This document shows, one piece after another, positions 1 to 64,000 of a DNA stretch of 64,000 nucleotides (positions are counted from its first letter, which is position 1; each line of letters begins with the position of its first letter). The stretch comes from a virus (taxonomy: Duplodnaviria > Caudoviricetes), in the IMG/VR virus record IMGVR_UViG_3300036971_000130; one strand, 5' to 3'. A program made the translations under genes and the position numbers. Below the pieces are notes generated by a model that had not been told where the DNA came from, searched no databases, and saw only the letters and a program-made list of their open reading frames with translations.

Positions 1-1
1 G

Positions 2-1213
2 TCCCGGAAGGACGGAACTCAGAGTGAGGTTCGTCAGTACGGCTTCAGGGTCTCTCGTGCCACCTTCGAGGCCGTCATCGGCAATGAACGTCCCGGAGCC
101 GCATTCAACGAACTGGTCAAGGGACAGGCCGCCCGCATCGGCGTCTCCAAGTGCGACAAGTGCGCTCGCTTCATGCCCGCCGACGGCTCGAACCACGTCT
201 GCCCGACCGTCGAGTCCGACCGCCTCACCACGCCGACCGCAGCCAACCGTCTCTACGAGCAGGCTGCCCGTGCACGCCTCGCATCCTACGAGGATGCGAG
301 CACTCCCGAGGTCAAGAACCCGACCGCTGACGAGGCCGCTGCGGCTCTTGCATCGGTCCCGGAGGCCGACTCCTTCCACGTTCACGAGGACGGGACGAAG
401 GAGTGGAGGGACGCTGACGGCCAGCCGATCAAGGTCGATGGAACCCCTTCCTTCGATGAGGCCGACCGTGCTGTCGCTGAGGCGGCTGCCGCTTCCAGGA
501 TGGCCGAGATCGAGGCTGCTGACCGCATCGCCGCAGCGAAGAAGGCCGGTGACGAGGCGAAGGCCACCGTCGCCGCTCGTGAGCGCAAGGAGCGCCAGGA
601 GAAGCGGACTGCCGAGCGTGCTGCGAAGGAAGCCGCTGAGGCTGCCCGTCACCCCGCTCGTGTGGCTGCCCACACCTTGATCGGCCCTCAGGCTGGCGAC
701 TCCGACCCGAAGCTCATGGTCTCCCTCGCCGGAGGCACCCCGCTGGCAGGAGCCACGGTCCACGGTCGTCGAGGGTTCATCACCGACTCGATCGGAGTTC
801 TCGGACCGCACTCTGGCGCTCAGTACGGCCAGGTGCAGCAGCCGAGCAGCGGAATCCTCACGGTCGACGGCATCCCCAACGACGAGGCAAGCCGCCTGCT
901 CGACACGCTTCCCGCAGGGAACCTGGACGCCTCGCTGAACGCCGCTCCGACGGCCCGTCAGTTCCTCACCGCCGCCCGCAACAGCGGTGGCAAGATCGAG
1001 GTCGGTGGCGTTGTCGTCATGCCGAACATGCGTCACGAGGGGTTCTACCCCGACACCGCCACCGTCTACGCTGAGACCGAGGCGGAGGCCCGTGAGATCA
1101 TCGGGTTCTCCCTCCCCGATGCTCGTCCGAGCGACGTGGTCACCGGGTTCACCGAGACCCCGTGGCGTCCGGGCGAGACCGCCTACCAGTTCGTCTGGAC
1201 TGCGAAGGACTGA
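2..1213 (+). CDS. 5'-truncated hypothetical protein with KTSC-like segment and CxxC..HxC zinc finger
   Basis: Frame is open from nt 2 (SRKDGTQSEVRQYGFRVSRATFEAVIGNERPGAAFNELVKG..KCDKCARFMPADGSNHVCP), so the listed ATG at 173 lies inside the zinc finger. Y..V...FE..+....PG.AFN..VK resembles KTSC. Confidence 0.6.
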   Translation, partial: SRKDGTQSEVRQYGFRVSRATFEAVIGNERPGAAFNELVKGQAARIGVSKCDKCARFMPADGSNHVCPTVESDRLTTPTAANRLYEQAARARLASYEDASTPEVKNPTADEAAAALASVPEADSFHVHEDGTKEWRDADGQPIKVDGTPSFDEADRAVAEAAAASRMAEIEAADRIAAAKKAGDEAKATVAARERKERQEKRTAERAAKEAAEAARHPARVAAHTLIGPQAGDSDPKLMVSLAGGTPLAGATVHGRRGFITDSIGVLGPHSGAQYGQVQQPSSGILTVDGIPNDEASRLLDTLPAGNLDASLNAAPTARQFLTAARNSGGKIEVGGVVVMPNMRHEGFYPDTATVYAETEAEAREIIGFSLPDARPSDVVTGFTETPWRPGETAYQFVWTAKD

Positions 1214-1219
1214 GTCGAC

Positions 1220-1250
1220 AGAGGGGCCGGATCATTGATCCGGCCCCTCT
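1220..1250. terminator. Bidirectional intrinsic terminator
   Basis: Perfect 14-bp inverted repeat AGAGGGGCCGGATC-att-GATCCGGCCCCTCT between convergent genes. Confidence 0.85.
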
Positions 1251-1253
1251 TGT

Positions 1254-2085
1254 TCACCAGTAGACCACGTCGACGAGAGCGTCCGGGTGACAGTAGATGC
1301 TGTCCTCGGACTCGAATGGGTAGTCGCACCCGTAGACGAAGGTGTAGCCGGGGTCTTCGAGGTCGATCTCGATGGAGCAGGGGACCACGCCGTCGACGAC
1401 GATCTTCCGACCGGCGATCAGGTCAGCGACGACATGACGAGCGGGAACCGAAACCATCTTCTCGATCCGGTACTTCTGGGGGGTTTCGCTGGGTCTGGCC
1501 GAAGGGGACCTTGCTCCTGAATCCATCCTCGTCACCGACCCGCCCCTGCTTCACCAGATAGTCCAGAGCGGTCTTGGTCAGACCGTCCACCGACCGCTGG
1601 TCATGGACCTTGGTCCGGGCGACGAGACCGTCGACCGTGAAGAAGACGCCGTCGATCTCGTTCACGACGACGGAGTTCCCAGCGGAGGTCGTGACGATGT
1701 CACCGGTCTCGAAGTTCTCCGAGTCGAACCAGAAGTCGAAGGAGATCGACTCTCTGTTCGGAGCGTCGAGGAACCCGAGAGCGGAGATGTCAACGCCCTC
1801 TGACGTGACGTTGTCGTCGAGACGGAAGCCCATCGGCGTCATGGACGATCCGACGATCTGACCGTCGATGACGAGGTCACCGGAAGCGGTGAGGCGAACG
1901 TCGCCGTTGACCGGGACGGTACCGGGGTCGTCCATGATGGCAAGACCCCCGTTGTGGTCGAGGGCGACGATCGCCGTGTTCCACTTGGCACCATTCACCT
2001 TGTCGTGCCCTCTGACGAGGGCAGCGAAAGACCCGGTGGAGGGGACGTAGACGACGGGGAGGTTCAGGAGGTCGATCTTGCTCAT
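1254..2085 (-). CDS. Hypothetical protein, apparently frameshifted at a C6 run
   Basis: Removing one base of the G6 at 1478-1483 fuses ORFs 1423..2085 and 1254..1535 (..GQTQRNPQKYRIEKM..); GC-ending codon bias switches frame there. Confidence 0.55.
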
Positions 2086-2092
2086 GCCCTCA

Positions 2093-3364
2093 TCATGGGT
2101 GGTCGCTCACATCCACATCGACCCGCCGAATCCACGAGGGGGTCTCCGGGCCGACGCCGCCGACGGACGAGATCAGAGCGACAAGCGGCACCTTGGTAGG
2201 TGCGCCAGGCCACGGGGTCCATCCGTCGGTGAGGACGATGATGGCGGTCAGATCCTTGATCTTCTCCGCTTCTTCGATGCCGACCCTCATGTCGGTTCCT
2301 CCGTACCCCGCTCTCGTCCACAGCTTCTCGGTCTCGTCGGCGGTGTGGACCAACATCTGGGACTCGGAGTCGACGTGGAAGATCGAGATGTCCTCTGGAC
2401 GAGCCCCGGTCTGGGCGACGATCCCGAGCACTTCGGAACGGTACGTGATGGCTTCGTCCTCGTTCACCGAACCCGACTCGTCGATGACGACGGCGTACTT
2501 CGTCTTGGGCTTCTTCGAGCCTGGCATGATGATGCTCGGGAACGACGGGTTCCGACGCCGGGACCGCTTCGTTGCCGTCCTCACACCACGCCCTCTGCGG
2601 CCTACTACGACGCTCAGGAGGCTTCCGAGTAGGACTTTGCGCCAGTCAGCCTGAGAGGCCCTCTGGTGGCGTTCCAGAGCTTCTGAGAGGCCACCGGGGA
2701 CCGTTCCTCGTCCCTTGATGTGGGACTTGATGGCCTCCATCGTCTTGTCGATGACCCCCTGGAACTTCGTCTCGGTCCAAGCAGGAGCCGAAGCGTCCGA
2801 GTCGGGCAACTCGAAGGGGAGCGGGACACCGGTGGCACCCGATCCGCAACCCGAGTCGGGGACCGGACCATCGGGGTCGTCGTTGATCTCACGGAGGTGC
2901 CGCAGGTAGGTCTCGTAGGTCTGGTTGTTGTCGCAGCCGATCAGATGCGGGAGGACCGCATCCTCCATCTTCATGCCCATCTGGACCAGGTCGTCGTTGA
3001 TCTCTGCGTCAGCAGCCAGATTCGAGAGGTAGGCGTCCCTGCCTGGCTTCACGTTCATGCGCTTCCCACGACCTCCGTGCTCACGGACGATGTGGGAGCA
3101 CTCGTGAATCAGATCCTCGATGGCTCGCTGGGGGTCGAAGTAGGAGTCGAAGTCGATGTAGCAGCGGCCCTTGTAGTCCACCGCCATCGTTCCCAGGCCA
3201 GGCGTGTTCACGTACGTGAAGCTGAACAGGATCGTGGCGAAGTACGGCGTGAAGACCGGGGCGTCAGGCCCTCCCGAGACGGCTTGGGTGCGCCAGTTCC
3301 TCAGCTTCGTCACCTGCTCGGGGGAGAGCTTCGTGGTGCTCTGAGTCATGCTGGTTCGGGTCAT
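2093..3364 (-). CDS. Metallopeptidase-like + VWA domain protein (DUF2201-type MoxR partner)
   Basis: TMAVD..G, HECSH (HExxH), NLAADAEIND, DCGSG-like SGCGSGA, MIDAS VIDESGS, GGTDM, VLTDG.TPWP. Confidence 0.9.
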   Translation of the reverse strand: MTRTSMTQSTTKLSPEQVTKLRNWRTQAVSGGPDAPVFTPYFATILFSFTYVNTPGLGTMAVDYKGRCYIDFDSYFDPQRAIEDLIHECSHIVREHGGRGKRMNVKPGRDAYLSNLAADAEINDDLVQMGMKMEDAVLPHLIGCDNNQTYETYLRHLREINDDPDGPVPDSGCGSGATGVPLPFELPDSDASAPAWTETKFQGVIDKTMEAIKSHIKGRGTVPGGLSEALERHQRASQADWRKVLLGSLLSVVVGRRGRGVRTATKRSRRRNPSFPSIIMPGSKKPKTKYAVVIDESGSVNEDEAITYRSEVLGIVAQTGARPEDISIFHVDSESQMLVHTADETEKLWTRAGYGGTDMRVGIEEAEKIKDLTAIIVLTDGWTPWPGAPTKVPLVALISSVGGVGPETPSWIRRVDVDVSDHP

Positions 3365-3416
3365 CTTGCTATCATGGGTTGTCGGGTGCCGGACGGTGGC
3401 TACCCATGATAGGACG

Positions 3417-4481
3417 ATGGACGTGGACGGTCACGATACCCCCGAACTCAGGATGGAGTTCTGCCCGATTCAGCGGAGGGACATCTACGACGGGTACAGA
3501 GCAGGCAGGCTGACGGTCAAGGCGCAGACGATCGCTGCCTGGATGACCAACGGCAACCTGTTCATGGCCGATATGGCTGACGGGGCACCGTTCACCATCG
3601 ACCCGATCGAGTTCGAGGAACGATTCCCAGCCGACCTTCGCATCGTGATGTCGAGCTACCAGGCGATGGAAGCCGTCATCAACGCCTGCACGATCGCTGG
3701 GGTCAGTGACGCTCGTCGTCGACTCACCGTGTTCGCTGATCTCGCTGTGAGCAACAGCTTCCTGACCCTCGAAGACATCGTCTCGAACCGGTGGATGATC
3801 CCCGGCATCGAACGGCCGACGATGACGGAGTGGAAGCAGGCGTTCGGCATCGTCTCGTCCGGGGTCAATGGGATCGTGCAGATGTTCGACAAGGCCACCG
3901 ACTCGACTTCGTCGGTGCAGGCGAACAAGGCCGACTGGCGAAGAAACCTCAGCGACTACGAGACAAGGATCTGGCGTTCGTCGAAGTACACCGGCGTCCG
4001 CTCGGCAATGAACGTCTACTCGGGGATGCTGGCGATCCACTCGATCTGGTCCGCACAGTGCCGTCTCGATCCGATCAGGTACCGGGAGTCCCTCGTCACC
4101 GGAGACACCGTCGTCTGGACCCCGACGTTGACCGTCGGACGTGAGCACATCGGCACAGTCACCACCCCATGCAAGATGAGGCCAGGGCGGTCGGTCTGGT
4201 GCTACGTTCCCGACTCGGAGAGGTGGTACTTCGACGGGGTGTCTCAGTCCTTCGACATCGACGATCACGGCAACACGCTCATGTCGGTGAAGTTCAAGAC
4301 CAACGAGCCGCCGAACGGCACCCAGATGTTCGTCTCCGAGAAGCCCTACATCGCCATCGACTTCAGCAAGATGGAGGGGCCGAAGTGGGACGACACCCGA
4401 TCGTCGATCCACCGGACTGGCGGTCGGACCATCCCGACTCACGTCGTCGTTGCAGGAGGCTCCGGTGCTAAGTCTCGCTGA
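3417..4481 (+). CDS. Hypothetical protein coupled to the SF1 helicase
   Basis: Long GC3-biased ORF; start re-called at ATG 3417, 6 nt after CATGAT; overlaps the helicase start. Confidence 0.7.
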   Translation: MDVDGHDTPELRMEFCPIQRRDIYDGYRAGRLTVKAQTIAAWMTNGNLFMADMADGAPFTIDPIEFEERFPADLRIVMSSYQAMEAVINACTIAGVSDARRRLTVFADLAVSNSFLTLEDIVSNRWMIPGIERPTMTEWKQAFGIVSSGVNGIVQMFDKATDSTSSVQANKADWRRNLSDYETRIWRSSKYTGVRSAMNVYSGMLAIHSIWSAQCRLDPIRYRESLVTGDTVVWTPTLTVGREHIGTVTTPCKMRPGRSVWCYVPDSERWYFDGVSQSFDIDDHGNTLMSVKFKTNEPPNGTQMFVSEKPYIAIDFSKMEGPKWDDTRSSIHRTGGRTIPTHVVVAGGSGAKSR

Positions 4482-5769
4482 AGCCAAGTCCATCGTCCCT
4501 GGGATCACCGGGAAAACCAAGGACCGACCAGCCTCCTACCGCAACGCTGGTCCCCGCCTGAGGGACCTGGAAGCTGGCTCTGTCGCCGCCAAGGCCCTCT
4601 ACGACGTGTGGTCTGGCAACCCGTTGGTCATCATCGACTCGCCTCCTGGCGCTGGCAAGACCGAGACGATCGCAACCATCGTCTCGCACCTCGTCATGCA
4701 CTCGAACCCGCCTCTGCGGATCGGTGTTGTCGCTGGGACCAAGAACCAGATCGTGGGCATCGCAAACCGCCTGACAAACCACCTCAGCACGGACTTCATC
4801 CACCTGTTCATGTCCGGCGACGTACCCGGAGACATCGACCCGATGATCCCGGTGTTCTCGTCGAAGGGCACCGTCTACGACCTCGAAGTCGAACGCATGG
4901 GGAACGACATCGACCGCTGTGTGAAGCTGCGGACGCTGGCGTCGGTGTCGAAGTCCAAGGACGAGTTCGACATCCTCGTTGTCGACGAAGCGTACCAGGC
5001 GACCTGCTACAGCGTCCTCCTGGCGTCCCGCAAGACTGAGCAGCTTCTCCTTGTCGGTGATCCCGGCCAGATCGGTCCTGTGCAGCCCATCGACGATCGG
5101 CACTGGTCCGATCGAGACATGAACGTCTCCGATCGAGCGCCGACCCAGATGAAGCGTCGCCCCGAAGCCATCGTCCATCATCTCCGCAACTCGTACCGTC
5201 TCGGATCAGATACGGTCGACTGCATTCGTCCGCTCTACGGGTTCTCCTTCGACTCGGCCAACGTCGATCGTGAGGTCATCGGGAAGGCTGAGATCGAAGC
5301 GATCGAAGTGCCGGAAGCTGAAACGCTCACCGATCCGATCCTGATGTCCAAGGTCGCTTCTCACGCCGCTTCCCTGATCGGTTCAGTGATCCGAGACGAG
5401 GATGACGAGCGTCCGGCGACCACCGACGACATCGCCATCGTCGTACCGCAGAACGACCAGATCACGGCTCTCAGCAGCTACCTGAGCAAGCTGAAGATCC
5501 GTCGCATCACGATCGGGACCGCCAACTCGTTGCAGGGCGGCGAGTGGCCCATCGTGATCGCTGTCGACCCGATCCTCGGCGGGGAGGTGTCCGAGCACGC
5601 CATCGAGCCAGGGCGGCTCTGCGTCATGGCTTCCCGGCACTCGCACCACCTCTCCTGGTTCCACGACGGCACCTGGGAGGCCGCTCTCACCGAGGAACAG
5701 GAGCGCCTGACCGACCGGGACCGTGACCTGCTGATCGAGGTTCGGCGGAGGCTCTGCGCCCATCCATGA
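4465..5769 (+). CDS. Superfamily 1 (Upf1/DNA2-like) helicase / AAA ATPase
   Basis: SPPGAGKT (I), VVDEAYQ (II), VGDPGQIGP (III), SYRL (IV), TANSLQGGEW (V), MASRH (VI); GGAGG RBS before GTG 4465. Confidence 0.88.
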   Translation: MLSLAEAKSIVPGITGKTKDRPASYRNAGPRLRDLEAGSVAAKALYDVWSGNPLVIIDSPPGAGKTETIATIVSHLVMHSNPPLRIGVVAGTKNQIVGIANRLTNHLSTDFIHLFMSGDVPGDIDPMIPVFSSKGTVYDLEVERMGNDIDRCVKLRTLASVSKSKDEFDILVVDEAYQATCYSVLLASRKTEQLLLVGDPGQIGPVQPIDDRHWSDRDMNVSDRAPTQMKRRPEAIVHHLRNSYRLGSDTVDCIRPLYGFSFDSANVDREVIGKAEIEAIEVPEAETLTDPILMSKVASHAASLIGSVIRDEDDERPATTDDIAIVVPQNDQITALSSYLSKLKIRRITIGTANSLQGGEWPIVIAVDPILGGEVSEHAIEPGRLCVMASRHSHHLSWFHDGTWEAALTEEQERLTDRDRDLLIEVRRRLCAHP

Positions 5770-5776
5770 TGGGTGC

Positions 5777-6334
5777 ATGGCACTCAACGGCACCATCCAA
5801 CTTCCGTGGTCTGCGGGCAGCGACTTCGTGTCCAAGCTCCGCTGGGAGATGAACCTCGTCGGCATCGAGGATGTGAGGCTCTCACGGAAGATCGTGAAGT
5901 CGAACCAGGCCCGTCGTCGGCGTCTCCGGTCCATCCACAAGTTCCGGTCCCTCCCGGCCACCGGAGATCGTCCGGTTCGCTGGGATGGGGAGACCTCCTT
6001 CACCTACGGCGACATCACGGTGGCCTTCGATCGTTCGACATCCAAGATCACCGTGTCGGTCGACGGCCCTCGGACTCAGATCGACGACTTCCTCCTGCGT
6101 GGAGCGAACCCGCTCTGGAAGGCCCTCGTGCGTTCGCTCTCGGACGTGACGTGGACTCGCACCTCCGGCGGCACCATCGTGAACGGCAACGGACGGCCGA
6201 TCGTCCACTTCGGACCGAACGGTCCCGAGTTCCCGACGCCAGAGTGGATCTCCCGGACCCGGAAGTCCGGCCTGCACAAGCGCCGGACCGTGGTCACGAA
6301 GAAGCCCGGCTACAGCACCATCTACGGCGCTTGA
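5777..6334 (+). CDS. Hypothetical protein
   Basis: GC3-biased ORF with leaderless CATGAT-N6-ATG, followed by a terminator. Confidence 0.7.
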   Translation: MALNGTIQLPWSAGSDFVSKLRWEMNLVGIEDVRLSRKIVKSNQARRRRLRSIHKFRSLPATGDRPVRWDGETSFTYGDITVAFDRSTSKITVSVDGPRTQIDDFLLRGANPLWKALVRSLSDVTWTRTSGGTIVNGNGRPIVHFGPNGPEFPTPEWISRTRKSGLHKRRTVVTKKPGYSTIYGA

Positions 6335-6336
6335 AC

Positions 6337-6371
6337 GAAGAAGCCCCGGTCGCTGTGACCGGGGCTTCTTC
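6337..6371. terminator. Bidirectional intrinsic terminator
   Basis: GAAGAAGCCCCGGTC-gctgt-GACCGGGGCTTCTTC between convergent genes. Confidence 0.85.
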
Positions 6372-6392
6372 TTGTTCAGGCGCTAGCCCGGA

Positions 6393-9300
6393 TCACTCTC
6401 CGGCGTCGTTCTTCCGACGGCGGACGAGGACCAGACCTCCGAGGATCGAACCGAGGCCGATGAGCCCGATGAGTGCGATGCCAGCACCGGTCACCGGAAC
6501 CGGGATGCCCGGCTTGGAGGTGATCGGCGGAGCAGGCGTCGTCGGGGTGACGGGGACCGTCGTCGGCGGGTTCGTCGTCGGCGTGACCGGAGGAACCGTT
6601 GTCGGGGTGACCGGCGGCTCGACCGGCGGGACGACACCGGTGTAGTTGGCCGGGTCGTCGTCGGTCACCGACTCGTCGGGGTCGAGCGAGTTGGTGCCGG
6701 TGACGGTTCCGACGTTGGTGTACTGACCCTTGGTGACCACACCGGTGAGTTCGCAGGTGAACGACTCGCCAGCGGGCAGGTCCGTTGCGGGGCAGGTGAT
6801 GTCACCCTCGATGTCGTCGGTGACCTTCACGTCCACCAGGTCGGTCTCACCGACGTTGGTGACCACGTAGGTCCAGGTGACCTCGTCACCGACCGTGAGT
6901 TCGACACCGGGTGCCTCGTTGGCGTCGTCACCGTTGACGTACTTGACGATGGCGATGCCGACCTTCGGGCGGATGAGACCGAGGTCGATGGTGAGGTCCG
7001 ACTGACCGGAGGTCAGGGTCACCGTGGTCGTGAGGCCGTTGGAGTCGATCGTGCGATCGTCACCGGTCTCGGTCGACGTGATGACCATGCCAGCGGGGAG
7101 GTTGCTGAACGTGACCGTGTAGGTGCCGGGGATGAGTCCGGTGAACAGGTACTTGCCGTCGGCGTCGGTGGTCGTGGTAGCGACCTGATCGCCGTTGGCG
7201 TTGGTCAGCGTGACCGTGACACCCTGAACACCCGGCTCGTCGTTGTCCTGCTGGCCGTTGCCGTTCTCGTCAGCCCATACGGTGTCTCCGAGGGAGACGG
7301 GGCGAACGAGACCGAAGTCGATGGTGGTGTTGTTCTCACCGTCGGTGAGGGTCACATCATCGCTCGGACCGTTCGAGTCGGTGGCCGGATCGCCAACGTT
7401 GGTGTGCGTCGGGATCATGCCCTCGGGAGCCTCGAAGGTGACGGTGTAGTCGCCAGGAGGCAGGTTCTCGAACAGGTACTTGCAGTCGTCACCGGTGGTG
7501 GTGCGAGCAACCTCGTTGCCGTCGGCGTCGGTGAGGATGACGACGACACCAGGAACACCAGCTTCGCCTTCGTCCTGCTGGCCGTTGCCGTTCACGTCCT
7601 CCCAGACGCAGTCTCCGAGGGAGACGGGACGGTAGAGACCCAGGTCGATCGAGAGGTCCGTGTCCTCATCGGTCGGGAGGTTGACGGTGGTCATCAGGCC
7701 GTTGGAGTCGACCTCGGTGTCCGAACCAGCGGTGGTCGGGGAGAGGACGAACCCGTCGGGCGTGTCGCTGAAGGTGATGATGTACTCGCCGGGGGCGAGG
7801 CCCTCGAAGATGTACTTGCCGTCAGCGTCGGTGGTCGTGGTGGCCGTGTAGTTGTCCGGACCCTCGATGGTCACGGTGACGCCCTCGATGCCGGGCTCAT
7901 TCTCGTCCTGCACGCCGTTGGCGTTGAGGTCGTGCCAGACGAAGTCACCGACCGAGATCGGACGGTAGAGGCCGAGGTCGACGGTGCGGATGCGATCGCC
8001 GGAGACCAGCGTCAGGTCAGTGTTCTCGCCGTTCGAGTCGACTGCCCGATCCGTTCCGACCAGAGCCGGGGAGAGAGCGTAGCCATCGGGAGCGGTGAAG
8101 GTGACGGTGTAGTCGCCGGGGATCAGACCGGTGAAGATGTACAGGCCATCCTCGTCGGTGGTGGTCGTGTCGGTGAAGCCGTCAGCCCCGACGATGGTCA
8201 CGGTGACACCCTCGATGCCGTTCTCACCCTCGTCCTGCACGCCGTTGGCGTTGGAGTCACGCCAGACGTAGTCACCGACCGAAGCCGGACGGTAGAGGCC
8301 GAGGTCGACGGAGAGGTCCGACTCACCCATCGGCAGTTCGACCGTGGAGGTCACGCCGTTGGAGTCGGTTCCGGGATCGCCCACGTTGACCGGGGAGATG
8401 TTGTAGCCGTCGGGGACCGTGAAGGTCACCGTGTACTCACCGGGAGCGAGGTCGTCGAACAGGTACTCGCCGTTCTCGTCCGTGGTGGCCGTGGCGGTGA
8501 AGCCGTCGGGACCGGAGATGGTCACCGTGACACCCTCGATGCCAGGCTCGCCAGCATCCTGCACGCCGTTGGCGTTGGTGTCCTGCCACACGAAGTCACC
8601 GATGGTGCCGGGGACCCAGAGGCCGAGGTCGATGGTGTCGTCCTCATCGCCCGATTCGAGGGTCACCGTGGTGGTGAGACCGTCCGAGTCGGTGGCCGGG
8701 GTTCCAGCGCCCTCAGGCGACAGGTTGTGCGTGTCGGGCTTCGTGAAGGTGACGGTGTACTCACCCGGCACGAGGCCGGTGAAGGAGTACGCACCATCAG
8801 CGTCGGTGGTCGTGGTGGCGGTGAAGCCATCGGGACCGGTGACGGTCACGGTGACACCCTCGATGCCAGGCTCACCAGCATCCTGCACGCCGTTGGCGTT
8901 CGTGTCCTGCCAGACGAAGTCACCGATCGAAGCCGGGCGGTAGAGGCCCAGGTCGACGGTCAGGTTCGACTCGGAGTCGGCCAGGGTGACATCGACGCTG
9001 GTGCCATCGGAGTCGACAGCGTCGTCGGTGCCGACGTTGACCGGCGATGCGACGTAGCCAGCGGGGGCAACGAAGACGACCCGGTAGTCACCGGGGATGA
9101 GGCCGGTGAACAGGTACTCGCCGTTCTCGTCGGTGGTGGTCGTGGCGACCGTGAGGTTGCCGGACATGAGGTTCACGGTGACACCCTCGATGCCAGGCTC
9201 GTCAGCGTCCTGCACGCCGTTGGCGTTCAGATCCTCCCAGACGAAGTCTCCGACCTCGGCCGGGACGAAGGCACCGAGGTCGATGGTGTCGTCCTCGTCG

Positions 9301-12300
9301 CCCGATTCGAGGGTCACCGTGGTGGTGAGACCGTTCGAGTCGGTGGCCGGGGTACCAGCACCGAGCGGCGACAGGCTGTAGCCATCCGGGGTGGTGAAGG
9401 TGACCGTGTAGGTGCCGGGCACGAGTCCGGTGAACTCGTAGGCACCGTTCTCGTCGGTGGTGGTCGTGTCGGTGAAGCCGTCGGGACCGGTGACGGTGAC
9501 GGTGACACCCTCGATGCCAGGCTCGCCAGCATCCTGCACGCCGTTGGCGTTGAGGTCGTGCCAGACGAAGTCACCAACCGATGCGGGAAGGTACGCACCG
9601 AGGTCGATGGTGTCGTCCTCGTCGCCCGATTCGAGGGTCACCGTGGTGGTGAGACCGTTCGAGTCGGTGGCCGGGGTACCAGCGCCCTCAGGCGACAGTT
9701 CGTAGCCGTCCGACGTGGTGAAGGTGACCGTGTACTCACCAGGAACGAGATCGGTGAACTCGTAGGCACCGTTCTCGTCGGTGGTGGTCGTGTCGGTGAA
9801 GCCGTCGGGACCGGAGATGGTCACCGTGACACCCTCGATGCCAGGCTCGCCAGCATCCTGCACGCCGTTGGCGTTGAGGTCGTTCCAGACGAAGTTGCCG
9901 ACGGTGGCCGGACGGTAGAGACCGAGGTCGATCGTCGGATCGTTGTCACCAGCGGACAGGACCACCGAGGTGACGAGTCCGTTGGAATCGACGGTCCGGT
10001 CGGTGCCGACCGCAGTCGGGGACGGGGTCCACGACGGGGACAGGAAGGTCACCTGATAGGTGCCGGGCACGAGATCGGTGAACTCGTAGGCACCGTTCGA
10101 GTCGGTGACGACATCGGCGGTGAACCCAGCCGGTCCGAGGACACGGACGGTGACACCAGCGATGCCCGGCTCACCGGCATCCTGGATGCCGTTGGCGTTC
10201 AGGTCGTGCCAGACGAAGTCACCGAAGGAGGCGAGTTCGTAGACGCCGAGGTCGATGGTCGGGTTGTTCTCACCGGAAGCGAGGACGATCGTGGTCGTGA
10301 GACCGTTGGAGTCGACCGCACGATCGGTTCCGACAGCCGTCGGGGAGATGACGTGACCAGCAGGCGTCGTGAACGTGACGGTGTACGAGCCGGGGACGAG
10401 GTCCGTGAACTCGTAGGCACCATCGGCGTCAGTGGCCGTCGTGTCGGTGAAGCCAGCCGGACCGGTGATGGTCACGGTGACACCCTCGACACCGTTCTCG
10501 CCAGCATCCTGCACGCCGTTGGCGTTCGTGTCGTACCAGACGAAGTCACCGACCGAAGCGAACTCGTAGAGACCGAGGTCGACGGTCGAGTTCGTGACGC
10601 CGCCAGCGAGAGCGACCGTGGTCGTGAGACCGTTGGAGTCGACCGCACGGTCGGTGCCAACCAGAGCCGGGGACAGGTTGTAGCCGTCCGGCGTGGTGAA
10701 GGTGACCGTGTAGGTGCCGGGCACGAGATCGGTGAACTCGTAGGCACCGTTCTCGTCGGTGGTGGTCGTGTCGGTGAAGCCGTCGGGACCGGAGATGGTC
10801 ACCGTGACACCTTCGATGCCAGGCTCGCCAGCGTCCTGCACGCCGTTGGCGTTGAGGTCGTTCCAGACGAAGTCACCAACGGTTGCGACCTGGTAGACGC
10901 CGAAGTCGATCGTCGGGTCGCTCTGACCGCCGGTCAGCGTGACCGTCGAGGTGAGACCGTTCGAGTCGTTGTCGTCGTCGCCGGTGTTGGCCGGGGACTC
11001 GGTGTAGCCGTCGGGCGTGGTGAACGTGACGGTGTAGGTGCCCGGCGGAAGGTCGATGAACGAGTAGTTGCCGTTGGCGTCGGTGACGACCGAAGCAGCC
11101 TCGTCATCGGAGTTCGTCAGGGTCACCGTGACACCAGCGAGACCGGGCTCGCCAGCATCCTGGATGCCGTTGGCGTTCAGGTCGTTCCAGACCCGGTCAC
11201 CGAGCGAGGCAAGCTGGAAGATGCCGTAGTCGATGGAGAGGTTCGTCTCGGCGTTGCCGAGGACGACCGTGACAGCGGCACCGTCGGAGTCGACCTCATC
11301 GTCGGTTCCGGCGTTGTACGGAGCAGCGATCCAGCCGGTCGGCTCGGTGAAGGTCACCACGTAGGTGCCAGGCGGGAGGTCGCTGAACAGGTACTTGCCG
11401 TCGGCATCGGTCACCGTGTTGACGGTCCCGTCGGGGCCGTTGAGGGAGACACCGACACCGGGGACACCAGGCTCACCGGCATCCTGGATGCCGTTGCCGT
11501 TCAGGTCGTTCCAGACCGTGTCACCGATGGCCCCGGTCTGGTAGATGCCGAGGTCGATCGTGCCGTTGTGCTCACCAGCCGCCAGCGTGACGTTGGAGTT
11601 GGCACCGTTGGAGTCGACAGCCGTGTCCGTTCCAGCGTTGGTCGGGGAGGCCGAGTAGCCGGTCGGGATGATGAAGTCGACGGTGTAGGAACCGGGAGCG
11701 AGACCGGTGAACTCGTAGGAGCCGTCGGAGCCGGTCGTGGTGATGGCTACGACGAGACCGTCACGAAGGAGGGTCACGACGACACCTTCGACGCCGTCCT
11801 CGGTTCCATCCTGGATGCCGTCGCTGTTGGTGTCGAGCCAGACCCAGTCACCGAGCGAAGCAGGTTCGTAGAAGCCGTAGTCGATCGAGAGGTCTTCGTC
11901 GCCCGAAGCGAGGGTCACCTCGTAGTCGTTCGGGTTGGAGTCGTTCTCCGGGTCGTCGCCAACGCCGATGGGCGAAGCAACGAAGCCGTCGGGGGCCGTG
12001 ACGTGCACCGTGTAGGTGCCGGGGTCCACCTCGAACTGGTACCAGCCGTCACCATCGGTCTGCGTGGAGTCGATCACGTTGCCGTCGGCATCGAGCAGTT
12101 CGACGGTGACGTTCGGGATACCGAACTCGCCTTCCTCCTGGATGCCGTTGGCGTTCGTGTCGTTCCAGACGACATCACCGAGCAGAGCGGTCGAGTAGAA
12201 GCCGGTGTCGATGGTCGGGTTGTCCTCGCCAGCGGTGAGGGTGACCGGGACACCGTTGCCGTCGGAGTCGATGGTGTTGTCGTCTCCGACCTGGTAGCCG

Positions 12301-15300
12301 GTCGGACGGCAGCGGCCGGGAACGATCCGGTTTTGACCACCATTGTCGCCGGGGTCGAACGGTGGGGTGCAGCCGTTCGGGACATCGAAGACGATGACGT
12401 ACTCACCGGGAGCGAGGTCGTGGAAGTAGTAGTTGCCGTTGGCGTCGGTCACCATCGAGGTGACGACGGAGCCATCGGGACGGGTGAGCCAGACGGTGGC
12501 ACCTTCGATGCCGGGCTCGCCGTCATCCTGGATGCCGTTGGCGTTGATGTCTTCCCACACGAGGTTGCCGACCGAAGCGGTCTGGTACATGCCGAGGTCG
12601 ATCGTCATGTTGTGGGTGTTCTCGGGGAGCGTCACGTTGGAGGTGAGACCGTTCGAGTCGTTCGCCGGGTCGCCACCAACACCAGACGGGGAGACCGTCC
12701 AGCCGGAGGGACGAACGAAGTTCACCGTGTAGGCACCGGGAGCCAGATTGTCGAACAGGTAGGCACCGTTGGCATCGGTCGTCGTCGTTGCGACAGTGAG
12801 GCCATCACGGACCAGGTTGACGGTGACGTTCGGGATTCCGACCTCACCGGCGTTCTGGACACCGTTGCCGTTGACATCGTTCCAGACGAAGTCACCGATG
12901 GACGACGGACGGTAGAGGCCGAGGTCGATCGTCGGGTTGTTGTTGCCGTTGATCGTCACCGTCGAGGTGAGACCGTTGGAGTCGACCGAACGATCGGTGC
13001 CGACAGCCGTCGGGGATGCGACGTAGCCGGACGGAGCGGTGAAGGTGACGGTGTAGTCGCCAGCCGGGAGGTTCGTGAACGAGTAGGCACCGTTGGCGTC
13101 GGTCGTGCGGGTCTCGCTGTAGCCGTTCGGGCCGGTAGCGGTGACCGTGACACCGGAGATGTTCGGCTCCCCGGCATCCTGGATGCCGTTGGCGTTCACG
13201 TCGTGCCAGACCCGGTCACCGATGGAGCCGGGGACCCAGAGGCCGAGGTCGATCGACATGTTGGCTTCGCCGTTGCCGATCTCGACGGTCGTGGTGAGGC
13301 CGTTCGAGTCAGCTTCACGATCGGTCCCAACGGCCGTCGGAGACAGCGTGTAGCCGGACGGCATCACGAAGGTGACGGTGTACTCGCCGGGAGTGAGGTC
13401 GTAGAAGCCGTAGACGCCTGTGGCGTCAGTGGTGGTCGTGGCGGTGACCCCACCGGGGCCAGCCAGGTTCACGGTCACACCAGCGATGCCGGGCTCACCG
13501 GCGTCCTGGATGCCGTTGGCGTTGAGGTCGTTCCAGACGAGGTCACCGACAGCGGCGGTCTGGTAGAAGCCAGCGTCGATGGTCAGGTTCGTGTCGTTGA
13601 CCTCGGTGCCGGTGATGGTCACCGGGGCGTTGCCACCAACCGGGTTGGAGTCGACAGCACGATCGGAACCGACAGCCGAAGGCGAAGGGACGTGACCAGC
13701 GGGGGTCACGAACTGGACCGTGTAGGAGCCGATGCGGAGGTTCTCGAACAGGTAGTTGCCGTTGGCGTCGGTCGTCGTCGTGGCGATGACCGCACCGGTC
13801 GAGTTCAGCAGGCGGACGGTGGCGTTCGGGATGCCGTTCTCGCCAGCGTCCTGGATGCCGTCACGGTCGTCGTCGTACCAGACACGGTCACCGAGCGAGA
13901 AGGCACGGATGACCACGGTCACGTCGTTCGACCGGATCGGGAGGATCGGTCCGTCGGTACCGTTCCGGATCGAGCCACCGACATCGTTCGTGTAGATGTC
14001 GCCAGCAGCGTTGCCAGCCGTCGTCATCTGAACGGTGTAGGTCCGGGTCTCGCCGGAGCCGAGAGCGTTCGAGTCCTTGATGCGGACAGCGGTGACGGCA
14101 CCCCAGTTGGTGATGCCAGCGGCAGCGACCCAGGTGGTCGATCCGCCGGTCTGGTTGGAGGCAGCCAGCGGGTTGTAGGAGATCGAGGCCGGGGCGGCGG
14201 TCGTGTACTGGTAGGTGCGACCAGCGACAGCGGTGAGCGGCCCGGAGAGTCCGACGGTGCCGGAGAAGTCCGAGGCAGGTTCACGGTCGACGGAGTCGTC
14301 GCCGTTCCACGGGAGAATGTCGATCACGTCGATGGCGGCGATCGTGGTCTCACCCTGGTTGGTGAGGATCAGGTCCCACGGGATCGTCGAGTTCGGGTAG
14401 TTGATCGCCGGAGCGGAGGTGCCCTTGGTGATGTTCAGTTCGTAGCGACCGACACGGAACGAGACGGCCTGCGTGTCGACCATCGGGTTCTGGGCGTCGG
14501 TTGCGCCGGTCGGCTGGACGATGCCTCCACCGACGACACGAGCGGTGTTGGTCCAGGAACCACCCGGCGTTGCGACGCCGACCTTGGCCCTGGCCGTGAA
14601 CTCGATCTTGACGATCGAGTTGTTCGGGATCTTCGGGAGGGTCCAGACACGGTGGTTGGATGCGTTCAGGGTCGGCTCGATGTTCGAGGTCACGCCGTTG
14701 ATGGTGACGACCGACGAACCAGCCTGGTAGTTGAACGGGGACGAGGTCTGGCTGACCGACTCATCTCGGACCTGAAGGCCGGAGATGTTGCCGCCGGAGA
14801 TGCCGGAGGTGTCGACATCGAGGCAGAACTGGACGGGAGCGCCGACAGCGATCTCTGGGGTTCCGGTCTCGCCACAGACGGTCTTGTCGAAGGCTGCGAC
14901 AGCGTTCGTGGTGATGATCCGGTCACCGGAGCGGGAGTCACCGGTGTTGGCGGGGACGTTGTAGATGTCTGCCTTTCCATCGGGAGCGGTGTTCGTACCA
15001 ATCCAGTAGGAGTCGTAGGCGTTCAGGTTGGTGTTACGGGTGAAGCCGTTGATACCGAGCGCCGTGTTGCCGTAGAAGCCGTTGGAGGAAGCGTTCCAGA
15101 AGCCGAGGACGGTTCCGTTGGTGTAGGAGCCGATGGTGAACGGGACACGGAGAGCGAGGACGATGGTCCGGTTCTCGTTGGTGGTCGCCGTGACAGCCGG
15201 GCGCATGTCGCCCCACGCACGAACGGCGTTGAACGTTGCCGGACGGGTGTCGGACCACGTTGCGTCGGAGTCGTCGCACTGGGTGGTGGCCGAGATGCCC

Positions 15301-16814
15301 GAGATCGTGGCGTACTGGATGCGGATGGCACCGTGAGCCGGAGTCGTCAGCGTCGGGTTGCCGGTGAGGGACGATCCGTGGACATCAGCCACAGCGTTGC
15401 CGGAAGCAGTCATCGTCTGACGGAACTTCATGCAGACGGCGGTGCCCTGGATGTCGCCGGTGAAGCGGGACGGGTTGACGGCCGAGTAGGCGACAGCGTT
15501 CACCTGAGCGCCGGTGAAGGTCCGCTGCTCACCGCCGGTGCCGTAGTTCTGCGGGACGAACTGCGGGTAGAGGAAGGTCGAATACTGACCTTCGAGGGTG
15601 CCCGCTCCGGGGCCGAGGCCATAGGAACTGTTCACCCACGCCGAGAACTGGTTGCGGTACCCGAACTCGACGACCTTGAAGAACGAGGACGCTGCGGAGT
15701 TGTTGGTCGTGTTGAAATCGGAGACGTTCGCTCCGCCACCACGGGGGACACCGACGACGTTCGTGATGTTCAGGGTGAAGGGGGTCGTGCCGACCGGGAT
15801 GTCGGTCTCCGGCACGAAGATCGTGAGAGCGCCGGAGGTTACGACTCGGTTCGACATGCCCGAAGCGGAGAGCGTCTCGTTGTTGAACCCGGTGACGGAG
15901 GTGTCGACCGTGGTGTCACCCGAAGACGAGAAGGTGCCAGCCCAGGCACCGGAGCCGGGGATGATCCACTCGGCCGAGTTGAACGCCACCGAGGAACCGC
16001 CGGGAGCAGCCTGCGAACGGAAGGGACCGGACGAGTTCAGACCGAGAGGTGTCGTCTGGTGAGGGAACGCCATGTTGGTGTTCGTGGTCAGACGAGCGTT
16101 CGGGAACTGGGTCTGGATGTTCGCCCAGTTGGCGACGAAGGAGACCGACGACAGCGGCAGGGAACCGAAGGCACCGTCAGCGGACGTGCGAACGTCGATG
16201 GCGTAGGTCAGGAAGCGACCGGGAGTGCCACCAGCACTCGGGGTCTGTGTCGAAGCGATGAGACGGGTGGACACGTCGACACGGGGAACACCGGTGATTC
16301 GGATGGTCGGAGCGGACACGGGCGCTCCGCCGACGGTCACCGACTGCGAGAGCAGGTCGTTGTTTTTCACGTCGCCGCTCGCCTGCACGGCGTAGTCGAG
16401 AGCGATCGTGGTTCCCTGTGTCATCGGTCCGAGGTTGCAGGTGAGGGTCTTCTGGTTTGCAGAGACCGACGACCCCGGCATGTTGCAGGCCTTCGGCGGG
16501 TTGATCCCGTCGTCGTTGGCGGAACCATCAAGGAACCGGCCGTTGGTCAGGGTGATGACCGAGACCACGTTGCCGACCGAATCGGCCCCGTTCTGGGAGA
16601 CGTTGAGACGGAACTGAGCCTTGTCGTAGGTCGGGATCACACCGTCGGTTGGCGACCCGGATGACGAGTCGGAGACGATGGAGAGCACAGCATCCGTTCG
16701 TGGAGGTCCGGTCTCCGCAGAAGCGATTGTTGCGAAGCTCGAAGCTCCGATCAGAACTGCGAGGATCGGCAGGAGCCGACGCACTCGCTTGTCGGATGTG
16801 ACCCGTGCAGTCAT
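6393..16814 (-). CDS. Giant cell-wall-anchored adhesin with 21 SdrD-B-like repeats
   Basis: Signal peptide after MTARVTSDKRVRR (RBS AAGGGA); ~970-aa N-terminal region with DUF11-like folds; 21 G[DN]xVWxDxxx[ND]GxQ repeats of ~110 aa; DUF11-like domain; PT linker; VPVTG + TM + RRRK sortase signal. Confidence 0.95.
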   Translation of the reverse strand: MTARVTSDKRVRRLLPILAVLIGASSFATIASAETGPPRTDAVLSIVSDSSSGSPTDGVIPTYDKAQFRLNVSQNGADSVGNVVSVITLTNGRFLDGSANDDGINPPKACNMPGSSVSANQKTLTCNLGPMTQGTTIALDYAVQASGDVKNNDLLSQSVTVGGAPVSAPTIRITGVPRVDVSTRLIASTQTPSAGGTPGRFLTYAIDVRTSADGAFGSLPLSSVSFVANWANIQTQFPNARLTTNTNMAFPHQTTPLGLNSSGPFRSQAAPGGSSVAFNSAEWIIPGSGAWAGTFSSSGDTTVDTSVTGFNNETLSASGMSNRVVTSGALTIFVPETDIPVGTTPFTLNITNVVGVPRGGGANVSDFNTTNNSAASSFFKVVEFGYRNQFSAWVNSSYGLGPGAGTLEGQYSTFLYPQFVPQNYGTGGEQRTFTGAQVNAVAYSAVNPSRFTGDIQGTAVCMKFRQTMTASGNAVADVHGSSLTGNPTLTTPAHGAIRIQYATISGISATTQCDDSDATWSDTRPATFNAVRAWGDMRPAVTATTNENRTIVLALRVPFTIGSYTNGTVLGFWNASSNGFYGNTALGINGFTRNTNLNAYDSYWIGTNTAPDGKADIYNVPANTGDSRSGDRIITTNAVAAFDKTVCGETGTPEIAVGAPVQFCLDVDTSGISGGNISGLQVRDESVSQTSSPFNYQAGSSVVTINGVTSNIEPTLNASNHRVWTLPKIPNNSIVKIEFTARAKVGVATPGGSWTNTARVVGGGIVQPTGATDAQNPMVDTQAVSFRVGRYELNITKGTSAPAINYPNSTIPWDLILTNQGETTIAAIDVIDILPWNGDDSVDREPASDFSGTVGLSGPLTAVAGRTYQYTTAAPASISYNPLAASNQTGGSTTWVAAAGITNWGAVTAVRIKDSNALGSGETRTYTVQMTTAGNAAGDIYTNDVGGSIRNGTDGPILPIRSNDVTVVIRAFSLGDRVWYDDDRDGIQDAGENGIPNATVRLLNSTGAVIATTTTDANGNYLFENLRIGSYTVQFVTPAGHVPSPSAVGSDRAVDSNPVGGNAPVTITGTEVNDTNLTIDAGFYQTAAVGDLVWNDLNANGIQDAGEPGIAGVTVNLAGPGGVTATTTTDATGVYGFYDLTPGEYTVTFVMPSGYTLSPTAVGTDREADSNGLTTTVEIGNGEANMSIDLGLWVPGSIGDRVWHDVNANGIQDAGEPNISGVTVTATGPNGYSETRTTDANGAYSFTNLPAGDYTVTFTAPSGYVASPTAVGTDRSVDSNGLTSTVTINGNNNPTIDLGLYRPSSIGDFVWNDVNGNGVQNAGEVGIPNVTVNLVRDGLTVATTTTDANGAYLFDNLAPGAYTVNFVRPSGWTVSPSGVGGDPANDSNGLTSNVTLPENTHNMTIDLGMYQTASVGNLVWEDINANGIQDDGEPGIEGATVWLTRPDGSVVTSMVTDANGNYYFHDLAPGEYVIVFDVPNGCTPPFDPGDNGGQNRIVPGRCRPTGYQVGDDNTIDSDGNGVPVTLTAGEDNPTIDTGFYSTALLGDVVWNDTNANGIQEEGEFGIPNVTVELLDADGNVIDSTQTDGDGWYQFEVDPGTYTVHVTAPDGFVASPIGVGDDPENDSNPNDYEVTLASGDEDLSIDYGFYEPASLGDWVWLDTNSDGIQDGTEDGVEGVVVTLLRDGLVVAITTTGSDGSYEFTGLAPGSYTVDFIIPTGYSASPTNAGTDTAVDSNGANSNVTLAAGEHNGTIDLGIYQTGAIGDTVWNDLNGNGIQDAGEPGVPGVGVSLNGPDGTVNTVTDADGKYLFSDLPPGTYVVTFTEPTGWIAAPYNAGTDDEVDSDGAAVTVVLGNAETNLSIDYGIFQLASLGDRVWNDLNANGIQDAGEPGLAGVTVTLTNSDDEAASVVTDANGNYSFIDLPPGTYTVTFTTPDGYTESPANTGDDDNDSNGLTSTVTLTGGQSDPTIDFGVYQVATVGDFVWNDLNANGVQDAGEPGIEGVTVTISGPDGFTDTTTTDENGAYEFTDLVPGTYTVTFTTPDGYNLSPALVGTDRAVDSNGLTTTVALAGGVTNSTVDLGLYEFASVGDFVWYDTNANGVQDAGENGVEGVTVTITGPAGFTDTTATDADGAYEFTDLVPGSYTVTFTTPAGHVISPTAVGTDRAVDSNGLTTTIVLASGENNPTIDLGVYELASFGDFVWHDLNANGIQDAGEPGIAGVTVRVLGPAGFTADVVTDSNGAYEFTDLVPGTYQVTFLSPSWTPSPTAVGTDRTVDSNGLVTSVVLSAGDNDPTIDLGLYRPATVGNFVWNDLNANGVQDAGEPGIEGVTVTISGPDGFTDTTTTDENGAYEFTDLVPGEYTVTFTTSDGYELSPEGAGTPATDSNGLTTTVTLESGDEDDTIDLGAYLPASVGDFVWHDLNANGVQDAGEPGIEGVTVTVTGPDGFTDTTTTDENGAYEFTGLVPGTYTVTFTTPDGYSLSPLGAGTPATDSNGLTTTVTLESGDEDDTIDLGAFVPAEVGDFVWEDLNANGVQDADEPGIEGVTVNLMSGNLTVATTTTDENGEYLFTGLIPGDYRVVFVAPAGYVASPVNVGTDDAVDSDGTSVDVTLADSESNLTVDLGLYRPASIGDFVWQDTNANGVQDAGEPGIEGVTVTVTGPDGFTATTTTDADGAYSFTGLVPGEYTVTFTKPDTHNLSPEGAGTPATDSDGLTTTVTLESGDEDDTIDLGLWVPGTIGDFVWQDTNANGVQDAGEPGIEGVTVTISGPDGFTATATTDENGEYLFDDLAPGEYTVTFTVPDGYNISPVNVGDPGTDSNGVTSTVELPMGESDLSVDLGLYRPASVGDYVWRDSNANGVQDEGENGIEGVTVTIVGADGFTDTTTTDEDGLYIFTGLIPGDYTVTFTAPDGYALSPALVGTDRAVDSNGENTDLTLVSGDRIRTVDLGLYRPISVGDFVWHDLNANGVQDENEPGIEGVTVTIEGPDNYTATTTTDADGKYIFEGLAPGEYIITFSDTPDGFVLSPTTAGSDTEVDSNGLMTTVNLPTDEDTDLSIDLGLYRPVSLGDCVWEDVNGNGQQDEGEAGVPGVVVILTDADGNEVARTTTGDDCKYLFENLPPGDYTVTFEAPEGMIPTHTNVGDPATDSNGPSDDVTLTDGENNTTIDFGLVRPVSLGDTVWADENGNGQQDNDEPGVQGVTVTLTNANGDQVATTTTDADGKYLFTGLIPGTYTVTFSNLPAGMVITSTETGDDRTIDSNGLTTTVTLTSGQSDLTIDLGLIRPKVGIAIVKYVNGDDANEAPGVELTVGDEVTWTYVVTNVGETDLVDVKVTDDIEGDITCPATDLPAGESFTCELTGVVTKGQYTNVGTVTGTNSLDPDESVTDDDPANYTGVVPPVEPPVTPTTVPPVTPTTNPPTTVPVTPTTPAPPITSKPGIPVPVTGAGIALIGLIGLGSILGGLVLVRRRKNDAGE

Positions 16815-16857
16815 GTGTTCCCTTGGTGGATGATCCGTCATCGGAGACCGATCGTGT

Positions 16858-16887
16858 GACACTAGTACGTTTGCGTGGCGATGTCAC
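16858..16887 (-). promoter_or_regulatory. Possible sigma70-type promoter of the adhesin
   Basis: Minus strand GTGACA-N17-TAGTGT. Confidence 0.4.
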
Positions 16888-16918
16888 CACACTCTGTCAA
16901 AATTCTCTCAGGTTGCTC

Positions 16919-17575
16919 TCAGAGAAGGCCGGTGACCAGGGCAGAAGCCCATCGTCGAGCACCGGCATCGTAGGTTCCGTGAGCAACCGTCTGGAAGTGA
17001 ACGAGGTCGTCGGACCGAACGGCGATACGGCCGTCCCGCCCGCAGTACGTCTTCTCCACAGACAGGCAGGGAAGGGTCTTGGTCCAAGCCCCTTCCGCTG
17101 AGACAGCCCTGCTGCCAGACTCGTCGACGCTCCACCCGAATCCCCGAGCCATCGCTGCGAGGCGATCGTTCAGGGCCGGATCGGGGTCGGTGTGGTGGCG
17201 AGGCGGAGGCACCGCCCACGTCACCGGGACCAACTGCTCCTTGGCGATCTTCGCCACACCGGCCAGAGCGGTCCGGTAGTTGTCGATGAATGCCTTGGAG
17301 CCAACCGCCAGGCCAGGTTCACCGGTGACCGGAGCACCCATGCAGGGCGTGAGGGAGTTGCCGTAGAACTCGATCACGAGACGATCGACCTTCGGCTTCG
17401 AGCGGAGCCTCTTGGTGATCGACGGGACCATGTCGCAGGGGGCGGTGCCGCCGAGGGCGTTGACCTCGGCCTTCCCGAGACCCTGAGCGGCGGTTTCCCA
17501 CTCCAACTGAGCCCTGGCCTGCCAGGTGATCGAGTCACCGTAGAAGGCGACCATGATGGCGATGGATGCCCTCAC
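16919..17575 (-). CDS. SGNH/GDSL hydrolase family protein
   Basis: FYGDSI (block I), FYGNS, DDLVHF (DxxH); GTG start overlaps the upstream TGA. Confidence 0.75.
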   Translation of the reverse strand: MRASIAIMVAFYGDSITWQARAQLEWETAAQGLGKAEVNALGGTAPCDMVPSITKRLRSKPKVDRLVIEFYGNSLTPCMGAPVTGEPGLAVGSKAFIDNYRTALAGVAKIAKEQLVPVTWAVPPPRHHTDPDPALNDRLAAMARGFGWSVDESGSRAVSAEGAWTKTLPCLSVEKTYCGRDGRIAVRSDDLVHFQTVAHGTYDAGARRWASALVTGLL

Positions 17576-18684
17576 CGAAGCATCGAGTCCGAGAACTCGT
17601 CCGGCCACACGCTGCCAGCCGGGCGGAGAGCTTCGACGTGAGGCACCAGACGTGCGCTGATCACATCGGACCGTCCAGCTTCGACAGCGGAGATCATCAC
17701 CTTGACCGTGCGGTTCCAGATGTTGACGAAGCTGTCGCTGTGGGTCTTGGACCGGAGGAAGGATTCGAGGCCCTGAGCCAGAGCGAACAGGCGATCGTCG
17801 CCGCTGTTCCAGTTCACGATCGAGGGGTCACGCAGGACCGACGGGATGTCGTAGAGGTCGTTGGCCTCGTACCACTGCATGAACTCGGTCGCAGCGCCTC
17901 GACCGACAGCACCGGCGAAGATCAGCGACATCGCCTCATGGTCCTTCGGCCGAAGTTCGACGGCCGCACGAGCGGCGTTGGTCCACGAACGAGGGGACGG
18001 CCAGATCACCGGGTCCTCGTGGTGCGTGGGGAGGTCACCTTCGAGCAGGTGGTTGCCACGGAGGAAGGTCGTGATGCCAGACCGAAATCGCATCCGGTGA
18101 GACTTCATCTCGTCGCCTTCGAGGTTGTGGATGAACTTCTCCATCGGCTCGTACTCCATCTGCTCGAAGTCGATGGCGAAGCCGTCCAACCATGCCTCGG
18201 TCTGGAAGTCCCAGGTGAGATGGACGAAGCGGTTGGCGACCGGCATCGAGAGGGTCCAGCCGTCCGTGGCGATCCTTGCGGGGTTGGCGATGGCGACCAT
18301 CCGCACACCTTCGAGGTGAAGCTCACCAACCCACCGCTCCTGCACAACACGCTGCTGGGCACGCTGGATTTCTGGGGCACCACCGAACTCGTCGAGCAGG
18401 AGGACCGAGCGTGGTTCGCTGGTTCCTGCCGCCCTCTCAGCGAGACGTGCTGCCCACTTGATCGGAGTGTAGGAGCCGTCCTCGGTGGCGAAACCGAGGA
18501 AGTCGGTCGCCTCACGGTTGGACCCGACGACAGTTTCGACGTAGAGGCCCCATCCTCGAAGCACCGACTCCAAGGTGGCGGTCTTTGCGATACCGGGGTT
18601 GCCCCACAGTAGGACGGGTACGTCAGCCTTGACGCACGCAGCGATCGCTCTCATCATCGGCTGGTTCGAGTAGTTGACTTTCAT
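17572..18684 (-). CDS. MoxR-like AAA+ ATPase
   Basis: WGNPGIAKT, LLLDEFG, AIANP, ANRFVH, WPSPRSW; AGGAG RBS. Confidence 0.9.
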   Translation of the reverse strand: MKVNYSNQPMMRAIAACVKADVPVLLWGNPGIAKTATLESVLRGWGLYVETVVGSNREATDFLGFATEDGSYTPIKWAARLAERAAGTSEPRSVLLLDEFGGAPEIQRAQQRVVQERWVGELHLEGVRMVAIANPARIATDGWTLSMPVANRFVHLTWDFQTEAWLDGFAIDFEQMEYEPMEKFIHNLEGDEMKSHRMRFRSGITTFLRGNHLLEGDLPTHHEDPVIWPSPRSWTNAARAAVELRPKDHEAMSLIFAGAVGRGAATEFMQWYEANDLYDIPSVLRDPSIVNWNSGDDRLFALAQGLESFLRSKTHSDSFVNIWNRTVKVMISAVEAGRSDVISARLVPHVEALRPAGSVWPDEFSDSMLR

Positions 18685-18776
18685 CGTACTCCTGGTGGTC
18701 GGGACGGCCTACCCAACCATCATGGGTTGGCGAAGAACCCCTCCGAGGAAGGGTGCCGGTCCGTCAGTTCACCAGG

Positions 18777-18798
18777 AACCTATCAGCCGGGGGTGACA
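18777..18798 (-). promoter_or_regulatory. PafBC/RecA-NDp-like promoter
   Basis: TGTCAC-ccccggctga-TAGGTT upstream of the AAA ATPase. Confidence 0.5.
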
Positions 18799-19664
18799 CT
18801 CCCAAGCGGCTCGCCGTAATTGTCGAACTCGGGCATCTCTCCGTAGCGGTGGAGAGGGAAGCTGTCACCGTCACGCTTCTTACGCCAGACCGTCGGGATA
18901 CTCACCTCGGTGAATCCGTGCTTGGTCATGGTCCCACGGCGCTTGGGGGACGGTGTAATCCATCTCACCGAATCGCCGTCATCGTCCTTGACGCACCACT
19001 TCGATCCGTACTGCGTCGACACCATCCGGATGTCATCTCGGACCTGCCCAGTTTCGAGATCGACGAGGTAGGTCTTGTCGTAGCTGAAGTACCTGTCGTC
19101 GGATTCGATGATCCCCAGCGAGCATTCCTCGCAGGTGCAGCCACCGAGGTACTTCGTCGGGTGGCCGTGAGGTGCAACGAACGCACAGTCCTCGCAGGTG
19201 CAGCCGTACTCCAACCGAGAAAGCGTTCCGTGTTCACCGTACTCAGCGGTGATCGCTGCTTCACGAGCTTCCGTCTCGGCGTCCCACTTCCTCCGACGGG
19301 CTTCAGCTTCGTCGAGTCGACGGGCGGCACGCCAGTCTCGCCAGTGCCGAGCGAGTTCCTCCCTGTTCATTCCGACTCGCTCGGCGCAGTCGGACCCGAT
19401 GTCATGGACCGTTCCCGTCTTCGTGTCCTCGACGACGTAGCAGTTGATGATGGCGGTGCCACAGTTCGCACAGGTACCGCCCGGTTGGACCGGAGCGTCA
19501 GGGGCAGCCTGGAACACCTTGCGGGTGAAGCCCTTGATCTTGCACTGCGACAGCCAAGGGAGCGTCGACCCGAGGTCGACATCGGACTTCGAGTGCTCGA
19601 CCGTCCCGAACTGGCCGTCGTTGCCAGCCTCTCCGGTGTGCTTCTTGCGGATCTTCTCGCTCAC
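18783..19664 (-). CDS. Cys-rich zinc-binding hypothetical protein with N-terminal GQF tag
   Basis: GTG overlaps the upstream TAG; CANC, IGSDC and two HG....(L/Y)..GCTCE.C motifs. Confidence 0.75.
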   Translation of the reverse strand: MSEKIRKKHTGEAGNDGQFGTVEHSKSDVDLGSTLPWLSQCKIKGFTRKVFQAAPDAPVQPGGTCANCGTAIINCYVVEDTKTGTVHDIGSDCAERVGMNREELARHWRDWRAARRLDEAEARRRKWDAETEAREAAITAEYGEHGTLSRLEYGCTCEDCAFVAPHGHPTKYLGGCTCEECSLGIIESDDRYFSYDKTYLVDLETGQVRDDIRMVSTQYGSKWCVKDDDGDSVRWITPSPKRRGTMTKHGFTEVSIPTVWRKKRDGDSFPLHRYGEMPEFDNYGEPLGSVTPG

Positions 19665-20524
19665 TACGACCTCGTCACGCTGTCGATGCCGTCGAAGAAC
19701 ATCTTGGCGAACCAGCGAACAGGTCGGAGAGACGACCTGAAGGCCCGCTCCTTCCACATGTCTCGGCGGTTCTGCTTGGCCTGCTTCTCAGCTTCGATGT
19801 TCCGCTCCCGGAACGCCCGGTCCTGGTCCACTAGCTTCTGCTCGTTCACCTGGTGGCGTTCGAGGTGCCGCTGCATCGCTTCGACAGCGTTCGAGTCGAT
19901 GTAGGGGTCGCCGTAGTCGTCGACGCTCGTGACGATGTACCCGCTCCATCCAGCGGCCCTGGCCTTGTTGTGGAGGTCGATGATGCCGGGGAGGTTCCGG
20001 GCTGGGACCATCTGCGACTTCCGAGGCGAGTCGATCAACTGGTCCGGGTTGTTGTCCTCGATGTGGTGAAGGGACCGGATGATGTAGTCCCGGTTCTCGT
20101 CACCTCGGTCGTAGAAGTCGTCGTCAGCGAGAGGTCGGACCGGGAACCCGTCCTCAGGCTCGACCAGCGGAGCCCTCTGCTCCATGTCGGCCAGCAGTGC
20201 TTCTCTCGCTCGGTCCGCCCGAGCCCAGTCGGGTTCGTTCGGGTAGTCGTCTGCGGTGATGTCGCTGACACCATCCCAGAGGTCTCCTTCTGGTGCGGAG
20301 CGATCCAGCCACTCCCCGAACTCGGGGTCGTCCATGAGGATGTCGTCGTAGTTGTCGTCGTCGTCGTCGGTGAGGTCGCTGGTGAGGTCGAGTTCGGGTC
20401 CTCGACCGAAGTCCGTCCTGTCGAACCGGCCACGGTCTCGGTTCTGGCTGTGGCTGTGATGAGCGTCGCCGTGATGGCGGCTACCATCCTGCGGAGGTCG
20501 GAACGAGGGGGAGAATCCAGGCAT
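19664..20524 (-). CDS. Acidic hypothetical protein with N-terminal tag
   Basis: Leaderless CCAATAGTT-N5-ATG; RDRGRFDRTDFGRGPELDL. Confidence 0.75.
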   Translation of the reverse strand: MPGFSPSFRPPQDGSRHHGDAHHSHSQNRDRGRFDRTDFGRGPELDLTSDLTDDDDDNYDDILMDDPEFGEWLDRSAPEGDLWDGVSDITADDYPNEPDWARADRAREALLADMEQRAPLVEPEDGFPVRPLADDDFYDRGDENRDYIIRSLHHIEDNNPDQLIDSPRKSQMVPARNLPGIIDLHNKARAAGWSGYIVTSVDDYGDPYIDSNAVEAMQRHLERHQVNEQKLVDQDRAFRERNIEAEKQAKQNRRDMWKERAFRSSLRPVRWFAKMFFDGIDSVTRS

Positions 20525-20529
20525 ACTCC

Positions 20530-20538
20530 AACTATTGG
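20530..20538 (-). promoter_or_regulatory. CCAATAGTT leaderless promoter motif (copy 1)
   Basis: Identical at 33619-33627 and 46368-46376, always 5 nt before an ATG. Confidence 0.7.
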
Positions 20539-20607
20539 CGGCTGGCTGGTCAACCCGCCACCCATGATGATCTGGAAGTACTCACCCGAATAGGACATTC
20601 CACCCAA

Positions 20608-21078
20608 ATGCTCAACCGCATGAAAACCGAGACACACGAAGAAATCTCCCGTCGATGGTTCCCCGAGGGAACGTTCGTTCGGTCGGATGGTGGCGTCTTC
20701 TTCAGCCCTGTCGTCGGTGGCCGTTGGGAGGTCCACCTGAATGATGGGACCTACATCCTCTACGACAGCGTGGGACGCTTCTCGACAGCCCCGTGCCCCA
20801 TCTCAGGCATCTACCCGATCGTCTCGAAGCTCGAAGCTCGGATGGTCCACTGCTCCGGTCTGAACCTCGAAGACTACGACCTCGCTGTCCTGCCGTCGGG
20901 GGTTATCGACCTCAACATCGAGATGGTGAACGGCAACGTCGATCTCCTGGCGATGGTCTCGAAGCATGACAGGTCGGTCGAGACCATCGGTCTGTTCGGT
21001 ACCTACCAGGGGGCGGTCTCACTCGCCAGCCTCGTCGGCTACAGTCGAGACGACTGGGAAGGCGTCCTCGTATCGTGA
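20608..21078 (+). CDS. Hypothetical protein
   Basis: GC3-biased ORF downstream of ACCCATGAT (20560-20568). Confidence 0.65.
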   Translation: MLNRMKTETHEEISRRWFPEGTFVRSDGGVFFSPVVGGRWEVHLNDGTYILYDSVGRFSTAPCPISGIYPIVSKLEARMVHCSGLNLEDYDLAVLPSGVIDLNIEMVNGNVDLLAMVSKHDRSVETIGLFGTYQGAVSLASLVGYSRDDWEGVLVS

Positions 21079-21371
21079 GCGACAACGAAGTGGAAGTCGA
21101 AGCGAGCCAAGCCGATCTCGAAACGATGCTGGTGCAGAACCGGCCGTTGAGGATCGAGGCGATCGACAGATCAACCATGTTCGTTGTCGGCTCCGAGCCG
21201 AACTCGTCCCACTGCTACCGAGAGGTCGACGGCCAGGTTGTCTGGTCCGCCAACATCAGCGGACGAGATCACAGCAGGCAGTTGGCTGCGTTGTTCGACG
21301 TGTTCACGTCCCGGCCTGTCGTGTTCTGGTCCTTCGACCCGTCGAGGACTTTTTCCTTCGGACGACCCTGA
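21075..21371 (+). CDS. Hypothetical protein
   Basis: GTGA overlap with the upstream gene. Confidence 0.6.
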   Translation: MSDNEVEVEASQADLETMLVQNRPLRIEAIDRSTMFVVGSEPNSSHCYREVDGQVVWSANISGRDHSRQLAALFDVFTSRPVVFWSFDPSRTFSFGRP

Positions 21372-21384
21372 TCCTCCACGTCGT

Positions 21385-21406
21385 TGTCAGCCCCCTCCGG
21401 TAAGGT
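21385..21406 (+). promoter_or_regulatory. PafBC/RecA-NDp-like promoter
   Basis: TGTCAG-ccccctccgg-TAAGGT. Confidence 0.6.
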
Positions 21407-21440
21407 GGCGGCAACAACTACGGATGAGGGGATCATCACC

Positions 21441-21572
21441 ATGAGAGAGCGTTGCTCTGTCTTTTTCAACACCAAGATCATGTACGAGTACCACCCGGTG
21501 ATCGTGCGCCAACGTCGTCGGGCCCGTCTGGCTGCGGCGGCGATGATCGCTTCCAAGTCAACGAGCGTGTAG
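21441..21572 (+). CDS. Small basic protein (43 aa)
   Basis: GAGGGG RBS before ATG, directly below the TGTCAG promoter. Confidence 0.4.
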   Translation: MRERCSVFFNTKIMYEYHPVIVRQRRRARLAAAAMIASKSTSV

Positions 21573-21583
21573 TATGGGTGGGT

Positions 21584-21886
21584 ATGTCCGATCACCCCAT
21601 CACACGGACCGTCTACCGACACACCGTCGACCACCTCTCAGGTGATCGTTCGGCCAAAGGCCGATGCCTCGAAGTGCTCCGGTTCTTCGGTCATGGGGAA
21701 GCCACGTTCGAGGCCATCTGCGCCGCCGTCCTCCAAGCACGGAACGCTGCTGTCGATGCCAGCCCGCTCTACGAGGGGCCTTCGACGCTCATGCTCTCGA
21801 TCTCACGTTTCGAGCGTGAGACGATGAAGCAGCAGATGTCCGTCGATGCCGTCTGCTCGTTCCTGACTCGACTCGCACCAGCCTGA
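21584..21886 (+). CDS. Hypothetical protein (MSDHPITR..)
   Basis: 3' part of ORF 21452..21886 with plausible codon bias. Confidence 0.55.
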   Translation: MSDHPITRTVYRHTVDHLSGDRSAKGRCLEVLRFFGHGEATFEAICAAVLQARNAAVDASPLYEGPSTLMLSISRFERETMKQQMSVDAVCSFLTRLAPA

Positions 21887-21925
21887 CCTCTACCGATCCG
21901 TCAGTCGACGGGCTACGCTGAGGAC

Positions 21926-22123
21926 ATGCCAGCCACACCACAGCAACACAAGGTCAGGCAGGATCGTCCCCTCGGCGTCATGTTCCGTGCCTGCACAAGA
22001 TGCAAGGAAGTGAAGCGGACGAGGACCGACTTCAGATGGATGCCCGGCCGGGTCAGGTTCCACCCGTGGTGCCTGCGGTGTGAAGCAGACCGTCGGAAGT
22101 TCAGGTCACACCGGAAGCAGTAG
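21926..22123 (+). CDS. Small zinc-finger protein
   Basis: CTRCKEVK..F..CLRC; GAGGA RBS. Confidence 0.6.
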   Translation: MPATPQQHKVRQDRPLGVMFRACTRCKEVKRTRTDFRWMPGRVRFHPWCLRCEADRRKFRSHRKQ

Positions 22124-22354
22124 CTTCGGTTCGTCGCCAGGCCAGTAGATGTCTTCGCAAGGCCACGGGCGAGGCTCGTTGCCGTCGAAGGACACCCATG
22201 CCTTCGGGAACCCACCCTTCATCGTGACCGCCGTCGAATCGCCAGAGCGATGCTTCTGCGGCACCTCAGCGACGACAGCAAGGTGGTGGACACCTGAAGC
22301 GTCCACCACCACGATCACGTCATCGACAGATAGCCGTCCCCAGCCGAAGCGCAT
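22106..22354 (-). CDS. Small hypothetical protein
   Basis: Starts just after the stop of 22358..22876. Confidence 0.5.
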   Translation of the reverse strand: MRFGWGRLSVDDVIVVVDASGVHHLAVVAEVPQKHRSGDSTAVTMKGGFPKAWVSFDGNEPRPWPCEDIYWPGDEPKLLLPV

Positions 22355-22357
22355 CGG

Positions 22358-22876
22358 TCAGTGGTCAAGCCAATCGGGAACCATCTCACTCGGCCCCCAA
22401 CCGATGAAGGAAGGCTCGTTCTGAACGTCCCACCATTCGAGAGCGTCGTACGGGGTGAAGACCCGGTCCGGCTCACCGACCTTGGATGGGAACGGAACCG
22501 GGTACGCCCGCATCCGACGCTTGTCTTCTTCGGTGAGAATGTCCTCGTGACGAAGCATCATCTCGCATCGAGCAAGCATCCGGGCTTCCTCGGAGATGAT
22601 GTTGTCCGGACCACCGAGGCGTGCGGTGACCACGTCGATCACGTCGTCGGGAACATCGACCGTGGTCCAGAACCCGACGTATTCCTCCACCGACCGGAAG
22701 TGGGGAGGGTAGACGAAACTCCCCTTCTCGACCGGCATCCGGAGGTTGTCCATCGGCTCGTGGTAGTTGGCGGTGAACTGACCGCCCTGGGGTGTTCCTG
22801 CCGCCAGACGGGCACGTCGAGCGCCAGGGGTCGTCGCCTCCCGGACGAACCGGGCAAACTTCTGTCCAAAGTTCAC
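22358..22876 (-). CDS. Hypothetical protein with N-terminal GGQF tag
   Basis: RLAAGTPQGGQFTANYHEPMDNL; GTGA coupling to the upstream gene. Confidence 0.7.
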   Translation of the reverse strand: MNFGQKFARFVREATTPGARRARLAAGTPQGGQFTANYHEPMDNLRMPVEKGSFVYPPHFRSVEEYVGFWTTVDVPDDVIDVVTARLGGPDNIISEEARMLARCEMMLRHEDILTEEDKRRMRAYPVPFPSKVGEPDRVFTPYDALEWWDVQNEPSFIGWGPSEMVPDWLDH

Positions 22877-23982
22877 CAGTCGACTCCATCCAGGTCGTTC
22901 ACGATCTCATCGGGGCGGTAGCGCACACCTTCACGTCCGACGCTGAAGGGGTCGATACCGGTGGTGTCGGACTCCATCGCCTCCATGACCACATGGGTGA
23001 TCGTGGTGCTGATTTCTTCCAGGCGTTCGACGATCGCCTGGACAGGTCCGTATAGGAGTTCCTCCATCGTCACCGAGTCCGAGAAGTTCTCCCCGATCTC
23101 GGAACCGACCATCCGCCACCACTCGGCTTCGGCGTCCATCCCGCTGTAGGAGATGGCTCCGAGGTCGGCCAGGGTGCGAGTTCCGTTGATGGCTCGCATC
23201 CGGTCGATCGGCACGAGTTCCTCGTCTTCCTCGGCCATCTTGATGATGACCGAATCGGACGTGTCGGACTCAGGAACACCGTCGGTGATGCCGAGAGCGA
23301 GACCCTCAGCGATGTCACGGAGCGCCTCAGTGTGGACCGCCCAGGTCATCTGGTAGACGAGGCCGATCCACCCTTCCGCTTCGATCATCCCCTGGTCGGG
23401 GTTGTCGGAGTTCGAGTCGATGGCGACACCGAGGTCGATGGCGTCGAGAACCTCATCGGGTTCACCGTCGAGCCACCGGGCGACACGCTCCATGTCTTCG
23501 GCGTTCGTGATGTCGAGGCCAGCCCCAGCCAGCACGTTGTACCACTCGCCGGTCTCGACGTTGTAGAAGCCGGTCGACATCATCTCACCAGCGACACGAA
23601 CAGCCCACAGGTCGTCCGATTCGAGGGTGTAGGTCGTCTCGATCTCCTGAGCGGTGAAGGTCATCATCTCGTCGACCTCGACCTCCACCTCGTAGCGGTG
23701 GGCGAGCTTCGGCGGAAGCCACATGAGCGGGTGCGCCATCATCCGAGGGTCGATCCCGGCCCAGCGACGACGGGAACCGCCGAACGCACCCTCCGCCGGG
23801 TAAGCGGGAGGGTAGAGCGGAATCGGAGTCGAGATCAGCGGGGTCGAAACCAGGTCGGACGGGTCCATGAGGGAGACTTCCGTCCAACGGTAGAACCGGT
23901 TGACGACCTCCAACGGATCGGCGCTGACGAACAGGGTCTCACCAGGCTCGTGGAACCAGCGAATCCATGGACTTGCGGTCAT
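22873..23982 (-). CDS. Acidic hypothetical protein
   Basis: Strong codon bias, AAGGAG RBS, HPLMWLP motif. Confidence 0.75.
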   Translation of the reverse strand: MTASPWIRWFHEPGETLFVSADPLEVVNRFYRWTEVSLMDPSDLVSTPLISTPIPLYPPAYPAEGAFGGSRRRWAGIDPRMMAHPLMWLPPKLAHRYEVEVEVDEMMTFTAQEIETTYTLESDDLWAVRVAGEMMSTGFYNVETGEWYNVLAGAGLDITNAEDMERVARWLDGEPDEVLDAIDLGVAIDSNSDNPDQGMIEAEGWIGLVYQMTWAVHTEALRDIAEGLALGITDGVPESDTSDSVIIKMAEEDEELVPIDRMRAINGTRTLADLGAISYSGMDAEAEWWRMVGSEIGENFSDSVTMEELLYGPVQAIVERLEEISTTITHVVMEAMESDTTGIDPFSVGREGVRYRPDEIVNDLDGVDW

Positions 23983-24019
23983 ACCTCGCTCCTTCTTGTA
24001 GTCGGGTGGCTGCTACCTT

Positions 24020-24050
24020 GAAACTGTGACTTCGATGGACCCTCCATGGT
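24020..24050 (-). promoter_or_regulatory. Repeated transfer-operon promoter/operator (copy 1)
   Basis: GAAACTGTGACTTC-N10-CCATGGT (+ strand), repeated at 31765-31795. Confidence 0.65.
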
Positions 24051-24066
24051 CGGAAAGTCCGTTTGG

Positions 24067-24702
24067 CTACTCGAACCCGACGCTTCCGACAGCGAAGTCG
24101 GAGACGGAGAAGGTCCCGTTGGCCTCGGACAGCCGCACCCAGGTGGGCGTGAGCGTGTCTTCGTTGGTCAGCTTCCCGTCCTTGTTGTAGCTGTAGGTGC
24201 CACAGGAGACCCGCCAGGTGCCGGGCTTCGTCTCCGCTGCGACGAGGAACCTGGAATCGGTCCGCCCCTCATCTGGGGTGACTCGCAGAGCGGAGAGCTT
24301 GGTGACCGCCTCGGGGGTCATCAGCGACGAGAGGCGTGCGGTGAAGGCCGTCGAGTTCTCGTTGGAGACCGAGGCAGCGTAGGCACAAGCCCAGCGGGTT
24401 GCGACCGCTTCAGCGTTCGACCGATCGACGTTCGAGAGGTCGAGATCCGACGGCGTCCACACGTCTTCGGTCTCGTCGTGCTCACCGCCGTTCTCGTTTT
24501 CCTCGGACTCGTAGTCGATGACAACGTCATCGACCTTCGTTGGCGACGTGACCTCGTTGTCGATCGTCGTCGTCGGTTTGGCCGACTTCTGGCTCACGAT
24601 CGCTTCTTCGGCGTTGCGAGACTGGCGGTTCAGGAACACGAACCCGAGGATTACGAGGATGGCGACGCAGAACATCATCATCCGGCGATCGTTCAGTGAC
24701 AT
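24067..24702 (-). CDS. Membrane-anchored putative conjugation protein
   Basis: N-terminal TM; last gene of the transfer operon. Confidence 0.65.
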   Translation of the reverse strand: MSLNDRRMMMFCVAILVILGFVFLNRQSRNAEEAIVSQKSAKPTTTIDNEVTSPTKVDDVVIDYESEENENGGEHDETEDVWTPSDLDLSNVDRSNAEAVATRWACAYAASVSNENSTAFTARLSSLMTPEAVTKLSALRVTPDEGRTDSRFLVAAETKPGTWRVSCGTYSYNKDGKLTNEDTLTPTWVRLSEANGTFSVSDFAVGSVGFE

Positions 24703-24703
24703 G

Positions 24704-27700
24704 TCAGCTTCCTGTCGTTGACCAGTGCCAAGACTCGCTCGGCAGGTTCTTCAGTCCGTACTTGGCTGCGTTCTGAGCCAGCCACTTGTAGCAGGCGGTT
24801 GCCCGAGTCGAGCAGTTCGCCCAGTCGATCGCAAGACCCTTCTGGTGCTGGGACTGTCCCGGCTTGGCAGTCGGGGGACGGCACGAACCGGACGGCATCT
24901 CGTAGATGGCGTACTGGGACGTACCGCAGTGCTTCTTGCGGAGTTCGATCTGGAGGGTGACGGACCGGTAGGAGTTACCGACAGCCATCGGCACACCGTC
25001 AGCGGCAGCGTCAGCGATCAACTGGTTGATGATCGGCACCATCTGGCAGTTCGTCTCTGCGTTGCCGATCGGGCAGACAGCGACCGGAGCACCAGAGTCG
25101 ATGTTCACGATCATCCCGTCGCCTCCACCGCTCACCGAGCAGTCGGTCGCCGGAGTGGCGGGGAGCCCGGTTGCGAGCCCCTTCAGGAACTCGGCATACA
25201 CCTTGTAGCCCTCAACGGTGTAGTGGATGCCGTCATCGGCCCGCTTGCCCTCCATCGAGGTCTTCGCAGCGGCGTCCCAGTCGGCCACCTTCAGGTTCGG
25301 GTAGGTGCTCGTCGCTTCGGTCAGGGCGGCGTTGACCCCGTCCTTGGCGGCACCGAGCTTCGTGGAGCCGGTGTCGACGTTCACCCACTGGACCTGCTTG
25401 GTCGTGCCGACCATGTCCATGACCGACTTGATCTTGGCGGCGAAGTCTTCCTTCGTGCTCGTGTAGTCGTTCGTGCCGAGAGCGATGATGATGGCGTCGG
25501 AGTTCGGAGCTTCCTTCGTCACGATCTCCGGGGCCTCCGAAGTCGGACGACCGACCTTGGCGTCGACCGTCCACTCGCTCGGCAGCCCGGCGGTCTTCGC
25601 TCCATCGGTGAGAGAGTCACCGATGAGAAGGACTCGGGCGGGAGTTGCAGGGGTGCCTGCGACCGTCGTGGTCGTGGCCTCACCGCCAGTCGTCGTTGCA
25701 CCGGCGGCAGTCGTGGTGGTAGCTCCTGCGGCCGTCGTCGTGGTAGCCCCGGACCCGGACGTGTCACTCGGAGTGCCGTTCGGGAGAGGACTGCTGTCGG
25801 AGTCGATGATGGGGAACCAGCCGACAGGGGTCGACTGGGTCACGCCGTAGGTGGCGTTGCTCTCCTTGATGGTGGCGAGGATCGCCGCAGCATCCGGGAT
25901 GGCCTCGGCGTACTTCCCAGGGTAGGCGGAGACCTGAACGTCCTGAGCGGCAACACCCGGCTCCATCGCCTCCCAACCAGCGTGATCGAGAAGACCAGGA
26001 GGGTTGCCCTTGTTCGGTCCGGTCGGACCACCGTAGAACGCCCTCGACGAGTAGATGGCGTCACCGACCTGCTCCTTGGTGCCCCATCCAGATGCGGGAC
26101 GCTGCTGGAACAGACCAACCGAGTCGTGGTCGACAGCGACCTGACCGTTCAGGAGGTTGAGTTCGACGATGGCCGTCGCCAGAGCGATGATCTGTCCACG
26201 CTCGGGGACACCCATCGACTTGCCGACATCGACGATAAGGACGGCGTTCGCCCAACGCTGCTGGGTCAGCGGGATGTTGTGCCCCTTGTAGGCGAGGATG
26301 TCACCGATCTTCAGCGGACCGCTCGTGGGAAGCGGGATGCCGGAGACACCGCTCTGCGAACCCGAACCACACGCTGGGGTCTGGTTCATCCATGCGAGCG
26401 CCGTGTTGTAGATGGTTCCGGCAACGATGTCGGAGTTCTGTCCGTCCGAGAGGCCCTTCAGTGGGAGAGCCTTGATGACGGCGAGCCAGCCCTCCTTCTC
26501 CATCTCGAAGGAACCATCGGGGCCGAACTTCTGCTCGACCTTGATGGCGTTGATCTGGCGTGCGACGTAGACCGTCGAGTCGTACGGCTTCTGGACATCG
26601 ACCTCAGCCTTGTCGCTGATCGCCTTCTGTTCCTCGACGTATGTGTTCCAAGCTTCTTCTTCGACCAGCATCATCCCGTACCACGGACCACCCTGGACCT
26701 TGATGTCCTGCTGGGTGGTGGTGGTCACCGGAGCGGTCGTCGTGGTTGCGACCGTCGTGGTCGTGTCACCTCGAACCGTGATCGGAGTTTCCGTCGTCGA
26801 CGTTGCACCTTCAGCGGTGGTGGTCGTCGTCATCGACTCCGAAGCGACGTTGGTCGGGGCCATGTTCGAGATCGGCGTGTCATCCACGATCGGCGGGTCG
26901 GTGATCGGGAAGACATCGCCGTCGTGGGGGACTTCGGTGGTCGTGGTTGCGCCTTCGGGCTCGACGAACTCCACGGTCGTTGCCGTGGCGAGAGGGTGAT
27001 CCTTCTCGTAGTCGTCGGGGTTGTAGTCGTTGGCGTAGTCCTCCATCATCTTGCCGTCGGCGTCGTACGGCCAGATGCGGACCTTGCCGTCTGGGGCAGC
27101 CATTCCGTGGTTGGTCTCGTACCGTCCGATGGCGGCGAGGATCTGCCACTGGACATCGTTGTCGTTGCCGATCTGCTGGTACATCATCAGAGCGGAACCG
27201 GGCGTTCCATCACGCATGGCGTACTGTCCGGAAGCAACGTCGTTCTGCGACATCGACATCGACATGCCGCTCACGCTGATCAGGACCATGACCAGCAGGA
27301 GCCCGACCATGAGTAGCGGAGACAGGAGAGCGAGAGCGGGCTTGATGAACTCCTTCAGGCCCTTCTTCGCCGCACCTCCGATGCCGTCCTTCTTCATCGA
27401 CTTGGCGAACTTCTTGCCGCCCTTGATGCCGGAGGCAACCAGGCGAGCGGGCGGTGGGGCAGCCTTCGAAACGGCGTCGAGGCCCTTGTCTGCGGCAGCT
27501 TCAGCGCCACCCTTCTTCGCTGCACCGGCAGCGGCACCGGCTGCACCTGCGGCAGCGGCCTTGCCTCCCGACTTCCCGCCCTTCTTGTCCTTGCCTGAGC
27601 GGTCGGGCGTCTCAACGCCCTTCTTGTCGTCCTTCTTGTCCTTGCCGATGCTGGTGAGCGCACTCGTGCCCTTGGCTGAGTCCTTCTTGTCGTCGGAGGA

Positions 27701-28102
27701 CTCGCCGGACTTCTTCCCCTTCTTCCCGCTGCCGGTGGCGGAGACCTCGGCCTCCCCTCCACCTTCGGCTCCGGTCTCGTTGCCGTGCTCAGGAGGGTTC
27801 TCGTCGCTGTGGTCACCACTGTCGCTGTCGTCGTCGGCTTCGACACCACGAAGTGCGGCGCTCTTGCGCTCACGTTCCTTGGCCGTCATCGTGCGACCAC
27901 GACCGGACTTCGACCAGTCACGGGACGGACCACGACGGGGGACAGCCGGGGTTTCCGGTTCGGGAGTTGGCTCCGGGGTCTGATCCTCGGAGGTCTTCTC
28001 CGGTGTCCGGTCCTCGGGCTTCTCGACAGGATCGCCCGAAGGCTGAGGACGATCCTGGTCCTCAGCCTTCTGGTCTTCTGGCTTCTCGTTCATCTCACTC
28101 AT
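24704..28102 (-). CDS. Multi-domain conjugative cell-wall hydrolase (lysozyme-like x2, SGNH, M15/VanY-type peptidase)
   Basis: Start MSEMNEK at 28102 (ATGA overlap); TM; WQILAAIGRYETNHG; ALATAIVE..DSVGLFQQR..GWG; IGDSLT/LGTND/DGIHY; PGQSQHQKGLAID..ESWHW. Confidence 0.85.
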   Translation of the reverse strand: MSEMNEKPEDQKAEDQDRPQPSGDPVEKPEDRTPEKTSEDQTPEPTPEPETPAVPRRGPSRDWSKSGRGRTMTAKERERKSAALRGVEADDDSDSGDHSDENPPEHGNETGAEGGGEAEVSATGSGKKGKKSGESSDDKKDSAKGTSALTSIGKDKKDDKKGVETPDRSGKDKKGGKSGGKAAAAGAAGAAAGAAKKGGAEAAADKGLDAVSKAAPPPARLVASGIKGGKKFAKSMKKDGIGGAAKKGLKEFIKPALALLSPLLMVGLLLVMVLISVSGMSMSMSQNDVASGQYAMRDGTPGSALMMYQQIGNDNDVQWQILAAIGRYETNHGMAAPDGKVRIWPYDADGKMMEDYANDYNPDDYEKDHPLATATTVEFVEPEGATTTTEVPHDGDVFPITDPPIVDDTPISNMAPTNVASESMTTTTTAEGATSTTETPITVRGDTTTTVATTTTAPVTTTTQQDIKVQGGPWYGMMLVEEEAWNTYVEEQKAISDKAEVDVQKPYDSTVYVARQINAIKVEQKFGPDGSFEMEKEGWLAVIKALPLKGLSDGQNSDIVAGTIYNTALAWMNQTPACGSGSQSGVSGIPLPTSGPLKIGDILAYKGHNIPLTQQRWANAVLIVDVGKSMGVPERGQIIALATAIVELNLLNGQVAVDHDSVGLFQQRPASGWGTKEQVGDAIYSSRAFYGGPTGPNKGNPPGLLDHAGWEAMEPGVAAQDVQVSAYPGKYAEAIPDAAAILATIKESNATYGVTQSTPVGWFPIIDSDSSPLPNGTPSDTSGSGATTTTAAGATTTTAAGATTTGGEATTTTVAGTPATPARVLLIGDSLTDGAKTAGLPSEWTVDAKVGRPTSEAPEIVTKEAPNSDAIIIALGTNDYTSTKEDFAAKIKSVMDMVGTTKQVQWVNVDTGSTKLGAAKDGVNAALTEATSTYPNLKVADWDAAAKTSMEGKRADDGIHYTVEGYKVYAEFLKGLATGLPATPATDCSVSGGGDGMIVNIDSGAPVAVCPIGNAETNCQMVPIINQLIADAAADGVPMAVGNSYRSVTLQIELRKKHCGTSQYAIYEMPSGSCRPPTAKPGQSQHQKGLAIDWANCSTRATACYKWLAQNAAKYGLKNLPSESWHWSTTGS

Positions 28103-30909
28103 GGCGTGGTACCTCCACCGGAACCGCCCCCGCCGGAACCTCCGGAACCACCAGTGCCGCCAGAGCCGCCGCCACCAGCGGGACGGCCACCGCCACCATG
28201 ACGACCGCCACCACCGTGATGACGGCCACCACCGTGATGACGGCGACCGTTCGAGCCAGCACCGCCGCCACCACCAGCCGGGCGAGGACGGTGATGCGGT
28301 CGAGGCGTGCCACCACCGCCGCCAGCGGGGTTGTTGCCGGGGTTGTTGTTGTTCCCATGGTTCCGAGCGTAGCTGTCCACGGCAGTGCGCTGGTGATCCA
28401 TGAAGTACCTGGACGTGGTCCTCTGGTCGCCATCGGGGTTCCGACGACGTTCCATCATGTTGCGTCGAGCACGGTTCAGGGACCGAGCACCGGCAGCCGC
28501 AGCCACCGGAACAGCGATCGGAGCAGCGAACGCCGAAGCGCCGAACGCAAGGCCAGCACCAGCGAGGATGGCACCTCGGGTAGCCATGCGCTTCATGCCG
28601 CCGCCCTTCTTCCAGTTCGACAGGCCGTTCTTCGCTGCGCCACCGAGAGCGCCGAGGCCGTACTTGGCACCAGCCCAAGCCTGACCGATGCCAGGTGCGC
28701 TCCGGACCTTGTTATAGAACCCGGACATGAACTTCGTGTTCGAAAGCTGACCCGCACGATGCGTCGAGAACGGAGCCCGGAGGTTCGCCAGAGCGCCGTG
28801 CTTCTGACGAGCAGGCTTCGCAGCCGCAGCACCAGCAGCAGCAGCACCAGCGGCAGCACCGGCAGCGGCGGATGCACCAGCGGCCTTCCGCTTGTTCCTG
28901 ACCGCAGTGTTCTTGCCGTAGGAACGACGATCGAGACGACGATCGACGGCCCGACGGGCGGAACTCGTACCACGACGAGCGAGACGATCGACACCGGCGA
29001 CGGTGGCTCCGCCAGCAGCACCAGCCAGAGCACCGTAAGCCATGGCCGACGACGGCGAGAACGGCGACGGCATGCCCATGGCATCCTTCATAATCTTCTG
29101 AAGGATGATGATGGCGGTGATCGGAGCGAAGCCCATCCACAGGAGTTGCAGGAAGGAGCCAGGCCCGAAGGACTCAATGCCGATCTGGTTCAGGAACCCG
29201 GTCACGATCGTGACGAGGCCGAGGATCAGCATGAGGCCAGACGAGTAGATCGTCATGCCGAGCAGGAACTTCACGAACTTGGCAAGCTTCGAGTCCCCGC
29301 CCCCGGACCCGAACAAGGCGAAGACGAGCATCGGGAAGATCATCACGATCATCACGACCGAGACCGTCTTGGCGATGATGACACCACCAGCGATGAGACC
29401 GAAGACGATCATAATGAACAGGGCCGAGATCACGTAGATGAAGGCGACCGCCATCGAGTTGGCGTAGGCGTCACCGTGCCAGGTCATCAGGAAGTCACGG
29501 GCGCTCGACGATTCCTTGGTGTTGTCGTTGATGTAGCCGGACGAGTCGGTCCACTCGAATCGGGTGTCCTCGGCGTTCCAGTCGTCCCAGACGCTCTCGC
29601 AGGATTCGGCCCACGAAGTTCCGTCCTCGCCTCGGGTGACCTCGGGCCAGGAATCCTTGCCTCCACCTTCGGCGGACTCGTCCGAGGTCGGCTCACCCTT
29701 GACGTTCACGGTCGTGAAGTTGCCCTTGGAGTCGAGAGCACAGCTAGCCCACCAGATGCCAGCCTGGTCCCTCGTCTTGTTGTTGCCGCCGGTGAACAGT
29801 TCCGTCGACGGGATCTGAGACTCGAACTTGTTGAACACCATCGTCGAAGCAGCGATGCGGTCACGCTCACGGGTGGCGTCGAAGCCTGCACCCTTCGCCT
29901 TGTTCTTGTAGCCAGCGATGTACTTGGCGTCGACCAGCTTGTACCCGGCGTTGCGATCGAGCAGGCGGCAGTAGACACGCTCGCCGTAGTTGTTCTTGGT
30001 GCCGAACTGGACCCGGATGTAGGAGGACAGGCCAGACTGCTCCCACATCGACGAGATGACGAGAGGCAGCGAGGCAGCGTCCGGGTTGCGGACGTTGTTG
30101 GTGTAGCGGGCACGCAGGTTCGCCACGTACATCCGGCACGAGAGCGGATCGTTGGCAGAACTGTTCCCGGAGGTTCCGTAGGCACCCGGACCAGGCATCT
30201 GGTTCACCAAGGCGTTCGTCGGCATCGACGCCACCGAGGTGACGATGTTCTCCGTCTTCTGGGCGAACCAGGCGGGCGAACCACCTGCCACCTTGTTCGT
30301 CTGGTTCGTCTGGATGGCACCGTTCATCAGGACGATGAAGACGGTCAGCGTCATCACGGTCTGGACGAGCTTCTTCTTCGGGTTCTCGGCGGTCTTGTTC
30401 GCCTTCCAGAGAGCGCCGATGATGGCGCACGCAGCGGCGAAGGAGACGAGCCCGGAGTCCAGCATGGCGTTGCCGAGGGACGCCGACACCCGGTCGGCCG
30501 CACAGCCGCCGGAGTCGAGCAACGTGTAGTCGGAGGCGAACATGATGAAGCCACCGGCGACGGACCAGAACGTGTCACCCCAGGTCAGGGAGACCGACTG
30601 GATGAAGCTTCGGTTCAGCTTCTTGTCGATGTCGTCGGTGACGCCAGCGCCAAGACGGGAGTGAAGCTGGGACGTGGAGCCAGCCCAGCGGGTCAGCGGC
30701 AGGTACTTCTCGGCCTTGACCTTGCTGTCGGTCTCGTCGCTGAGAGTGGCGTCTTCCGCCTGGACATCGTCGAATCGACGGCATTCGCCGTTGGCCGACG
30801 CCTGGGCGGCAACGGCGTCAGGGGTCTGGGCATGGGCCGCACCGGAGAACGCCCCGAACAGCATCACGGCCGTGAACATCACGACCAGGATCTTGGAGAT
30901 GAGCTTCAC
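28099..30909 (-). CDS. VirB6-like polytopic conjugation membrane protein
   Basis: Signal peptide, multiple TM blocks, basic Gly/Ala/His-rich tail; lies between PrgI-like and hydrolase genes. Confidence 0.7.
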   Translation of the reverse strand: MKLISKILVVMFTAVMLFGAFSGAAHAQTPDAVAAQASANGECRRFDDVQAEDATLSDETDSKVKAEKYLPLTRWAGSTSQLHSRLGAGVTDDIDKKLNRSFIQSVSLTWGDTFWSVAGGFIMFASDYTLLDSGGCAADRVSASLGNAMLDSGLVSFAAACAIIGALWKANKTAENPKKKLVQTVMTLTVFIVLMNGAIQTNQTNKVAGGSPAWFAQKTENIVTSVASMPTNALVNQMPGPGAYGTSGNSSANDPLSCRMYVANLRARYTNNVRNPDAASLPLVISSMWEQSGLSSYIRVQFGTKNNYGERVYCRLLDRNAGYKLVDAKYIAGYKNKAKGAGFDATRERDRIAASTMVFNKFESQIPSTELFTGGNNKTRDQAGIWWASCALDSKGNFTTVNVKGEPTSDESAEGGGKDSWPEVTRGEDGTSWAESCESVWDDWNAEDTRFEWTDSSGYINDNTKESSSARDFLMTWHGDAYANSMAVAFIYVISALFIMIVFGLIAGGVIIAKTVSVVMIVMIFPMLVFALFGSGGGDSKLAKFVKFLLGMTIYSSGLMLILGLVTIVTGFLNQIGIESFGPGSFLQLLWMGFAPITAIIILQKIMKDAMGMPSPFSPSSAMAYGALAGAAGGATVAGVDRLARRGTSSARRAVDRRLDRRSYGKNTAVRNKRKAAGASAAAGAAAGAAAAGAAAAKPARQKHGALANLRAPFSTHRAGQLSNTKFMSGFYNKVRSAPGIGQAWAGAKYGLGALGGAAKNGLSNWKKGGGMKRMATRGAILAGAGLAFGASAFAAPIAVPVAAAAGARSLNRARRNMMERRRNPDGDQRTTSRYFMDHQRTAVDSYARNHGNNNNPGNNPAGGGGGTPRPHHRPRPAGGGGGAGSNGRRHHGGGRHHGGGGRHGGGGRPAGGGGSGGTGGSGGSGGGGSGGGTTP

Positions 30910-31322
30910 TGGCGGCTGCTCCGAACGTAGTAGGGGACGGTCCCGTTGACGGGGACCGACGACCGAGAGATGACGTAGTACCGGCAGAAGATCGGCTCGA
31001 CAGGCTGACCTGCGACGACCCAGGTTCCGACGTTCGACTTCTTCTTGGTCCTGATGTGATCCCAGAGAGGAAGCCGGAGACCTGACTGGACTCGGTAGTT
31101 GATGAAGAAGAAGAAGATCCCGATGACCAGCGGGATGCAGAGGATGGAGTTGATCCCGAAGAACGGGAAGGCCAACAGCGTGACGAACACACCAGGGAGG
31201 AACCCTGCGATGCAGATGATGAAGGTCTTCTGCTGGATCTCGAACCCAGAGATCGTGACACGACGAGACTCGTTGAGGTCTCGGGTCAGGTGGGTGAGGG
31301 TGAATACCTCGTAGTCGCTCAT
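30906..31322 (-). CDS. PrgI/VirB3-like membrane protein
   Basis: Two TMs, ~138 aa, AGGAGG RBS before MSDYEV; operon position. Confidence 0.55.
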   Translation of the reverse strand: MSDYEVFTLTHLTRDLNESRRVTISGFEIQQKTFIICIAGFLPGVFVTLLAFPFFGINSILCIPLVIGIFFFFINYRVQSGLRLPLWDHIRTKKKSNVGTWVVAGQPVEPIFCRYYVISRSSVPVNGTVPYYVRSSRQ

Positions 31323-31397
31323 CTTTTCCTCCTGGTCAGACGAGAAGGGCGACACCCGGAGGTGTCGCCCTTCGATGTGGTGGGCTGCGGACGACGC

Positions 31398-31736
31398 CTA
31401 CGAAGCGTTCTTCGAGATGATCTTGGCGAGGGCGTTGGCGAGAAGGTCGATGATCGTGAGGATGTTCGGGATGATCAGACCCGGAGCCGACAGGATCGCA
31501 CCGATGAGGATGGCGTAGCCGATGTTCGATCCGCTACCACCACCACCGCCGCCACCGCCGGACTTGCGCTTGTCCCACAGCATCTTGACGACAGCGAAGA
31601 CGACGATCAGCATGCCGACGACGTTCATCAGGGTGGTGATGCCACCCAACGTCCCCGAGATCGTCTCCCAGAAGTCCTTCCAGCCTCCTGCGAGGTTCAC
31701 GGTATCGCCGGTTGCTCCGAAGATGGTGCTCAACAT
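31398..31736 (-). CDS. VirB2/TrbC-like pilin
   Basis: 112 aa, two hydrophobic helices joined by a poly-Gly loop; first gene of the transfer operon; AGGAGG RBS. Confidence 0.6.
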   Translation of the reverse strand: MLSTIFGATGDTVNLAGGWKDFWETISGTLGGITTLMNVVGMLIVVFAVVKMLWDKRKSGGGGGGGGSGSNIGYAILIGAILSAPGLIIPNILTIIDLLANALAKIISKNAS

Positions 31737-31764
31737 GTCTTGGCCCTCCTAGGCTGTCTACTGA

Positions 31765-31802
31765 GAAACTGTGACTTCCCCCATCACCCCATGGTGAAAT
31801 AG
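31765..31802 (-). promoter_or_regulatory. Repeated transfer-operon promoter/operator (copy 2)
   Basis: GAAACTGTGACTTC-N10-CCATGGTGAAATAG. Confidence 0.65.
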
Positions 31803-31803
31803 G

Positions 31804-32247
31804 TCAGGATGCCCGGACGAGCATCTCCATCTCCCGAACTTCGGGATCGCTGAGAATCCTCTCCCGCTGCTCATTGGAGAGCGGGAAGCGGAGAAGATGA
31901 CGAAGAACGATCGGGGACGAATCGCCAGCGAGCAGGTCGTTGATCTTCGGATCGCCACGATCGGCAAGCTCGAAACGGACCATCGGAGACGGGTCGTCGA
32001 CAAGGCGACGGGCCTGCTCGTCCGACAGGACGGGGTTCGTTGCAGCGGTCGCCCGAACGTGCTCGCTCGGGTGGTTGACGAACTCGTCGAGCGACTGGCT
32101 GTCGTTGCAGTTGAACGCAGCCTCGATCGCCTCGTCGTCGAGGGCGACCGGGTCACGGCTGATCTTCGGGTCGCCGCCGGTCCCGTACTGGGAAGGACCG
32201 AACGTGCCGTTGCCGAAGCGGATCTGGCTGGTGTTGTCGTTGCTCAT
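31804..32247 (-). CDS. LRV/HEAT-like repeat protein with N-terminal tag
   Basis: Start MSNDNT; repeats HPSEHVRATAATNP, DDPSPMVRFELA, DSSPIVLRHL. Confidence 0.7.
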   Translation of the reverse strand: MSNDNTSQIRFGNGTFGPSQYGTGGDPKISRDPVALDDEAIEAAFNCNDSQSLDEFVNHPSEHVRATAATNPVLSDEQARRLVDDPSPMVRFELADRGDPKINDLLAGDSSPIVLRHLLRFPLSNEQRERILSDPEVREMEMLVRAS

Positions 32248-32257
32248 CTCAGGTACC

Positions 32258-33613
32258 TCACGCCGAGACCTTCGTCCGGGTTCGAGGGGCGGTTGCAGCG
32301 AGGATCGCCGCATCCCAGGTTTCGTCCTCACGTCCGGGAACGAACATGATGGTCTGCATGATCTTGCGCTGGTCCTCGTAGGTCCCAGCGTCACTGAACG
32401 GGGCGAACAGCGCCCGGACCGTCCGGTCGCTTGCCGTCTCGTCGCTCCACTGACGCCACGCCTCCGCTACTCCACCGACATCAGCGATTGCCTTGCGGTG
32501 AGCGGTTGCACTGGTCGTCGAGAACTGCTCGTCACCGGACTTGACCTGGCTTGCGCCGGTCTCACGACGGAGGATCGACCAGAGTTGACGCTTGATCATG
32601 CTCTTGTCGCCACCAGCGAGAGCCTCGGCAGCGCCATGGTCGAAGGTGCTGAAGGTCGTTCCGGCCTCCATCGGAGAACTGGAACCGGTGAAGCTCGGGG
32701 CGGCGATGTCGATGCCGGGGCTGTCCTCGTCACCGCCAGCGTCGAGGGACAGCGTCCCACGCTTGATCTGCTGGATCGAGTGGAAGCCGATCGTCGGACG
32801 GCGGGTTGCAGCGAAGCCCATCCGGATCTCATCCGCGATCTCGTCACGGCGGGCTGCCGAGACAGGACCACGACGGCCTTCTTCTTCGACTCGCTCGGAC
32901 CACATGCGGTAGGCGTTGCGGTTCACCGACTGATCGGTGCCCGTGATGGCCTGACGAGCGACGTTGTCGACGATCGTGTTGATGTTCGGAGCGGCAGAGG
33001 TGAGGATGCCTCCCGGAGCGATGACACCTTCGTCATCGACCAGGCGGCTCTCGCCGTCCACCATCCGGCGACCGTTGGCTCCACGGACACGCTCGACGAA
33101 GCGAGACTGGGTGTTGCGCCAGGTCGTCAGGAACTCGCTGGTGGCAGCGTTCACGAGGTCTTCGTGGCTGTCGAAGTGCTGTGCGAGGGAGTCACGGGAC
33201 CGCTTGAAGTTGAGACCTGCACGGAGGTTCAGCGTCTTCAGGACGACCGCCTCGTCGTAGGAGCCGACGCCGTAGGCATCGAGGATCTCCTGGTCGGTAG
33301 CGGTCTCCGGGTCGATCGTGGCGAGTTCGTTCGAGCGGTCGGGAACGAACTTCTCGCCCTTGGCTTCAGCGGCACGCCGAGCACGGCGCTCACGCATTCG
33401 GGCGAGACGATCCTCAGGGATGACGACTTCCTCGAACACGGGAGCAGGAACAGGAGGGTTGTCCTCCTGCCACTCGGAGATGTCCGCTCGGATGTTGCGC
33501 TCGAACATGGCGTCGATGTCGACCAGGTCAGTGGTAGCACCGAACCCACGATCGCGAACGGAGAACTCTCCGACAACGTTCCGAGGGTGGCGTGCTTCAT
33601 CCCAGGTCTTCAT
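32258..33613 (-). CDS. Hypothetical protein with WDEARHPR..GEF tag, possible sigma-like core
   Basis: Leaderless CCAATAGTT-N5-ATG at MKTWDEARHPR; HEDLVNAA..F and TLSLDAGGDEDS resemble sigma regions 2 and 3. Confidence 0.7.
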   Translation of the reverse strand: MKTWDEARHPRNVVGEFSVRDRGFGATTDLVDIDAMFERNIRADISEWQEDNPPVPAPVFEEVVIPEDRLARMRERRARRAAEAKGEKFVPDRSNELATIDPETATDQEILDAYGVGSYDEAVVLKTLNLRAGLNFKRSRDSLAQHFDSHEDLVNAATSEFLTTWRNTQSRFVERVRGANGRRMVDGESRLVDDEGVIAPGGILTSAAPNINTIVDNVARQAITGTDQSVNRNAYRMWSERVEEEGRRGPVSAARRDEIADEIRMGFAATRRPTIGFHSIQQIKRGTLSLDAGGDEDSPGIDIAAPSFTGSSSPMEAGTTFSTFDHGAAEALAGGDKSMIKRQLWSILRRETGASQVKSGDEQFSTTSATAHRKAIADVGGVAEAWRQWSDETASDRTVRALFAPFSDAGTYEDQRKIMQTIMFVPGREDETWDAAILAATAPRTRTKVSA

Positions 33614-33618
33614 ACCTG

Positions 33619-33627
33619 AACTATTGG
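33619..33627 (-). promoter_or_regulatory. CCAATAGTT leaderless promoter motif (copy 2)
   Basis: Exact 9-mer 5 nt before ATG. Confidence 0.7.
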
Positions 33628-33646
33628 TGGCGAAAGCGGGCATCTG

Positions 33647-36600
33647 TCAACTCCTGCGAAGGGTGGCGGCGAAGTTCAGTGCAGCCGCTCCGGGAACTTC
33701 GTCAGCCCGGACGATCCAGGTCCGACGATGAATGTCAGAACGGGTGCTCTCCCGCATGATCGGGACTCCGTCATAGACCAGAGCTTTCGTCTCCGACATC
33801 ATCGACTCGTCGTTCAGGCGGTCGAAGCGACTGCCGGTCAGATGGTCGATGTTGTCGAGCGGAGTCTCGATCTCCGGTCTCGTACGACAGAGTACATTGC
33901 GAGCGCCGTCGAGCCAGTCATCGGTACCCGTAACCGAAGCTTCCACGATGATCTCGTCCACCTGGCCGGGCGACCACGGGAACTCGTAAACGGCTTCGGA
34001 CATCTCGATGAACTCCGACACCGTCCAGCGTCCGACCATGCCGGACCTGTCCGGCGGACGCACCGTGCCGGTGAGGGAAGGGGCTTCCATCGTGGCGACA
34101 GATCCACCGTCATCGGGCTTCGTCCCACCACCTCCGACCTCGAAGTTCGAGACGATCTGATCGAAGATCGCATCCACGTCCTCGGTCTCTGGTCCAAGTG
34201 CGATCGGTTCGTCTTCAGGTGCCGGAACCGGGTCGTCTTCCGGCTCTGGTTCCTGAGGTTCTGTGGGTTCAGTCGGCGCAGACGGAGGACCGTCGAAAAT
34301 CGACATCTGACCCATCCGTGGATCGTCGTCAGGACGATCGAAGATGAACTCGGGAACCTCGAAGCTGTCACGGAACGACGTGTCCTTCAGAGACAGGACT
34401 TCGAGATCGTCGAGGGTCAGTTCCGGACGTTCGTCTGCCGGTTCGACGTGCTCGACACCACTGCTGTCGTCATCATCGAGAGCGTCAGGCGGAGGTGGAG
34501 CCTGACGGACCTTACGGAGACCTCGGACGATCACGACATCACCGACGCTCGGGATGTTGCCCTGAGCGGTGAGGCGATCCATCGTACGGCTCCATGCCAC
34601 GCCACGGATGTAGGTGCTCGAACCTTCCAGGATGTAGGACGCACGGCGACCCCAGTGTCCGGACTTCTCAGCCCACGAAGCGAGGACGCCAACGGTGACG
34701 ACGGTCTGCTTCGTGGTCTCGGCCACGACCCGAGAGATCGGTTGAGGCTTGATCCCTGACAGACCGACGGACTTCAGTTCGTCGGTGTGGTGCGTCAGCG
34801 GCGAAGCCGACAGGAGAACACCCAACAGCTTCCGCTCACGACGGGCCTGCTCCACGTAGGACCAGGACATCAGCGGAACGTCGTCCTCGGCGTAGGCGAC
34901 GATGCCTGCGGTCGCCAGCAGGAACATCAGCGACTTCCGGGCAGGCGTACCATCGGGGAGCTTCGGAGCGAACTCGTCCATTGCCCCTGACTCGATGAGC
35001 TTCGGGATCTCGCCTCGGCCGACTCGCATCTCCGGCGGGAGGCCGGGGTCGAAGCACCGTGAGCAGAGATCATCGAAGGACGTGAACAACCCTCCACGGT
35101 CACGTTCAGCTACGAGACGATGCATCTCGGAAGCGTTGGCACCTTTGATCTCCGAGAGGCCGAACGAGACCTCGTTGCTGGCGTTGACCGAGGTCTTCAC
35201 CAGGCTTCCGTTCACCGACGGGAGCACGACGGCGACACCTTCCTCACGCATGGCGGTGAGCATCGACAGTCGGCGTTCGTTGTCCTTCGTCGACATGAGC
35301 AGACCAGCGGCGTACGCCTCCGGCCAGTTCGCCTTCAGGTAGGCGGTCATGTACGAGAGAGTTCCGTACGAGAACGAGTGGGCCTTGTTGAACGAGTATT
35401 CACCGGCCGACTTCATCGTGTCCCAGAGCCGCTCGGCGGTCTCGTAGTGGAACGCTGGCTTCACGAGGTTGCCATCCTCGTCCCGGATCTCCTGCTGGGC
35501 ACCTTCGACGAACTGGGTGCCGACCTTCGCAAGTTCGTCGGCGTTCTTCTTCGAGACCGCCTTCCGAAGCTTGTTCGTGCCGACCGGGTCGAAGCCTCCG
35601 ACCTTGGCGGCAATCGACATCATCTGCTCCTGGTACACGCAGTTGTGGACCACGACGCCGTTGGCGATGAAGTTGTGGATGCCCGCAACCGTGATGTCGT
35701 AGACCCTCTCGATGCCTCCGGTTGCGATCTCGGGGACCTCGATCCACCGGATGCCGCCGGGTTCGGATGCCGAATCGAGGAACGAGATCAGGAATGCGTT
35801 CTCGTTGTTCGGCATCGGCCTCACCTGGCTCTGGATGCCGAGACGCAGAGCGAGGAACTGGATCTGCTCGACGATCGTGGGCGACACCGTGAACAGTGGC
35901 CTCCCACTGGCGATGATCTGGCTGACCAACGCTCGAACGATCTCGTCGTCCGCCGACATGAACTCCTGGGGGATCGCCTCGTCGACGAACCACGAGTCTT
36001 CGGCCAGCGTGACACCGATGCCCCTGGCGTTCACGATCGAAACCAGATTGTCTCGCTGGTGCTCGACATCAGGGTTGAGGTACCGGCTCGGTTCGGCAAC
36101 GAGGTCACCGGAGACGAGATCGCCTGCTGCGATCCACCCTCGGTTCGTCAGAACCTTGTGGTCCGGCGTGGCTCGCAACGTCTGACCGTTCGAGAAGGAG
36201 AGCTTCATCACTTGGCGATCGCCGTTGTCCATGAAGTGCGTGATCTGCCCGGATGCCAGGTTGTTGTCCTCGTCGACGCCCTGAACCACCTCACCGACTT
36301 CAGCCTCGTCGATGTTGATGAGGTGGCCTCTCGTCACCGAGTAGATGCGAGTGTCCCCGGTCACGCAGACGCCGTAGGTGTCAGCGAAGACCGACTCGAT
36401 GATCTCGTTCTCGACCTCGGCGTTCTGTGAGGTGCGGGTGTACATGCCGTAGTCGACAGCCTCACGGCCGTGCTTGCGCTCCACGTACCTCGTGTGCATG
36501 TTGGCACCGAGTGGGCCAGGTCGGTACAGGGCGAGTAGAGCGGAGAGGTCGTTGAGGCTCGTCGGGCGCATGTCTACGGTGAGAGCCGTCATGCCCTGGG

Positions 36601-38653
36601 ACTCCAACTGGAAGACGCCGGAGGTCTTGCCTTCACCGAGCAGCTTCCATGTCTTGCGGATTCGCTGACGATCGACTTCGGTCAGGTTCGGGTCGTCGAG
36701 ATCGGTCGGGAGGAAGTCCGGGTCGATGTCTTCGCCGGTGGTCTCCTTGATGACGTTCACGCAGGATGCGACCACGTCGAGGTTCCGGAGGCTGAGGGCG
36801 TCGATCTTCATGTAGTCGGCGGCGCTGATGTCGACAGCGTCGTTCTGAAGAACCGGGACATCCGAGGTCGCCGTGTAGCGCCGGGGAAGGTCGCCTTCCA
36901 TGCTCACATCGGAGACGACGATGCCGCAGGCGTGGATGCCCTCCTTGTCGATGAGATCCTCGAACTCCAACGCCAATGACACGACCGCCTGGTAGGCGAC
37001 GTTCTTGTCCTTGCGGGACAGGAAGTCCGAGGCGAGGGTCTTGATCTTCTCGCTGGCGCTCTCGTCGGTCGCCATGTGGAGGGGGAGCGGCTTGCCGCCT
37101 GGGAGCATCGGGATCGAACGGGAGAGTTCGTCTCCGATATCGGTCTCATCGAGGACCGACGCTGCGGCCTTCAGAGCGCCCTTGGACTTCAGCGTTCCGA
37201 GGTTGCCGATTCGAGCGACCCGGTCGTAGCCCCATCGCTGAGCGAGGTAGACGAACACCTCGTTGCGTCGGCCGGTCTCGAAGTCGATGTCGATGTCGGG
37301 CATCTCCATGCGGTCGATAGAGAGGAACCTTTCGAACAGGAGGCCGTTCGAGATCGGCTCGACGTTGACGATGCCGAGGCAGTAGGAGATCGCACATCCG
37401 GCAGCGGAGCCTCGTCCGGGGCCGACTCGGATGCCGACCGAACGTGCCCACTCGATCATGTCCTGCACGATCAGGAAGTAGTCACCGAGGCCCTTCGTGT
37501 CGATGATCCCGAACTCGAAGCTGATCCGGTCCTGGACGACCTTGTCGATCTTGCCGCTGGCACCGTAGCGCCACCAAGCTCCGGCGATGATCTGGTCCCA
37601 CAGGTAGGCCGAGGAACCTTCGAGGCCCTTCGCCTTCGCCATGGCGGACGGAGTCCAGTCTGCTGGCGGGTCGAACTTCGGCAGACGGATGCGCTTCTCA
37701 CGGACCCCGATGACATCGTCGTCAGTGACCATCTCAGCGATCTTCAGGGAGTTCACGACGGCGAGTTCTGTGCCGGGCTGGTTGTTGAACAGCGCCCGCA
37801 TCTCGGCCGGGGTGCGGAGGTGGTAGCCCTCACCCTGGAACTTGAACCGACGATCGTCGCTGATCTGCGACTTCGTCGAGTGGCAGAGCCACGCTTCGTG
37901 ACCGTCGGCGTTCTCGGCTTCGACGTAGTGGGCGTCGTTGGTGGCGACGACTTCGAGCCCGAACTTCTTGGCGAGTTCGACGAGCCCGCCGATGACCTTC
38001 TTCTCGGCAGCGATGCTGTGGTCCATGACTTCGACGAAGACCCGGTCCCGTCCGAAGGCCCCGACCAACTGGGCGAGGTTCCTCTCGGCGGTCTTCATGT
38101 CGCCCTGCAAGATCGGACCGGCGACCGGACCACCGAGGCAGCCGGTGAGGCAGATCAGCCCGTCTTGGAGGGAGCACAGGAGGTCGAGGTCGATCCTGGG
38201 CTTGTACCAGGTTGCCGCTTCCCGGTTCGCTGCATTGTTCAGCCGGACGAGGTTCTCCCATCCGGTGCGGTTGTAGGCGAACACGGTGATGTGCTGGTAC
38301 CGCTTGTGCTTGGTCTTGCCGGTCGCATCGCCGGAGGCCGACGAGTCGAGGTCGATGTCGTTGATGCCGACGATGATCGAGTCACGGTCGAACCGGCTGC
38401 CGATCGACAGGTAGAACTCGCAGCCGATGATCGGCTTCACGCCCTTGTCGAGACATGCCTCGATGAACTTCCGGCAGCCGGAGAGTGTCCCGTGGTCGGA
38501 GATCCCCACAGCGGGCGAGTCGTCCCCGTCGGCCAGACCGTTGCGGAAGGCTGCTCCGGCGAGGGCTTTGATCCGGGCGGCTCCGTCGAGAACGCTGTGG
38601 GAGGTGTGGTTGTGCAGTGAGACCCATCCAGGTCGGAGGATCTCAACGGTCAT
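33647..38653 (-). CDS. dnaE: DNA polymerase III alpha subunit with intein
   Basis: PHP HNHTSHS.LDG, SDHG, GCEFY, TNDAHY; GPGRGSAAG, PDIDIDF, GIHACG, GVFQLES, LYRPGP, YQEQ, YSFNKAH; OB fold; acidic Pro-rich tail. Confidence 0.97.
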   Translation of the reverse strand: MTVEILRPGWVSLHNHTSHSVLDGAARIKALAGAAFRNGLADGDDSPAVGISDHGTLSGCRKFIEACLDKGVKPIIGCEFYLSIGSRFDRDSIIVGINDIDLDSSASGDATGKTKHKRYQHITVFAYNRTGWENLVRLNNAANREAATWYKPRIDLDLLCSLQDGLICLTGCLGGPVAGPILQGDMKTAERNLAQLVGAFGRDRVFVEVMDHSIAAEKKVIGGLVELAKKFGLEVVATNDAHYVEAENADGHEAWLCHSTKSQISDDRRFKFQGEGYHLRTPAEMRALFNNQPGTELAVVNSLKIAEMVTDDDVIGVREKRIRLPKFDPPADWTPSAMAKAKGLEGSSAYLWDQIIAGAWWRYGASGKIDKVVQDRISFEFGIIDTKGLGDYFLIVQDMIEWARSVGIRVGPGRGSAAGCAISYCLGIVNVEPISNGLLFERFLSIDRMEMPDIDIDFETGRRNEVFVYLAQRWGYDRVARIGNLGTLKSKGALKAAASVLDETDIGDELSRSIPMLPGGKPLPLHMATDESASEKIKTLASDFLSRKDKNVAYQAVVSLALEFEDLIDKEGIHACGIVVSDVSMEGDLPRRYTATSDVPVLQNDAVDISAADYMKIDALSLRNLDVVASCVNVIKETTGEDIDPDFLPTDLDDPNLTEVDRQRIRKTWKLLGEGKTSGVFQLESQGMTALTVDMRPTSLNDLSALLALYRPGPLGANMHTRYVERKHGREAVDYGMYTRTSQNAEVENEIIESVFADTYGVCVTGDTRIYSVTRGHLINIDEAEVGEVVQGVDEDNNLASGQITHFMDNGDRQVMKLSFSNGQTLRATPDHKVLTNRGWIAAGDLVSGDLVAEPSRYLNPDVEHQRDNLVSIVNARGIGVTLAEDSWFVDEAIPQEFMSADDEIVRALVSQIIASGRPLFTVSPTIVEQIQFLALRLGIQSQVRPMPNNENAFLISFLDSASEPGGIRWIEVPEIATGGIERVYDITVAGIHNFIANGVVVHNCVYQEQMMSIAAKVGGFDPVGTNKLRKAVSKKNADELAKVGTQFVEGAQQEIRDEDGNLVKPAFHYETAERLWDTMKSAGEYSFNKAHSFSYGTLSYMTAYLKANWPEAYAAGLLMSTKDNERRLSMLTAMREEGVAVVLPSVNGSLVKTSVNASNEVSFGLSEIKGANASEMHRLVAERDRGGLFTSFDDLCSRCFDPGLPPEMRVGRGEIPKLIESGAMDEFAPKLPDGTPARKSLMFLLATAGIVAYAEDDVPLMSWSYVEQARRERKLLGVLLSASPLTHHTDELKSVGLSGIKPQPISRVVAETTKQTVVTVGVLASWAEKSGHWGRRASYILEGSSTYIRGVAWSRTMDRLTAQGNIPSVGDVVIVRGLRKVRQAPPPPDALDDDDSSGVEHVEPADERPELTLDDLEVLSLKDTSFRDSFEVPEFIFDRPDDDPRMGQMSIFDGPPSAPTEPTEPQEPEPEDDPVPAPEDEPIALGPETEDVDAIFDQIVSNFEVGGGGTKPDDGGSVATMEAPSLTGTVRPPDRSGMVGRWTVSEFIEMSEAVYEFPWSPGQVDEIIVEASVTGTDDWLDGARNVLCRTRPEIETPLDNIDHLTGSRFDRLNDESMMSETKALVYDGVPIMRESTRSDIHRRTWIVRADEVPGAAALNFAATLRRS
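35642..36367 (-). mobile_element. Intein (242 aa) in DnaE with degenerate endonuclease remnant
   Basis: TYGV|CVTGDT..ATPDHKV..VYDITV..HNFIANGVVVHN|CVYQEQ. Confidence 0.93.
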
Positions 38654-38836
38654 GCTGGTTCGTGACCTTCATCGGTGCGGCTTTCGGGTTTGCGCTTCCC
38701 GAGCGGAGTGACCGCCGGGGTGCTCCGCTGTCATGGGGCGGAGGGGCAACGGGTTGGACTGTACACGATCGGGTCTCGAAGGCAAGCCGTCGATCTGAAA
38801 ATCGTAGAGACATAGAGGGAGAGAGGGGTAGGGGGG

Positions 38837-39023
38837 TAAATTATAGACATATGTATGGGTTTTCTTGTACACCTACTACTACCTACCCCTCTACCTACTC
38901 CATACAACCTACGTTCTCCCAGGTCAGAGTGGAGATCGCTGTTCTTCGCCGGATTCCAAGAATCGCCTGTTCAGACCGCAGATCCGGCACTTATCCACAG
39001 ACTTGTCCACAACCTTATCCACA
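38837..39023. other. oriC-like replication origin
   Basis: AT-rich tract 38837-38870; CTAC repeats 38873-38912; DnaA boxes TTATCCACA 38991, TTGTCCACA 39003, TTATCCACA 39015; intergenic, next to dnaE. Confidence 0.7.
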
Positions 39024-39079
39024 GAAGACAGAGAGCGAACGAGTTGGACCAGACCGAAAACCCCACCCATATTGTGACC

Positions 39080-40541
39080 ATGCAGCCCGCTTTCGAGTTC
39101 GGAGACCCCATCGAGAGAGGACCCCAGAGCCGCTACTGGTGGGTCCGTCGATGCCCGGACTGCGACGAGGTGATCGCCACCGAGGAAGAACTTCCTGGCA
39201 TCTCGGGTGCGAAGGATGCGATCGGGGGCTCTCGGAGGCGTCTCCGAAGGGGCGTTTCGAGCGCATCGAGGTAAAACACGAAGATGGGGGTTGCGTCCAC
39301 CCTGGATGCATGTGTATCGTCCCAAGCCCATGACGGCCGACGCTCTCGCACAGATCAGGGACATCCTCCCCGAAGCTCTGCGACCTGGCGCGTCCAGCCT
39401 CGAAGCGGTCGAAGCGATGAAGCAGTTCCTCGTTCCCGATCTCGTCGAGCAGATCGACGCCATCCTGTCTGCTGTCTACCACCAGGAAAGTGACCCTGAC
39501 CTGGTGATTCGCCTGATCGACGATGAGCCATTCATCTACGATTGGGAGGGCATCGAGCCCGACTTCACCGACGATCCCATTGACCCCGTTGACGTACCCG
39601 ATTGGGCCGACGAAACCGATGAGATCGGACCGGAGAACGAGTCAGATCCCGCCGTCGCACAGATCGACGACACGGAACAGCCTTCCGCCCACGGGGCAGT
39701 TGAGCCGTCCCACAACCACGCTGACCTGGTGGAATCCGGGTCTGACGAGGTAGCACCGGTTCCCGAACCGCAAGTTCAAGCAGCGCACGCCGACCTTCGG
39801 ACCTCTACAGACGATGTCCCTGGCGAGGGTGGTCAGGACTTGGATGAGCGGAGCACCCTTGACTCCCCCAGTAGACCAACAGGGGCGACGAACACCAGCA
39901 CCGAGGAACCGGACTACTTTGGCAGGCCAGAGGACTTCACGCCGGGCGTCAAGCCTGTGTTCGTGGTACCCGAGTTGTTGAGCGCCGAGTGGGATGACCC
40001 GCTGAACCGGCCACCGGAAACACCTCCTGACCAGGTTGTTCTTGCTGAACCTGTGATCGTCGAGGATGAGCCTCCCTCTGTGGATGACACGACCGAGGCA
40101 GTCCCGAAGCAACCGTCGCAACGACGGACGCAGGAGACGAACCACTGGGACCAATACGAGAACCCGGACTACGAGTTGACCGACGGTGACATGGCAGACG
40201 CTCTGGCGGACGCCGAACGGATGTTCGATGAGATGATGCGTTCCGAGCCGGAAGCTCGTCCTCCGCCGACACCTGAACCACCCCAACCTGAACCAACACC
40301 GCTGAAGCCGCCTGTGGCTACTTCAGCGACCGATCCGAGGGACAGTCTCATGGTCGATTCCGAGTCCGATCTTGGGCACATCCACATGCTCGTGGAGGTG
40401 CAACGAGGCAAGCGGTTCGCCAAGTGCGGCCACGAGCGCATGGACAAGGCGAAGACCAGCTACGCCGACGAGTTCACGGTGTGGCACAACGATGTGTCGT
40501 GCCCCACCTGCATCGAGGTGATGACGGCCCCCGCCGCCTGA
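39080..40541 (+). CDS. Acidic Pro-rich hypothetical protein with Cys motifs, probable frameshift at G5 39224-39228
   Basis: ACCCATATT-N6-ATG at 39080; CPDC; removing one G joins ORF 39207..40541; C-terminal H..CG..CPTC. Confidence 0.55.
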
Positions 40542-40542
40542 A

Positions 40543-40904
40543 CTACCTCGGGCTGATGTTCGAGCCGTTGATGTTGTAGTGGTAGACCTTGGTCTGCACG
40601 CCCGAGCGGGTCATCGTGACCGTCTGGGGACCAGCGAAACGACCTCCGACCGAGTCGAGGTAGGTCTCTGCGTAGACGACCACCGCACGTCCAGTGGCGT
40701 CCTTGACGCTGCACTTGAACTTCTCGGTGAGGGTCGAGTCAGCGCCGTAGGTGTCGACCGTCGACTTCGTGAGCTTGCAGGAGGTCAGCTTGGCGTTGCC
40801 GCCGACGTACCTGACATCACCAGCGTTCACGAACTCGCCGGAAGGCAGGCGGTGACGACGAGGGCAATGAACATCGCTGCTGCGATCAGTGGGGTCTTCT
40901 TCAT
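40543..40904 (-). CDS. Lipoprotein, frameshifted near 40840
   Basis: MKKTPLIAAAMFIALVVTAC lipobox-type signal is out of frame with GEFVNAGDVRY..; adding one base restores the gene; TAGCAT-N7-ATG. Confidence 0.6.
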
Positions 40905-40928
40905 GCCGAAGATGCTACCACAAGGGAG

Positions 40929-40949
40929 TTGTCCACAGGCTGTGGACAG
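40929..40949. promoter_or_regulatory. Inverted pair of DnaA-box-like sites between divergent genes
   Basis: TTGTCCACA-ggc-TGTGGACAG. Confidence 0.55.
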
Positions 40950-40993
40950 TCGGACCTGGACACGTTTGGTTGTCGCCATCCATGGTGAGAATC

Positions 40994-41173
40994 ATGGACA
41001 TGAACCGCTTCCAGAGGATCACCACCAACACGGAACTCGTGAACGCCTTGTTCTACGTTCTCGTGTGGACGATGTGCCTCGTCACCAGCGTCATCGCCTT
41101 CAGGATCAACGACATCGCAGGGTTCATCACCATCCTGGTCATCGCCTACCTGTCCAACGACAAGAAGAACTGA
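40994..41173 (+). CDS. Small two-TM membrane protein
   Basis: CATGGT-N7-ATG; two hydrophobic helices. Confidence 0.6.
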   Translation: MDMNRFQRITTNTELVNALFYVLVWTMCLVTSVIAFRINDIAGFITILVIAYLSNDKKN

Positions 41174-41178
41174 CCGCC

Positions 41179-41733
41179 TCAGTCCATGAAGGCTTCGAGA
41201 TCACGAAGCCAGCACTGCACCGGAGCGATCCACAGCGTGCCGAGACGGCCATGCGTCAATTCGACGACCCGGAGTTCACGGGGCACGTCGTTCTTCTTGT
41301 CCTTCAGCCAGTCGAGGGCTGCGGTGAACTTCGCCGTGGTGAAGGTCTCCGTGGTCGATCGGTTCCCGACGTTCGGGTCCGGCCACTCGTAGGAAGCCGC
41401 CAGCCAGCGGACGGTGACACCGTCGTCGAGCACCTTGCGTGAGTTCGGGAGCGGCACCATCGCAGCGCCCCAGAGAGCCCCGGCGTTGAGCCTCTGGCGC
41501 TCAGCGCCATCGGACCCCTGACGGATGCCGGACGTGACGTTCTTCCACGCCTTCACCTGGACCACGGTGTCACGAAGGATGCGTACATCCCCCATGTCCT
41601 CCTTGCGGCCAGCGCCGAGTTCACGCATCCGCACGCCGGACTTCAGCATGTGCTCGGGAGCGATCTCCAACAGGACAGCGACAGCTTCCCGCTCGAACGC
41701 ATCGCCCTTGTTCTTGTTGGCGTTCCTACCCAT
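41179..41733 (-). CDS. Hjc-like Holliday junction resolvase (PD-(D/E)xK)
   Basis: NKNKGDAFERE, DMGDV, VQVKAW. Confidence 0.7.
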   Translation of the reverse strand: MGRNANKNKGDAFEREAVAVLLEIAPEHMLKSGVRMRELGAGRKEDMGDVRILRDTVVQVKAWKNVTSGIRQGSDGAERQRLNAGALWGAAMVPLPNSRKVLDDGVTVRWLAASYEWPDPNVGNRSTTETFTTAKFTAALDWLKDKKNDVPRELRVVELTHGRLGTLWIAPVQCWLRDLEAFMD

Positions 41734-42244
41734 TGGGTTTCTTCCTGTAGATCGAGAGGGAGAAGGAGCCGCCTGACGGCCCCTTCCTGGCCTTCACCGG
41801 GTCACCGTAGGTGATCGTCTCGTACTGGTACTGCTTCTCTGACAGCGACCACGAGACCTTCCGTGGCTGGTCAGGAGGGAAGTACGACCGACGACGACGT
41901 TCGAGACGCCAGCGGTAGGTTCGGGTTGGCACCCACGCCGACTTGCGCCCGTTGTGCGACTTGCAGAGGTACTGCAAGTTCTGCATCGAGGTTGCTCCGC
42001 CCTTCGACCACGGGTAGACGTGATCGGCTTCTTCGGCACCTCCACGGCACCGGAACCAGAACGGATGCTTGTGCTCGCAGCGGTCACCGCACCGTCTACG
42101 GCCGAGCTTGCGTTGCTCGTCGTCGTAGAACCTCTGCGGGTCCTTGTTGACCTGCCCTCCACGCTTCGATGCGACGAGTCCGAGGACGACGAGGACAACC
42201 AGTCCAGCGACGATCCAAGGCCAGTGGGTGAGGGCGGCGTCCAT
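41726..42244 (-). CDS. HNH endonuclease with N-terminal TM anchor
   Basis: EADHVYPWSKGGATSMQNLQYLCKSHNGRKS; WPWIVAGLVVLVVLGLV. Confidence 0.88.
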   Translation of the reverse strand: MDAALTHWPWIVAGLVVLVVLGLVASKRGGQVNKDPQRFYDDEQRKLGRRRCGDRCEHKHPFWFRCRGGAEEADHVYPWSKGGATSMQNLQYLCKSHNGRKSAWVPTRTYRWRLERRRRSYFPPDQPRKVSWSLSEKQYQYETITYGDPVKARKGPSGGSFSLSIYRKKPNG

Positions 42245-42927
42245 TATCCACAGGCTACTGTGGACGACCAGTTCATGCGAACAGCACCAGTGTTCGATGC
42301 GTAGCGGACCGAGTAGCTACCAGGCGAGACGCCGAAGTCCTTGGAGATGGAACCGCCAGCGGACTCGTTGATGTTCACGCCCGGCCCGGAGACGGACAGG
42401 CTGACCGTGCCATCACCGGAGACGTTCAAGCTCAACGACCCGGAGCCGGAGCAGGTGATCGTCTGAGTCTTCGACACGCCGCTCTGCGGTCTCGTGGTGA
42501 CCACCGGCGGCTGCGTGGTGACGACAGGTGGGTCGGTGACCACCGGAGGATCGGTCCTCGGAGTGGTGACCACCGGCGGATCAGTGGTCGGAACGGTCTC
42601 GGGTGACGTGGTGATGACCGGAGCTTCGGTGGTGGTCGTGGACTCCACCGGTTCCTCAACGGTCGTCGTGGTTTCCTTCGGCTTCCCGGTCGTCGACGTG
42701 GTCGTAGGCGGCGTCGTGTTCGTGGTCTCCGTGGCCTTCGACGTGGTCGTCGAACCGTTCGCCACAGCGGGGGTCTTCTTGCCGCCCTGACCGATCGCCA
42801 GGAAGCCACCTACCCCGAGCACCACGATGACCGTGAGGACGGCAACGACGAGCTTCAGGGGTACGCCGAACCTCCACCGGAAGGTGGAGCCCATCGACCT
42901 CTCGAACTCGATCTTGTTGCCGTCCAT
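42244..42927 (-). CDS. Membrane-anchored Thr/Pro-rich exported protein
   Basis: GAGGA RBS before MDGNK; TM; PPVVT repeats; Cys-bounded beta domain. Confidence 0.7.
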   Translation of the reverse strand: MDGNKIEFERSMGSTFRWRFGVPLKLVVAVLTVIVVLGVGGFLAIGQGGKKTPAVANGSTTTSKATETTNTTPPTTTSTTGKPKETTTTVEEPVESTTTTEAPVITTSPETVPTTDPPVVTTPRTDPPVVTDPPVVTTQPPVVTTRPQSGVSKTQTITCSGSGSLSLNVSGDGTVSLSVSGPGVNINESAGGSISKDFGVSPGSYSVRYASNTGAVRMNWSSTVACG

Positions 42928-42945
42928 TTCAGTCCTCTCACGAGA

Positions 42946-42977
42946 AGTGCCCGGCCCCATTGTAGGGACCGGGCACT
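42946..42977 (-). terminator. Hairpin downstream of ssb
   Basis: AGTGCCCGG..CCGGGCACT. Confidence 0.55.
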
Positions 42978-43007
42978 CAGGTTCTCATTTAGCCCCGAAG
43001 GGCCGGA

Positions 43008-43433
43008 TCAGAAGGCTTCCTCGTCGTTGGACGCTGCGGCGGCAGTCGGACGAGCGGAACCGTTGCCACCGCCGTTGCCGGATGAGCGGGTGATCTCCGC
43101 CGTGGCGAAGGCGAGGTCGACGGACACCTTGTCTGCAACGATCGAGGTGACGGGGACCTTGACCTCGTTACCCTCGTCGTCCTTCAGGACACGGTCGAAC
43201 TGGGTCAGGTAGCCCTCGATCGTGACGCGGTCGCCCTTCTTCAGCGTCTTCGAGGCGTTGACGGCGCTGAACCAGTTGGTGACGGAGAACCGGATCGAGG
43301 TCTCGTTGTCGCCGCTGCCCTCGTTGGAGATGAGGAACAGGTTGACACGAGCCTTCTTGCCGTCAGCAGCGGGGGTGAAGGTGGGATCGGAACCGAGGTT
43401 CCCGGTGATGAACACCGTGTTGTTGAACGCCAT
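43008..43433 (-). CDS. ssb: Single-stranded DNA-binding protein
   Basis: ITGNLGSDP, LKKGDRVTIEGYL, acidic tail DEEAF. Confidence 0.92.
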   Translation of the reverse strand: MAFNNTVFITGNLGSDPTFTPAADGKKARVNLFLISNEGSGDNETSIRFSVTNWFSAVNASKTLKKGDRVTIEGYLTQFDRVLKDDEGNEVKVPVTSIVADKVSVDLAFATAEITRSSGNGGGNGSARPTAAAASNDEEAF

Positions 43434-43450
43434 GATGGTGCTCCCTTGGT

Positions 43451-43496
43451 AGACCGGCCGTAGCCGGTGGTGATTGGAGACCGGCCGTAGCCGGTG
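43451..43496 (-). repeat. 19-bp direct repeat, each copy a C(UACG)G hairpin in the ssb leader
   Basis: AGACCGGCCGTAGCCGGTG at 43451 and 43478. Confidence 0.85.
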
Positions 43497-43529
43497 ATAA
43501 GGAGCCGGAATCGCTGGCTTCTTGACTAC

Positions 43530-43551
43530 ATTCTCTACAAGGGGGCTGACA
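43530..43551 (-). promoter_or_regulatory. PafBC/RecA-NDp-like promoter of ssb
   Basis: TGTCAG-cccccttgta-GAGAAT. Confidence 0.55.
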
Positions 43552-43589
43552 GTCTGTGGTGATTTACGAGGAATCTCCGAAAGATTTTC

Positions 43590-44300
43590 TCAGAACCAGT
43601 TGCCGCCGAAGGCACCGACATCGAACAGCCGCCAGGTCACGAAGCCGATGGCGAGCAGCAGGAGCGGGGAGACGATCGAGTTCTCGACGAACCCGCCGGA
43701 CTTGAACAGGCCAGCGGAGAACTTCGTCTTCGTGAACGGGGCCAGCCAGGAGATACCTGCGGGCGTCGGTGTGTCACCCAGCAGGTGCGTGAAGTAGGGG
43801 ACGGGGATCGCTGCGTAGAGCCACCAGTCGGGCTGGAACCCCTTGGTGGCGGCGAGCCAGGCGACGAAGATGCCGACAGGGATGGCGATGGCAGCAGCCA
43901 CCTTCTCGTACTTCTCGGGGAGGATCGCTGCGGTACAGAACGGCCATCCGAGGGCGATCGTGAGGCCGAGGGTGGCACCGAGTTCCCAGCCGGGACCGAA
44001 GACGTTGATGAGCGCCCACACCCAGGCGGTCAGGAGCGGAATGATGACGAGCGGCCAGTGGGTGCGGGTCCGGTGAGCGCCGGTGAAGATCCGCATGAAG
44101 GAACCGAGCGGTCCAGCGACCTGCGACGCCTTCGAGTGCTTCTCGTCGATGTCCGCTGCGAGAGCGGCACCTGCGGCCACGACCGCCCCGGCAACGATCA
44201 CCGATGGCAGCGGGAGGTTCAGGTCCCAACGGGAGTGAGCGAGGACGAGAGCGCCACCGTAGGCAGCGACACCGGACATGGCGTGGTTGAGGCCGTTCAT
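43590..44300 (-). CDS. YdjM-like membrane metal-dependent hydrolase
   Basis: MNGLNH, ADID, HRTRTH, THLLGD..T..G; multiple TMs; CATGAT-N7-ATG start. Confidence 0.85.
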   Translation of the reverse strand: MNGLNHAMSGVAAYGGALVLAHSRWDLNLPLPSVIVAGAVVAAGAALAADIDEKHSKASQVAGPLGSFMRIFTGAHRTRTHWPLVIIPLLTAWVWALINVFGPGWELGATLGLTIALGWPFCTAAILPEKYEKVAAAIAIPVGIFVAWLAATKGFQPDWWLYAAIPVPYFTHLLGDTPTPAGISWLAPFTKTKFSAGLFKSGGFVENSIVSPLLLLAIGFVTWRLFDVGAFGGNWF

Positions 44301-44353
44301 GGTCACCATCATGGGTCGGGAAGCGGACGAAATCGTACCCCATCGTGTGACAT

Positions 44354-44806
44354 GTGTGTACACTCCCCTTCGTGGAAAAATGGGATGTCAGATACCGAGC
44401 CCTGATCGAGTACGTGGAGCGTGAGGGCCTGATCCCGTCCGCCCGCCGAGATCAGCGGATGGGCTCATGGGTGGCCGAGCAGAAGCGACGGCTCCGGAAG
44501 GGGATCATGCCCACCGAGCAGCGTGAGCTTCTCGAAGCCATCGACGGTTGGTACTGGGACAACGAGGATCTCCATGCCAGGGCTGGGTACAGTTCGCTCT
44601 GGAAGCGCAACTACGACAACCTGCTCACCTACATGGCCGAGAACAGCCGGTACCCTTCGCAGTTGAATGCGGATCGCTCGATCAGCAAGCTCGGCTCCTG
44701 GGTGTCCAGGCAGCGTCAGACGTACCGTGGGGACAAGAAGTCACGCCCCCTCACGGCTCGACAGATCGAGATGCTCGAACGCCTCCCCCAGTGGAACTGG
44801 GGTTAG
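44354..44806 (+). CDS. Stand-alone helicase-associated (HA) repeat protein
   Basis: Two W...Y..L..Y......P.....(M/L)GSWV..Q(K/R) units. Confidence 0.8.
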   Translation: MCTLPFVEKWDVRYRALIEYVEREGLIPSARRDQRMGSWVAEQKRRLRKGIMPTEQRELLEAIDGWYWDNEDLHARAGYSSLWKRNYDNLLTYMAENSRYPSQLNADRSISKLGSWVSRQRQTYRGDKKSRPLTARQIEMLERLPQWNWG

Positions 44807-46362
44807 CGCCGGTACCCGAGGATGTTCTCCAAGGCGATCGCACGACCTTCGGCGTTGGCGTCGTAGGTCTGGCTGCTTCGGTCCACGTCGTAGCCAGGCC
44901 GGATCGGGTTGTAGAGCAGGTCGCTCGGTTCCCTCTTGTCAGCGATCGCTTCAGCGGCGCTGACGTACCCGGCGACGTAGGCGGAGAGTTCAGATCCGGT
45001 CTTGTCGGTCGGCGGGATCGTGGTGCCTGCGAGAGCAGGGTGCGTCGAATGGGTCTCGGCCTTCCACCTGTCCGGGTGGTTGGTGGCGAGCGCCACGGGG
45101 CCAGAGGGTCGGGTGTACGGCTTGTTGGCTGTCCGGGCCTGGTGTGATCCGGCGATCGCCCTCGTCATCTGATCGACCGCTTCGACCGTCTTGCGTCGAG
45201 GGTTGTACGGGGACAGTGTCCTGACCGAAGCCGAGATCCTCTTGTTCGTGTCGAGCAGGACATCGAAAGCTTCGTCGTAGCTGCTCGTGGCGAGAGCCGG
45301 GTCCCTGATGATCTCGTCAGCGAAGCCGCCGAATCCCGCTCCCCACTTCCGGATGGTCCTGTGGGGGATGCCGGTCTCGCCGTGGATGTGGGCGACATCC
45401 TCGGGGCTGAGAGGGGTGCCGAGGTAGTAGCTCCCGTCCGAGAACGAACGCCCCTCCACGATGGTCGACCCGTACACGCCTTCGGGGGCGTGGTCAGCGA
45501 ACAGGACGGCGATGGCCGTTCGACGACTCAGGTACACGGTGAGGTTGGGGTCCGACTCGGTCTCGAAGGTCTCGGAGGAAACGAGGCCACGGAGACCAGC
45601 GTCCGAGATGAGAGGTGGCACGGTGTCGAAGTGGTCTTCCAGGAGAGCGATGCGCTGGTTCCGACCGACGAGGTGTACCCTTTCCAGAATGCTGCCAGGC
45701 ATCGGCGTTCCCGTGCCTTCCCTGCTGATCGCTCTGACGAGATCCGATGCGACATCGTCGTTCGGTGAGATGCCGTACTCCCTGGCCTGGTCAGCGAGAC
45801 GGGGGTTCGCCCCGAGTTCCTTCCAGCGAAGCGCCTCACCCAGTGGGTACCCGGAGTCGGTCCACTTCCGTTCCTCGGTGACCGGAATCCCGGCCATGAG
45901 CCATTCGAGGGACCGGTCGCATTCGGACGTGATGAGTTCGCTGTCACGCCACCCGTCGGGGAACACCGCTTCCTCGTAGGAGATGAGCAGGTCGTCCTCC
46001 CCCATCAGGCCATCCTCGGTCGAGTAGCCAGACCAGACGACCTGACCGTCGGCATCGAGAACGTAGGCCAGGTGGTCCGCTCCGTCGGGAACGTGATCGC
46101 CGTAGTCGAATGGCCTCGTCGAGATCGTGAGGGACGAGACCCAAACCGCTTCCTCCGGGTCGAAGTGGGACGGCGAGACCAGGTCGTAGACGTTGGCCTC
46201 GGTGTCGGAGTCGAAGACCGCCCCATCGAGTTCGTTCAGCCGCTCATCACGGATGGTCGAAACAGACGAGAGGTCGATGTCCGCCCCGAAGTTGTGGACG
46301 AAGCTGGTCCACCTGCCGAGACGATCACGGGGGCCGGAGCCAGGGGGCATTGTTGAGGTCAT
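44803..46362 (-). CDS. Hypothetical protein with N-terminal tag
   Basis: Leaderless CCAATAGTT-N5-ATG; PRDRLGRWTSFVHNFGADIDL. Confidence 0.75.
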   Translation of the reverse strand: MTSTMPPGSGPRDRLGRWTSFVHNFGADIDLSSVSTIRDERLNELDGAVFDSDTEANVYDLVSPSHFDPEEAVWVSSLTISTRPFDYGDHVPDGADHLAYVLDADGQVVWSGYSTEDGLMGEDDLLISYEEAVFPDGWRDSELITSECDRSLEWLMAGIPVTEERKWTDSGYPLGEALRWKELGANPRLADQAREYGISPNDDVASDLVRAISREGTGTPMPGSILERVHLVGRNQRIALLEDHFDTVPPLISDAGLRGLVSSETFETESDPNLTVYLSRRTAIAVLFADHAPEGVYGSTIVEGRSFSDGSYYLGTPLSPEDVAHIHGETGIPHRTIRKWGAGFGGFADEIIRDPALATSSYDEAFDVLLDTNKRISASVRTLSPYNPRRKTVEAVDQMTRAIAGSHQARTANKPYTRPSGPVALATNHPDRWKAETHSTHPALAGTTIPPTDKTGSELSAYVAGYVSAAEAIADKREPSDLLYNPIRPGYDVDRSSQTYDANAEGRAIALENILGYRR

Positions 46363-46367
46363 GCTCT

Positions 46368-46376
46368 AACTATTGG
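46368..46376 (-). promoter_or_regulatory. CCAATAGTT leaderless promoter motif (copy 3)
   Basis: Exact 9-mer 5 nt before ATG; overlaps the upstream stop codon. Confidence 0.65.
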
Positions 46377-46540
46377 CGGGGAGCGTACCGATTTGCGTGC
46401 AGGTCGAACTGGGCCTGCACGTCGGTCGCTGCCTTGGCGTGGATGTCCCATCGTCCGCAGGTACACTCCCCGTAGGTGGCCCCTGCCCGCTGCTTCAGGT
46501 TGTGCTCGACCGGCTTCTTGGCTGTGGTGGCTGTCGTCAT
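46370..46540 (-). CDS. 56-aa zinc-binding protein (not in the ORF track)
   Basis: MTTATTAKKPVEHNLKQRAGATYGECTCGRWDIH..FDLH; purine-rich RBS; fills the intergenic gap. Confidence 0.6.
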   Translation of the reverse strand: MTTATTAKKPVEHNLKQRAGATYGECTCGRWDIHAKAATDVQAQFDLHANRYAPRQ

Positions 46541-46553
46541 CTCTCCGTCTTTC

Positions 46554-47396
46554 CTAGGCCACGTCGATGTCGAGGTGGTCTTGGATGACCTCGATGGCGT
46601 GGGCTTTCAGGATGCGGATGATATTACGGCACCGTGACACTGAGATGCCAGAGTCTCGTGCGATCGTGGTCACATTGAAGACCGCTGGGGCGTTGGGGTC
46701 CATGCACGGATGCAGGTACATCTCCGCCACCCGGCCGTGGTCGTCGCTGATCGAGTAGGCGTAGTCGATCAGCGTTCGGGCGAACCCGGCAACCTCGGAA
46801 GCAGCAAGGCTTCCCTGACCGGGGAGCGTGAGTTCCTCGATGTCGTGGTTCTGACGCATCACGTCGAAGTCGTTGTGCTCACCGACGAGGATCGGACGGA
46901 TCTGGATGCGATCGCTCTCGGTGACCCTTCCGACCTTCGTCGGATTCCCGAACCTTGCGTTGATGTCGTTCTGGGCAGCCTCGATGACTTCTTCGGTCGT
47001 CGGGAGGGTGCCGTTCATCGCCGTGAGAGCTTCTTCTGCCTTCAGGGTGATGCGCCAACGGTCGACCTGGCCTCGTGATCCGGAGACGCCGGTCGACGAG
47101 ACGGACTGTGAGAAGTCCCGCATCGGGGCGACCGACTCACGCCGGAGGATCTGAAGGAAGTCGTACCCTGCCAGGTTCGGTCGGTTCAGGATGGTGTCCG
47201 CCTGCATGGCGACGATCTGCACGTAGTCGTCGATGTCCCGGTTCTCCTGGATGCCCCGGTACAGGAAGGTGCCAGCAATGGCCCGGTAGTTCGGCATGGC
47301 ATCCCGATGGAAGGCGTTGATGGCTCTGGTCCGACTGCGACCTTCGCTCATCCCCATGATCTCCAACGCTCGGTCGGTCATCTGGCTCATCTTCAT
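46554..47396 (-). CDS. Divergent sigma70-family (FliA/WhiG-like) factor
   Basis: DIDDYVQIVA (region 2), LTAMNGTLPTTEEVIEA (region 3), VTTIARDSGISVSRCRNII (region 4 HTH). Confidence 0.65.
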   Translation of the reverse strand: MKMSQMTDRALEIMGMSEGRSRTRAINAFHRDAMPNYRAIAGTFLYRGIQENRDIDDYVQIVAMQADTILNRPNLAGYDFLQILRRESVAPMRDFSQSVSSTGVSGSRGQVDRWRITLKAEEALTAMNGTLPTTEEVIEAAQNDINARFGNPTKVGRVTESDRIQIRPILVGEHNDFDVMRQNHDIEELTLPGQGSLAASEVAGFARTLIDYAYSISDDHGRVAEMYLHPCMDPNAPAVFNVTTIARDSGISVSRCRNIIRILKAHAIEVIQDHLDIDVA

Positions 47397-47785
47397 CGGG
47401 TGCGCTCCCTCATCGGGGTGAACGGGAAGCCCGCCCAGAGTTGCTTTGGCGTTGTGGCTTCCACGTAAGCGTTGATCCTCGAACCTTGGGAACGGACATC
47501 GACCAGCCAGCCTACCGTGAGAACGTCCTTGGTTCGGATACCAAGGATTCGACGCATGATGGTGATGGTCTTTCTGGCCCCCGAGATTGTAGACCCTGGC
47601 GGAGCGGTGAGCACCTGTTCGAGCGGCATCTTCCAGAGGTCACGTCCGTCAGGCGTCTGAGCGTGCAGGATCAGGTCGTCGACCGTGAGGATTCCCTCCC
47701 GGATCGACAGCAGCCAGTCTCCCCGCTTCTCGTAGATGCGGAGGCGAGCTTCGTTGAGCTTCTCGACCGAGTTCTCCGGCCGCAT
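47393..47785 (-). CDS. mIHF-like (H2TH) nucleoid-associated protein
   Basis: KLNEAR..R..L..G.LTVDDLI..WKMPLEQVLTAPPG..ARK.. parallels actinobacterial IHF (KMKVSALLESLPGVG..A). Confidence 0.55.
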   Translation of the reverse strand: MRPENSVEKLNEARLRIYEKRGDWLLSIREGILTVDDLILHAQTPDGRDLWKMPLEQVLTAPPGSTISGARKTITIMRRILGIRTKDVLTVGWLVDVRSQGSRINAYVEATTPKQLWAGFPFTPMRERTR

Positions 47786-47791
47786 GCAGGT

Positions 47792-48619
47792 CTACGTCCT
47801 CGCTGTGACGGGCTTGTAGGCGAGGGAGCGGAACACCGTCTCCAACGTCACATGACGATCCGGGAAGTGCTCGTTGTAGATGCGCCAGACCGACTCGACA
47901 TCCATCCCATCGGCGTGCTCCTTGGCGAAGGACCGGATCTCAGCACCACGACGGGTGTCGTTGGTGACCGACCTGATCGCTTGACGGCAGACGTTCTCGA
48001 TCCTGAGAGCGATGATCCGATGTGGCTCCTGCTCAGAGCCGAAGTCTTCCTCGGTCACGCCGGTGATGATCTTCTCGATCGGGGACTGACCAGAGATGGT
48101 TTTGCCTCCGAAGTCGACGACCGAGGAAGCGAGATCCGCCACCGTGCTGTCGGTGTTCAGGGCGATCAGACGCTCACGAACCTGATCCGAGATGACCTCT
48201 CGCAGTTCCCAGTTGGCGTCCTTGGTTCCACGAGCGAGATCCCAGATCTCAGGCCGTGGCACTCGTCCGATGGTCTGCATCCCGTCGATGTCCACGGAGT
48301 AGGCCCACCGGGTTCCTCCGGGAGCGTAGAAGTCGACCATGGATGTGCCGCTGCGCCCGTCGGAGGTCGTCCATTCGAGCATGGTGCCGTCGGGGATGTA
48401 GGCGAACGGCCCGACGCCTCCCCAGTTGACCTTCACCCGGCGACGCTTGCCCTTGGGTGTGGTCGTCGTGACCCAGATGGGCAGGACCACGGGGATGCCT
48501 TCGTGCTGTGGAGTGGGGGTCTTCGAGTAGGCGATGTGCCAGAGGTAGTTCGAGACCGCCCAGTTCATCCGCTCGACACGTTCGAGGGGGACCATGTGGT
48601 TAGGCAGCATCTTCTTCAC
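47792..48619 (-). CDS. Hypothetical protein
   Basis: GC3-biased ORF inside the operon. Confidence 0.7.
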   Translation of the reverse strand: MKKMLPNHMVPLERVERMNWAVSNYLWHIAYSKTPTPQHEGIPVVLPIWVTTTTPKGKRRRVKVNWGGVGPFAYIPDGTMLEWTTSDGRSGTSMVDFYAPGGTRWAYSVDIDGMQTIGRVPRPEIWDLARGTKDANWELREVISDQVRERLIALNTDSTVADLASSVVDFGGKTISGQSPIEKIITGVTEEDFGSEQEPHRIIALRIENVCRQAIRSVTNDTRRGAEIRSFAKEHADGMDVESVWRIYNEHFPDRHVTLETVFRSLAYKPVTART

Positions 48620-49457
48620 CTCTGGCCTTCACGGCGACCATGATCATTGCGATGCATGCGATTGGGACGATCACGAGAATGATGTACTTCAGGACGAGGA
48701 ACAGGGCGGAGATTCCAACGAGGAAGCTCGGAGTCGGGTTCTCCTGCGACCGGACGGTGGTCCAGGCGTAGAGCCCGACGATGATGGCGATGACACACCC
48801 GACGAAGACCGGGATGCTGAGTCCACCGGGGAGGAACGTGGAGACGAGGAAGGCGATCGCTCCGGCGGAGACGGGGATCACTGCGGACGCCGGTGACTGC
48901 CAGAGCGATCCGTCCGACTTCGAGACCTGCCTGGTTCCCGACGTGGTCGAGAATCTCTCCGAGAGCGTCGAGATCGCAGCCTTGACCTTGACGAGCAGGT
49001 CGCTCTCGCCCCGCTCTGGCTTGGTCTTCTCGGGCCTGCCGACCGTCTCGGACTTCGGCTCCCTCTCCCTCTCCCGCTTCAGCTTCGACACATCGAACAG
49101 GTCGGTGAACATGTCCGATGTGGGTGCGCCGATGTCCTCAGCACCACCACTCTCGAACCAGCCTTCGTCGAGGTCCGCTGCGATCCTTGACGGAATCCAG
49201 CTTTCGCCAGTCCCCGGATCACGCCAGCCAGCGAAGGCGGTGTCAGGCACCGGGTCCGTGACGAGCGTCGGAGTCGGCTGCTCCTGTTCGCTCGTGATCG
49301 CCCGGTAAGCGTCGTCGACTTCGAGGTACTTGGCGAGATCACCGGTTTCTGAACGGTCGGGGTGGTAGCGGAAAACTGCGCTTCGCCAGGCTGCCCGGAC
49401 GACTGCTGGGCTAGCTCCACGCTCGATCCCGAGCACCGACCAAGGGTCGACGCTCAT
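48600..49457 (-). CDS. J-domain membrane protein
   Basis: DPWSVLGI..RYHPDR..AY; C-terminal TMs. Confidence 0.85.
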   Translation of the reverse strand: MSVDPWSVLGIERGASPAVVRAAWRSAVFRYHPDRSETGDLAKYLEVDDAYRAITSEQEQPTPTLVTDPVPDTAFAGWRDPGTGESWIPSRIAADLDEGWFESGGAEDIGAPTSDMFTDLFDVSKLKREREREPKSETVGRPEKTKPERGESDLLVKVKAAISTLSERFSTTSGTRQVSKSDGSLWQSPASAVIPVSAGAIAFLVSTFLPGGLSIPVFVGCVIAIIVGLYAWTTVRSQENPTPSFLVGISALFLVLKYIILVIVPIACIAMIMVAVKARGEEDAA

Positions 49458-49460
49458 GGA

Positions 49461-51362
49461 TCATCCTCGCTTCTTGAACAGCGACGAGAGGATGCCGGTC
49501 TTCTTCTCGGAGATCGGCTCCGGCTCGAAGTCGGGGTCCCCGGTGACCATGAGAACCACCTTGTCGATCGCCGCCGAGAAGTCGGGGTGACCGGAGACCA
49601 GGTGGCCGGTGTTGGTCAGGAGGATCACGTCCTCCTGCTGCTTGATGATCCCGACGATGTTGATGCCGGGCGAGAAGTTGCGCTCGACCAGAGCGAGATC
49701 GAGGTCGTTCGGGACACGGTTCAGGAGCAGGAAGATCCGGTTCGGGTCGATCCCGTCCTGATGGATCAGCTTGTCGACGAGCCAGCGGTTGTTCGTGATG
49801 CCCTCACGGTCGGCGTCGGAGACGACGAAGACCCATCCTCCGCCGGAACGAACGGTCGGGATGGCGATGTAGTCGACCATGCCTCGGGCGTCGGTGGCTT
49901 CGACCGTCTGGGTGTCGAACACGACCAGGTCCACCTGGCTACGGATGGCGTCGAGCACCCGCTGGTAGTCGTCGATGCTGACCTGGCTGACGTTGTCCTT
50001 GTCCGGACCGAAGACCGTGGCGAACCTGATCGGCTCACGGATGCCAGCGTTCGCACGAGCGTTCGAGAGGGTCTCACCGGTCGTGACCGCACGAGCGAGG
50101 GAACCCTCGGCACGGGCGTGGTAGATCGACCTCGGGGACGAGACCCGAAGCTTGCCCTGCACGTCGGCCTGGCCGATGTTGCCGTCGATGAGGACGACCT
50201 TCATCGGGTCTTCCGGGGAGAGGGCGTAGGAGCGGTTGGCTGCCCGGTCGGCCGTGGTGATGGAGACCGTGGTCTTGCCGACACCACCCTTGCCCGACAT
50301 CACGAAGATCACGGGAGCGGTCTTCTGACCGAAGATCCGGGAAGGGGAAGCCTTCGGGGTGGTACCGAACCCGTTGCCGACCGCCTGAGCTTCGCTGAAC
50401 ATGTCCGGCTCCGGCGGGGCAGGAGCAGGTTGGTAGACGGCTTCGGGAGTCGCCGTGGTGCCGAAGATCGACGGTTCCGGGGGAGGTGCAGGAGCGGGAG
50501 GCTGGAACCTCGACGGCTCGGGCTGCGGGGCGGGAACCTCAACCTGGCGGGCGAAGGGATCGTCAACAGCCGGAGCCGGTGGCTGGTACACCGGCTCCGG
50601 CTGGTACGCAACGGGAGCCTGATGCTGGGCAGGCTCCGGCTGGTACTGGGCTGGCGCTGTGAACGGGTCATCAGCGGGCGGAGGGGTCACGGTCTCGAAC
50701 GGGTCGACGTAGGAGGTCTGAACCGGAGGGGCCGGAGTCGGCATGACCGCCGGGGTGGCGAACGGATCGTCGGGGAGTTCCTGCTGGACCGGAACGGGGG
50801 CGCTCGGCTGCATCGTCTCGAACGGGTTGTCGTCGGCGGGCTCGGGGGTGATCGACGCCGGAGGCATCGACTCGAACGGATCTTCGACGGGGACCGGGGT
50901 TGGGGCAGGGGCCGGGGCCGGGTCGACGAAGGACATCCAGTCGTCCTCTGCCGGGACGGGTTCGGGTTCCGGTTCGACATGGACGGGGGCGGGAACGGAG
51001 CCGTCGCCGTGGAAGATGGCGTCGCCATCGGGGCTGCTGATCTCGCTGATCCCGAGTCCGAGCAGGATGGCGTTCACGGTGAGTCCGGACGGGACCTTCC
51101 GGAACTGCTCGGGCGATTCGTCACCGATCACGTTCACCGAAGTGGCGAGTTGAGACATGGCGGTGAGCCATGCGGTCAAGCCGGGCTGGTGCGAGAACAA
51201 GGCGATGATGTGGATGGGTTCCCCGGCTGCCTTCGCAGCGTCCACCTCGTTCTTGATCAACATGGCGTTCTGGCGGAACTCCCCTCCACCGACAACGGTG
51301 ATCCCGTTGCGGGAGAAGATTTCTGCGAGTTCTGGGAGGTCAATCAGACCGACGGAGGTCAC
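49461..51362 (-). CDS. MinD/ParA/CpaE-family ATPase with Pro-rich linker
   Basis: SGKGGVGKTT, VLIDGN, VVFDT, LLNRVP; amphipathic tail GILSSLFKK. Confidence 0.85.
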   Translation of the reverse strand: MTSVGLIDLPELAEIFSRNGITVVGGGEFRQNAMLIKNEVDAAKAAGEPIHIIALFSHQPGLTAWLTAMSQLATSVNVIGDESPEQFRKVPSGLTVNAILLGLGISEISSPDGDAIFHGDGSVPAPVHVEPEPEPVPAEDDWMSFVDPAPAPAPTPVPVEDPFESMPPASITPEPADDNPFETMQPSAPVPVQQELPDDPFATPAVMPTPAPPVQTSYVDPFETVTPPPADDPFTAPAQYQPEPAQHQAPVAYQPEPVYQPPAPAVDDPFARQVEVPAPQPEPSRFQPPAPAPPPEPSIFGTTATPEAVYQPAPAPPEPDMFSEAQAVGNGFGTTPKASPSRIFGQKTAPVIFVMSGKGGVGKTTVSITTADRAANRSYALSPEDPMKVVLIDGNIGQADVQGKLRVSSPRSIYHARAEGSLARAVTTGETLSNARANAGIREPIRFATVFGPDKDNVSQVSIDDYQRVLDAIRSQVDLVVFDTQTVEATDARGMVDYIAIPTVRSGGGWVFVVSDADREGITNNRWLVDKLIHQDGIDPNRIFLLLNRVPNDLDLALVERNFSPGINIVGIIKQQEDVILLTNTGHLVSGHPDFSAAIDKVVLMVTGDPDFEPEPISEKKTGILSSLFKKRG

Positions 51363-51405
51363 GTTCCAGGCTCCTTGCTTGGCGTCTGGATGGTATCTCT
51401 ACACA

Positions 51406-51443
51406 AAGAACCCCCAGCCATGGTGAAATAGCTGGGGGTTCTT
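51406..51443 (-). terminator. Hairpin with CCATGGTGAAATAG in its loop
   Basis: AAGAACCCCCAGC..GCTGGGGGTTCTT. Confidence 0.65.
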
Positions 51444-51482
51444 CAGAAGGGCAGAGTCACCGCACTGCGGCGATGGGTGCTG

Positions 51483-52097
51483 CTACGGGCGCTCGTACAT
51501 CGGAGCGTACGTCGGGTTGTCGGCGTCGTAGTCCGACGCACGGAACTGCGGGACGATGGCCCGGAGGACTCGGGCGCTGTGGCCCTGCGTGCCGGGGATC
51601 GACTCGTGAGCGACCACGAACGAGCACTTCCAGCCCTTGTGCTGCTGTGCGATCTGGGCGAGGTGACGCCCGTAGGGGGTGTTCAGGAAGTCCGTGCGAG
51701 CGAACTCCTTCTCGAAGGTCGCCCCGTCGGAACCAGGGGTCCCCTTCCAGCTTCCCATCGAGACCATCGCACGGGCCGAGGTCTTGCTCACTCCCTCCCT
51801 CGGCTCGATCTTCTTGACCCCGAGCAGGGTGCCGTAGAAGATCGAGATGTTCGGGTCACCGAAGGCGTCGATGACCTGCCCGATCGGGCCACGGGGGTCC
51901 CGAACCAGGAGAAGGGTCTCGGCCAAGGTCTGGGCGACCTGGACGGTGCGATCTTCCTCGATCACGTTCTTCTTCTCGCCTTCGCCGGAGGTCTGGAACG
52001 ACTCCGGGTCGAGGGATGCGAGGATGTTGCTCACCACGGCGAGCCGCTCTCCCTGGTCGAGAATCAGGGGGTTCTTGTTCTTGGGTCCGTCAGCCAT
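51483..52097 (-). CDS. Hypothetical protein (start MADGPK)
   Basis: AAAGGA RBS before ATG 52097. Confidence 0.7.
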   Translation of the reverse strand: MADGPKNKNPLILDQGERLAVVSNILASLDPESFQTSGEGEKKNVIEEDRTVQVAQTLAETLLLVRDPRGPIGQVIDAFGDPNISIFYGTLLGVKKIEPREGVSKTSARAMVSMGSWKGTPGSDGATFEKEFARTDFLNTPYGRHLAQIAQQHKGWKCSFVVAHESIPGTQGHSARVLRAIVPQFRASDYDADNPTYAPMYERP

Positions 52098-52125
52098 GAC
52101 AGTTGTCCTTTGTGGGTTGTGACGC

Positions 52126-52677
52126 TCAGGCGTCGGCGATCTTCCACAGCGGGTAGGCGGGGGCCTTCTTCGCTGCGGCAGCCTTCTTGGCGACAGCCCC
52201 ACGAGGGGCAGCCTTCGGCTGGTTCTTGGTGCCGTGATCGACGAGGGTTGCGATGGCGGCGTCGAGGTCGAAGCCTTCCTCGTTCTCGGCAAGGGAGAGG
52301 GCGGAACGGGTCATGCGGGTGACCACGTTGACGGCCTGATTGTACCAGGCCCGCCACTCGTCGGCGGAGGTGCTGCCGATCGGCGGCTTGCGCTGATCGC
52401 AGAAGGCGAAGTAGAAGCCACGGATTCGAACGTGGCTGCCGTGCTGGCGATCCGTTGCACCGAACACCTTGTTCTGCACGGTGTCGCAGATCGACAGGGC
52501 GAGCATCGCGATGGAGTCCATCGCCGGTGACGTGACCGGGAACTCCGAAGCGTCGATGATCTGGAATGCGTGCGACACACCGGACGCCGATGCGGTCATG
52601 GCGTAGGAGTTCGGGTTGATCTCCCGGCCACCGTTCGGGAGGTTGATCCACTTCTCCCAGGGCTTGCTTTCGGACAT
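52126..52677 (-). CDS. Hypothetical protein with its own start inside the 552-aa ORF
   Basis: AAAGAGGA RBS + ATG (MSESKPW) and a TGTCAG-N10-CATACT promoter upstream. Confidence 0.6.
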   Translation of the reverse strand: MSESKPWEKWINLPNGGREINPNSYAMTASASGVSHAFQIIDASEFPVTSPAMDSIAMLALSICDTVQNKVFGATDRQHGSHVRIRGFYFAFCDQRKPPIGSTSADEWRAWYNQAVNVVTRMTRSALSLAENEEGFDLDAAIATLVDHGTKNQPKAAPRGAVAKKAAAAKKAPAYPLWKIADA

Positions 52678-53784
52678 GGTGTCCTCTTTCCGTCTGCCCG
52701 ATTCGTGGCTCTCACGACCGGGGTTCCCACCAGTATGCAGGGAGGGGCTGACAATCTGAAGAACGCCGTCTTCGGACTGGTCAGATCCTCCACGTCGGAG
52801 GGTGTCCAACTTGATGATGGTTCCGTCTGCTGCAACGGGCCGAGACCACCTGGACCTCTGACCCTTCGGGCATGATGCCACAACCGGGCACCAAGGGCAA
52901 AGGGGAGATGGCTTCGCCTCGAACTCGTTGGCGTCCACGGAGTACCGGAGCCGCCGCCAGCCCTTGTTGAACCGCTCGAAGGTGCCGGACATCTCGGATT
53001 CGGAGGTGTCGACGTGGCGGACGACACCGTGGCGGGTGAACAGGAGCTTGGCTCCGACCGGGCGCTTCCCGGTGAGCTTCTCGACAGCGGCGAGGTAGAG
53101 ACGAAGCTGGTCGCCCTTCTCGTCGGGGCTGTAGACCTTCCCGACCTTCCCGGCCTTGTAGTCACCGACGATCATGTTGCCGTTGTCGTCGAGTTCGGTG
53201 CGGTCGATGAAGCCGGTGAACGGGGTCCCTGCGATCTCGACGAGGACGTTCTCCGGCTTGACCTTCTCACCCTTCTTCACAGGGATGTTGATGGGCCACT
53301 CGTTGCGGAAGACGTTGACCTTCTGCGGGTCCTCCATGTGCCACAGGCCGATGGTCCGCTTCCAGATTTCGGAGATCAGGGTGAGCCTGGTCCGCCTCTG
53401 GTGTTCTTCGTCTCCCTCGAACGGGTTGGTCACATCGAAGCCGTGGTCACGCATCTCCTGTGCTTCGACGACAGCCGATTCGATCGTCTCGTCAGCGACC
53501 TGAGTCGTGATGGTTCGAGCCATCTCACGGGTCCGCTTCTCGGCAGGCAGGTTGAACATCGCCTCCAACACCGAGTGGGCGTTGGTTCCCAGCGGTGCCG
53601 GTCCGAAGGGGTCGAACTGCCGGGGGAGCGCCTTGTCGGCTGCGGTCCTCGCCGGGCACGAGTTCATCGAGTTCGCCGTCGAAGCCGACAGACGATCACG
53701 GTTGGCCTTCCCGAGAGATTCGGGGCTGAGTGTGAGGTGACCCTCCGGGGTCCACCACATGCCAAGCTGTTCGCTCTGGCTCAT
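52126..53784 (-). CDS. RecB/Cas4-like PD-(D/E)xK exonuclease, read through into a second gene
   Basis: LSAS..SCP, GTNAHSVLE, GFIDR, GDYKAG, QLRLY, CPWCP..CP Fe-S staple. Confidence 0.85.
   Translation of the reverse strand: MSQSEQLGMWWTPEGHLTLSPESLGKANRDRLSASTANSMNSCPARTAADKALPRQFDPFGPAPLGTNAHSVLEAMFNLPAEKRTREMARTITTQVADETIESAVVEAQEMRDHGFDVTNPFEGDEEHQRRTRLTLISEIWKRTIGLWHMEDPQKVNVFRNEWPINIPVKKGEKVKPENVLVEIAGTPFTGFIDRTELDDNGNMIVGDYKAGKVGKVYSPDEKGDQLRLYLAAVEKLTGKRPVGAKLLFTRHGVVRHVDTSESEMSGTFERFNKGWRRLRYSVDANEFEAKPSPLCPWCPVVASCPKGQRSRWSRPVAADGTIIKLDTLRRGGSDQSEDGVLQIVSPSLHTGGNPGRESHESGRRKEDTMSESKPWEKWINLPNGGREINPNSYAMTASASGVSHAFQIIDASEFPVTSPAMDSIAMLALSICDTVQNKVFGATDRQHGSHVRIRGFYFAFCDQRKPPIGSTSADEWRAWYNQAVNVVTRMTRSALSLAENEEGFDLDAAIATLVDHGTKNQPKAAPRGAVAKKAAAAKKAPAYPLWKIADA
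52732..52753 (-). promoter_or_regulatory. PafBC/RecA-NDp-like promoter
   Basis: TGTCAG-cccctccctg-CATACT; shares a 16-bp exact match with 53840-53855. Confidence 0.6.
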
Positions 53785-53828
53785 CTTCGTCCTTGCTGTT
53801 CAGGTCGATCGCCTGAACTCCGTCGTCC

Positions 53829-53850
53829 TTCTTACCTGAAGGGGCTGACA
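53829..53850 (-). promoter_or_regulatory. PafBC/RecA-NDp-like promoter of the nuclease
   Basis: TGTCAG-ccccttcagg-TAAGAA. Confidence 0.55.
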
Positions 53851-53984
53851 ATCTGGCTGAGTCCGACCAGGATGTCAACCTCCCGAAGAAAATCTCGGAG
53901 AAGTTTCCATCAGCCTCCCAAACGTGGTACGAATGGAGGTTCACTGGGCCACCAGCATCGGCCCCCGATCCTTCAAGGACAAGT

Positions 53985-54518
53985 ATGAGTGACGCCTGGT
54001 CGACTCCCAGCGACGATTTCGTCGACACCGTTTCCGAGGTTGAGAGCGCCCCGGAACCCGAGGCCAAGAGCGCCGAAGGATCGAAGAAGACGACTCGCAA
54101 GAGGACTCCCGCAACGACGAAGGCCGTTGTCACGGCCGTGGCCTCGAAGACCATCGAGGTTCGCAACGCCGACAAGCAGGTCCGTGAGATCACCGCCAAG
54201 GTGCTCGGATCGAAGGCCGAAGATGTCCTCACCGTCACCGTCGACACCTTCGGCTCCGACGGGTCTGCTCTCGCTGCTGTGAGCACCCTCATCGACATGG
54301 CCGACCTCCCCGCCATGCGCTGTGGTGCTGTCGCCGCTTCGCTCTCGAAGCCGGAGCTTCGCCGGATGTGGGACATCCTCGGCGCTGTCGGGTTCGTCGA
54401 GGGCACGCCCCCGAGCGACCAGATCGAGGCTGCGATGACCGTGGCCGAGTGCGTCCAGCAGTTCGACGATGCGACGCTCACCAAGATCACCAACGTCCAG
54501 GGCATCCTGACCGTCTGA
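53985..54518 (+). CDS. Hypothetical protein
   Basis: AAGGA RBS; first gene of the plus-strand operon. Confidence 0.7.
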   Translation: MSDAWSTPSDDFVDTVSEVESAPEPEAKSAEGSKKTTRKRTPATTKAVVTAVASKTIEVRNADKQVREITAKVLGSKAEDVLTVTVDTFGSDGSALAAVSTLIDMADLPAMRCGAVAASLSKPELRRMWDILGAVGFVEGTPPSDQIEAAMTVAECVQQFDDATLTKITNVQGILTV

Positions 54519-54934
54519 TGCGACGTTGCCGAGCATGGCGGTGGACCGGCCTGACCGCCGGTCACCTCAACCACGAACCTGGAACCTGCAAGGACTGTTG
54601 GCGACCATGCCGTCAGCAGTTTCACGATGAAGGTGTCGACCTGTGCCCGGACTGCGAAGCGCAGTACGCCAACCATCCGTCGCCGGTCCTCCGGCTGAAG
54701 CTGGTGAACACCGTGCAACTCCGCAGGCAGACCTACCAGCACATGACCACCGACGGTGATCCCCAGATCGCCATGATCGCAGCGGACAAGGGTTCCAGGG
54801 TCAAGGACTTCCACATCCCACAGCCGCCGCCTCCACCCTCGTCAGACGACTGGTTCGGCGGTGGTACGGTGGTGGCCGACGACCCGACCGAAGACGTAGT
54901 AGCAGCCAACAACGACATCTGGCCGTGGGGCTAG
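54518..54934 (+). CDS. Cys-rich zinc-finger protein
   Basis: TGATG coupling; C..CKDC..C..CPDC. Confidence 0.65.
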   Translation: MRRCRAWRWTGLTAGHLNHEPGTCKDCWRPCRQQFHDEGVDLCPDCEAQYANHPSPVLRLKLVNTVQLRRQTYQHMTTDGDPQIAMIAADKGSRVKDFHIPQPPPPPSSDDWFGGGTVVADDPTEDVVAANNDIWPWG

Positions 54935-54941
54935 TAGGAAC

Positions 54942-57900
54942 ATGACGGAAGACCTTCTCTTTTCAGACGCTTGGCCGAACGACCTCTCGATCGGCCATCG
55001 GAAGTACCTGGCTGACCGAGGTGTCAGCCCGCAGGTTGCCAAGGCTCGTGGGTACACGACCGCAACCACCCAATCAGCCCTGACCACCTTCGAGTTCGGC
55101 AAGGGTTCCAACCCGGTCAAGGCGATCAGGGCGGGGAACTCGGCCATGGTCATCCCGCTGTACCACTCGGATTCGACCATCCCGTCGATCTACCAGGCCC
55201 GTCTCGACACCCCGAGGAACGAGCGAGGCAAGCCCGTCAAGTTCGAGGCTCCCGCTGGCCGTCGTCGAGGCACCGAGCCGGGTGATCTTCCCTCCGACGT
55301 GAACCCTCTCGCTCACGAGTGGGCTCTTGACTCCGAGGTTCCGCTGTTCATCACCGAGGGCATCCCGAAGGGCGATGCGGTCCTCACTGCTGCTCTCCGT
55401 GAAGGCATCGAGATCGTCCCGGTCTCGATGACCGGCGTGACGATGGGGTTCGAGACCAAGCGTGATCAGGACGATGTCGTGGTCTCCCGTGAGATCACCG
55501 ACTCCCTCTACGCTCTCACCCAGGGCCGTGAGGTCGTCTACCTCTGCTGGGACTCCGACTGGGCGACGAAGCCCGCTGTCCGTGACGCCCTCATCAAGAC
55601 CGGCAAGATCCTCTCCAAGATGGTCGACCGTGTCATCTACCTGAACATCCCGCCGCTCGAAGGTGCGAACAAGACCGGCGTCGACGACTGGCTCGTCAAG
55701 GACGGCTCCACCCTCCGGTTCCTGCTCGACGAATGCCAGATGGAGTCCCCGGACGCCAAGCCGAAGGCGGACGAAGGCGAAGCTTCCAGCGACGACGACT
55801 ACGACGCCTCGTCCTCCCAGGTCATGTCGATCGAGGGGTTCGACCTCCCGATCGTGAACATCGACCCTGACCGTCTGGTCATGTGGACGTGGGAGAACAA
55901 GAAGGAGCCCGGCCAGGTCAAGGCGACCGCAACCACGAAGATGGTGGTCCTCGGCGCTGTTCCCACGATCACGCAGATCATCTCCACCCGCCGGATCAAC
56001 GATCACCTGATGGAGACGGTCGAGGACTCCTACGTCATCACCGTCGAGTGGATCGACCAGAGGACCGGCCGTCGTCGGTCCCAGGACATCGACCTGCTGG
56101 CGTCCGAGCTTCCGATGCTCGACAAGTGGCTGACCACGGTCGGCGCTCTCGCCACCATCGTGAAGCCGACGACCACCGTGAACCAGCGGTTGGTCGCCAA
56201 CACGATCTCGGCCCACTCGGGCATGAGCGAGATCGAGACCTCGGTGACGACCTGCACGACCGGTTGGTACCTGAACCGTTCGGAGGCCCCGTACGGTTGG
56301 CGCTACGTCCACTCGGACGGCTGGGTCGGCTCCATCCTCAACGACGAAGGCCAGCGGATCACCAACGAGGGTGACTCCGTTGTCGTGCGGACCGAGTCCA
56401 ACGCCCAGTACGCATCGCTGAGGCTCGACAAGGGCCAGCCGGATGCCGCCGATTTCAACGAGTGGATCGACCGTTGGGTCATGGGCGACGAGATCAACGT
56501 CCAGTTGCGTGACGAACGTCAGAAGGAACTCATCCTCGACGGCGACAAGAAGGCAGCGGACGTGCTGTCTCGGCGTCTCTCCTTCGGAGCGATGATCGTC
56601 GCCCGCTCCATCATCCCTGGCGACCCGGCCAAGGGCACCCCGATGTTCGTCGGCGTTCCCGGCGCAGGCAAGACCCTCATGGCCCGGATCATCACCTCGT
56701 CCTTCGGCGCTGCCTACGGCACCAAGGTCTACGCATCGCTCGGCTCGACCGCTGCGGGTGTCGAGGTCCAGGTCGCTGACGCTCGGAACATGACCGTCCT
56801 GCTGGACGACTACCGTGTCGCCGGTTCGCCTGCTGCTCAGGAGAAGATGGACCAGATCGTCGACCGCATGGCTCGTGGAGCCTACGACGGCGCTCAGGTC
56901 TCCCGTTCGACCCGTGACCTGAAGGCGATGGCTGCTCCGAAGGTCGCCGGAACCGTCATCCTCACCGGTGAGGGTCTGCCGATGTCGTCGAACTCGTCGA
57001 ACTCGACGATCCAGCGTCTTCTCGTCATGGACGTGCTACCGGCCACCTCGCCGGTCTTCGACATGATGGACCGCCTCTGCATGGAGCCGGACCTTCAGCG
57101 TTCCGCCACCGCTTGGATGATCGGCCAGTTGGCGATCATGCTCGACGACGAGACCAAGGCGATGGAAGACGCTGCGACGGCTGACGGCGAGGCGAACGTC
57201 GATCGGTTCGTGACCCCGAACAAGGTCACCCGGTCCTTCGTCGAACGGCTCAACGAGATCACCGACGAGATCGACAAGGGCACGTTCAGCCGTGTCCAGA
57301 TGTCTCCGACGGAGACCCCGAACGACCGCTCCCGGATCGCCATGCGTGACATGCTCGTCGGTGGCGCTCTGATCGTGATGCTGGCCGAGAAGTCCGGCTG
57401 GATCAAGAAGCCCCGTGACCACGTCCGTCTTGTGAAGCGGATGTGTGATGTCGCTTCTGAGGTTCTCGCTCAGACCGCTCGACGTGTCGCTGAGACCTCC
57501 CCGGAGCGTCAGATCATCGGCCTCATCCTCTCGTCCATCGGTTCCTCGGCTTACCTGGCAACGCCGGGTGGCGAGTTCCCGACGAACCCGGAGGCCGCTG
57601 TCTCGTGGGGTTGGTCCAAGGACGAGGACCGCTGGATGAAGCGTGGCGACCGCATCGGTTACGTCACGGACTACAAGGGCGAGATCGTCCTGGCGCTGGA
57701 CCCGACGCTGGTCGGACGAGCGATCAGGAGCCTCTCGGACGCCTCATTCAATGTCAAGACGATCCCCGCCATGTTGGCGGCGGGAAGGGATGAGGACGGA
57801 AAGTCGTTGCTTGTCAGCGGCACTCCGGAGAACCCGTTGACGAGGATCACCGTCAACAACCATGGCCGTGAACTGATCCTGGTTCGGCCCGAAGTCCTCG

Positions 57901-57950
57901 GTGTTAAGGTCACCGAGACTGCGATGAGCAAGGAAGGACAGGACTACTGA
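54942..57950 (+). CDS. Toprim (DUF3854-like) primase fused to a P-loop helicase
   Basis: YLADRG, ITEGIPKGDA, CWDSD, GVDDWL; GVPGAGKT, VLLDDY, ILTGE, QRLL. Confidence 0.85.
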   Translation: MTEDLLFSDAWPNDLSIGHRKYLADRGVSPQVAKARGYTTATTQSALTTFEFGKGSNPVKAIRAGNSAMVIPLYHSDSTIPSIYQARLDTPRNERGKPVKFEAPAGRRRGTEPGDLPSDVNPLAHEWALDSEVPLFITEGIPKGDAVLTAALREGIEIVPVSMTGVTMGFETKRDQDDVVVSREITDSLYALTQGREVVYLCWDSDWATKPAVRDALIKTGKILSKMVDRVIYLNIPPLEGANKTGVDDWLVKDGSTLRFLLDECQMESPDAKPKADEGEASSDDDYDASSSQVMSIEGFDLPIVNIDPDRLVMWTWENKKEPGQVKATATTKMVVLGAVPTITQIISTRRINDHLMETVEDSYVITVEWIDQRTGRRRSQDIDLLASELPMLDKWLTTVGALATIVKPTTTVNQRLVANTISAHSGMSEIETSVTTCTTGWYLNRSEAPYGWRYVHSDGWVGSILNDEGQRITNEGDSVVVRTESNAQYASLRLDKGQPDAADFNEWIDRWVMGDEINVQLRDERQKELILDGDKKAADVLSRRLSFGAMIVARSIIPGDPAKGTPMFVGVPGAGKTLMARIITSSFGAAYGTKVYASLGSTAAGVEVQVADARNMTVLLDDYRVAGSPAAQEKMDQIVDRMARGAYDGAQVSRSTRDLKAMAAPKVAGTVILTGEGLPMSSNSSNSTIQRLLVMDVLPATSPVFDMMDRLCMEPDLQRSATAWMIGQLAIMLDDETKAMEDAATADGEANVDRFVTPNKVTRSFVERLNEITDEIDKGTFSRVQMSPTETPNDRSRIAMRDMLVGGALIVMLAEKSGWIKKPRDHVRLVKRMCDVASEVLAQTARRVAETSPERQIIGLILSSIGSSAYLATPGGEFPTNPEAAVSWGWSKDEDRWMKRGDRIGYVTDYKGEIVLALDPTLVGRAIRSLSDASFNVKTIPAMLAAGRDEDGKSLLVSGTPENPLTRITVNNHGRELILVRPEVLGVKVTETAMSKEGQDY

Positions 57951-59188
57951 TGGCGAAAGACAAGAAGCGGTTCCCGCCGCAGGACACGATGTTCGGGGAG
58001 GACGTGACCTACGCTCCCCGTGATACGTCTCCGAAGGTCAAGATGCACTGGGTCGCCAAGTTCGCTCGGGTCGGCATCGTCTTCGTGCTGATCACCGCCC
58101 CGCTCGTCATGTTCGCTGGCTTCATCTCGTTCGCCAAGGGGAACCCCGAGATCCCGCCTGCTCTCGCCACCTCGCCCGGCCGTGTGGCCGCTGAGGACGC
58201 TCTGCTCTCCTGGCTCGATCGTGACCCTTCGCCGCTCCCGAACGCTCAGGTGATCGCCTGGGAGGGCTACCGTGACATCTCGTCAGAGGTCATGGAGCCG
58301 AACTCGGACAACCCGTACACGGTGACCTACGAGGCCAACGACTTCGTGGTCGGTGTACCGGCCGTCACGAACGCCGAACAGTCGACCACCACCGAGAAGG
58401 CCGACACCGACGCCGAGAAGGCCATCCGTGACGCCCTCCCGACGTGGAAGGCCACGTACCGGGCGACCGTCGTCGTTGCCGTGGACAGCCGTGGTGGCGG
58501 AGTCGTCGTGACCACCCCGTCTCTCGTGCCGATCGCTGAGCCCCCGGCGAACCTCTCCCCGGTCGACATCGTGACGCCGAAGGGCTGGTCCTCCGCTGTC
58601 ACCAACGAGAACATCAAGAAGTCCATCCAGCGTTGGGCTGACGCCTACGCATCCGGCGACGCCGAGGAACTTCGTCTGGCTGTCGGTGACGGCAGCGAGA
58701 CCAACACCTACACGCCGATGACCGGGCTCACGTCGCTGACCGCCGATGTCGGCAACGCCATCTCGAACGACAACGGCAAGAGCATGGTCGTCCGGGTCGA
58801 ACTGGCACCCCTATGGGACGGCCAGAAGGCGACCGACGAGGATGCTCCTGCTACCTTCTCGATGGATGTGCTTGTAGCTCAGGCCAACACCGGTGCTCCT
58901 GTGGTGGTAGCCTGGGGTCCCGCTGGTGAGGGAACGTCCCTCGTCAAGTTCGGGAACGCTCTGCCCGGACCTCGTGCTGACATCACCACGACGGCCGAGG
59001 ACACCACCCCGGACTCCACCACCACAACTGCCGCCGACGACTCCGAAGACGAGAAGTCCTCGAAGTCCACCACCACCACGACAGCGGCCGATGACATCGA
59101 GCAGGAGTCGCCTCCCGAAGATGTCACCACCACCACGAAGGTAGCGCCGACGACCACGGCAGCACCGACAACCACCGGAGGAACCTGA
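57950..59188 (+). CDS. VirB8/TcpC-like conjugation protein
   Basis: Single N-terminal TM, two extracellular domains, Thr-rich tail; coupled to the VirB4-like gene. Confidence 0.55.
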   Translation: MAKDKKRFPPQDTMFGEDVTYAPRDTSPKVKMHWVAKFARVGIVFVLITAPLVMFAGFISFAKGNPEIPPALATSPGRVAAEDALLSWLDRDPSPLPNAQVIAWEGYRDISSEVMEPNSDNPYTVTYEANDFVVGVPAVTNAEQSTTTEKADTDAEKAIRDALPTWKATYRATVVVAVDSRGGGVVVTTPSLVPIAEPPANLSPVDIVTPKGWSSAVTNENIKKSIQRWADAYASGDAEELRLAVGDGSETNTYTPMTGLTSLTADVGNAISNDNGKSMVVRVELAPLWDGQKATDEDAPATFSMDVLVAQANTGAPVVVAWGPAGEGTSLVKFGNALPGPRADITTTAEDTTPDSTTTTAADDSEDEKSSKSTTTTTAADDIEQESPPEDVTTTTKVAPTTTAAPTTTGGT

Positions 59189-62100
59189 TGGCGAAGCCCA
59201 AGGCGATGAGGTCGCCCGACGTTGCCCCGTCCTACCCGACCGCTGTTCGCATGCGCTTCACGGGAGGACGAGTCCAGAACACCCAGGGAGCCATGTGGGC
59301 GTACTTCACCATGCCGCTCACCCCGGTGTGGGACGCTTCCAGCGATGCCGAGCGCATCAACGGTGCCACTCCGATGATGGAGGCGCTCAAATCCCTCTCG
59401 GAGATGACCAACACGTCCGTGAAGCGACGTGCAGCAGCGAAGTCGAACTACCGAGAGTTCCACGCTCTCCTGGTCGACGTTCCGGTCTTCTACCAGCCCG
59501 ATCCGGACAACGCCATCGCCCCGCACCTGAAGCGTGAGTACGGCCGCATGGAGGTCCAGAAGCGGGTCTGCGTCTTCGGTGTCAGGCTCATCGACTCGAT
59601 GACCAGCGGAGACGGCGGGATCAAGGACCAGTTGTCCTCCGCCTTCTCGACCGTGAGTTCCGTCATCATCGACGGCACCCTCCCGCTCTCCGCCTTCGAT
59701 GCCGACTACAAGAAGGTCAGCGGAGCGATGGCGAGGGCCGGTCTCTCCCAGGCAACGAACCAGGAACTCGACTTCGTCGACTCCTGGTGGGATCGCTACC
59801 ACCGATCCGATGCTCCGACGTTGGAGCACCCGGACCACATCCACGTCTTCGCCAACTCGGAGGAAGCTCGACGGGCAGCCTCCGACTTCGATTCGGACTG
59901 CACGCACCCGGAGTGGGACACCCTCGACGAGAGCCAGATCACGTTCCTGTCGGTGGCCGACATCGGCCTGGCGGACTCCGTCGATTCGATCTCAACCACA
60001 GCCATGTGGGTCTGTGGTCTCATGCAGGGTGGCAACGCTTCTGCCGTGTCCTTCCGAGGCAAGATCGAACCGTCGGTGGTCACCCGACAGGAGCTTCGCC
60101 GGAAGGCTCGTGCTGTCCGAAGCGACATCAACGATGCAGCGGCAGCGAACAAGGCCCAGCGTGCCGAGCAGGACGAGATCCTCGGGAGCCTCGAATCCTA
60201 CGAAGCTCACTTCTCGGACCGCAACTCCGAACCGGTCATCATGGACATGTCGATCGTCGTCGCAGCGTCCGGCAAGGTCAACGACCCGTCCGGGTACTCG
60301 CAGTCGGTCGGGGTCGAATGCCTGACCATGTCGTACAAGCAGATGCCCGCTCTGACCGAGTCCTGGATCGCCAGCCCACTTCGGGCGAACCCGAAGCTCC
60401 ACGACATGCCGATCCAGACGCTCTCCTACTCGGGCATCGCCAACATCTCCCGTGTGGGTGACCGCACCGGTGCTCTGCTCGGGATGACCGAGAACGACCG
60501 CCAGCCTGCCTACGTGATGCCGTCGGCAGCCTCGAAGCTCGACTCGGAACCGCTGTTCGTCGTTCCTGGAACCACCGGCTCCGGCAAGCTTCTGACGCTC
60601 GACACCCCGGTCATCACCCCGAACGGGAAGGTCCCCATCGGGGAACTGAAGCTCGGTGACGAGGTCTTCACCCGCCGGGGGACGGTCACCACCGTGAGCT
60701 ACCTGTCTCCGATCGACGAGACTCCGGATCTCCACCGGATCGAACTGAGCGACAACCAGAAGATCAAGGCGGACAAGAACCACCAGTGGGTCGTGGTCGA
60801 TCTCGAAAGCAAGACCGGCGGCGCTGCCATCCTCCGCTCGACGCACGAGGCTCGAACGGCAGCTTTGACGAAGTTGGCAGAGTCCGCTCCGACGAACGCT
60901 TTCGGCTTCGACATCTCCATGGACTGGTTCCGGGAGAACTACCCGAAGTTCGACGAACTCCCCTGGTCGACGGCCGATGAGTTCGAGCACATCCTCGACT
61001 TCATGGAGGTCGACGAGATCAGCCCGAAGTCTCTCGTGACCGCTGTCGCCGCCCGACTCGTCGACCGCTTCAGCGGAACGGTATCACTCGGGTATAACGA
61101 GCAGCGCATGACCACGAAGGAGATGGTCCTCGCCGGTCTCATCGGCCGAGACGGCAAGAGCCGTTTCGCCATCGCACCGGCATCTGCTCTCCGAGTCGAT
61201 GAGGTCGGGTTCTCCACCTCGATGCTCGAAGCTGGGCTCCTGACCCGTCAGGGCAACACCGAACTGGTCAAGGAGATCGCAGCGAAGCTCGGCTCCCCGG
61301 ATCAGCGCAAGGACTTCCTCAACGGGTGCTTCGGCTTCGTCGATCGCACCCCGCTGTCCTTCCCGGCGGAGACGGCGAACCTGCTCATCGACATCATCCG
61401 TTCGGTGGGCTGGATCGCCAAGACCCGTCAGGACGACCGTGGCATCGAAATCGAGATCGACTCCGAGGTCTTCCTGAACATCCGATCGGCCACCCCGATC
61501 GAGTCCGAGCCGGGCATGTGCATCTCGGTCGCTGACGCCGACTCCACCTACCTCTGCGCCGGGTACGTCCCGACCTCGAACACGATGGTGCTGCTCTCGC
61601 TCGCCGTCCAGTTCTCGATGGCCGGTCATGCCACGATCATCGTCGACCCGAAGCAGGACTCGGACCACAGCGCCATCGTGCTGTCGACGCCGAACGCCAA
61701 GGTCATCTCCCTCGACTCGATCATGCGTGACCCGGAATCGGACGGCATCTTCGACCCCATCCGATTCTCGAAGGAGCCGGAGTTCGGACTCGAACTCGCT
61801 CACTCGATGCTCATGTACATCAACCCGTGGGGTCGGAACCGTGAGAACGTGGACGCCGAGATCGCTGATGCGCTCTCCTACGGCGTGTACGAACGAGGTG
61901 CCGTCTGCACGGGGCAGGCACTCCAACTGGCCGTGGAAGACGGCAAGCTGTCCAAGGCAACCTGGGAGCCTGTCACCCAACTGTTCCGGCAGCCGACCTT
62001 CGCAGCCTGCTGTGGACGGAACCCGAACATCAAGGGCCTCTCGGTGGCCGAGGGGATCACGCTGATCAAGGTCGGCAACCGATCTCTGGCACTCCCGCTG

Positions 62101-62844
62101 GGCAAGGCAGACTCCGAGATGTCCACCGGTGAGCGTTCGACGCTGACCATGATCCGGAACATGGTGTACGGCTCTGCCGTTGCGCTCTCAGGTCGAGCCA
62201 ACACGGGCGTGGTCATGCTCGACGAGGCGTGGGTCTTCCTCGGCGCTGGTGCGTCCGAGGTCGAGAAGCTCGGTCGTCTCGCTCGTTCCCAGAACGTCCT
62301 CCCGATGCTGTTCACCCAGAAGATCACCGACGCCGTGAAGGCTGGTGTCGGTGCCTACATCTCCCGTGGCATCATCCTTCCGGTCAAGGACCGTGATGAA
62401 GCCGTCGCCTGCTGTGAACTGTTCGGTCTCGAACCCAGCATGGAACGGCTCAACCGGATCACCGCCAAGGCGTTCACCGGCGCATCGGACGAAGAAGGCA
62501 ACGGCGCTCCGAATTGGAGGTCGATGCGCCACCTTCAGGACCCGGTCACCGGCAAGCACCTTCGTGGCACCATCGGGATCTACTGCGACCTGTTCGATCG
62601 CTCGGTCCCCGTCGAGATCATGCTCTCCGACCACTTCCTGAACCTCGCATCGACCAACCCGGAAGACCAGGAGCGTCGGAAGCAGGAGCGCCTCGCCATC
62701 GAGGCCGGGGGGCGGGAGGCCGCTCTCGCCATCGCTCCGGAGTCCGAAGTTCATGTTCCGGTGGTTCAGGAGATCGAGTCTGAGCCCGCTGACCTGGACG
62801 TTCCCCAGGCGTTGGATGATCCGTTCGATGGTCTGCTAGGGTGA
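59188..62844 (+). CDS. VirB4-like conjugative ATPase with intein
   Basis: GTTGSGK|intein|TM Walker A, IVDPK, VMLDEAW Walker B, RLARSQ..TQ. Confidence 0.85.
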   Translation: MAKPKAMRSPDVAPSYPTAVRMRFTGGRVQNTQGAMWAYFTMPLTPVWDASSDAERINGATPMMEALKSLSEMTNTSVKRRAAAKSNYREFHALLVDVPVFYQPDPDNAIAPHLKREYGRMEVQKRVCVFGVRLIDSMTSGDGGIKDQLSSAFSTVSSVIIDGTLPLSAFDADYKKVSGAMARAGLSQATNQELDFVDSWWDRYHRSDAPTLEHPDHIHVFANSEEARRAASDFDSDCTHPEWDTLDESQITFLSVADIGLADSVDSISTTAMWVCGLMQGGNASAVSFRGKIEPSVVTRQELRRKARAVRSDINDAAAANKAQRAEQDEILGSLESYEAHFSDRNSEPVIMDMSIVVAASGKVNDPSGYSQSVGVECLTMSYKQMPALTESWIASPLRANPKLHDMPIQTLSYSGIANISRVGDRTGALLGMTENDRQPAYVMPSAASKLDSEPLFVVPGTTGSGKLLTLDTPVITPNGKVPIGELKLGDEVFTRRGTVTTVSYLSPIDETPDLHRIELSDNQKIKADKNHQWVVVDLESKTGGAAILRSTHEARTAALTKLAESAPTNAFGFDISMDWFRENYPKFDELPWSTADEFEHILDFMEVDEISPKSLVTAVAARLVDRFSGTVSLGYNEQRMTTKEMVLAGLIGRDGKSRFAIAPASALRVDEVGFSTSMLEAGLLTRQGNTELVKEIAAKLGSPDQRKDFLNGCFGFVDRTPLSFPAETANLLIDIIRSVGWIAKTRQDDRGIEIEIDSEVFLNIRSATPIESEPGMCISVADADSTYLCAGYVPTSNTMVLLSLAVQFSMAGHATIIVDPKQDSDHSAIVLSTPNAKVISLDSIMRDPESDGIFDPIRFSKEPEFGLELAHSMLMYINPWGRNRENVDAEIADALSYGVYERGAVCTGQALQLAVEDGKLSKATWEPVTQLFRQPTFAACCGRNPNIKGLSVAEGITLIKVGNRSLALPLGKADSEMSTGERSTLTMIRNMVYGSAVALSGRANTGVVMLDEAWVFLGAGASEVEKLGRLARSQNVLPMLFTQKITDAVKAGVGAYISRGIILPVKDRDEAVACCELFGLEPSMERLNRITAKAFTGASDEEGNGAPNWRSMRHLQDPVTGKHLRGTIGIYCDLFDRSVPVEIMLSDHFLNLASTNPEDQERRKQERLAIEAGGREAALAIAPESEVHVPVVQEIESEPADLDVPQALDDPFDGLLG
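60589..61581 (+). mobile_element. Class-3-type intein (331 aa) with Leu1
   Basis: LLTLDTPVITPNG..IGELKLGDEV; ADKNHQW; MCISV..YL..VPTSN|T. Confidence 0.88.
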
Positions 62845-64000
62845 CGCATCCAAGAATGCTGGCAGTAACCGAACCAACGCAGAAGACCAGGGGACTGGCG
62901 TCTGCCAAAACCCCCTCCCTGAAGCACCGGATGACGAAGATCACCAAGAACGGGTCACAGGCCCATCGTGATGAAGTCGACCGGCAGGCACAGCAGATCG
63001 CCTCGGAGTTCTTCCGGGGTGAGATCACCGAAGCGCAAGCCCGTGATCTGATCTGCACGCTGGCGTTCTCGATCGACCTGGACTACCTGTTCATCCCGCT
63101 TCGCCGGTTCCTCGACAACCGGTTCCGGGATCGGGTGATGAACGAGGCCAACGATGCGTTGATGGACTCGATCATCGTGAACCCGGAGAACCAGGCGAAG
63201 AACAAGCTGGATCTCGAACGCATCCTCCATGGTGATTCGCTCTCGGGCTGGTCTCGGATGGTGGTTGCGTCGCTGGTTCGGTACCGGGCCAGTGACGCCG
63301 AGTACCGTCGTCTCTCGAAGCGCAACGACCTGCTCTTGCGTTCGCCCTCGGATGGGTCGCCGTCGGTCACCGATCGGATGATCGTGACCGAGGACGCTGA
63401 CGAACGAGCCACGATCGCCGTCGAGTTCCTGAGCACCATCCACGGAGGCAACGAACTCGAACGAGGTGGGGTCATCGCTCGCTCGGTCTCCTGGTACCTG
63501 GACATCCCGTACCCGTGGCCGCAGACCTCTGACATCCGTCACTGGGTGGCCTCTGAGGTCCACGGCCCGAGGGATTCGTCGAAGGCTGTGGCGGACGGCC
63601 TGAACAACCCATCGCACCCGCTCTACGACCTGTTCGCTGCTTGGACCGAGTCCGGCAAGGAAGCGATCGTCGAAGCTGATCAGAGGATCACCTTCGCCTG
63701 GGTCAAGTCCCTCGGGGTGGCAACCCCGTCCCCCGGCCGCACCGTCCGTGACCACCTGGTCCAGACGATGCGATCGAACTCCCCCGACATCCCACACCGG
63801 GCTGTCACCCGTTTCTGCGACGCTCTCCGGACCGCCATGTCCGGCGTGCAGCGCACATCCCGACGGAACGTCAACGACATGCTCGTGAAGTCTGACGAGC
63901 AGATCATGGTCGACCGTGAAGCTCTCCGTGAGGCAGGGCATCACCTGGCGACCTACGTGAACCCTGATGCAGCAAAGGATGGCCTGGTCTCTCAGACCGT
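62841..64000 (+). CDS. 3'-truncated hypothetical protein, weak sigma region-2-like segment
   Basis: Frame open from GTG 62841 (GTGA overlap) to the window end; EANDALMDSII..LDLERILHGDSLSGW. Confidence 0.6.
   Translation, partial: MTHPRMLAVTEPTQKTRGLASAKTPSLKHRMTKITKNGSQAHRDEVDRQAQQIASEFFRGEITEAQARDLICTLAFSIDLDYLFIPLRRFLDNRFRDRVMNEANDALMDSIIVNPENQAKNKLDLERILHGDSLSGWSRMVVASLVRYRASDAEYRRLSKRNDLLLRSPSDGSPSVTDRMIVTEDADERATIAVEFLSTIHGGNELERGGVIARSVSWYLDIPYPWPQTSDIRHWVASEVHGPRDSSKAVADGLNNPSHPLYDLFAAWTESGKEAIVEADQRITFAWVKSLGVATPSPGRTVRDHLVQTMRSNSPDIPHRAVTRFCDALRTAMSGVQRTSRRNVNDMLVKSDEQIMVDREALREAGHHLATYVNPDAAKDGLVSQT

What the first reader, a model, noticed from the sequence alone, without database searches (positions are those of the whole stretch)
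18783..46362. Six unrelated proteins share an N-terminal ~20-aa tag: candidate cargo/translocation signal
Seen in the sequence: 20524 RDR-GRFDRTDFGRGPELDL; 32247 RFGNGTFGPSQYGTGGDPKI; 33613 HPRNVVGEFSVRDRGFGATTDL; 46362 PRDRLGRWTSFVHNFGADIDL; 19664 AGNDGQFGTVEHSKSDVDL; 22876 GTPQGGQFTANYHEPMDNL. Four align as G-x-[FW]-x5-[GN]-x-G-x3-[DK]-[LI], and two are GQF-x4-H variants. The bodies after the tag are unrelated (zinc-finger, acidic, LRV repeat, sigma-like). None has a Sec or Tat signal. Inference: a modular address label that recruits diverse cargo to one partner, for example delivery to recipient cells through this element's T4SS or loading into a particle. HPR..G.F motifs are familiar from phage head-associated proteins.
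Basis: partly seen in the sequence, partly recalled or inferred. Interest (0 to 1): 0.9.

Follow-up and report, generated by a model that had tools for sequence, protein, structure and literature searches.

The report
Shared N-terminal tag on megaplasmid proteins
Six unrelated soluble proteins of this uncultured actinobacterial conjugative element begin with a local, very diverged version of an undescribed floppy peptide; that peptide heads about a tenth of the proteins of related giant plasmids and also marks head-cargo proteins of a phage, so it is probably a label for proteins handled together with mobile DNA, but what reads it is unknown.

Summary
The bodies are unrelated and none has a hydrophobic signal.

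Inside the window alone the similarity is statistically weak. Outside evidence makes it real:
- Orthologues of three of the six on Pseudarthrobacter plasmid pACHL01 begin with a sharp motif, RQPKGIPxGGQFAATxHxEPxVSL.
- The same motif heads about 50 proteins of pACHL01 and 37 of pYJN5-1.
- It matches 2,821 protein clusters in a 1.84-billion-protein library, nearly always at residues 2-8.
- The P0005 tag is 55-59% identical to tags on a Curtobacterium plasmid.
- P0001, P0003 and P0004 also share an exact 9-base box, 5 nt before their ATG.

The HPR..G.F and GGQF..H forms are one motif. Its core also occurs in a phage head module: five times at module boundaries of a polyvalent protein, and in the portal tail.

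The function is not shown. My best guess (about 0.4) is a docking label for proteins that travel with, or are handled alongside, the mobile DNA. A signal specific to this element's transfer machine (T4SS) is less likely, about 0.2. No partner was found. I found no description of the tag in print, but earlier notes of this scan report it on other DNA.

The parts
19664..20524 (-). P0001, a 286-aa acidic protein (22% D/E). The tag NRDRGRFDRTDFGRGPELDL is at residues 28-47 (nt 20384-20443).
18783..19664 (-). P0005, a 293-aa Cys-rich (zinc-ribbon-like) protein that starts at a GTG overlapping the P0001 stop. The tag RKKHTGEAGNDGQFGTVEHSKSDVDL is at residues 6-31 (nt 19572-19649).
   Evidence: 55-59% identity to pCPAA3 tags
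22358..22876 (-). P0006, 172 aa, translationally coupled to the upstream gene. The tag RRARLAAGTPQGGQFTANYHEPMDNL is at residues 20-45 (nt 22742-22819).
31804..32247 (-). P0002, a 147-aa protein with LRV/HEAT-like repeats. The putative tag RFGNGTFGPSQYGTGGDPKI is at residues 10-29 (nt 32161-32220). This is the weakest member.
32258..33613 (-). P0003 (= P0007), 451 aa, first gene of the T4SS channel operon. The tag RHPRNVVGEFSVRDRGFGATTDL is at residues 8-30 (nt 33524-33592).
44803..46362 (-). P0004, 519 aa, no known family. The tag GPRDRLGRWTSFVHNFGADIDL is at residues 10-31 (nt 46270-46335).
20530..20538 (-). Box CCAATAGTT, 5 nt before the ATG of P0001. AATAGT sits at -12..-7 from the A of the ATG, which would fit a leaderless-type promoter.
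33619..33627 (-). The same box, 5 nt before the ATG of P0003. It supports M11 of the long ORF as the start.
46368..46376 (-). The same box, 5 nt before the ATG of P0004.
24704..31736 (-). Context. Mating-channel genes downstream of P0003/P0002 and upstream of P0006: two small membrane proteins, a 936-aa protein (called VirB6-like here by position only; it has no Pfam family) and a GDSL+VanY wall hydrolase. The order is syntenic with pACHL01.
54942..62844 (+). Context. DUF3854 protein, TcpC-like protein and a VirB4-like ATPase (AAA_10) that carries an intein-like (Hint) insert.
17572..18684 (-). Context. A midasin/MoxR-class AAA+ ATPase directly downstream of P0001 and P0005. It was considered as part of a tag reader, together with the DUF2201 protein at 2093-3364.

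Best explanation
The six N-termini are a local, strongly diverged dialect of one widespread, uncatalogued, disordered peptide tag.

Sharpest form (Micrococcaceae plasmids): R-Q-P-K-G-I-P-x-G-G-Q-F-A-A-T-x-H-x-E-P-x-V-x-L. The generic core is [HQ]-P-[RK]-x3-4-G-[QRE]-[FW], followed 8-11 residues later by an acidic residue and then Leu. HPRxxxGxF is the same core without the extra Gly-Pro.

Shown:
- The tag sits at the very start of dozens of unrelated soluble proteins on actinobacterial conjugative megaplasmids.
- It is kept in orthologues and is selected at the protein level.
- The genes carrying it share element-specific upstream boxes.
- The core also stands in the portal tail and in front of the modules of head-module cargo proteins of a phage.

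Inferred: the tag is a short linear docking motif. It lets one common partner handle a whole set of element-encoded helper or effector proteins, most likely so that they accompany the mobile DNA into a new cell. In plasmids this would be at or near the mating channel; in phages, inside the head next to the portal.

The reader of the tag is unknown. It may be a component shared by, or analogous between, both routes, or a host protein.
For: (1) Synteny and orthology. The pACHL01 and pYJN5-1 orthologues of P0003, P0002 and P0006 all begin with NRxPxGxxxGGQFAxxxHxEPxxxL, in the same gene order around the channel genes.

(2) Scale. A tag profile hits 50 places on pACHL01 and 37 on pYJN5-1. In the three stretches of pACHL01 whose annotation I fetched, nearly all hits lie at annotated CDS starts; two lie just upstream of the called start. 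Fifty-nine tagged bodies fall into 40 unrelated clusters.

(3) Spread. One exact sub-pattern finds 54 loci. They come from Arthrobacter, Sinomonas, Cellulomonas, Actinotalea, Oerskovia, Isoptericola, Brevibacterium, Nostocoides, Nakamurella and Acidimicrobiaceae. These hold 123 tags, often several per 4 kb. A full HMMER scan gives 2,821 cluster representatives at E<=1e-3, and 140 of the best 150 matches start at residues 2-8.

(4) One motif. Bridging forms exist: 'EHPRGAGGRFVPAVRAEPGTTL' on pYJN5-1 and 'NRHPRGIPAGGQFAAG' in Nostocoides. The P0005 dialect recurs on Curtobacterium pCPAA3.

(5) Protein-level selection. The invariant Pro and Gly use up to four codons. The three window genes share only the upstream box at DNA level.

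(6) Phage link. On contig L151 the core QPRxPxGxPxGGQ[FW] occurs in the portal C-terminal tail, a 247-aa protein, a Zeta-toxin protein (3 copies) and a 1,965-aa ART+NUDIX polyvalent protein (5 copies). It does not occur in the terminase, MuF, protease or tail-tube proteins, or in the other head- and tail-module proteins scanned.

(7) Context. In the window the tagged genes head or sit inside the operons that hold the channel genes. Tagged bodies elsewhere include a Fic enzyme. P0001 is very acidic.
Against: - No partner was identified.
- Known conjugative and T4SS protein signals are C-terminal or internal (my own knowledge), so an N-terminal one has no precedent.
- A 131-kb Pseudarthrobacter plasmid carries many tags, yet no VirB4-like or VirB6-like gene was found in its genome.
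- In the phage the core is internal and repeated, and it also sits on the portal itself. That fits a processing site or a self-associating sticker as well as it fits an address label.
- An earlier check in this scan (e1-2628465) found the core more often internal than N-terminal across the phylum.
- For four of the six window peptides an independent profile gives no significant score.
Confidence: 0.4

Rival explanations
1. Narrow form of the reader's idea. The tag is the translocation signal of this element's own Gram-positive-type T4SS. It would be read by its coupling protein or VirB4, so that the six proteins are injected into recipients.
For: Tagged genes are interleaved with the channel genes, and P0003 heads that operon. 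A VirB4-like gene and a homologue of the 936-aa channel protein are present in four of the five other tag-bearing records or genomes tested, besides the window itself. Many tagged bodies look like effectors or helpers, for example a Fic enzyme and acidic proteins.
Against: The same core works in a phage head module that has no T4SS. One tag-rich plasmid lies in a genome where no VirB4-like or VirB6-like gene was found. No coupling protein lies in the window or in the 10 kb to its right. Known T4SS signals are not N-terminal (my own knowledge).
Confidence: 0.2
2. The motif is a processing or maturation site. A protease would recognise it, release the modules of polyvalent proteins and trim the portal tail. 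On solo plasmid proteins it would be a short pro-peptide or a leftover of that origin.
For: The core stands at the five module boundaries of P0027 and in the portal C-tail, next to an S78-family prohead protease gene. Iyer et al. 2017 predict that polyvalent proteins are cut into units (PMC5512222). The elements encode metallopeptidase-like proteins.
Against: On the plasmids only 2-8 residues precede the tag, so cutting there would release nothing. The second half of the tag (H-x-E-P-x3-L) is conserved only on solo proteins. No S78 protease or MuF was seen on the plasmids.
Confidence: 0.15
3. The tag docks its bearers onto a hub inside the carrying cell and has nothing to do with transfer. The hub could be a chaperone or AAA+ remodeller (such as the midasin-like ATPase with its VWA/MIDAS partner), a protease that times their removal, or a host machine that they all manipulate.
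For: A well-conserved midasin-class AAA+ (41-44% identity between distant elements) and a DUF2201 protein with an intact MIDAS motif (DESGS) occur on four tag-bearing elements. The AAA+ gene lies next to tagged genes in the window and in Arthrobacter sp. H14. The tag has a near-invariant acidic residue. A host-encoded reader would explain tags on a plasmid without a T4SS and in a phage.
Against: pCPAA3 and the Pseudarthrobacter sp. P1 genome have tags but no such AAA+ or DUF2201 gene. Fifty-six metagenome loci with the AAA+ (389 kb) hold no tag. DUF2201 is a common chromosomal family.
Confidence: 0.2
4. There is no common function in this window. The six similarities would be chance or over-reading, or a by-product of shared translation-start or mRNA features.
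For: Within-window statistics are weak. Only one of the six matches an independent profile. P0002 fits poorly.
Against: Orthologues carry the tag. The P0005 tag recurs at 55-59% identity on another plasmid. The DNA of the three box genes is alike only in the box. Codons vary at invariant residues.
Confidence: 0.05

Closest known systems
Polyvalent proteins of phages and conjugative elements, and their solo-domain versions (Iyer, Burroughs, Anand, de Souza, Aravind 2017, PMC5512222)
   Same: Both are sets of unrelated enzymatic or helper modules of mobile elements, proposed to be delivered with the DNA. The tag core stands before the modules of one such phage protein with ART and NUDIX domains.
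   Different: The six are single-body proteins, not multidomain fusions. The paper does not mention this motif or any shared linker.
N-terminal capsid-targeting signals of phage internal proteins (T4 internal proteins; N-terminus of P1 DarB). Cited from my own knowledge.
   Same: A short N-terminal peptide on unrelated cargo directs them to the place from which they leave with the DNA.
   Different: Those signals act in capsid assembly and, in T4, are cut off by the prohead protease. Here the bearers sit on a conjugative plasmid with no capsid genes in view, and the sequence is unrelated.
T4SS substrate signals: Arg-rich C-terminal tails of VirE2/VirF, the Glu-rich E-block of Dot/Icm substrates, and the XVIPCD domain of Xanthomonas T4SS toxins. 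Cited from my own knowledge.
   Same: One recognisable element is shared by many unrelated substrates of one DNA/protein transfer machine.
   Different: Those signals are C-terminal (or are folded domains), occur in Gram-negative systems and are read by a VirD4-type coupling protein. Here the tag is N-terminal and disordered, in Actinomycetota, and no coupling protein was identified.
KxYKxGKxW and YSIRK-type motifs in Gram-positive signal peptides. Cited from my own knowledge.
   Same: A conserved N-terminal sequence motif is shared by different exported proteins.
   Different: Those motifs are part of Sec signal peptides with a hydrophobic core. The six proteins have none.

Membership tests
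Actinobacterial megaplasmid N-terminal tag (uncatalogued; defined here from pACHL01/pYJN5-1 and 54 genome loci) | Lies within about the first 50 residues of a soluble protein | tested here: met
   The tags lie at residues 6-47 of the six proteins. No hydrophobic segment is present.
Actinobacterial megaplasmid N-terminal tag (uncatalogued; defined here from pACHL01/pYJN5-1 and 54 genome loci) | Significant match to a profile built without the window's own sequences | tested here: inconclusive
   Only P0006 passes (E 1.5e-3 and 6.7e-5). P0005 scores E 6.7. The other four are not found. The P0005 tag does match pCPAA3 tags at 55-59% identity.
Actinobacterial megaplasmid N-terminal tag (uncatalogued; defined here from pACHL01/pYJN5-1 and 54 genome loci) | Orthologues in other elements carry the tag | tested here: met
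   Met for P0003, P0002 and P0006. No orthologue was found for P0004 in the five records or genomes searched, and P0005 matched them only through its tag; P0001 was not searched.
Actinobacterial megaplasmid N-terminal tag (uncatalogued; defined here from pACHL01/pYJN5-1 and 54 genome loci) | Bodies behind the tag are unrelated to each other | tested here: met
   No BLASTP hit below E 0.2 among the six. The 59 bodies from the Pseudarthrobacter/Paenarthrobacter (and a few Curtobacterium) plasmid loci fall into 40 clusters.
T4SS translocation signal | C-terminal or internal signal read by a VirD4-type coupling protein | tested here: not met
   The tag is N-terminal. No coupling protein lies in the window or in the 10 kb to its right. 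Whether the T4SS reads the tag cannot be tested with these tools.
Sec or Tat signal peptide | Hydrophobic core after a basic N-region; twin-arginine consensus for Tat | tested here: not met
   The maximum 15-residue hydropathy in the first 75 aa is 0.73 or less. No S/T-R-R-x-F-L-K is present.
Polyvalent proteins (Iyer et al. 2017) | Two to fifteen unrelated domains in one polypeptide | tested here: not met
   Each of the six has one body and no Pfam domain over its curated cut-off. They resemble the 'solo' versions only through the shared motif.
Phage capsid-targeting signal | The element encodes a capsid, portal and prohead protease that use the signal | tested here: not met
   No such Pfam family was found among the window proteins scanned. 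No MuF was found on three related plasmids. The criterion is met only on the phage contig L151.
Sigma-70 family (body of P0003) | Recognisable sigma regions 2 and 4 | tested here: not met
   No Pfam, NCBIfam or PDB-sequence hit was found, even with a three-sequence profile at E<=5.

The most novel reading that the evidence does not exclude
Actinobacterial conjugative megaplasmids would use an N-terminal disordered peptide as a general protein-delivery signal. Dozens of unrelated proteins per plasmid (six seen in this window) would be sent into the recipient together with the DNA. Phages would use the same peptide to load and eject head cargo. That would make it one address code shared by the two great routes of DNA invasion.
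Probability: 0.15. Interest if true: 0.9.

Novelty: new variant of a known kind. Interest (0 to 1): 0.7.

Why it matters
If the tag is an address label, it defines by sequence alone a very large set of proteins that mobile elements hand over or handle together. That set is 2,821 clusters at 50% identity, and most of the members checked against Pfam had no family. It would also give a first handle on protein transfer by Gram-positive-type conjugation systems, for which no substrate signal is known to me. It would link plasmid 'solo' effectors to phage polyvalent cargo mechanistically. One host, Pseudarthrobacter chlorophenolicus A6 with pACHL01, is cultured, so the question can be tested directly. 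For this window the tag also flags six orphan proteins as candidates for establishment or anti-defence roles, and the shared box points to element-specific co-regulation.

Tried and rejected
- Co-fold of the DUF2201 VWA/metallopeptidase protein (60-row alignment, with Mg and Zn) against the tag (56-row alignment): no verdict, scores 0.02 and 0.11 against a mark of 0.32. This is not evidence either way.
- The MoxR-like/DUF2201 pair as an obligatory reader: rejected. Tags exist without it, it exists widely without tags, and no MuF is on the plasmids.
- A plasmid-borne SecYEG as the route: SecY was found only on pACHL01 and pYJN5-1, and the tags lack a hydrophobic core.
- Close homologues of P0003 and P0006 in the 5.8-billion-protein index: only the proteins themselves were found. 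P0004 has no relative in five related records.
- Megablast of 20 kb against plasmids: no match.
- tblastn of a 31-aa HPR-type tag against phages: only E of about 4 hits to excise genes, which is uninformative.
- A metagenome scan with the single AAA+ protein found nothing. The scan with an alignment found 56 loci, none with tags.
A2 was also too diverse for a pattern scan.
- Literature searches for the motif strings and for N-terminal T4SS signals in Actinobacteria found nothing relevant.
- A sigma-70 consensus scan finds no canonical promoter at two of the three boxes, those before P0003 and P0004; the box before P0001 lay outside the stretch scanned.
- An RNA-level explanation of the tag was rejected.

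Full report
**What the window is.** The window has 63% G+C and no close DNA relative among plasmid records. Its proteins are known only from metagenome assemblies. Most genes run on the minus strand from 6393 to about 54800.

Pfam places it among Gram-positive-type conjugative elements. The window encodes:
- a TcpC-like protein, and a VirB4-like AAA_10 ATPase with a Hint (intein-like) insert;
- a DUF3854 protein;
- a GDSL+VanY wall hydrolase;
- a 936-aa protein that I call VirB6-like from its position only;
- a 3,489-aa adhesin with 21 SdrD-B repeats;
- its own DnaE (with an intein), an SSB, an HNH nuclease and a PD-(D/E)XK nuclease;
- a J-domain protein and a ParA-like ATPase;
- a DUF2201 VWA/metallopeptidase-like protein and a midasin/MoxR-class AAA+.

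The nearest named relatives are giant plasmids of Micrococcales: pACHL01 of Pseudarthrobacter chlorophenolicus A6, pYJN5-1 of Paenarthrobacter and pCPAA3 of Curtobacterium. They share the gene order around the channel genes.

**The observation.** The starts can be fixed as follows:
- P0003 starts at the ATG at 33613, which is the JGI call of 451 aa.
- P0002 starts at 32247.
- P0005 starts at a GTG that overlaps the P0001 stop.
- P0006 starts at a GTG that overlaps the stop of the gene before it.

Unbiased tests inside the window are weak. Among 903 pairs of N-termini, only the trio P0001/P0003/P0004 stands out, and only modestly. The bodies are unrelated, and no protein has a hydrophobic signal.

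**Why it is nevertheless real.** On pACHL01 and pYJN5-1 the syntenic orthologues of P0003, P0002 and P0006 all begin with NRxPxGxxxGGQFAxxxHxEPxxxL. The P0006 alignment runs straight through the tag.

A profile of twelve tags then found 50 places on pACHL01 and 37 on pYJN5-1. In the three stretches of pACHL01 whose annotation I fetched, nearly all of the hits lie at an annotated CDS start; two lie just upstream of the called start. The consensus is TARQPKGIPxGGQFAATxHxEPxVSL. The bodies are diverse, 59 in 40 clusters, and most have no Pfam family; one is a Fic enzyme.

The HPR form and the GGQF form are the same thing. pYJN5-1 has 'EHPRGAGGRFVPAVRAEPGTTL' and Nostocoides has 'NRHPRGIPAGGQFAAG'.

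The P0005 peptide is 55-59% identical to the N-termini of at least three pCPAA3 proteins ('RKSHTGEAGNKGEFGTHTRSEAEVTLGG'). pCPAA3 also has a second dialect, 'GRGHxPAGTPGGGQF'.

Invariant residues use several codons, so selection acts on the peptide.

**How widespread it is.** One exact sub-pattern found 54 loci in ten genera of Actinomycetes and in Acidimicrobiaceae. Together they hold 123 tags, often several per 4 kb. A full HMMER scan of 1.84 billion representatives, using 56 allowed tags, gave 2,821 proteins at E<=1e-3. In 140 of the best 150 the match begins at residues 2-8.

**A second, independent link among three of the six.** The 9-mer CCAATAGTT occurs exactly three times in the window, with no one-mismatch copies. 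Each copy lies 5 nt before the ATG of P0001, P0003 or P0004. Beyond the box the three DNAs are not alike. AATAGT then lies at -12..-7 from the A of the ATG, which would suit a leaderless-type promoter; no canonical sigma-70 site is there.

The three boxed genes head the three gene runs that contain the other tagged genes, the channel genes and the AAA+. Many tagged genes of pACHL01 have their own box, GCCG[TC]ACACA, about 8 nt before the ATG.

**The phage link.** One of the best hits, P0027, is not N-terminal. It is a 1,965-aa protein with ART and NUDIX domains and five internal copies of QPRxPxGxPxGGQW. Its contig is a phage head module, in the order terminase, portal, MuF, Zeta-toxin protein, P0027, S78 protease.

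On that contig the core also occurs in the portal C-terminal tail, in a 247-aa protein and three times in the Zeta-toxin protein. It does not occur in the terminase, MuF, protease or tail-tube proteins, or in the other proteins of the head and tail modules that I scanned. Iyer et al. 2017 do not mention the motif.

**Who reads it.** Presence and absence across the other elements tested:

| Element | Tags | VirB4-like and VirB6-like genes | AAA+ and DUF2201 |
|---|---|---|---|
| pACHL01 | yes | found | found |
| pYJN5-1 | yes | found | found |
| Actinotalea MAG | yes | found | found |
| Curtobacterium pCPAA3 | yes | found | not found |
| Pseudarthrobacter sp. P1 (tags on a 131-kb plasmid) | yes | not found | not found |

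. The window itself has all of these.

Further points:
- The AAA+ family is common without tags: 56 loci, 389 kb, no tag.
- DUF2201 is a common chromosomal family.
- MuF is absent from the plasmids.
- SecY is plasmid-borne only on two of them.

No element-encoded family therefore tracks the tag strictly. Together with the phage case, this leaves a host-encoded or route-independent reader as a serious option. One co-fold job gave no verdict (see tried and rejected).

**Verdict.** The tag is real, conserved and very widespread, and I found no description of it in the open literature that I could search. The six window peptides are members of it in a diverged dialect; P0002 is the least certain. 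The function is inferred, not shown.

My ranking of the explanations:
- a docking label for proteins that travel with, or are handled alongside, the mobile DNA: about 0.4, of which a strictly T4SS-read signal is about 0.2;
- a hub-docking or stability motif inside the carrying cell: about 0.2;
- a processing site: about 0.15;
- chance or artefact: about 0.05.

Earlier notes of this scan describe the same tag on other DNA and likewise found no partner.

Noticed in passing
window 20530-20538, 33619-33627, 46368-46376 (minus strand): An exact CCAATAGTT box (extended form CCRCCAATAGTT) lies 5 nt before the ATG of three operon-leading tagged genes. It looks like an element-specific promoter for leaderless messages, and no canonical sigma-70 site is there.
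   Followed up: partly
L036/L037 (pACHL01 199000-230000 and 5000-52000): Many tagged genes of pACHL01 carry their own box, GCCG[TC]ACACA, about 8 nt before the ATG. This suggests that each element has a private regulon for its tagged genes.
   Followed up: partly
L151 4403-15898 (phage contig from a Logan assembly): The tag core occurs in the C-terminal tail of a Mu-type portal, in the next 247-aa protein, three times in a Zeta-toxin protein and five times in a polyvalent ART+NUDIX protein. It is absent from MuF, the terminase and the protease.
   Followed up: partly
L037 6239-7837 and 45167-45445 (pACHL01): The megaplasmid carries its own secG, secY and secE genes, embedded among arrays of tagged genes. 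SecY is also on pYJN5-1 but not on pCPAA3.
   Followed up: partly
window 33647-38653 and 59188-62844: The element's DnaE holds an intein, and its VirB4-like ATPase has a weaker Hint-domain hit that suggests one too.
   Followed up: no
window 6393-16862 (minus strand): A 3,489-aa surface protein with 21 SdrD-B/prealbumin-like repeats lies downstream of the AAA+ and GDSL genes. It is possibly the mating adhesin.
   Followed up: no
window 2093-5769 and 17572-18684; L093; L094: A module is conserved on three tag-bearing elements: a midasin-class AAA+, a DUF2201 protein (HExxH plus an intact MIDAS motif, DESGS), a 377-aa protein and an SF1 helicase-like ATPase.
   Followed up: partly
window 19664-20524: P0001 is 22% Asp/Glu with long acidic runs. 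This recalls DNA-mimic antirestriction proteins, but it was not tested.
   Followed up: no
L092 13669-23657 (right of the window): Beyond the right edge the element continues with a class II ribonucleotide reductase, a DinG-like helicase and an SNF2 helicase. No tag was found there.
   Followed up: partly
window 43590-44363; L036 27925-28803: A YdjM-type membrane hydrolase gene lies next to a tagged gene both in the window (beside P0004) and on pACHL01.
   Followed up: no

What the first reader, a model, noticed from the sequence alone, without database searches (positions are those of the whole stretch)
18777..53850. Five PafBC/RecA-NDp-like promoters: element genes possibly wired to host ssDNA sensing
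TGTCA[GC]-CCCC-N6-(-10) with an exact 10-nt spacer occurs five times: 18777-98 (TAGGTT, MoxR), 21385-406 (TAAGGT, small ORFs), 43530-51 (GAGAAT, ssb), 52732-53 (CATACT) and 53829-50 (TAAGAA, RecB-like nuclease). Established: mycobacterial PafBC activates TGTCGG-N10-TAnnnT promoters through a -26 element, and its WYL domains respond to single-stranded nucleic acid. Inference: the incoming T-strand or DNA damage switches on ssb and the nuclease through a host or element WYL activator, a form of zygotic induction. The extra CCCC hints at a specific paralog.
Basis: partly seen in the sequence, partly recalled or inferred. Interest (0 to 1): 0.75.

Follow-up and report, generated by a model that had tools for sequence, protein, structure and literature searches.

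The report
PafBC-type damage promoters on a megaplasmid
A large conjugative plasmid-like element from a wastewater actinobacterium drives its ssb, a RecB-like nuclease and a few other genes from five promoters laid out exactly like the host promoters switched on by PafBC, the single-stranded-DNA alarm protein. It probably plugs these genes into the host's DNA-damage or DNA-entry sensor, but nothing has been tested at the bench.

Summary
TGTCA[G/C]CCCC occurs five times in 64 kb (0.47 expected; 0 of 100 shuffles reach 5). Each copy is followed after exactly 6 nt by a -10-like hexamer (A at position 2 in 5/5, T at position 6 in 4/5). All five point at a Shine-Dalgarno site and ATG 28-90 nt downstream.

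The 22-nt layout equals the published PafBC consensus tGTCgg(N10)tA(N3)T, and there is no -35 box.

New support: in 401 Actinomycetes chromosomes the same 10-mer with a TAnnnT hexamer lies upstream of recA, radA, recC, a dnaE-type polymerase, tag, dnaN, a LexA/UmuD-type peptidase and phoH-like genes. PafBC-type promoters therefore tolerate this exact sequence.

Limits:
- CCCC is not required. Related recA promoters vary at these positions, and no sampled genome has more than two such sites, so its invariance here is unexplained.
- No WYL gene lies in the window or in two related complete Arthrobacter-type megaplasmids.
- The host and the other ~170 kb of the element are out of reach.
- No RNA data exist.
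- Homologous elements lack the motif.
- The element encodes its own sigma-fold protein, which keeps a private-factor reading alive.

This scan has reported PafBC-like promoters before, on actinophages. Verdict: real promoters, probably PafBC-type; zygotic induction is untested.

The parts
18777..18798 (-). Promoter s1: TGTCACCCCC-ggctga-TAGGTT
   Evidence: It starts 8 nt after the stop of the upstream ORF (18783-19757), so its -10 hexamer lies after the stop codon. The ATG at 18684 follows about 86 nt after the predicted start site, preceded by AGGAG.
16919..18684 (-). Unit driven by s1: AAA-type ATPase (17572-18684) overlapping an SGNH/GDSL-like hydrolase gene (16919-17608)
   Evidence: PF00004 is weak at E=0.0026; phrog_1297 'ATPase' scores 1e-31; GDSL/DUF459 hits are weak. 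No terminator-like site lies between the two genes.
21385..21406 (+). Promoter s2: TGTCAGCCCC-ctccgg-TAAGGT
   Evidence: It lies just after a terminator-like hairpin with a T run (21332-21347) near the 3' end of the upstream + strand operon (last ORF ends 21371).
21441..22123 (+). Unit driven by s2: three small ORFs, 21441-21572 (43 aa), 21584-21886 (100 aa) and 21926-22123 (65 aa, four-Cys, weak NinD-like hit)
   Evidence: A Shine-Dalgarno sequence GAGGGGA precedes the ATG at 21441, giving a leader of about 28 nt.
43530..43551 (-). Promoter s3: TGTCAGCCCC-cttgta-GAGAAT
   Evidence: It is intergenic, about 39 nt after the stop of the YdjM-like gene (43590-44363).
43008..43433 (-). ssb gene, first gene of the s3 unit. 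Its leader of about 90 nt holds two identical 16-nt palindromes (43453-43468, 43480-43495).
   Evidence: PF00436 at 9.9e-11; palindromes; leader fold z = -3.3.
53829..53850 (-). Promoter s5: TGTCAGCCCC-ttcagg-TAAGAA (hexamer lacks T at position 6)
   Evidence: It lies in the divergent intergenic region between the nuclease gene and the + strand gene 53985-54518. The ATG at 53784 follows about 38 nt after the predicted start site.
52126..53784 (-). PD-(D/E)XK (RecB/Cas4-like) nuclease, 552 aa, with a conserved C-terminal domain from residue ~372
   Evidence: PF12705 at 2.7e-22 over residues 31-306. Homologs are 25-35% identical, on Arthrobacter-type megaplasmids and in other Micrococcales and Propionibacteriales. 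Alignment A2.
52732..52753 (-). Promoter s4, inside the nuclease ORF: TGTCAGCCCC-tccctg-CATACT
   Evidence: It lies in the variable linker (codons ~344-351), 48 nt before the Shine-Dalgarno sequence GGAAAGAGGA and the in-frame ATG at 52677 (Met370). Invariant residues of the C-terminal domain start at E372-K374-P375.
51483..52097 (-). Second gene of the nuclease unit, 204 aa, no family. Structure-based rows in the ESM Atlas point to an OB-fold ssDNA binder (lead only).
   Evidence: One search gives the start (ATG 52097, Shine-Dalgarno AAAGGA). Searches found no family. One search gave Atlas rows for G5P-like and SSB clusters.
51401..51438 (-). Intrinsic terminator closing the nuclease unit: CCCCCAGC, a 12-nt loop, GGCTGGGGG, then TTCTTTGTGT
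   Evidence: Read.
46554..47396 (-). Context, not part of the class: an element-encoded sigma-fold protein (280 aa), a possible reader of private promoter classes
   Evidence: No Pfam, NCBIfam or PHROG hit. The profile matches only sigma factors in PDB, weakly. The AF2 model has pLDDT 79. The top 50 Foldseek hits are nearly all sigma-factor chains.

Best explanation
The five sites are working promoters of the PafBC (RecA-NDp) type. Each has a -26 element (TGTCAG, with the GTC triplet read by the PafB helix-turn-helix), a housekeeping-sigma -10 hexamer exactly 10 nt further on, and no -35 box.

On its own, SigA-RNA polymerase should use them poorly. When a PafBC-family WYL activator binds single-stranded DNA, it inserts between the -26 element and sigma domain 4 ('sigma adaptation') and transcription starts about 7 nt after the hexamer. 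The activator is most likely the host's own PafBC.

The units switched on are:
- ssb and the genes behind it;
- the RecB-like nuclease with a 204-aa partner;
- from the internal site, the nuclease's C-terminal domain and that partner;
- an AAA ATPase with an SGNH hydrolase;
- three small ORFs.

The trigger would be host DNA damage, or the single-stranded DNA present during conjugative entry.

Shown: sequence, spacing, statistics, gene context, and compatibility of the 10-mer with chromosomal damage-gene promoters. Inferred: who binds, the start site, and the inducing signal.
For: - Five exact 10-mers against 0.47 expected. Fixed spacing to tAnnnT hexamers. The full pattern occurred 0.01 times per simulated window.
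- All five are co-oriented with a Shine-Dalgarno site and ATG 28-90 nt downstream. Four lie between genes, two of them right after a hairpin with a T run or a weaker hairpin of the upstream gene.
- The layout is identical to the published 22-nt PafBC motif tGTCgg(N10)tA(N3)T, with its -26 element and strictly conserved GTC (PMC8635444). ssDNA is the PafBC ligand (PMC11804915).
- No consistent -35: the hexamers 17 nt upstream of the -10 are TTGGGA, ACGTCG, CACAGA, TTCAGA and GCCAGA (read). The sigma-70 scan does not flag the sites.
- The opposite-strand reading (CTGACA as a -35) finds no consistent -10 (read).
- In 401 Actinomycetes genomes, TGTCAGCCCC-N6-nAnnnT gives 77 hits against 30 for the reversed control, and about 27 have TA. 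I fetched 20 TA-type sites. Their first downstream ORFs include RecC, RecA, RadA, a DnaE-type polymerase, Tag glycosylase, DnaN and an S24 LexA/UmuD-type peptidase. PhoH-like genes follow in three genomes, the third (L063) inferred from its N-terminus matching L062, not Pfam-scanned.
- 74 of 80 recA loci carry TGTC-N12-TAnnnT within 400 nt upstream.
- Generic TGTCRG-N10-TAnnnT is 10-20 times over control in three of the five genomes searched (G064, G385, G280), and CCC at positions 8-10 is a frequent subclass in G385.
- Two driven units are DNA-metabolism genes (ssb, PD-(D/E)XK nuclease), as in PafBC regulons.
Against: - CCCC is invariant in all five sites, yet orthologous recA promoters of close relatives vary freely at these positions, and no sampled genome has more than 2 such sites. 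PafBC recognition alone does not explain a 10-nt exact word.
- One hexamer (TAAGAA) lacks T at position 6, and two lack T at position 1.
- None of 33 actinobacterial loci with a homologous nuclease has the motif upstream of that gene, except one Corynebacterium MAG. Only 3 strict sites occur in 486 kb of such loci. Two related complete megaplasmids show no clear excess. There is therefore no comparative conservation.
- The element has other private promoter classes (earlier notes) and its own sigma-fold protein, so a private reader is conceivable.
- The AAA ATPase/hydrolase unit and the small ORFs have no evident link to DNA damage.
- The host is unknown, so the presence of pafBC there is assumed from its wide distribution in Actinobacteria.
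Confidence: 0.58

Rival explanations
1. A private, element-encoded DNA-binding protein reads the invariant 10-mer TGTCAGCCCC at -28 to -19. It would not be a WYL protein of the host, and might lie in the unseen ~170 kb. It could be an activator that replaces the -35 contact, or a repressor that keeps these -10-only promoters shut in the established plasmid. On this reading, the match to PafBC geometry is partial mimicry or coincidence.
For: - Exact conservation of 10 nt in five otherwise unrelated contexts, with no excess of one-mismatch variants.
- The word is used at most twice per genome in 401 Actinomycetes genomes.
- CCCC is not needed in chromosomal recA promoters.
- The element runs other private promoter classes (notes).
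- The motif is absent from homologous elements.
Against: - No candidate regulator was identified; no HTH or WYL family hit in about 70 ORFs of the window.
- The GTC triplet sits at exactly the PafBC distance from the -10 in 5 of 5 sites (PMC8635444).
- The same word with the same spacing fronts recA, radA, recC, tag and dnaE-type genes in chromosomes that lack this element.
Confidence: 0.22
2. The element's own sigma-fold protein (46554-47396) directs RNA polymerase to these five promoters, with TGTCAGCCCC serving as its upstream element.
For: The 280-aa protein has a sigma-70-family fold over its whole length. The top 50 Foldseek hits are nearly all sigma-factor chains, and the profile hits in PDB are almost all sigma factors, though weak. 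It lies in the same 64-kb region.
Against: - The upstream word lies only 10 nt (TGTCAG) or 6 nt (10-mer) from the -10. That is too close for a sigma domain 4 contact, which needs a spacer of 16-19 nt (established knowledge of sigma-70 holoenzymes).
- The hexamers look like housekeeping tAnnnT.
- The leaderless private classes are more natural clients: CCAATAGTT-N5-ATG occurs at 20524, 33613 and 46362, the last directly downstream of this sigma gene.
Confidence: 0.07
3. These are ordinary -10-only SigA promoters, common in Actinobacteria, that fire constitutively. The 10-mer has another role, or is a chance-amplified word.
For: Many actinobacterial promoters lack a -35. Three of five sites have G at -14, an extended -10 flavour (read).
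Against: Five exact copies at a fixed distance from the -10 against 0.47 expected. The flanks are unrelated, which argues for selection on the word in this position.
Confidence: 0.1

Closest known systems
PafBC-dependent (RecA-NDp, recA P1-type) promoters of Mycobacterium, Streptomyces and other Actinobacteria, read by 'sigma adaptation' (PMC8635444, PMC11804915, PMC6789036, PMC5087735)
   Same: The 22-nt layout: TGTCRG at -28 to -23 with the GTC triplet, a 10-nt gap, a tAnnnT -10 and no -35. Leadered transcripts. DNA-metabolism genes among the targets. The same 10-mer is found at chromosomal recA, radA, recC and tag promoters.
   Different: The sites lie on a mobile megaplasmid-like element. 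Four further bases (CCCC) are invariant, which chromosomal regulons do not show. One copy is inside a gene at a domain boundary. Dependence on PafBC is untested, and the host is unknown.
PafBC-like promoter sets on uncultured actinophages, reported earlier by this same scan (AI notes, e.g. e1-6050246, e1-5939349)
   Same: A mobile element carrying several promoters with PafBC geometry, read as borrowing the host's ssDNA alarm.
   Different: Those are phages with 8-27 promoters in front of small early genes. Here a conjugative element has five promoters, two of them on ssb and a nuclease, with an extended invariant word. I did not check those notes.
Early leading-region expression of ssb/psiB/ardA from Frpo single-strand promoters on F-like and other plasmids of Proteobacteria (PMC9849209, PMC11541004)
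   Same: The idea that ssb and DNA-handling genes of a conjugative plasmid are switched on by the single-stranded state of entering DNA.
   Different: Frpo promoters are folded ssDNA hairpins used directly by RNAP. Here the promoter would be double-stranded, and ssDNA would act only as the ligand of an activator. It is not known whether these genes lie in the leading region.
SiwR, a second WYL activator of M. smegmatis acting at a -26 region (PMC10693628)
   Same: A WYL activator that senses ssDNA and acts at -26. It shows that PafBC paralogs with their own sites exist.
   Different: The SiwR site is a 19-bp imperfect palindrome with a GGA triplet at -26, not a non-palindromic TGTCAG word.

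Membership tests
PafBC-dependent (RecA-NDp) promoter | -26 element with conserved GTC triplet (tGTCgg) | tested here: met
   TGTCAG in four sites and TGTCAC in one. Consensus from PMC8635444.
PafBC-dependent (RecA-NDp) promoter | Exactly 10 nt between the hexamer TGTCRG and a SigA-type -10, tA(N3)T | tested here: met
   The spacing is identical in 5 of 5. A at position 2 in 5/5, T at position 6 in 4/5, T at position 1 in 3/5. About 1e-6 by chance per offset (composition).
PafBC-dependent (RecA-NDp) promoter | No -35 consensus | tested here: met
   The hexamers at the -35 position are unrelated to each other and to TTGACA (0-4 of 6; read). The sites are not flagged by the sigma-70 scan.
PafBC-dependent (RecA-NDp) promoter | The same sequence word functions in front of damage-response genes in actinobacterial chromosomes | tested here: met
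   Of 20 chromosomal TGTCAGCCCC-N6-TAnnnT sites, 7 precede recA, radA, recC, dnaE-type, tag, dnaN or S24-peptidase genes, and 3 precede phoH-like genes (one of these inferred from its N-terminus, not Pfam-scanned).
PafBC-dependent (RecA-NDp) promoter | Binding and activation by PafBC; induction by DNA damage or ssDNA | not testable with these tools
   No RNA run holds the element. No bench data.
PafBC-dependent (RecA-NDp) promoter | A pafBC (HTH-WYL-WCX) gene in the host or on the element | tested here: inconclusive
   No WYL hit in about 70 ORFs of the window, nor in two related complete megaplasmids. No whole genome is held.
PafBC-dependent (RecA-NDp) promoter | Transcription start 6-8 nt after the -10 | not testable with these tools
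   Only DNA contigs are available.
Frpo-type single-strand promoter of plasmid leading regions | Long imperfect hairpin that recreates -35 and -10 boxes in ssDNA | not tested
   Short hairpins upstream of s2, s3 and s5 look like terminators of the upstream genes. No dedicated search was made.
Sigma-70 family (for the 280-aa protein 46554-47396, considered as a rival reader) | Sigma 2, 3 and 4 domain fold | tested here: inconclusive
   The AF2 model has pLDDT 79. The top 50 Foldseek PDB hits are nearly all sigma-factor chains, with E of 1e-3 to 2e-2 and TM of 0.3-0.4. Profile hits to sigma factors are only E~0.03. No Pfam or NCBIfam hit.

The most novel reading that the evidence does not exclude
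The element uses the host's ssDNA sensor as an entry switch. While the long T-strand is still coming in, free ssDNA loads host PafBC. PafBC then fires the already double-stranded promoters of ssb and of the nuclease/OB-fold pair. This would be an actinobacterial counterpart of Frpo-driven leading-region expression, built on a quite different mechanism. The invariant CCCC would mark a high-affinity or element-tuned version of the -26 element, perhaps also bound by an element protein that silences the set once the plasmid is established.
Probability: 0.2. Interest if true: 0.75.

Novelty: new member of a known kind. Interest (0 to 1): 0.5.

Why it matters
PafBC is known as a chromosomal DNA-damage regulator. 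The paper library searched here holds no report of PafBC-type promoters on plasmids.

If the reading holds, a conjugative megaplasmid ties its ssDNA-handling genes to the host's ssDNA alarm. That would link DNA damage, and possibly DNA entry, to plasmid establishment or recombination in Actinobacteria, a group whose large plasmids are poorly understood.

It also offers five natural, near-identical -26 elements. These are a compact test set for asking which bases beyond GTC matter for sigma adaptation.

Tried and rejected
An exact 41-mer of the window was not found in metagenome contigs or viral contigs.
- No whole genome is held. The window has no megablast match in PLSDB.
- No RNA holder is listed for the element, so no test of start sites or expression was possible.
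- I laid the contigs of four other wastewater runs on 34101-54100. The element's own contigs show no differences. The listed variants come from other organisms' homologs of DnaE and YdjM. There is no informative variation at the sites.
- Comparative test on homologous nuclease loci: no motif upstream of the gene in 32 of 33 loci. Only 3 strict sites in 486 kb. Two Arthrobacter-type megaplasmids show 4 and 6 generic sites against 2 and 1 for the control.
- The hypothesis that TGTCAGCCCC is some host's general PafBC word: at most 2 sites per genome in 401 Actinomycetes genomes. There are almost none in five genomes that carry homologous nucleases.
- The opposite-strand reading (GGGGCTGACA as a -35-like box): no consistent -10.
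- A shared upstream element (TTCGG): variable distance. It looks like part of hairpins of the upstream genes.
- LexA SOS boxes: none perfect. Near-matches were not examined further and none lies near the five sites.
- Rfam: no family in the window.
- A cascade in which s5 drives the sigma-containing operon: rejected, because a strong terminator closes the unit at 51401-51438.
- The 'MoxR' label: no AAA_3 hit and no PDB relative.

Full report
**What the window is.** The 64-kb window has 61-66% G+C and no whole genome behind it. Its nuclease protein is on record on a 233,542-bp contig. The DNA is held by wastewater metagenome runs of several studies, all DNA.

Genes found by Pfam:
- a VirB4-like AAA_10 ATPase with a Hint insert, a TcpC-like protein and a DUF3854 protein;
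- a VanY/GDSL wall hydrolase;
- a 3489-aa SdrD_B-repeat surface protein;
- a DnaE-type polymerase with an intein;
- SSB, and a PD-(D/E)XK nuclease;
- a ParA/CpaE-like ATPase, and J-domain, HNH and helicase proteins.

The nuclease's relatives are only 25-35% identical. They lie on 375-600-kb Arthrobacter, Pseudarthrobacter and Curtobacterium megaplasmids and in other Micrococcales and Propionibacteriales. The window is therefore part of a large conjugative, plasmid-like element of an unidentified actinobacterium.

**The observation.** TGTCASCCCC occurs five times, at the stated places. The expectation is 0.47, and none of 100 shuffles reaches five. Allowing one mismatch adds nothing beyond chance.

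Oriented alike, each 10-mer is followed after six bases by TAGGTT, TAAGGT, GAGAAT, CATACT or TAAGAA. A at hexamer position 2 is invariant and T at position 6 is present in four. With 18% A and 19% T, this is about 1e-6 by chance at any one offset. The whole pattern appeared 0.01 times per simulated window. Flanks and spacers share nothing else, so these are not fresh duplications.

**Gene context.** All five point at a Shine-Dalgarno sequence and an ATG.
- s1 leads to an AAA-type ATPase that overlaps an SGNH-hydrolase gene. The leader is about 86 nt.
- s2 leads to three small ORFs of 43, 100 and 65 aa. The leader is about 28 nt.
- s3 leads to ssb. The leader is about 90 nt.
- s5 leads to the nuclease. 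The leader is about 38 nt.
- s4 lies inside the nuclease ORF. It sits in the variable linker, 48 nt before a Shine-Dalgarno site and the in-frame ATG at 52677 (Met370). The invariant residues of the conserved C-terminal domain start two codons later (alignment A2).

The nuclease unit continues into a 204-aa gene and ends at a strong terminator at 51401-51438. s2 follows a terminator-like hairpin with a T run, and s3 and s5 follow weaker hairpins. The 'MoxR' label is not supported.

**Comparison with PafBC promoters.** The published in vivo consensus is the 22-nt tGTCgg(N10)tA(N3)T. Its 5' part lies at -28 to -23 (the '-26 element') and is read by the PafB helix-turn-helix through the GTC triplet. 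Its 3' part is the SigA -10, and no -35 is present. PafBC sits between the DNA and sigma domain 4 (PMC8635444). ssDNA is the activating ligand (PMC11804915).

The five sites meet the three sequence criteria. The hexamers at the -35 position are unrelated to one another (read), and the sigma-70 scan does not flag the sites. Reading the word on the other strand, as a CTGACA -35 box, gives no consistent -10.

**A new test: does this exact word work as a PafBC-type promoter elsewhere?** In 401 Actinomycetes genomes, TGTCAGCCCC-N6-nAnnnT gave 77 hits against 30 for the reversed control. There were never more than two per genome, and about 27 hexamers started with TA. One hit each comes from the unpublished genomes G028 and G036; only the tally rests on them.

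I fetched 20 TA-type sites and scanned the first downstream ORFs.
- Damage or replication genes: RecC, RecA (169 nt downstream, in a relative of Candidatus Nanopelagicaceae), RadA, a DnaE-type polymerase, 3-methyladenine glycosylase, DnaN and an S24 LexA/UmuD-type peptidase.
- PhoH-like genes in three genomes. Two were confirmed by Pfam; the third (L063) is inferred from an N-terminus matching L062.
- The rest: two ABC transporters, an MscS channel, an aminotransferase, a metallo-beta-lactamase-fold protein and unknowns.

The word with this spacing is therefore in real use at damage-response promoters.

**General strength of the motif.** 74 of 80 recA loci carry TGTC-N12-TAnnnT within 400 nt upstream. 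In three of the five genomes searched (G064, G385, G280), TGTCRG-N10-TAnnnT gives 22-50 hits against 2-4 for the control. In one of them (G385), about a third of the sites have CCC at positions 8-10.

**What this does not explain.** Positions 7-10 differ among recA promoters of close relatives: CGCT, TGGC, TAGG, TGCC, TGGG and CCCC. PafBC therefore does not need CCCC, and five invariant copies call for an extra constraint. It could be a high-affinity subclass preferred by the unknown host, a DNA-shape requirement, or a second, element-specific protein.

The class is not shared by relatives. No motif lies upstream of the homologous nuclease in 32 of 33 loci. Only three strict sites occur in 486 kb of such loci. 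Two complete Arthrobacter-type megaplasmids show no clear excess.

**Who could read the sites.** No WYL or PafBC-like protein turned up in about 70 ORFs of the window, nor on the two related complete megaplasmids. The other ~170 kb could not be reached. PafBC is widespread in Actinobacteria, including Arthrobacter (PMC6789036), so the host's PafBC is the simplest reader.

The element does encode a sigma-fold protein at 46554-47396. It has no family hit. Its profile hits in PDB are weak and almost all sigma factors. The model has pLDDT 79, and the top 50 fold matches are nearly all sigma-factor chains. A word 6-10 nt from the -10 is too close for a sigma domain 4 contact. The leaderless CCAATAGTT-N5-ATG class is a better client for this protein.

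**Verdict.** These are real promoters (about 0.85). They are most likely PafBC-type and driven by a PafBC-family activator, probably the host's (about 0.58). A private factor is the main rival (about 0.2). The trigger, whether DNA damage or the entering T-strand, is inference only. The analogy with Frpo-driven ssb expression in leading regions (PMC9849209, PMC11541004) is functional, not mechanistic.

This scan has already reported PafBC-like promoter sets on several uncultured actinophages (unchecked AI notes). Here the carrier is a conjugative element, and two targets are ssDNA-handling genes. I found no paper on PafBC-type promoters on plasmids in the library.

Noticed in passing
window 52677-52753 (-): The internal promoter s4, a Shine-Dalgarno site and the in-frame ATG (Met370) sit exactly at the start of the nuclease's conserved C-terminal domain (invariant E372, K374, P375). 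This suggests a separately made 183-aa C-terminal product. Some homologs are nuclease-domain-only (379 aa) or much longer (854 aa).
   Followed up: partly
window 43453-43495 (-): The ssb leader holds two identical 16-nt palindromes, ACCGGCTACGGCCGGT, 27 nt apart (none expected). The leader folds well (z = -3.3) and can pair the Shine-Dalgarno region. This may be an operator or a translational control element.
   Followed up: partly
window 46554-47396 (-): A 280-aa protein without any family hit has a sigma-70-family fold by model and fold search. It has only 13 detectable relatives in 1.8 billion representative proteins.
   Followed up: yes
window 51483-52097 (-): The 204-aa gene behind the nuclease has no family. 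The ESM Atlas structure rows include G5P-like and SSB OB-fold clusters, so it may be an ssDNA-binding partner that makes an exonuclease/ssDNA-binder pair. This is a lead only.
   Followed up: partly
window 21441-21470 (+): A terminator-like hairpin with a T run (AGAGCGTTGCTCT, then GTCTTTTTCA) starts five bases after the ATG of the first small ORF behind s2. It may be an attenuator, or chance.
   Followed up: no
window 46618-46639 (-): TGTCACGGTG-ccgtaa-TATCAT, a match to the generic RecA-NDp pattern, lies in the 3' end of the sigma-like gene, about 250 nt before the next gene, which has its own CCAATAGTT promoter. It may be chance.
   Followed up: no
window 33647-38653 (-) and 59188-62844 (+): The DnaE-type polymerase carries an intein (Intein_splicing and Hint hits). 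The VirB4-like ATPase carries a weak Hint_2 hit.
   Followed up: no
window 20522-20537, 33611-33626, 46360-46375 (-): Three copies of the leaderless signal CCAATAGTT-N5-ATG head the genes starting at 20524, 33613 and 46362. This is a separate promoter class from the one studied here.
   Followed up: partly
L001 11389-11938 and L002 11234-11923 (Arthrobacter-type megaplasmids): Upstream of the homologous nuclease gene lie repeated short words (GCCAAC, GGTTGG or GGTCGTT) around TATATATA blocks, like an iteron-type origin.
   Followed up: no
NZ_CP099467.1 159529-159550 and NC_011879.1 55387-55408: Two related megaplasmids share a PafBC-like site, TGTC[A/G]GATG..GCTGCTA...T. It is intergenic and co-oriented with a hypothetical gene 56 and 282 nt downstream.
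   Followed up: partly
L062, L063, L077 (three Actinomycetes chromosomes): A PhoH-like ATPase gene carries TGTCAGCCCC-N6-TA(G/C)(C/G)(A/C)T 43-66 nt upstream in three genomes. This suggests phoH belongs to the PafBC-type regulon in that lineage. L063 was not Pfam-scanned; its N-terminus matches L062.
   Followed up: partly

What the first reader, a model, noticed from the sequence alone, without database searches (positions are those of the whole stretch)
20522..46376. Dedicated leaderless promoter CCAATAGTT-N5-ATG heads the tagged-protein units
The AT-rich 9-mer CCAATAGTT occurs at 20530-38, 33619-27 and 46368-76 (minus strand), each exactly 5 nt before an ATG. That places AATAGT where the -10 of a leaderless mRNA would be. 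All three genes carry the N-terminal tag, and two are followed directly by a second tagged gene (19664, 32247), so 5 of 6 tagged proteins share this promoter. A DNA motif and a peptide motif picking out the same genes independently argues for a real co-regulated module, possibly read by the element's own sigma-like factor (inference).
Basis: partly seen in the sequence, partly recalled or inferred. Interest (0 to 1): 0.85.

Follow-up and report, generated by a model that had tools for sequence, protein, structure and literature searches.

The report
Special promoter heading tagged-protein genes
On a giant conjugative plasmid-like element of an uncultured actinobacterium, one short DNA word sits exactly where a promoter must be for transcription to begin at the start codon. 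It is found only in front of genes whose proteins carry a shared N-terminal peptide tag, so these proteins probably form a separately controlled gene set, which nobody seems to have described.

Summary
CCAATAGTT occurs 3 times in the window (0.04 expected), each followed by 5 bases and ATG. In 43 kb of flanking sequence from the same element I found 3 more exact copies. All 6 are followed after 5 bases by ATG or GTG, and all 6 head genes for tagged proteins. Ten of the 11 tagged proteins in 107 kb lie in units headed by this word.

The box puts AATAGT at -12..-7 of a leaderless mRNA. It is preceded by GCC-N-CC and, 17 bases upstream, by a TTGACA-like hexamer (0 of 5000 random sets match as well). 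It is a distinct sub-class of the element's general leaderless box ACC-CATGAT-N6-ATG, which heads 9 untagged genes at the same spacing (Fisher p about 2e-4).

One tagged, box-headed gene (32258-33613) encodes a divergent sigma-like protein.

Caveats:
- There is no transcript data.
- A one-mismatch copy precedes an untagged ribonucleotide reductase gene.
- One tagged gene lacks the box.

Earlier notes of this scan report similar promoter-plus-tag modules on other actinobacterial megaplasmids. I found a weaker form of the link on Paenarthrobacter plasmid pYJN5-1.

The parts
20530..20538 (-). Class B box CCAATAGTT, site 1. AATAGT lies at -12..-7 of the ATG at 20524. It is preceded by GCCG.
33619..33627 (-). 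Class B box, site 2, in the 33-nt gap between the dnaE stop and the ATG at 33613. It is preceded by GCCA.
46368..46376 (-). Class B box, site 3, before the ATG at 46362. It is preceded by CCCG. Its TAG is also the stop of a small upstream ORF.
33645..33650 (-). -35-like hexamer TTGACA (6/6), 17 nt before the box of site 2. It overlaps the dnaE stop codon.
20556..20561 (-). Position of the -35-like hexamer for site 1 (GTGGCG, 3/6).
46394..46399 (-). Position of the -35-like hexamer for site 3 (CACGCA, 3/6).
19664..20524 (-). Tagged protein of 286 aa (tag ..NRDRGRF..ELDL), first gene of unit 1, predicted leaderless. No family hit.
18783..19664 (-). Second tagged gene of unit 1. Its GTG overlaps the upstream TAG by 1 nt. 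Tag ..GNDGQF..DVDL.
32258..33613 (-). Tagged, divergent sigma-like protein of 451 aa, first gene of unit 2, predicted leaderless. A sigma region-2-like domain lies at about residues 111-225. The tag region is disordered in the model.
31804..32247 (-). Second tagged gene of unit 2, a protein with LRV/HEAT-like repeats. The same gene pair is kept on pYJN5-1 and pACHL01.
44803..46362 (-). Tagged protein of 519 aa (tag ..PRDRLGRW..DIDL), unit 3, predicted leaderless. It has no homologue outside this element.
22358..22876 (-). The sixth tagged protein (tag ..PQGGQF..H.EP). It is not box-headed. Its GTG overlaps the stop of the upstream gene, inside a long operon.
2..1213 (+). C-terminal part of a tagged 653-aa protein. 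Its class B box and ATG lie just outside the window, at -762 and -748.
46554..47396 (-). It is sigma-70-like only by ESM Atlas neighbours. No sequence-family hit.
2083..2099 (-). Comparison: class A box CCCATGAT-N6-ATG before an untagged gene. Others lie at 3362-3378(-), 3403-3419(+) and before the ATG at 5777(+).

Best explanation
CCAATAGTT is the core of a dedicated promoter class (class B) of a roughly 233-kb conjugative megaplasmid-like element of an uncultured actinobacterium.

**Anatomy.** The full signal is a TTGACA-like hexamer, 17 nt, then GCC-N-CC-AATAGT-T. AATAGT occupies -12..-7, with A at -11 and T at -7, so RNA polymerase would start at the purine 6 nt after the box. In 5 of 6 copies that purine is the A of the ATG, which gives a leaderless mRNA. 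In the sixth it is a GTG that opens an 8-codon mini-ORF ending 1 nt before the real ATG.

**Relation to the general code.** The class is a discrete variant of the element's general leaderless box ACC-CATGAT-N6-ATG. It differs at -12, -9/-8, -6 and -17..-15, and it has a -35-like part that class A lacks.

**What it controls.** It is used for transcription units that encode proteins with the N-terminal R..G-x-F..(D/N)-L tag. Downstream tagged genes in the same units are translated by coupling.

**Inferred steps.** The two classes are read differently, by a different sigma-like factor or by the same one with a helper. The tagged proteins would then be made as one co-regulated set near the conjugation and replication genes. 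Two sigma-like proteins are encoded next to class B boxes, and one of them is itself a tagged member of the set.

Shown: the sequence architecture, the spacing, the statistics and the exclusive link to the tag. Inferred: the transcription start, the reading factor and the co-regulation.
For: 1. Three copies in the window against 0.04 expected. Six in 107 kb, all co-oriented with a gene and all with RTG after N5.
2. All 6 head tagged genes, and 10 of 11 tagged proteins lie in these units. None of 9 class A-headed genes is tagged. Fisher p is about 2e-4 for 6/0 against 0/9; one search gave 1.2e-4 for 6/0 against 0/10.
3. Class A and class B share C-14, C-13, A-11, T-10 and T-7 at identical spacing to the ATG, as a -10 element for leaderless mRNA would.
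4. No usable Shine-Dalgarno sequence stands before the five ATGs, whereas internal genes have GGAGG-type sites.
5. A -35-like hexamer at one fixed offset scores a mean of 4.0/6 matches to TTGACA. The maximum over 5000 random sets was 3.29. Class A has none.
6. At the site at -9067 the box is 33 nt from the tagged gene's ATG, which has its own Shine-Dalgarno sequence. The box therefore works at a distance from the ribosome site.
7. The box is 100% conserved, while the adjoining tag-coding DNA has diverged.
8. No shared RNA or DNA hairpin is present.
9. Relatives use fixed-distance boxes in the same way. pYJN5-1 has 91 CCGYACACA-N8-RTG sites against 0 for the reversed control. The closest orthologue of the sigma-like gene has CCGCC-CATAGG in the same register.
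10. [quoted passage not shown]
Against: - There is no transcript or start-site data, so the start at the ATG is inferred from geometry only.
- The base at -12 is A, not the T of the actinobacterial TANNNT consensus.
- The gap between the -35-like hexamer and AATAGT is 19 nt, longer than the usual 17±1.
- Only 6 copies were seen in 107 kb of a roughly 233-kb element. The rest was not available to me.
- A 1-mismatch copy (CCGATAGTT, with the same flanks and the same -35 offset) precedes an untagged class II RNR gene with a 47-nt leader. The class is therefore not strictly reserved for tagged genes.
- One class A variant (CC-CATAGT-G, at -22562) differs from class B at only 2 positions of the 9-mer and heads an untagged lipoprotein. 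The discrimination may rest on very few bases.
- On pYJN5-1 tagged genes mostly use that plasmid's general box, with only a statistical sub-class bias.
Confidence: 0.65

Rival explanations
1. It is the same promoter system as class A with no separate regulation. CCAATAGTT is only a sequence variant that travels with a promoter-plus-tag front end, copied from gene to gene by duplication or recombination. The link between DNA word and peptide tag would then reflect common descent, not co-regulation.
For: - Class B and class A share spacing and 5 fixed positions.
- A class A variant differs from class B at only 2 positions of the 9-mer.
- Pairs of class B sites share the N5 spacer (CAGGT twice, TTCT- three times), and sites 1 and 3 show residual similarity in the first codons.
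- Three tagged genes in one operon are clear paralogues.
- Earlier scan notes describe the same domains with and without such a front end on other plasmids (unchecked).
Against: - The 9-13 nt box is perfectly conserved in 6 copies, while the adjoining tag-coding DNA is near random identity. That implies selection on those exact bases, including positions a generic -10 element does not need.
- Class B has a -35-like hexamer that class A lacks.
- A near-copy drives an untagged RNR gene, so the box also exists apart from the tag.
Confidence: 0.2
2. It is a host sigma-A promoter whose conserved flank (GCC-N-CC-AAT) is the binding site of an element-encoded activator or repressor. This would resemble PafBC-type 'sigma adaptation' at leaderless DNA-damage genes of mycobacteria. 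The word would then be an operator overlapping a weak -10 element rather than a sigma-specific box.
For: - The TTGACA-like -35 and an A-11/T-7 hexamer could be read by a housekeeping sigma.
- The extra conserved bases upstream of the hexamer are unexplained by -10 recognition alone.
- An activator that adapts sigma-A to unusual promoters is documented in Actinobacteria (PMC8635444, seen only as title and abstract).
Against: - The word is not palindromic and has no second half-site.
- The 19-nt spacer and A at -12 are poor for sigma-A.
- The simple sigma-70 consensus scan finds nothing at these sites.
- No candidate regulator was identified here.
Confidence: 0.1
3. It is an RNA-level signal: a processing site that cuts longer transcripts 5-6 nt before the ATG, or a translation enhancer that is not a Shine-Dalgarno sequence.
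For: Site 2 lies only 33 nt after dnaE, inside what could be one long transcript. The fixed 5-nt distance to the ATG would also fit a cleavage or ribosome signal.
Against: - At -9067 the word lies 33 nt from the ATG, which has its own Shine-Dalgarno sequence.
- A DNA-level -35-like hexamer stands at a fixed distance upstream.
- There is no shared structure.
- The parallel class A word and the 91 boxes of pYJN5-1 sit in divergent intergenic regions where no upstream transcript exists.
Confidence: 0.04

Closest known systems
Leaderless promoters of Actinobacteria (sigma-A type, TANNNT about 6-7 nt before a transcription start that coincides with the start codon; Shell et al. 2015, PMC4633059)
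   Same: - A -10-like hexamer with A-11 and T-7 ends 6 nt before an ATG or GTG.
- There is no Shine-Dalgarno sequence.
- A leaderless mini-ORF coupled to the downstream gene occurs at one site.
   Different: - The base at -12 is A, not T.
- 9-13 bases are invariant instead of 2-3.
- The word is private to one mobile element and, within it, to one functional set of genes.
HrpL regulon of plant-pathogenic Pseudomonas and Erwinia (alternative sigma plus 'hrp box' promoter before effector genes whose products carry N-terminal type III secretion signals; from my own knowledge)
   Same: A DNA motif (the promoter) and a loosely conserved N-terminal peptide signal pick out the same otherwise unrelated genes. 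Those genes sit next to a secretion or transfer apparatus.
   Different: - The machinery here is a Gram-positive-type conjugation system, not type III secretion.
- The mRNAs here are leaderless.
- The reading factor is unidentified.
- Export of the tagged proteins is unproven.
Plasmid- and phage-encoded sigma factors with private promoters, such as SigN (ZpdN) of B. subtilis pBS32, which activates its own expression (PMC6751061), and T4 gp55 with its -10-only late promoter TATAAATA (own knowledge)
   Same: A mobile element encodes its own sigma-like proteins and uses short private promoter words. One sigma-like gene here sits behind the class B box, which would allow self-activation as in SigN.
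   Different: - No experiment links either sigma-like protein to the box.
- Two promoter classes coexist.
- The sigma-like protein carries the N-terminal tag.
Private leaderless boxes of related Micrococcales megaplasmids (pYJN5-1: CCGYACACA-N8-RTG; Curtobacterium pS16 and pCPAA3: CCGC(G)CATA; examined here and in earlier notes of this scan)
   Same: - The backbone is the same: DnaE, SSB, HNH and a tagged sigma-like gene followed by a tagged LRV-repeat gene.
- Dozens of tagged proteins are present.
- Fixed-distance boxes precede the start codons, and a GC-rich CCGC stands at -17..-14.
   Different: - The words differ in sequence.
- On pYJN5-1 tagged genes share the general box and show only a bias: the 10th base is not T in 9 of 18 tagged against 3 of 73 untagged box-headed genes.
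- Here the split into two classes is clean.

Membership tests
Actinobacterial leaderless -10 promoter | Hexamer with A at -11 and T at -7, placed at -12..-7 relative to the first base of the start codon | tested here: met
   AATAGT lies at -12..-7 in all 6 copies.
Actinobacterial leaderless -10 promoter | T at -12 (TANNNT consensus) | tested here: not met
   The base at -12 is A in all 6 copies, G in the RNR variant and C in class A.
Actinobacterial leaderless -10 promoter | ATG or GTG at +1 and no Shine-Dalgarno sequence upstream | tested here: met
   ATG in 5 copies and GTG in 1 stand exactly after N5. The N5 holds no properly spaced Shine-Dalgarno sequence.
Actinobacterial leaderless -10 promoter | Primary transcript 5' end mapped at the start codon | not testable with these tools
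   No RNA data exist for this uncultured element.
Bipartite sigma-70-type promoter | -35 hexamer resembling TTGACA at a fixed distance | tested here: met
   Mean of 4.0/6 matches at one offset in 7 sites, reached by 0 of 5000 random sets.
Bipartite sigma-70-type promoter | Spacer of 17±1 nt between the hexamers | tested here: not met
   The spacer is 19 nt to AATAGT, or 17 nt to the start of the 9-mer. The consensus scan does not call these sites.
Regulon of a dedicated element-encoded sigma (HrpL or SigN type) | Sigma-family protein encoded by the element | tested here: inconclusive
   For 32258-33613:
- Its family profile hits ECF sigma chains first in the PDB (E 0.029).
- Sigma70_r2 matches 8 of 46 members (best E 3.7e-6).
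- The fold of residues 111-225 matches sigma-2 domains at Z 6.3-7.5.
- Foldseek found nothing.

For 46554-47396: only ESM Atlas neighbours, TM 0.40-0.46.
Regulon of a dedicated element-encoded sigma (HrpL or SigN type) | The factor is shown to direct transcription from the motif | not testable with these tools
   This needs in vitro transcription or reporter assays.
Regulon of a dedicated element-encoded sigma (HrpL or SigN type) | The motif precedes the members of one functional set and not other genes | tested here: met
   All 6 exact copies head tagged units, and 0 of 9 class A genes are tagged. A 1-mismatch copy before RNR is the exception.

The most novel reading that the evidence does not exclude
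The class B box and the peptide tag together define a 'travel kit'. This would be a co-regulated set of proteins made in the donor and passed with the DNA through the conjugation channel into the recipient. The set includes a tagged sigma-like factor, a tagged HExxH metallopeptidase-like protein and others. In the recipient the transferred sigma would redirect host RNA polymerase to the element's private leaderless promoters before any plasmid gene has been expressed. This would be the plasmid counterpart of phage N4 injecting its virion RNA polymerase.
Probability: 0.15. Interest if true: 0.9.

Novelty: new variant of a known kind. Interest (0 to 1): 0.7.

Why it matters
If the reading holds, a large conjugative element runs at least two private promoter classes. 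It reserves one of them for proteins that share an address-like peptide, and one of those proteins is a sigma-like factor.

That would give a simple sequence rule (box plus tag) for finding the members of a hidden regulon on many actinobacterial megaplasmids. It would also offer a testable route to two questions: which plasmid proteins act together at transfer or establishment, and how such elements keep their transcription apart from the host's.

Cultured relatives with dozens of tagged genes exist, namely Paenarthrobacter pYJN5-1 and Pseudarthrobacter pACHL01, so the idea can be tested at the bench. I found no paper describing these boxes or the tag.

Tried and rejected
- **Whole genome.** None is held for this window. 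Records behind the metagenome loci cannot be pattern-searched. I therefore extended the sequence by hopping with the look-up of encoding contigs and reached 107 kb of about 233 kb.
- **Close relatives.** There is no nucleotide match in PLSDB. The 519-aa tagged protein has no relative anywhere. JGI contigs that seemed to be variants were the same sequence with different gene calls.
- **Collection-wide pattern scan.** I did not run it. The 14-base minimum would give thousands of chance hits.
- **Canonical sigma-70 scan.** It found nothing above chance and nothing at the sites.
- **Hairpins or single-strand promoter structures at the sites.** No consistent signal.
- **Foldseek of the sigma-like model against the PDB.** No significant hit. 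The sigma-2 likeness came only from the profile search and the VIA-align wide search at middling Z.
- **Homologue of the 989-aa helicase-sigma fusion of pYJN5-1.** Absent from the 107 kb.
- **The 46554-47396 protein.** Nothing from Pfam, NCBIfam, PDB sequences or homologue searches beyond its own 99%-identical copy in the protein collection and one weak plasmid hit.
- **A 12th 'tag' hit at 40027(-).** Rejected. It lies antisense to the real plus-strand gene at 39207-40541.
- **Polyvalent-protein paper (PMC5512222).** It does not mention the tag.

Full report
**1. The observation**

CCAATAGTT occurs three times in the window, all on the minus strand, at 20530-38, 33619-27 and 46368-76. Shuffles predict 0.04 copies. 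Each copy is followed by exactly five bases and ATG.

Aligning the three sites shows a longer conserved block, (G/C)CC-R-CC-AATAGTT. Sequence on either side is poorly conserved, including the first codons.

The three ATGs open frames of 286, 451 and 519 codons with coding-type GC3 and almost no in-frame sequence upstream. The 451-aa form starting at this ATG is also the one on record in the public protein collection.

A GTG at 19664 overlaps the upstream TAG by one base, and an ATG at 32247 lies 10 nt after the upstream stop.

**2. What the element is**

The window (63% GC) carries these genes:
- a DnaE with an intein, SSB, HNH, a ParA-like ATPase, a J-domain protein and a PD-(D/E)XK nuclease;
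- a DUF3854 protein, a TcpC-like protein and a VirB4/AAA_10 ATPase interrupted by a Hint domain;
- a 1324-aa VanY/GDSL wall hydrolase, a 3497-aa surface protein and a MoxR-type ATPase.

The nearest records are 0.4-0.6 Mb plasmids of Paenarthrobacter, Pseudarthrobacter, Arthrobacter and Curtobacterium, at about 38% DnaE identity.

It is therefore a conjugative megaplasmid-like element of an uncultured actinobacterium. The longest contig on record that carries the 451-aa protein is 233.5 kb.

**3. The replicon-wide test**

No genome is held. I collected contigs of the same element from run SRR11827187 and joined them to the window. The composite has 106,964 bases, covers window-equivalent -27075 to 79888, and shows no mismatch in the overlaps.

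It holds six exact copies of the word, the three known ones and three new ones at -9067, -2378 and -762.
- The copies at -2378 and -762 are again followed by N5-ATG. Those ATGs are the starts that the collection's own gene calls list for these contigs, giving 471 and 653 aa.
- Both products begin with the tag (..RRRGNGEF..NLL and ..GNGGMF..LDVL).
- The copy at -9067 is followed after N5 by GTG, which opens an 8-codon mini-ORF. Its TGA ends one base before the ATG of a tagged gene that has its own Shine-Dalgarno sequence.
- That operon holds three tagged paralogues and a weak FtsK-like protein.

A profile of the tag finds 11 tagged proteins in the 107 kb. The profile was built from these same proteins plus seven tagged N-termini of relatives, so it serves mainly to show that there are no others. 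Ten of the 11 lie in units headed by the word. The exception is 22876.

**4. A second box at the same spacing**

While listing upstream regions I found that other genes are preceded by (A)CC-CATGAT-N6-ATG. Nine such genes occur in the composite, and none is tagged.
- Aligned on the start codon, the two classes share C-14, C-13, A-11, T-10 and T-7.
- They differ at -12 (C against A), at -9/-8 (GA against AG), at -6 and at -17..-15.

Two unrelated words at one fixed distance from the start codon, sharing the two bases that matter most for -10 recognition, are what a -10 element of leaderless mRNAs should look like. [quoted passage not shown]

Tag status separates the classes completely: 6/0 against 0/9, Fisher p about 2e-4 (a similar computation is).

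Earlier notes of this scan describe the CATGAT class as element-wide, with about 90 copies in the preceding 97 kb. I confirmed it only in my 107 kb.

**5. New features of class B**

Seventeen bases before the word there is a hexamer that resembles TTGACA:
- TTGACA at site 33627, where it overlaps the dnaE stop;
- CTGACA, ATGACA and TCGACG at other sites;
- weaker matches at the rest.

The mean is 4.0 of 6 matches at one offset. The best of 5000 random sets scored 3.29, and class A has nothing comparable.

The spacer to AATAGT is 19 nt, which is long for sigma-A, and the simple consensus scan does not call these sites. No common hairpin exists.

A one-mismatch copy, CCGATAGTT, has the same flanks and the same -35 offset. 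It lies about 47 nt before an untagged class II ribonucleotide reductase gene just beyond the window's end. The box therefore also works with a leader and is not mechanically tied to the tag.

**6. Who might read it**

*The tagged 451-aa protein (32258-33613).*
- It belongs to a family of about 99 representatives. The family consensus begins R...G.P.GGQFA.....E....L, which is the tag.
- The family profile hits ECF sigma factors first in the PDB, aligned on region 2.
- Pfam Sigma70_r2 matches 8 of 46 members, with a best E-value of 3.7e-6.
- An AlphaFold model (pLDDT 80, tag region disordered) has a domain at residues 111-225. Its best structural neighbours are mostly sigma-2 domains at Z 6.3-7.5. 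Foldseek found nothing.
- I rate 'sigma-like' as moderately supported.

All ten of its ESM Atlas structural neighbours are sigma-70 family proteins, at TM 0.40-0.46. This is a lead only.

Nothing shows which factor reads which class.

**7. Relatives**

The gene pair 'tagged sigma-like, then tagged LRV-repeat protein' is kept on pYJN5-1 and pACHL01.

Upstream of the orthologous sigma-like gene:
- The closest relative has CCGCC-CATAGG in the same register as class B.
- Curtobacterium plasmids have GCCGCATACATA.
- The Arthrobacter-type plasmids have GCCGCACACAC. A JGI contig fits this type if the second ATG is the start.

CCGC at -17..-14 and A at -11 recur in the first three of these lineages.

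pYJN5-1 holds 36 tag matches and 91 CCGYACACA-N8-RTG boxes, against 0 for the reversed control. About 18 tagged genes are box-headed.

By my hand count, the tenth base of the box is not T in 9 of 12 cases that are tagged, against 9 of 79 when it is T (Fisher p = 1e-5). A weaker link between tag and promoter sub-class therefore exists on an independent, cultured plasmid.

Earlier notes of this scan report similar modules on other megaplasmids. I did not check those.

**8. Verdict**

The word is best explained as the core of a dedicated, bipartite promoter sub-class that yields leaderless mRNAs for the tagged-protein units.

Still open:
- the transcription starts;
- the reading factor;
- whether the clean split from class A means separate regulation or only shared ancestry of promoter-plus-tag front ends;
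- the unseen half of the element.

I found no paper describing these boxes or the tag.

Noticed in passing
window 2083-2099(-), 3362-3378(-), 3403-3419(+), 5760-5779(+); leadered copies at 18719-18726(-) and 20561-20568(+): A second leaderless box, (A)CC-CATGAT-N6-ATG, heads untagged genes. One case is a divergent pair that shares a 52-nt intergenic region. Earlier notes call it element-wide.
   Followed up: partly
window 46370-46540(-): A small ORF of 56 codons with a Shine-Dalgarno sequence and GC3 0.78 lies between the sigma-like candidate and the 519-aa tagged gene. Its TAG stop is the TAG inside CCAATAGTT.
   Followed up: no
L009 8821-8865 (window-equivalent -9067 to -9023): At the one class B copy with a leader, the GTG after N5 opens an 8-codon mini-ORF. 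Its TGA ends 1 nt before the ATG of the tagged gene, which looks like leaderless uORF coupling.
   Followed up: partly
window 32247; L009 8863, 10001, 11009: Tagged genes that are not directly box-headed share the junction GAGG-N5-6-TGAG-ATG, that is a TGA one base before the ATG. This suggests termination-reinitiation coupling.
   Followed up: no
just beyond the window end, window-equivalent 64224-64232(+) (L013 about 4495): A one-mismatch copy, CCGATAGTT, has the class B flanks and an ATGACA -35 at the same offset. It lies about 47 nt before an untagged class II ribonucleotide reductase gene.
   Followed up: partly
window 32258-33613(-): The tagged protein downstream of dnaE is a divergent sigma-like protein. 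Its family of about 99 representatives carries the tag as a conserved N-terminus.
   Followed up: yes
window 33647-38653(-) and 59188-62844(+): DnaE carries an intein (Intein_splicing, Hint). The VirB4-like AAA_10 ATPase has a weak Hint_2 match (E 0.0011, below Pfam's cut-off).
   Followed up: no
window 38654-39330: An intergenic stretch of about 680 nt lies between dnaE(-) and an acidic 444-codon plus-strand ORF (39207-40541) with a C-terminal zinc-ribbon-like end. Minus-strand ORFs there are probably spurious.
   Followed up: partly
L009 12093-14870 (window-equivalent about -5795 to -3018): A 925-aa protein with a weak FtsK/SpoIIIE match (E 0.006) sits in the class B-headed operon after three tagged paralogues. 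It may be the coupling protein.
   Followed up: no
pYJN5-1 (NZ_CP053545.1), whole record: The record has 36 tag matches (RQPKGIPxGGQFAATxHxEP) and 91 CCGYACACA-N8-RTG boxes. Boxes whose tenth base is not T are strongly enriched before tagged genes. A second box type, GCGCATAG, heads only untagged genes in the first 50 kb.
   Followed up: partly
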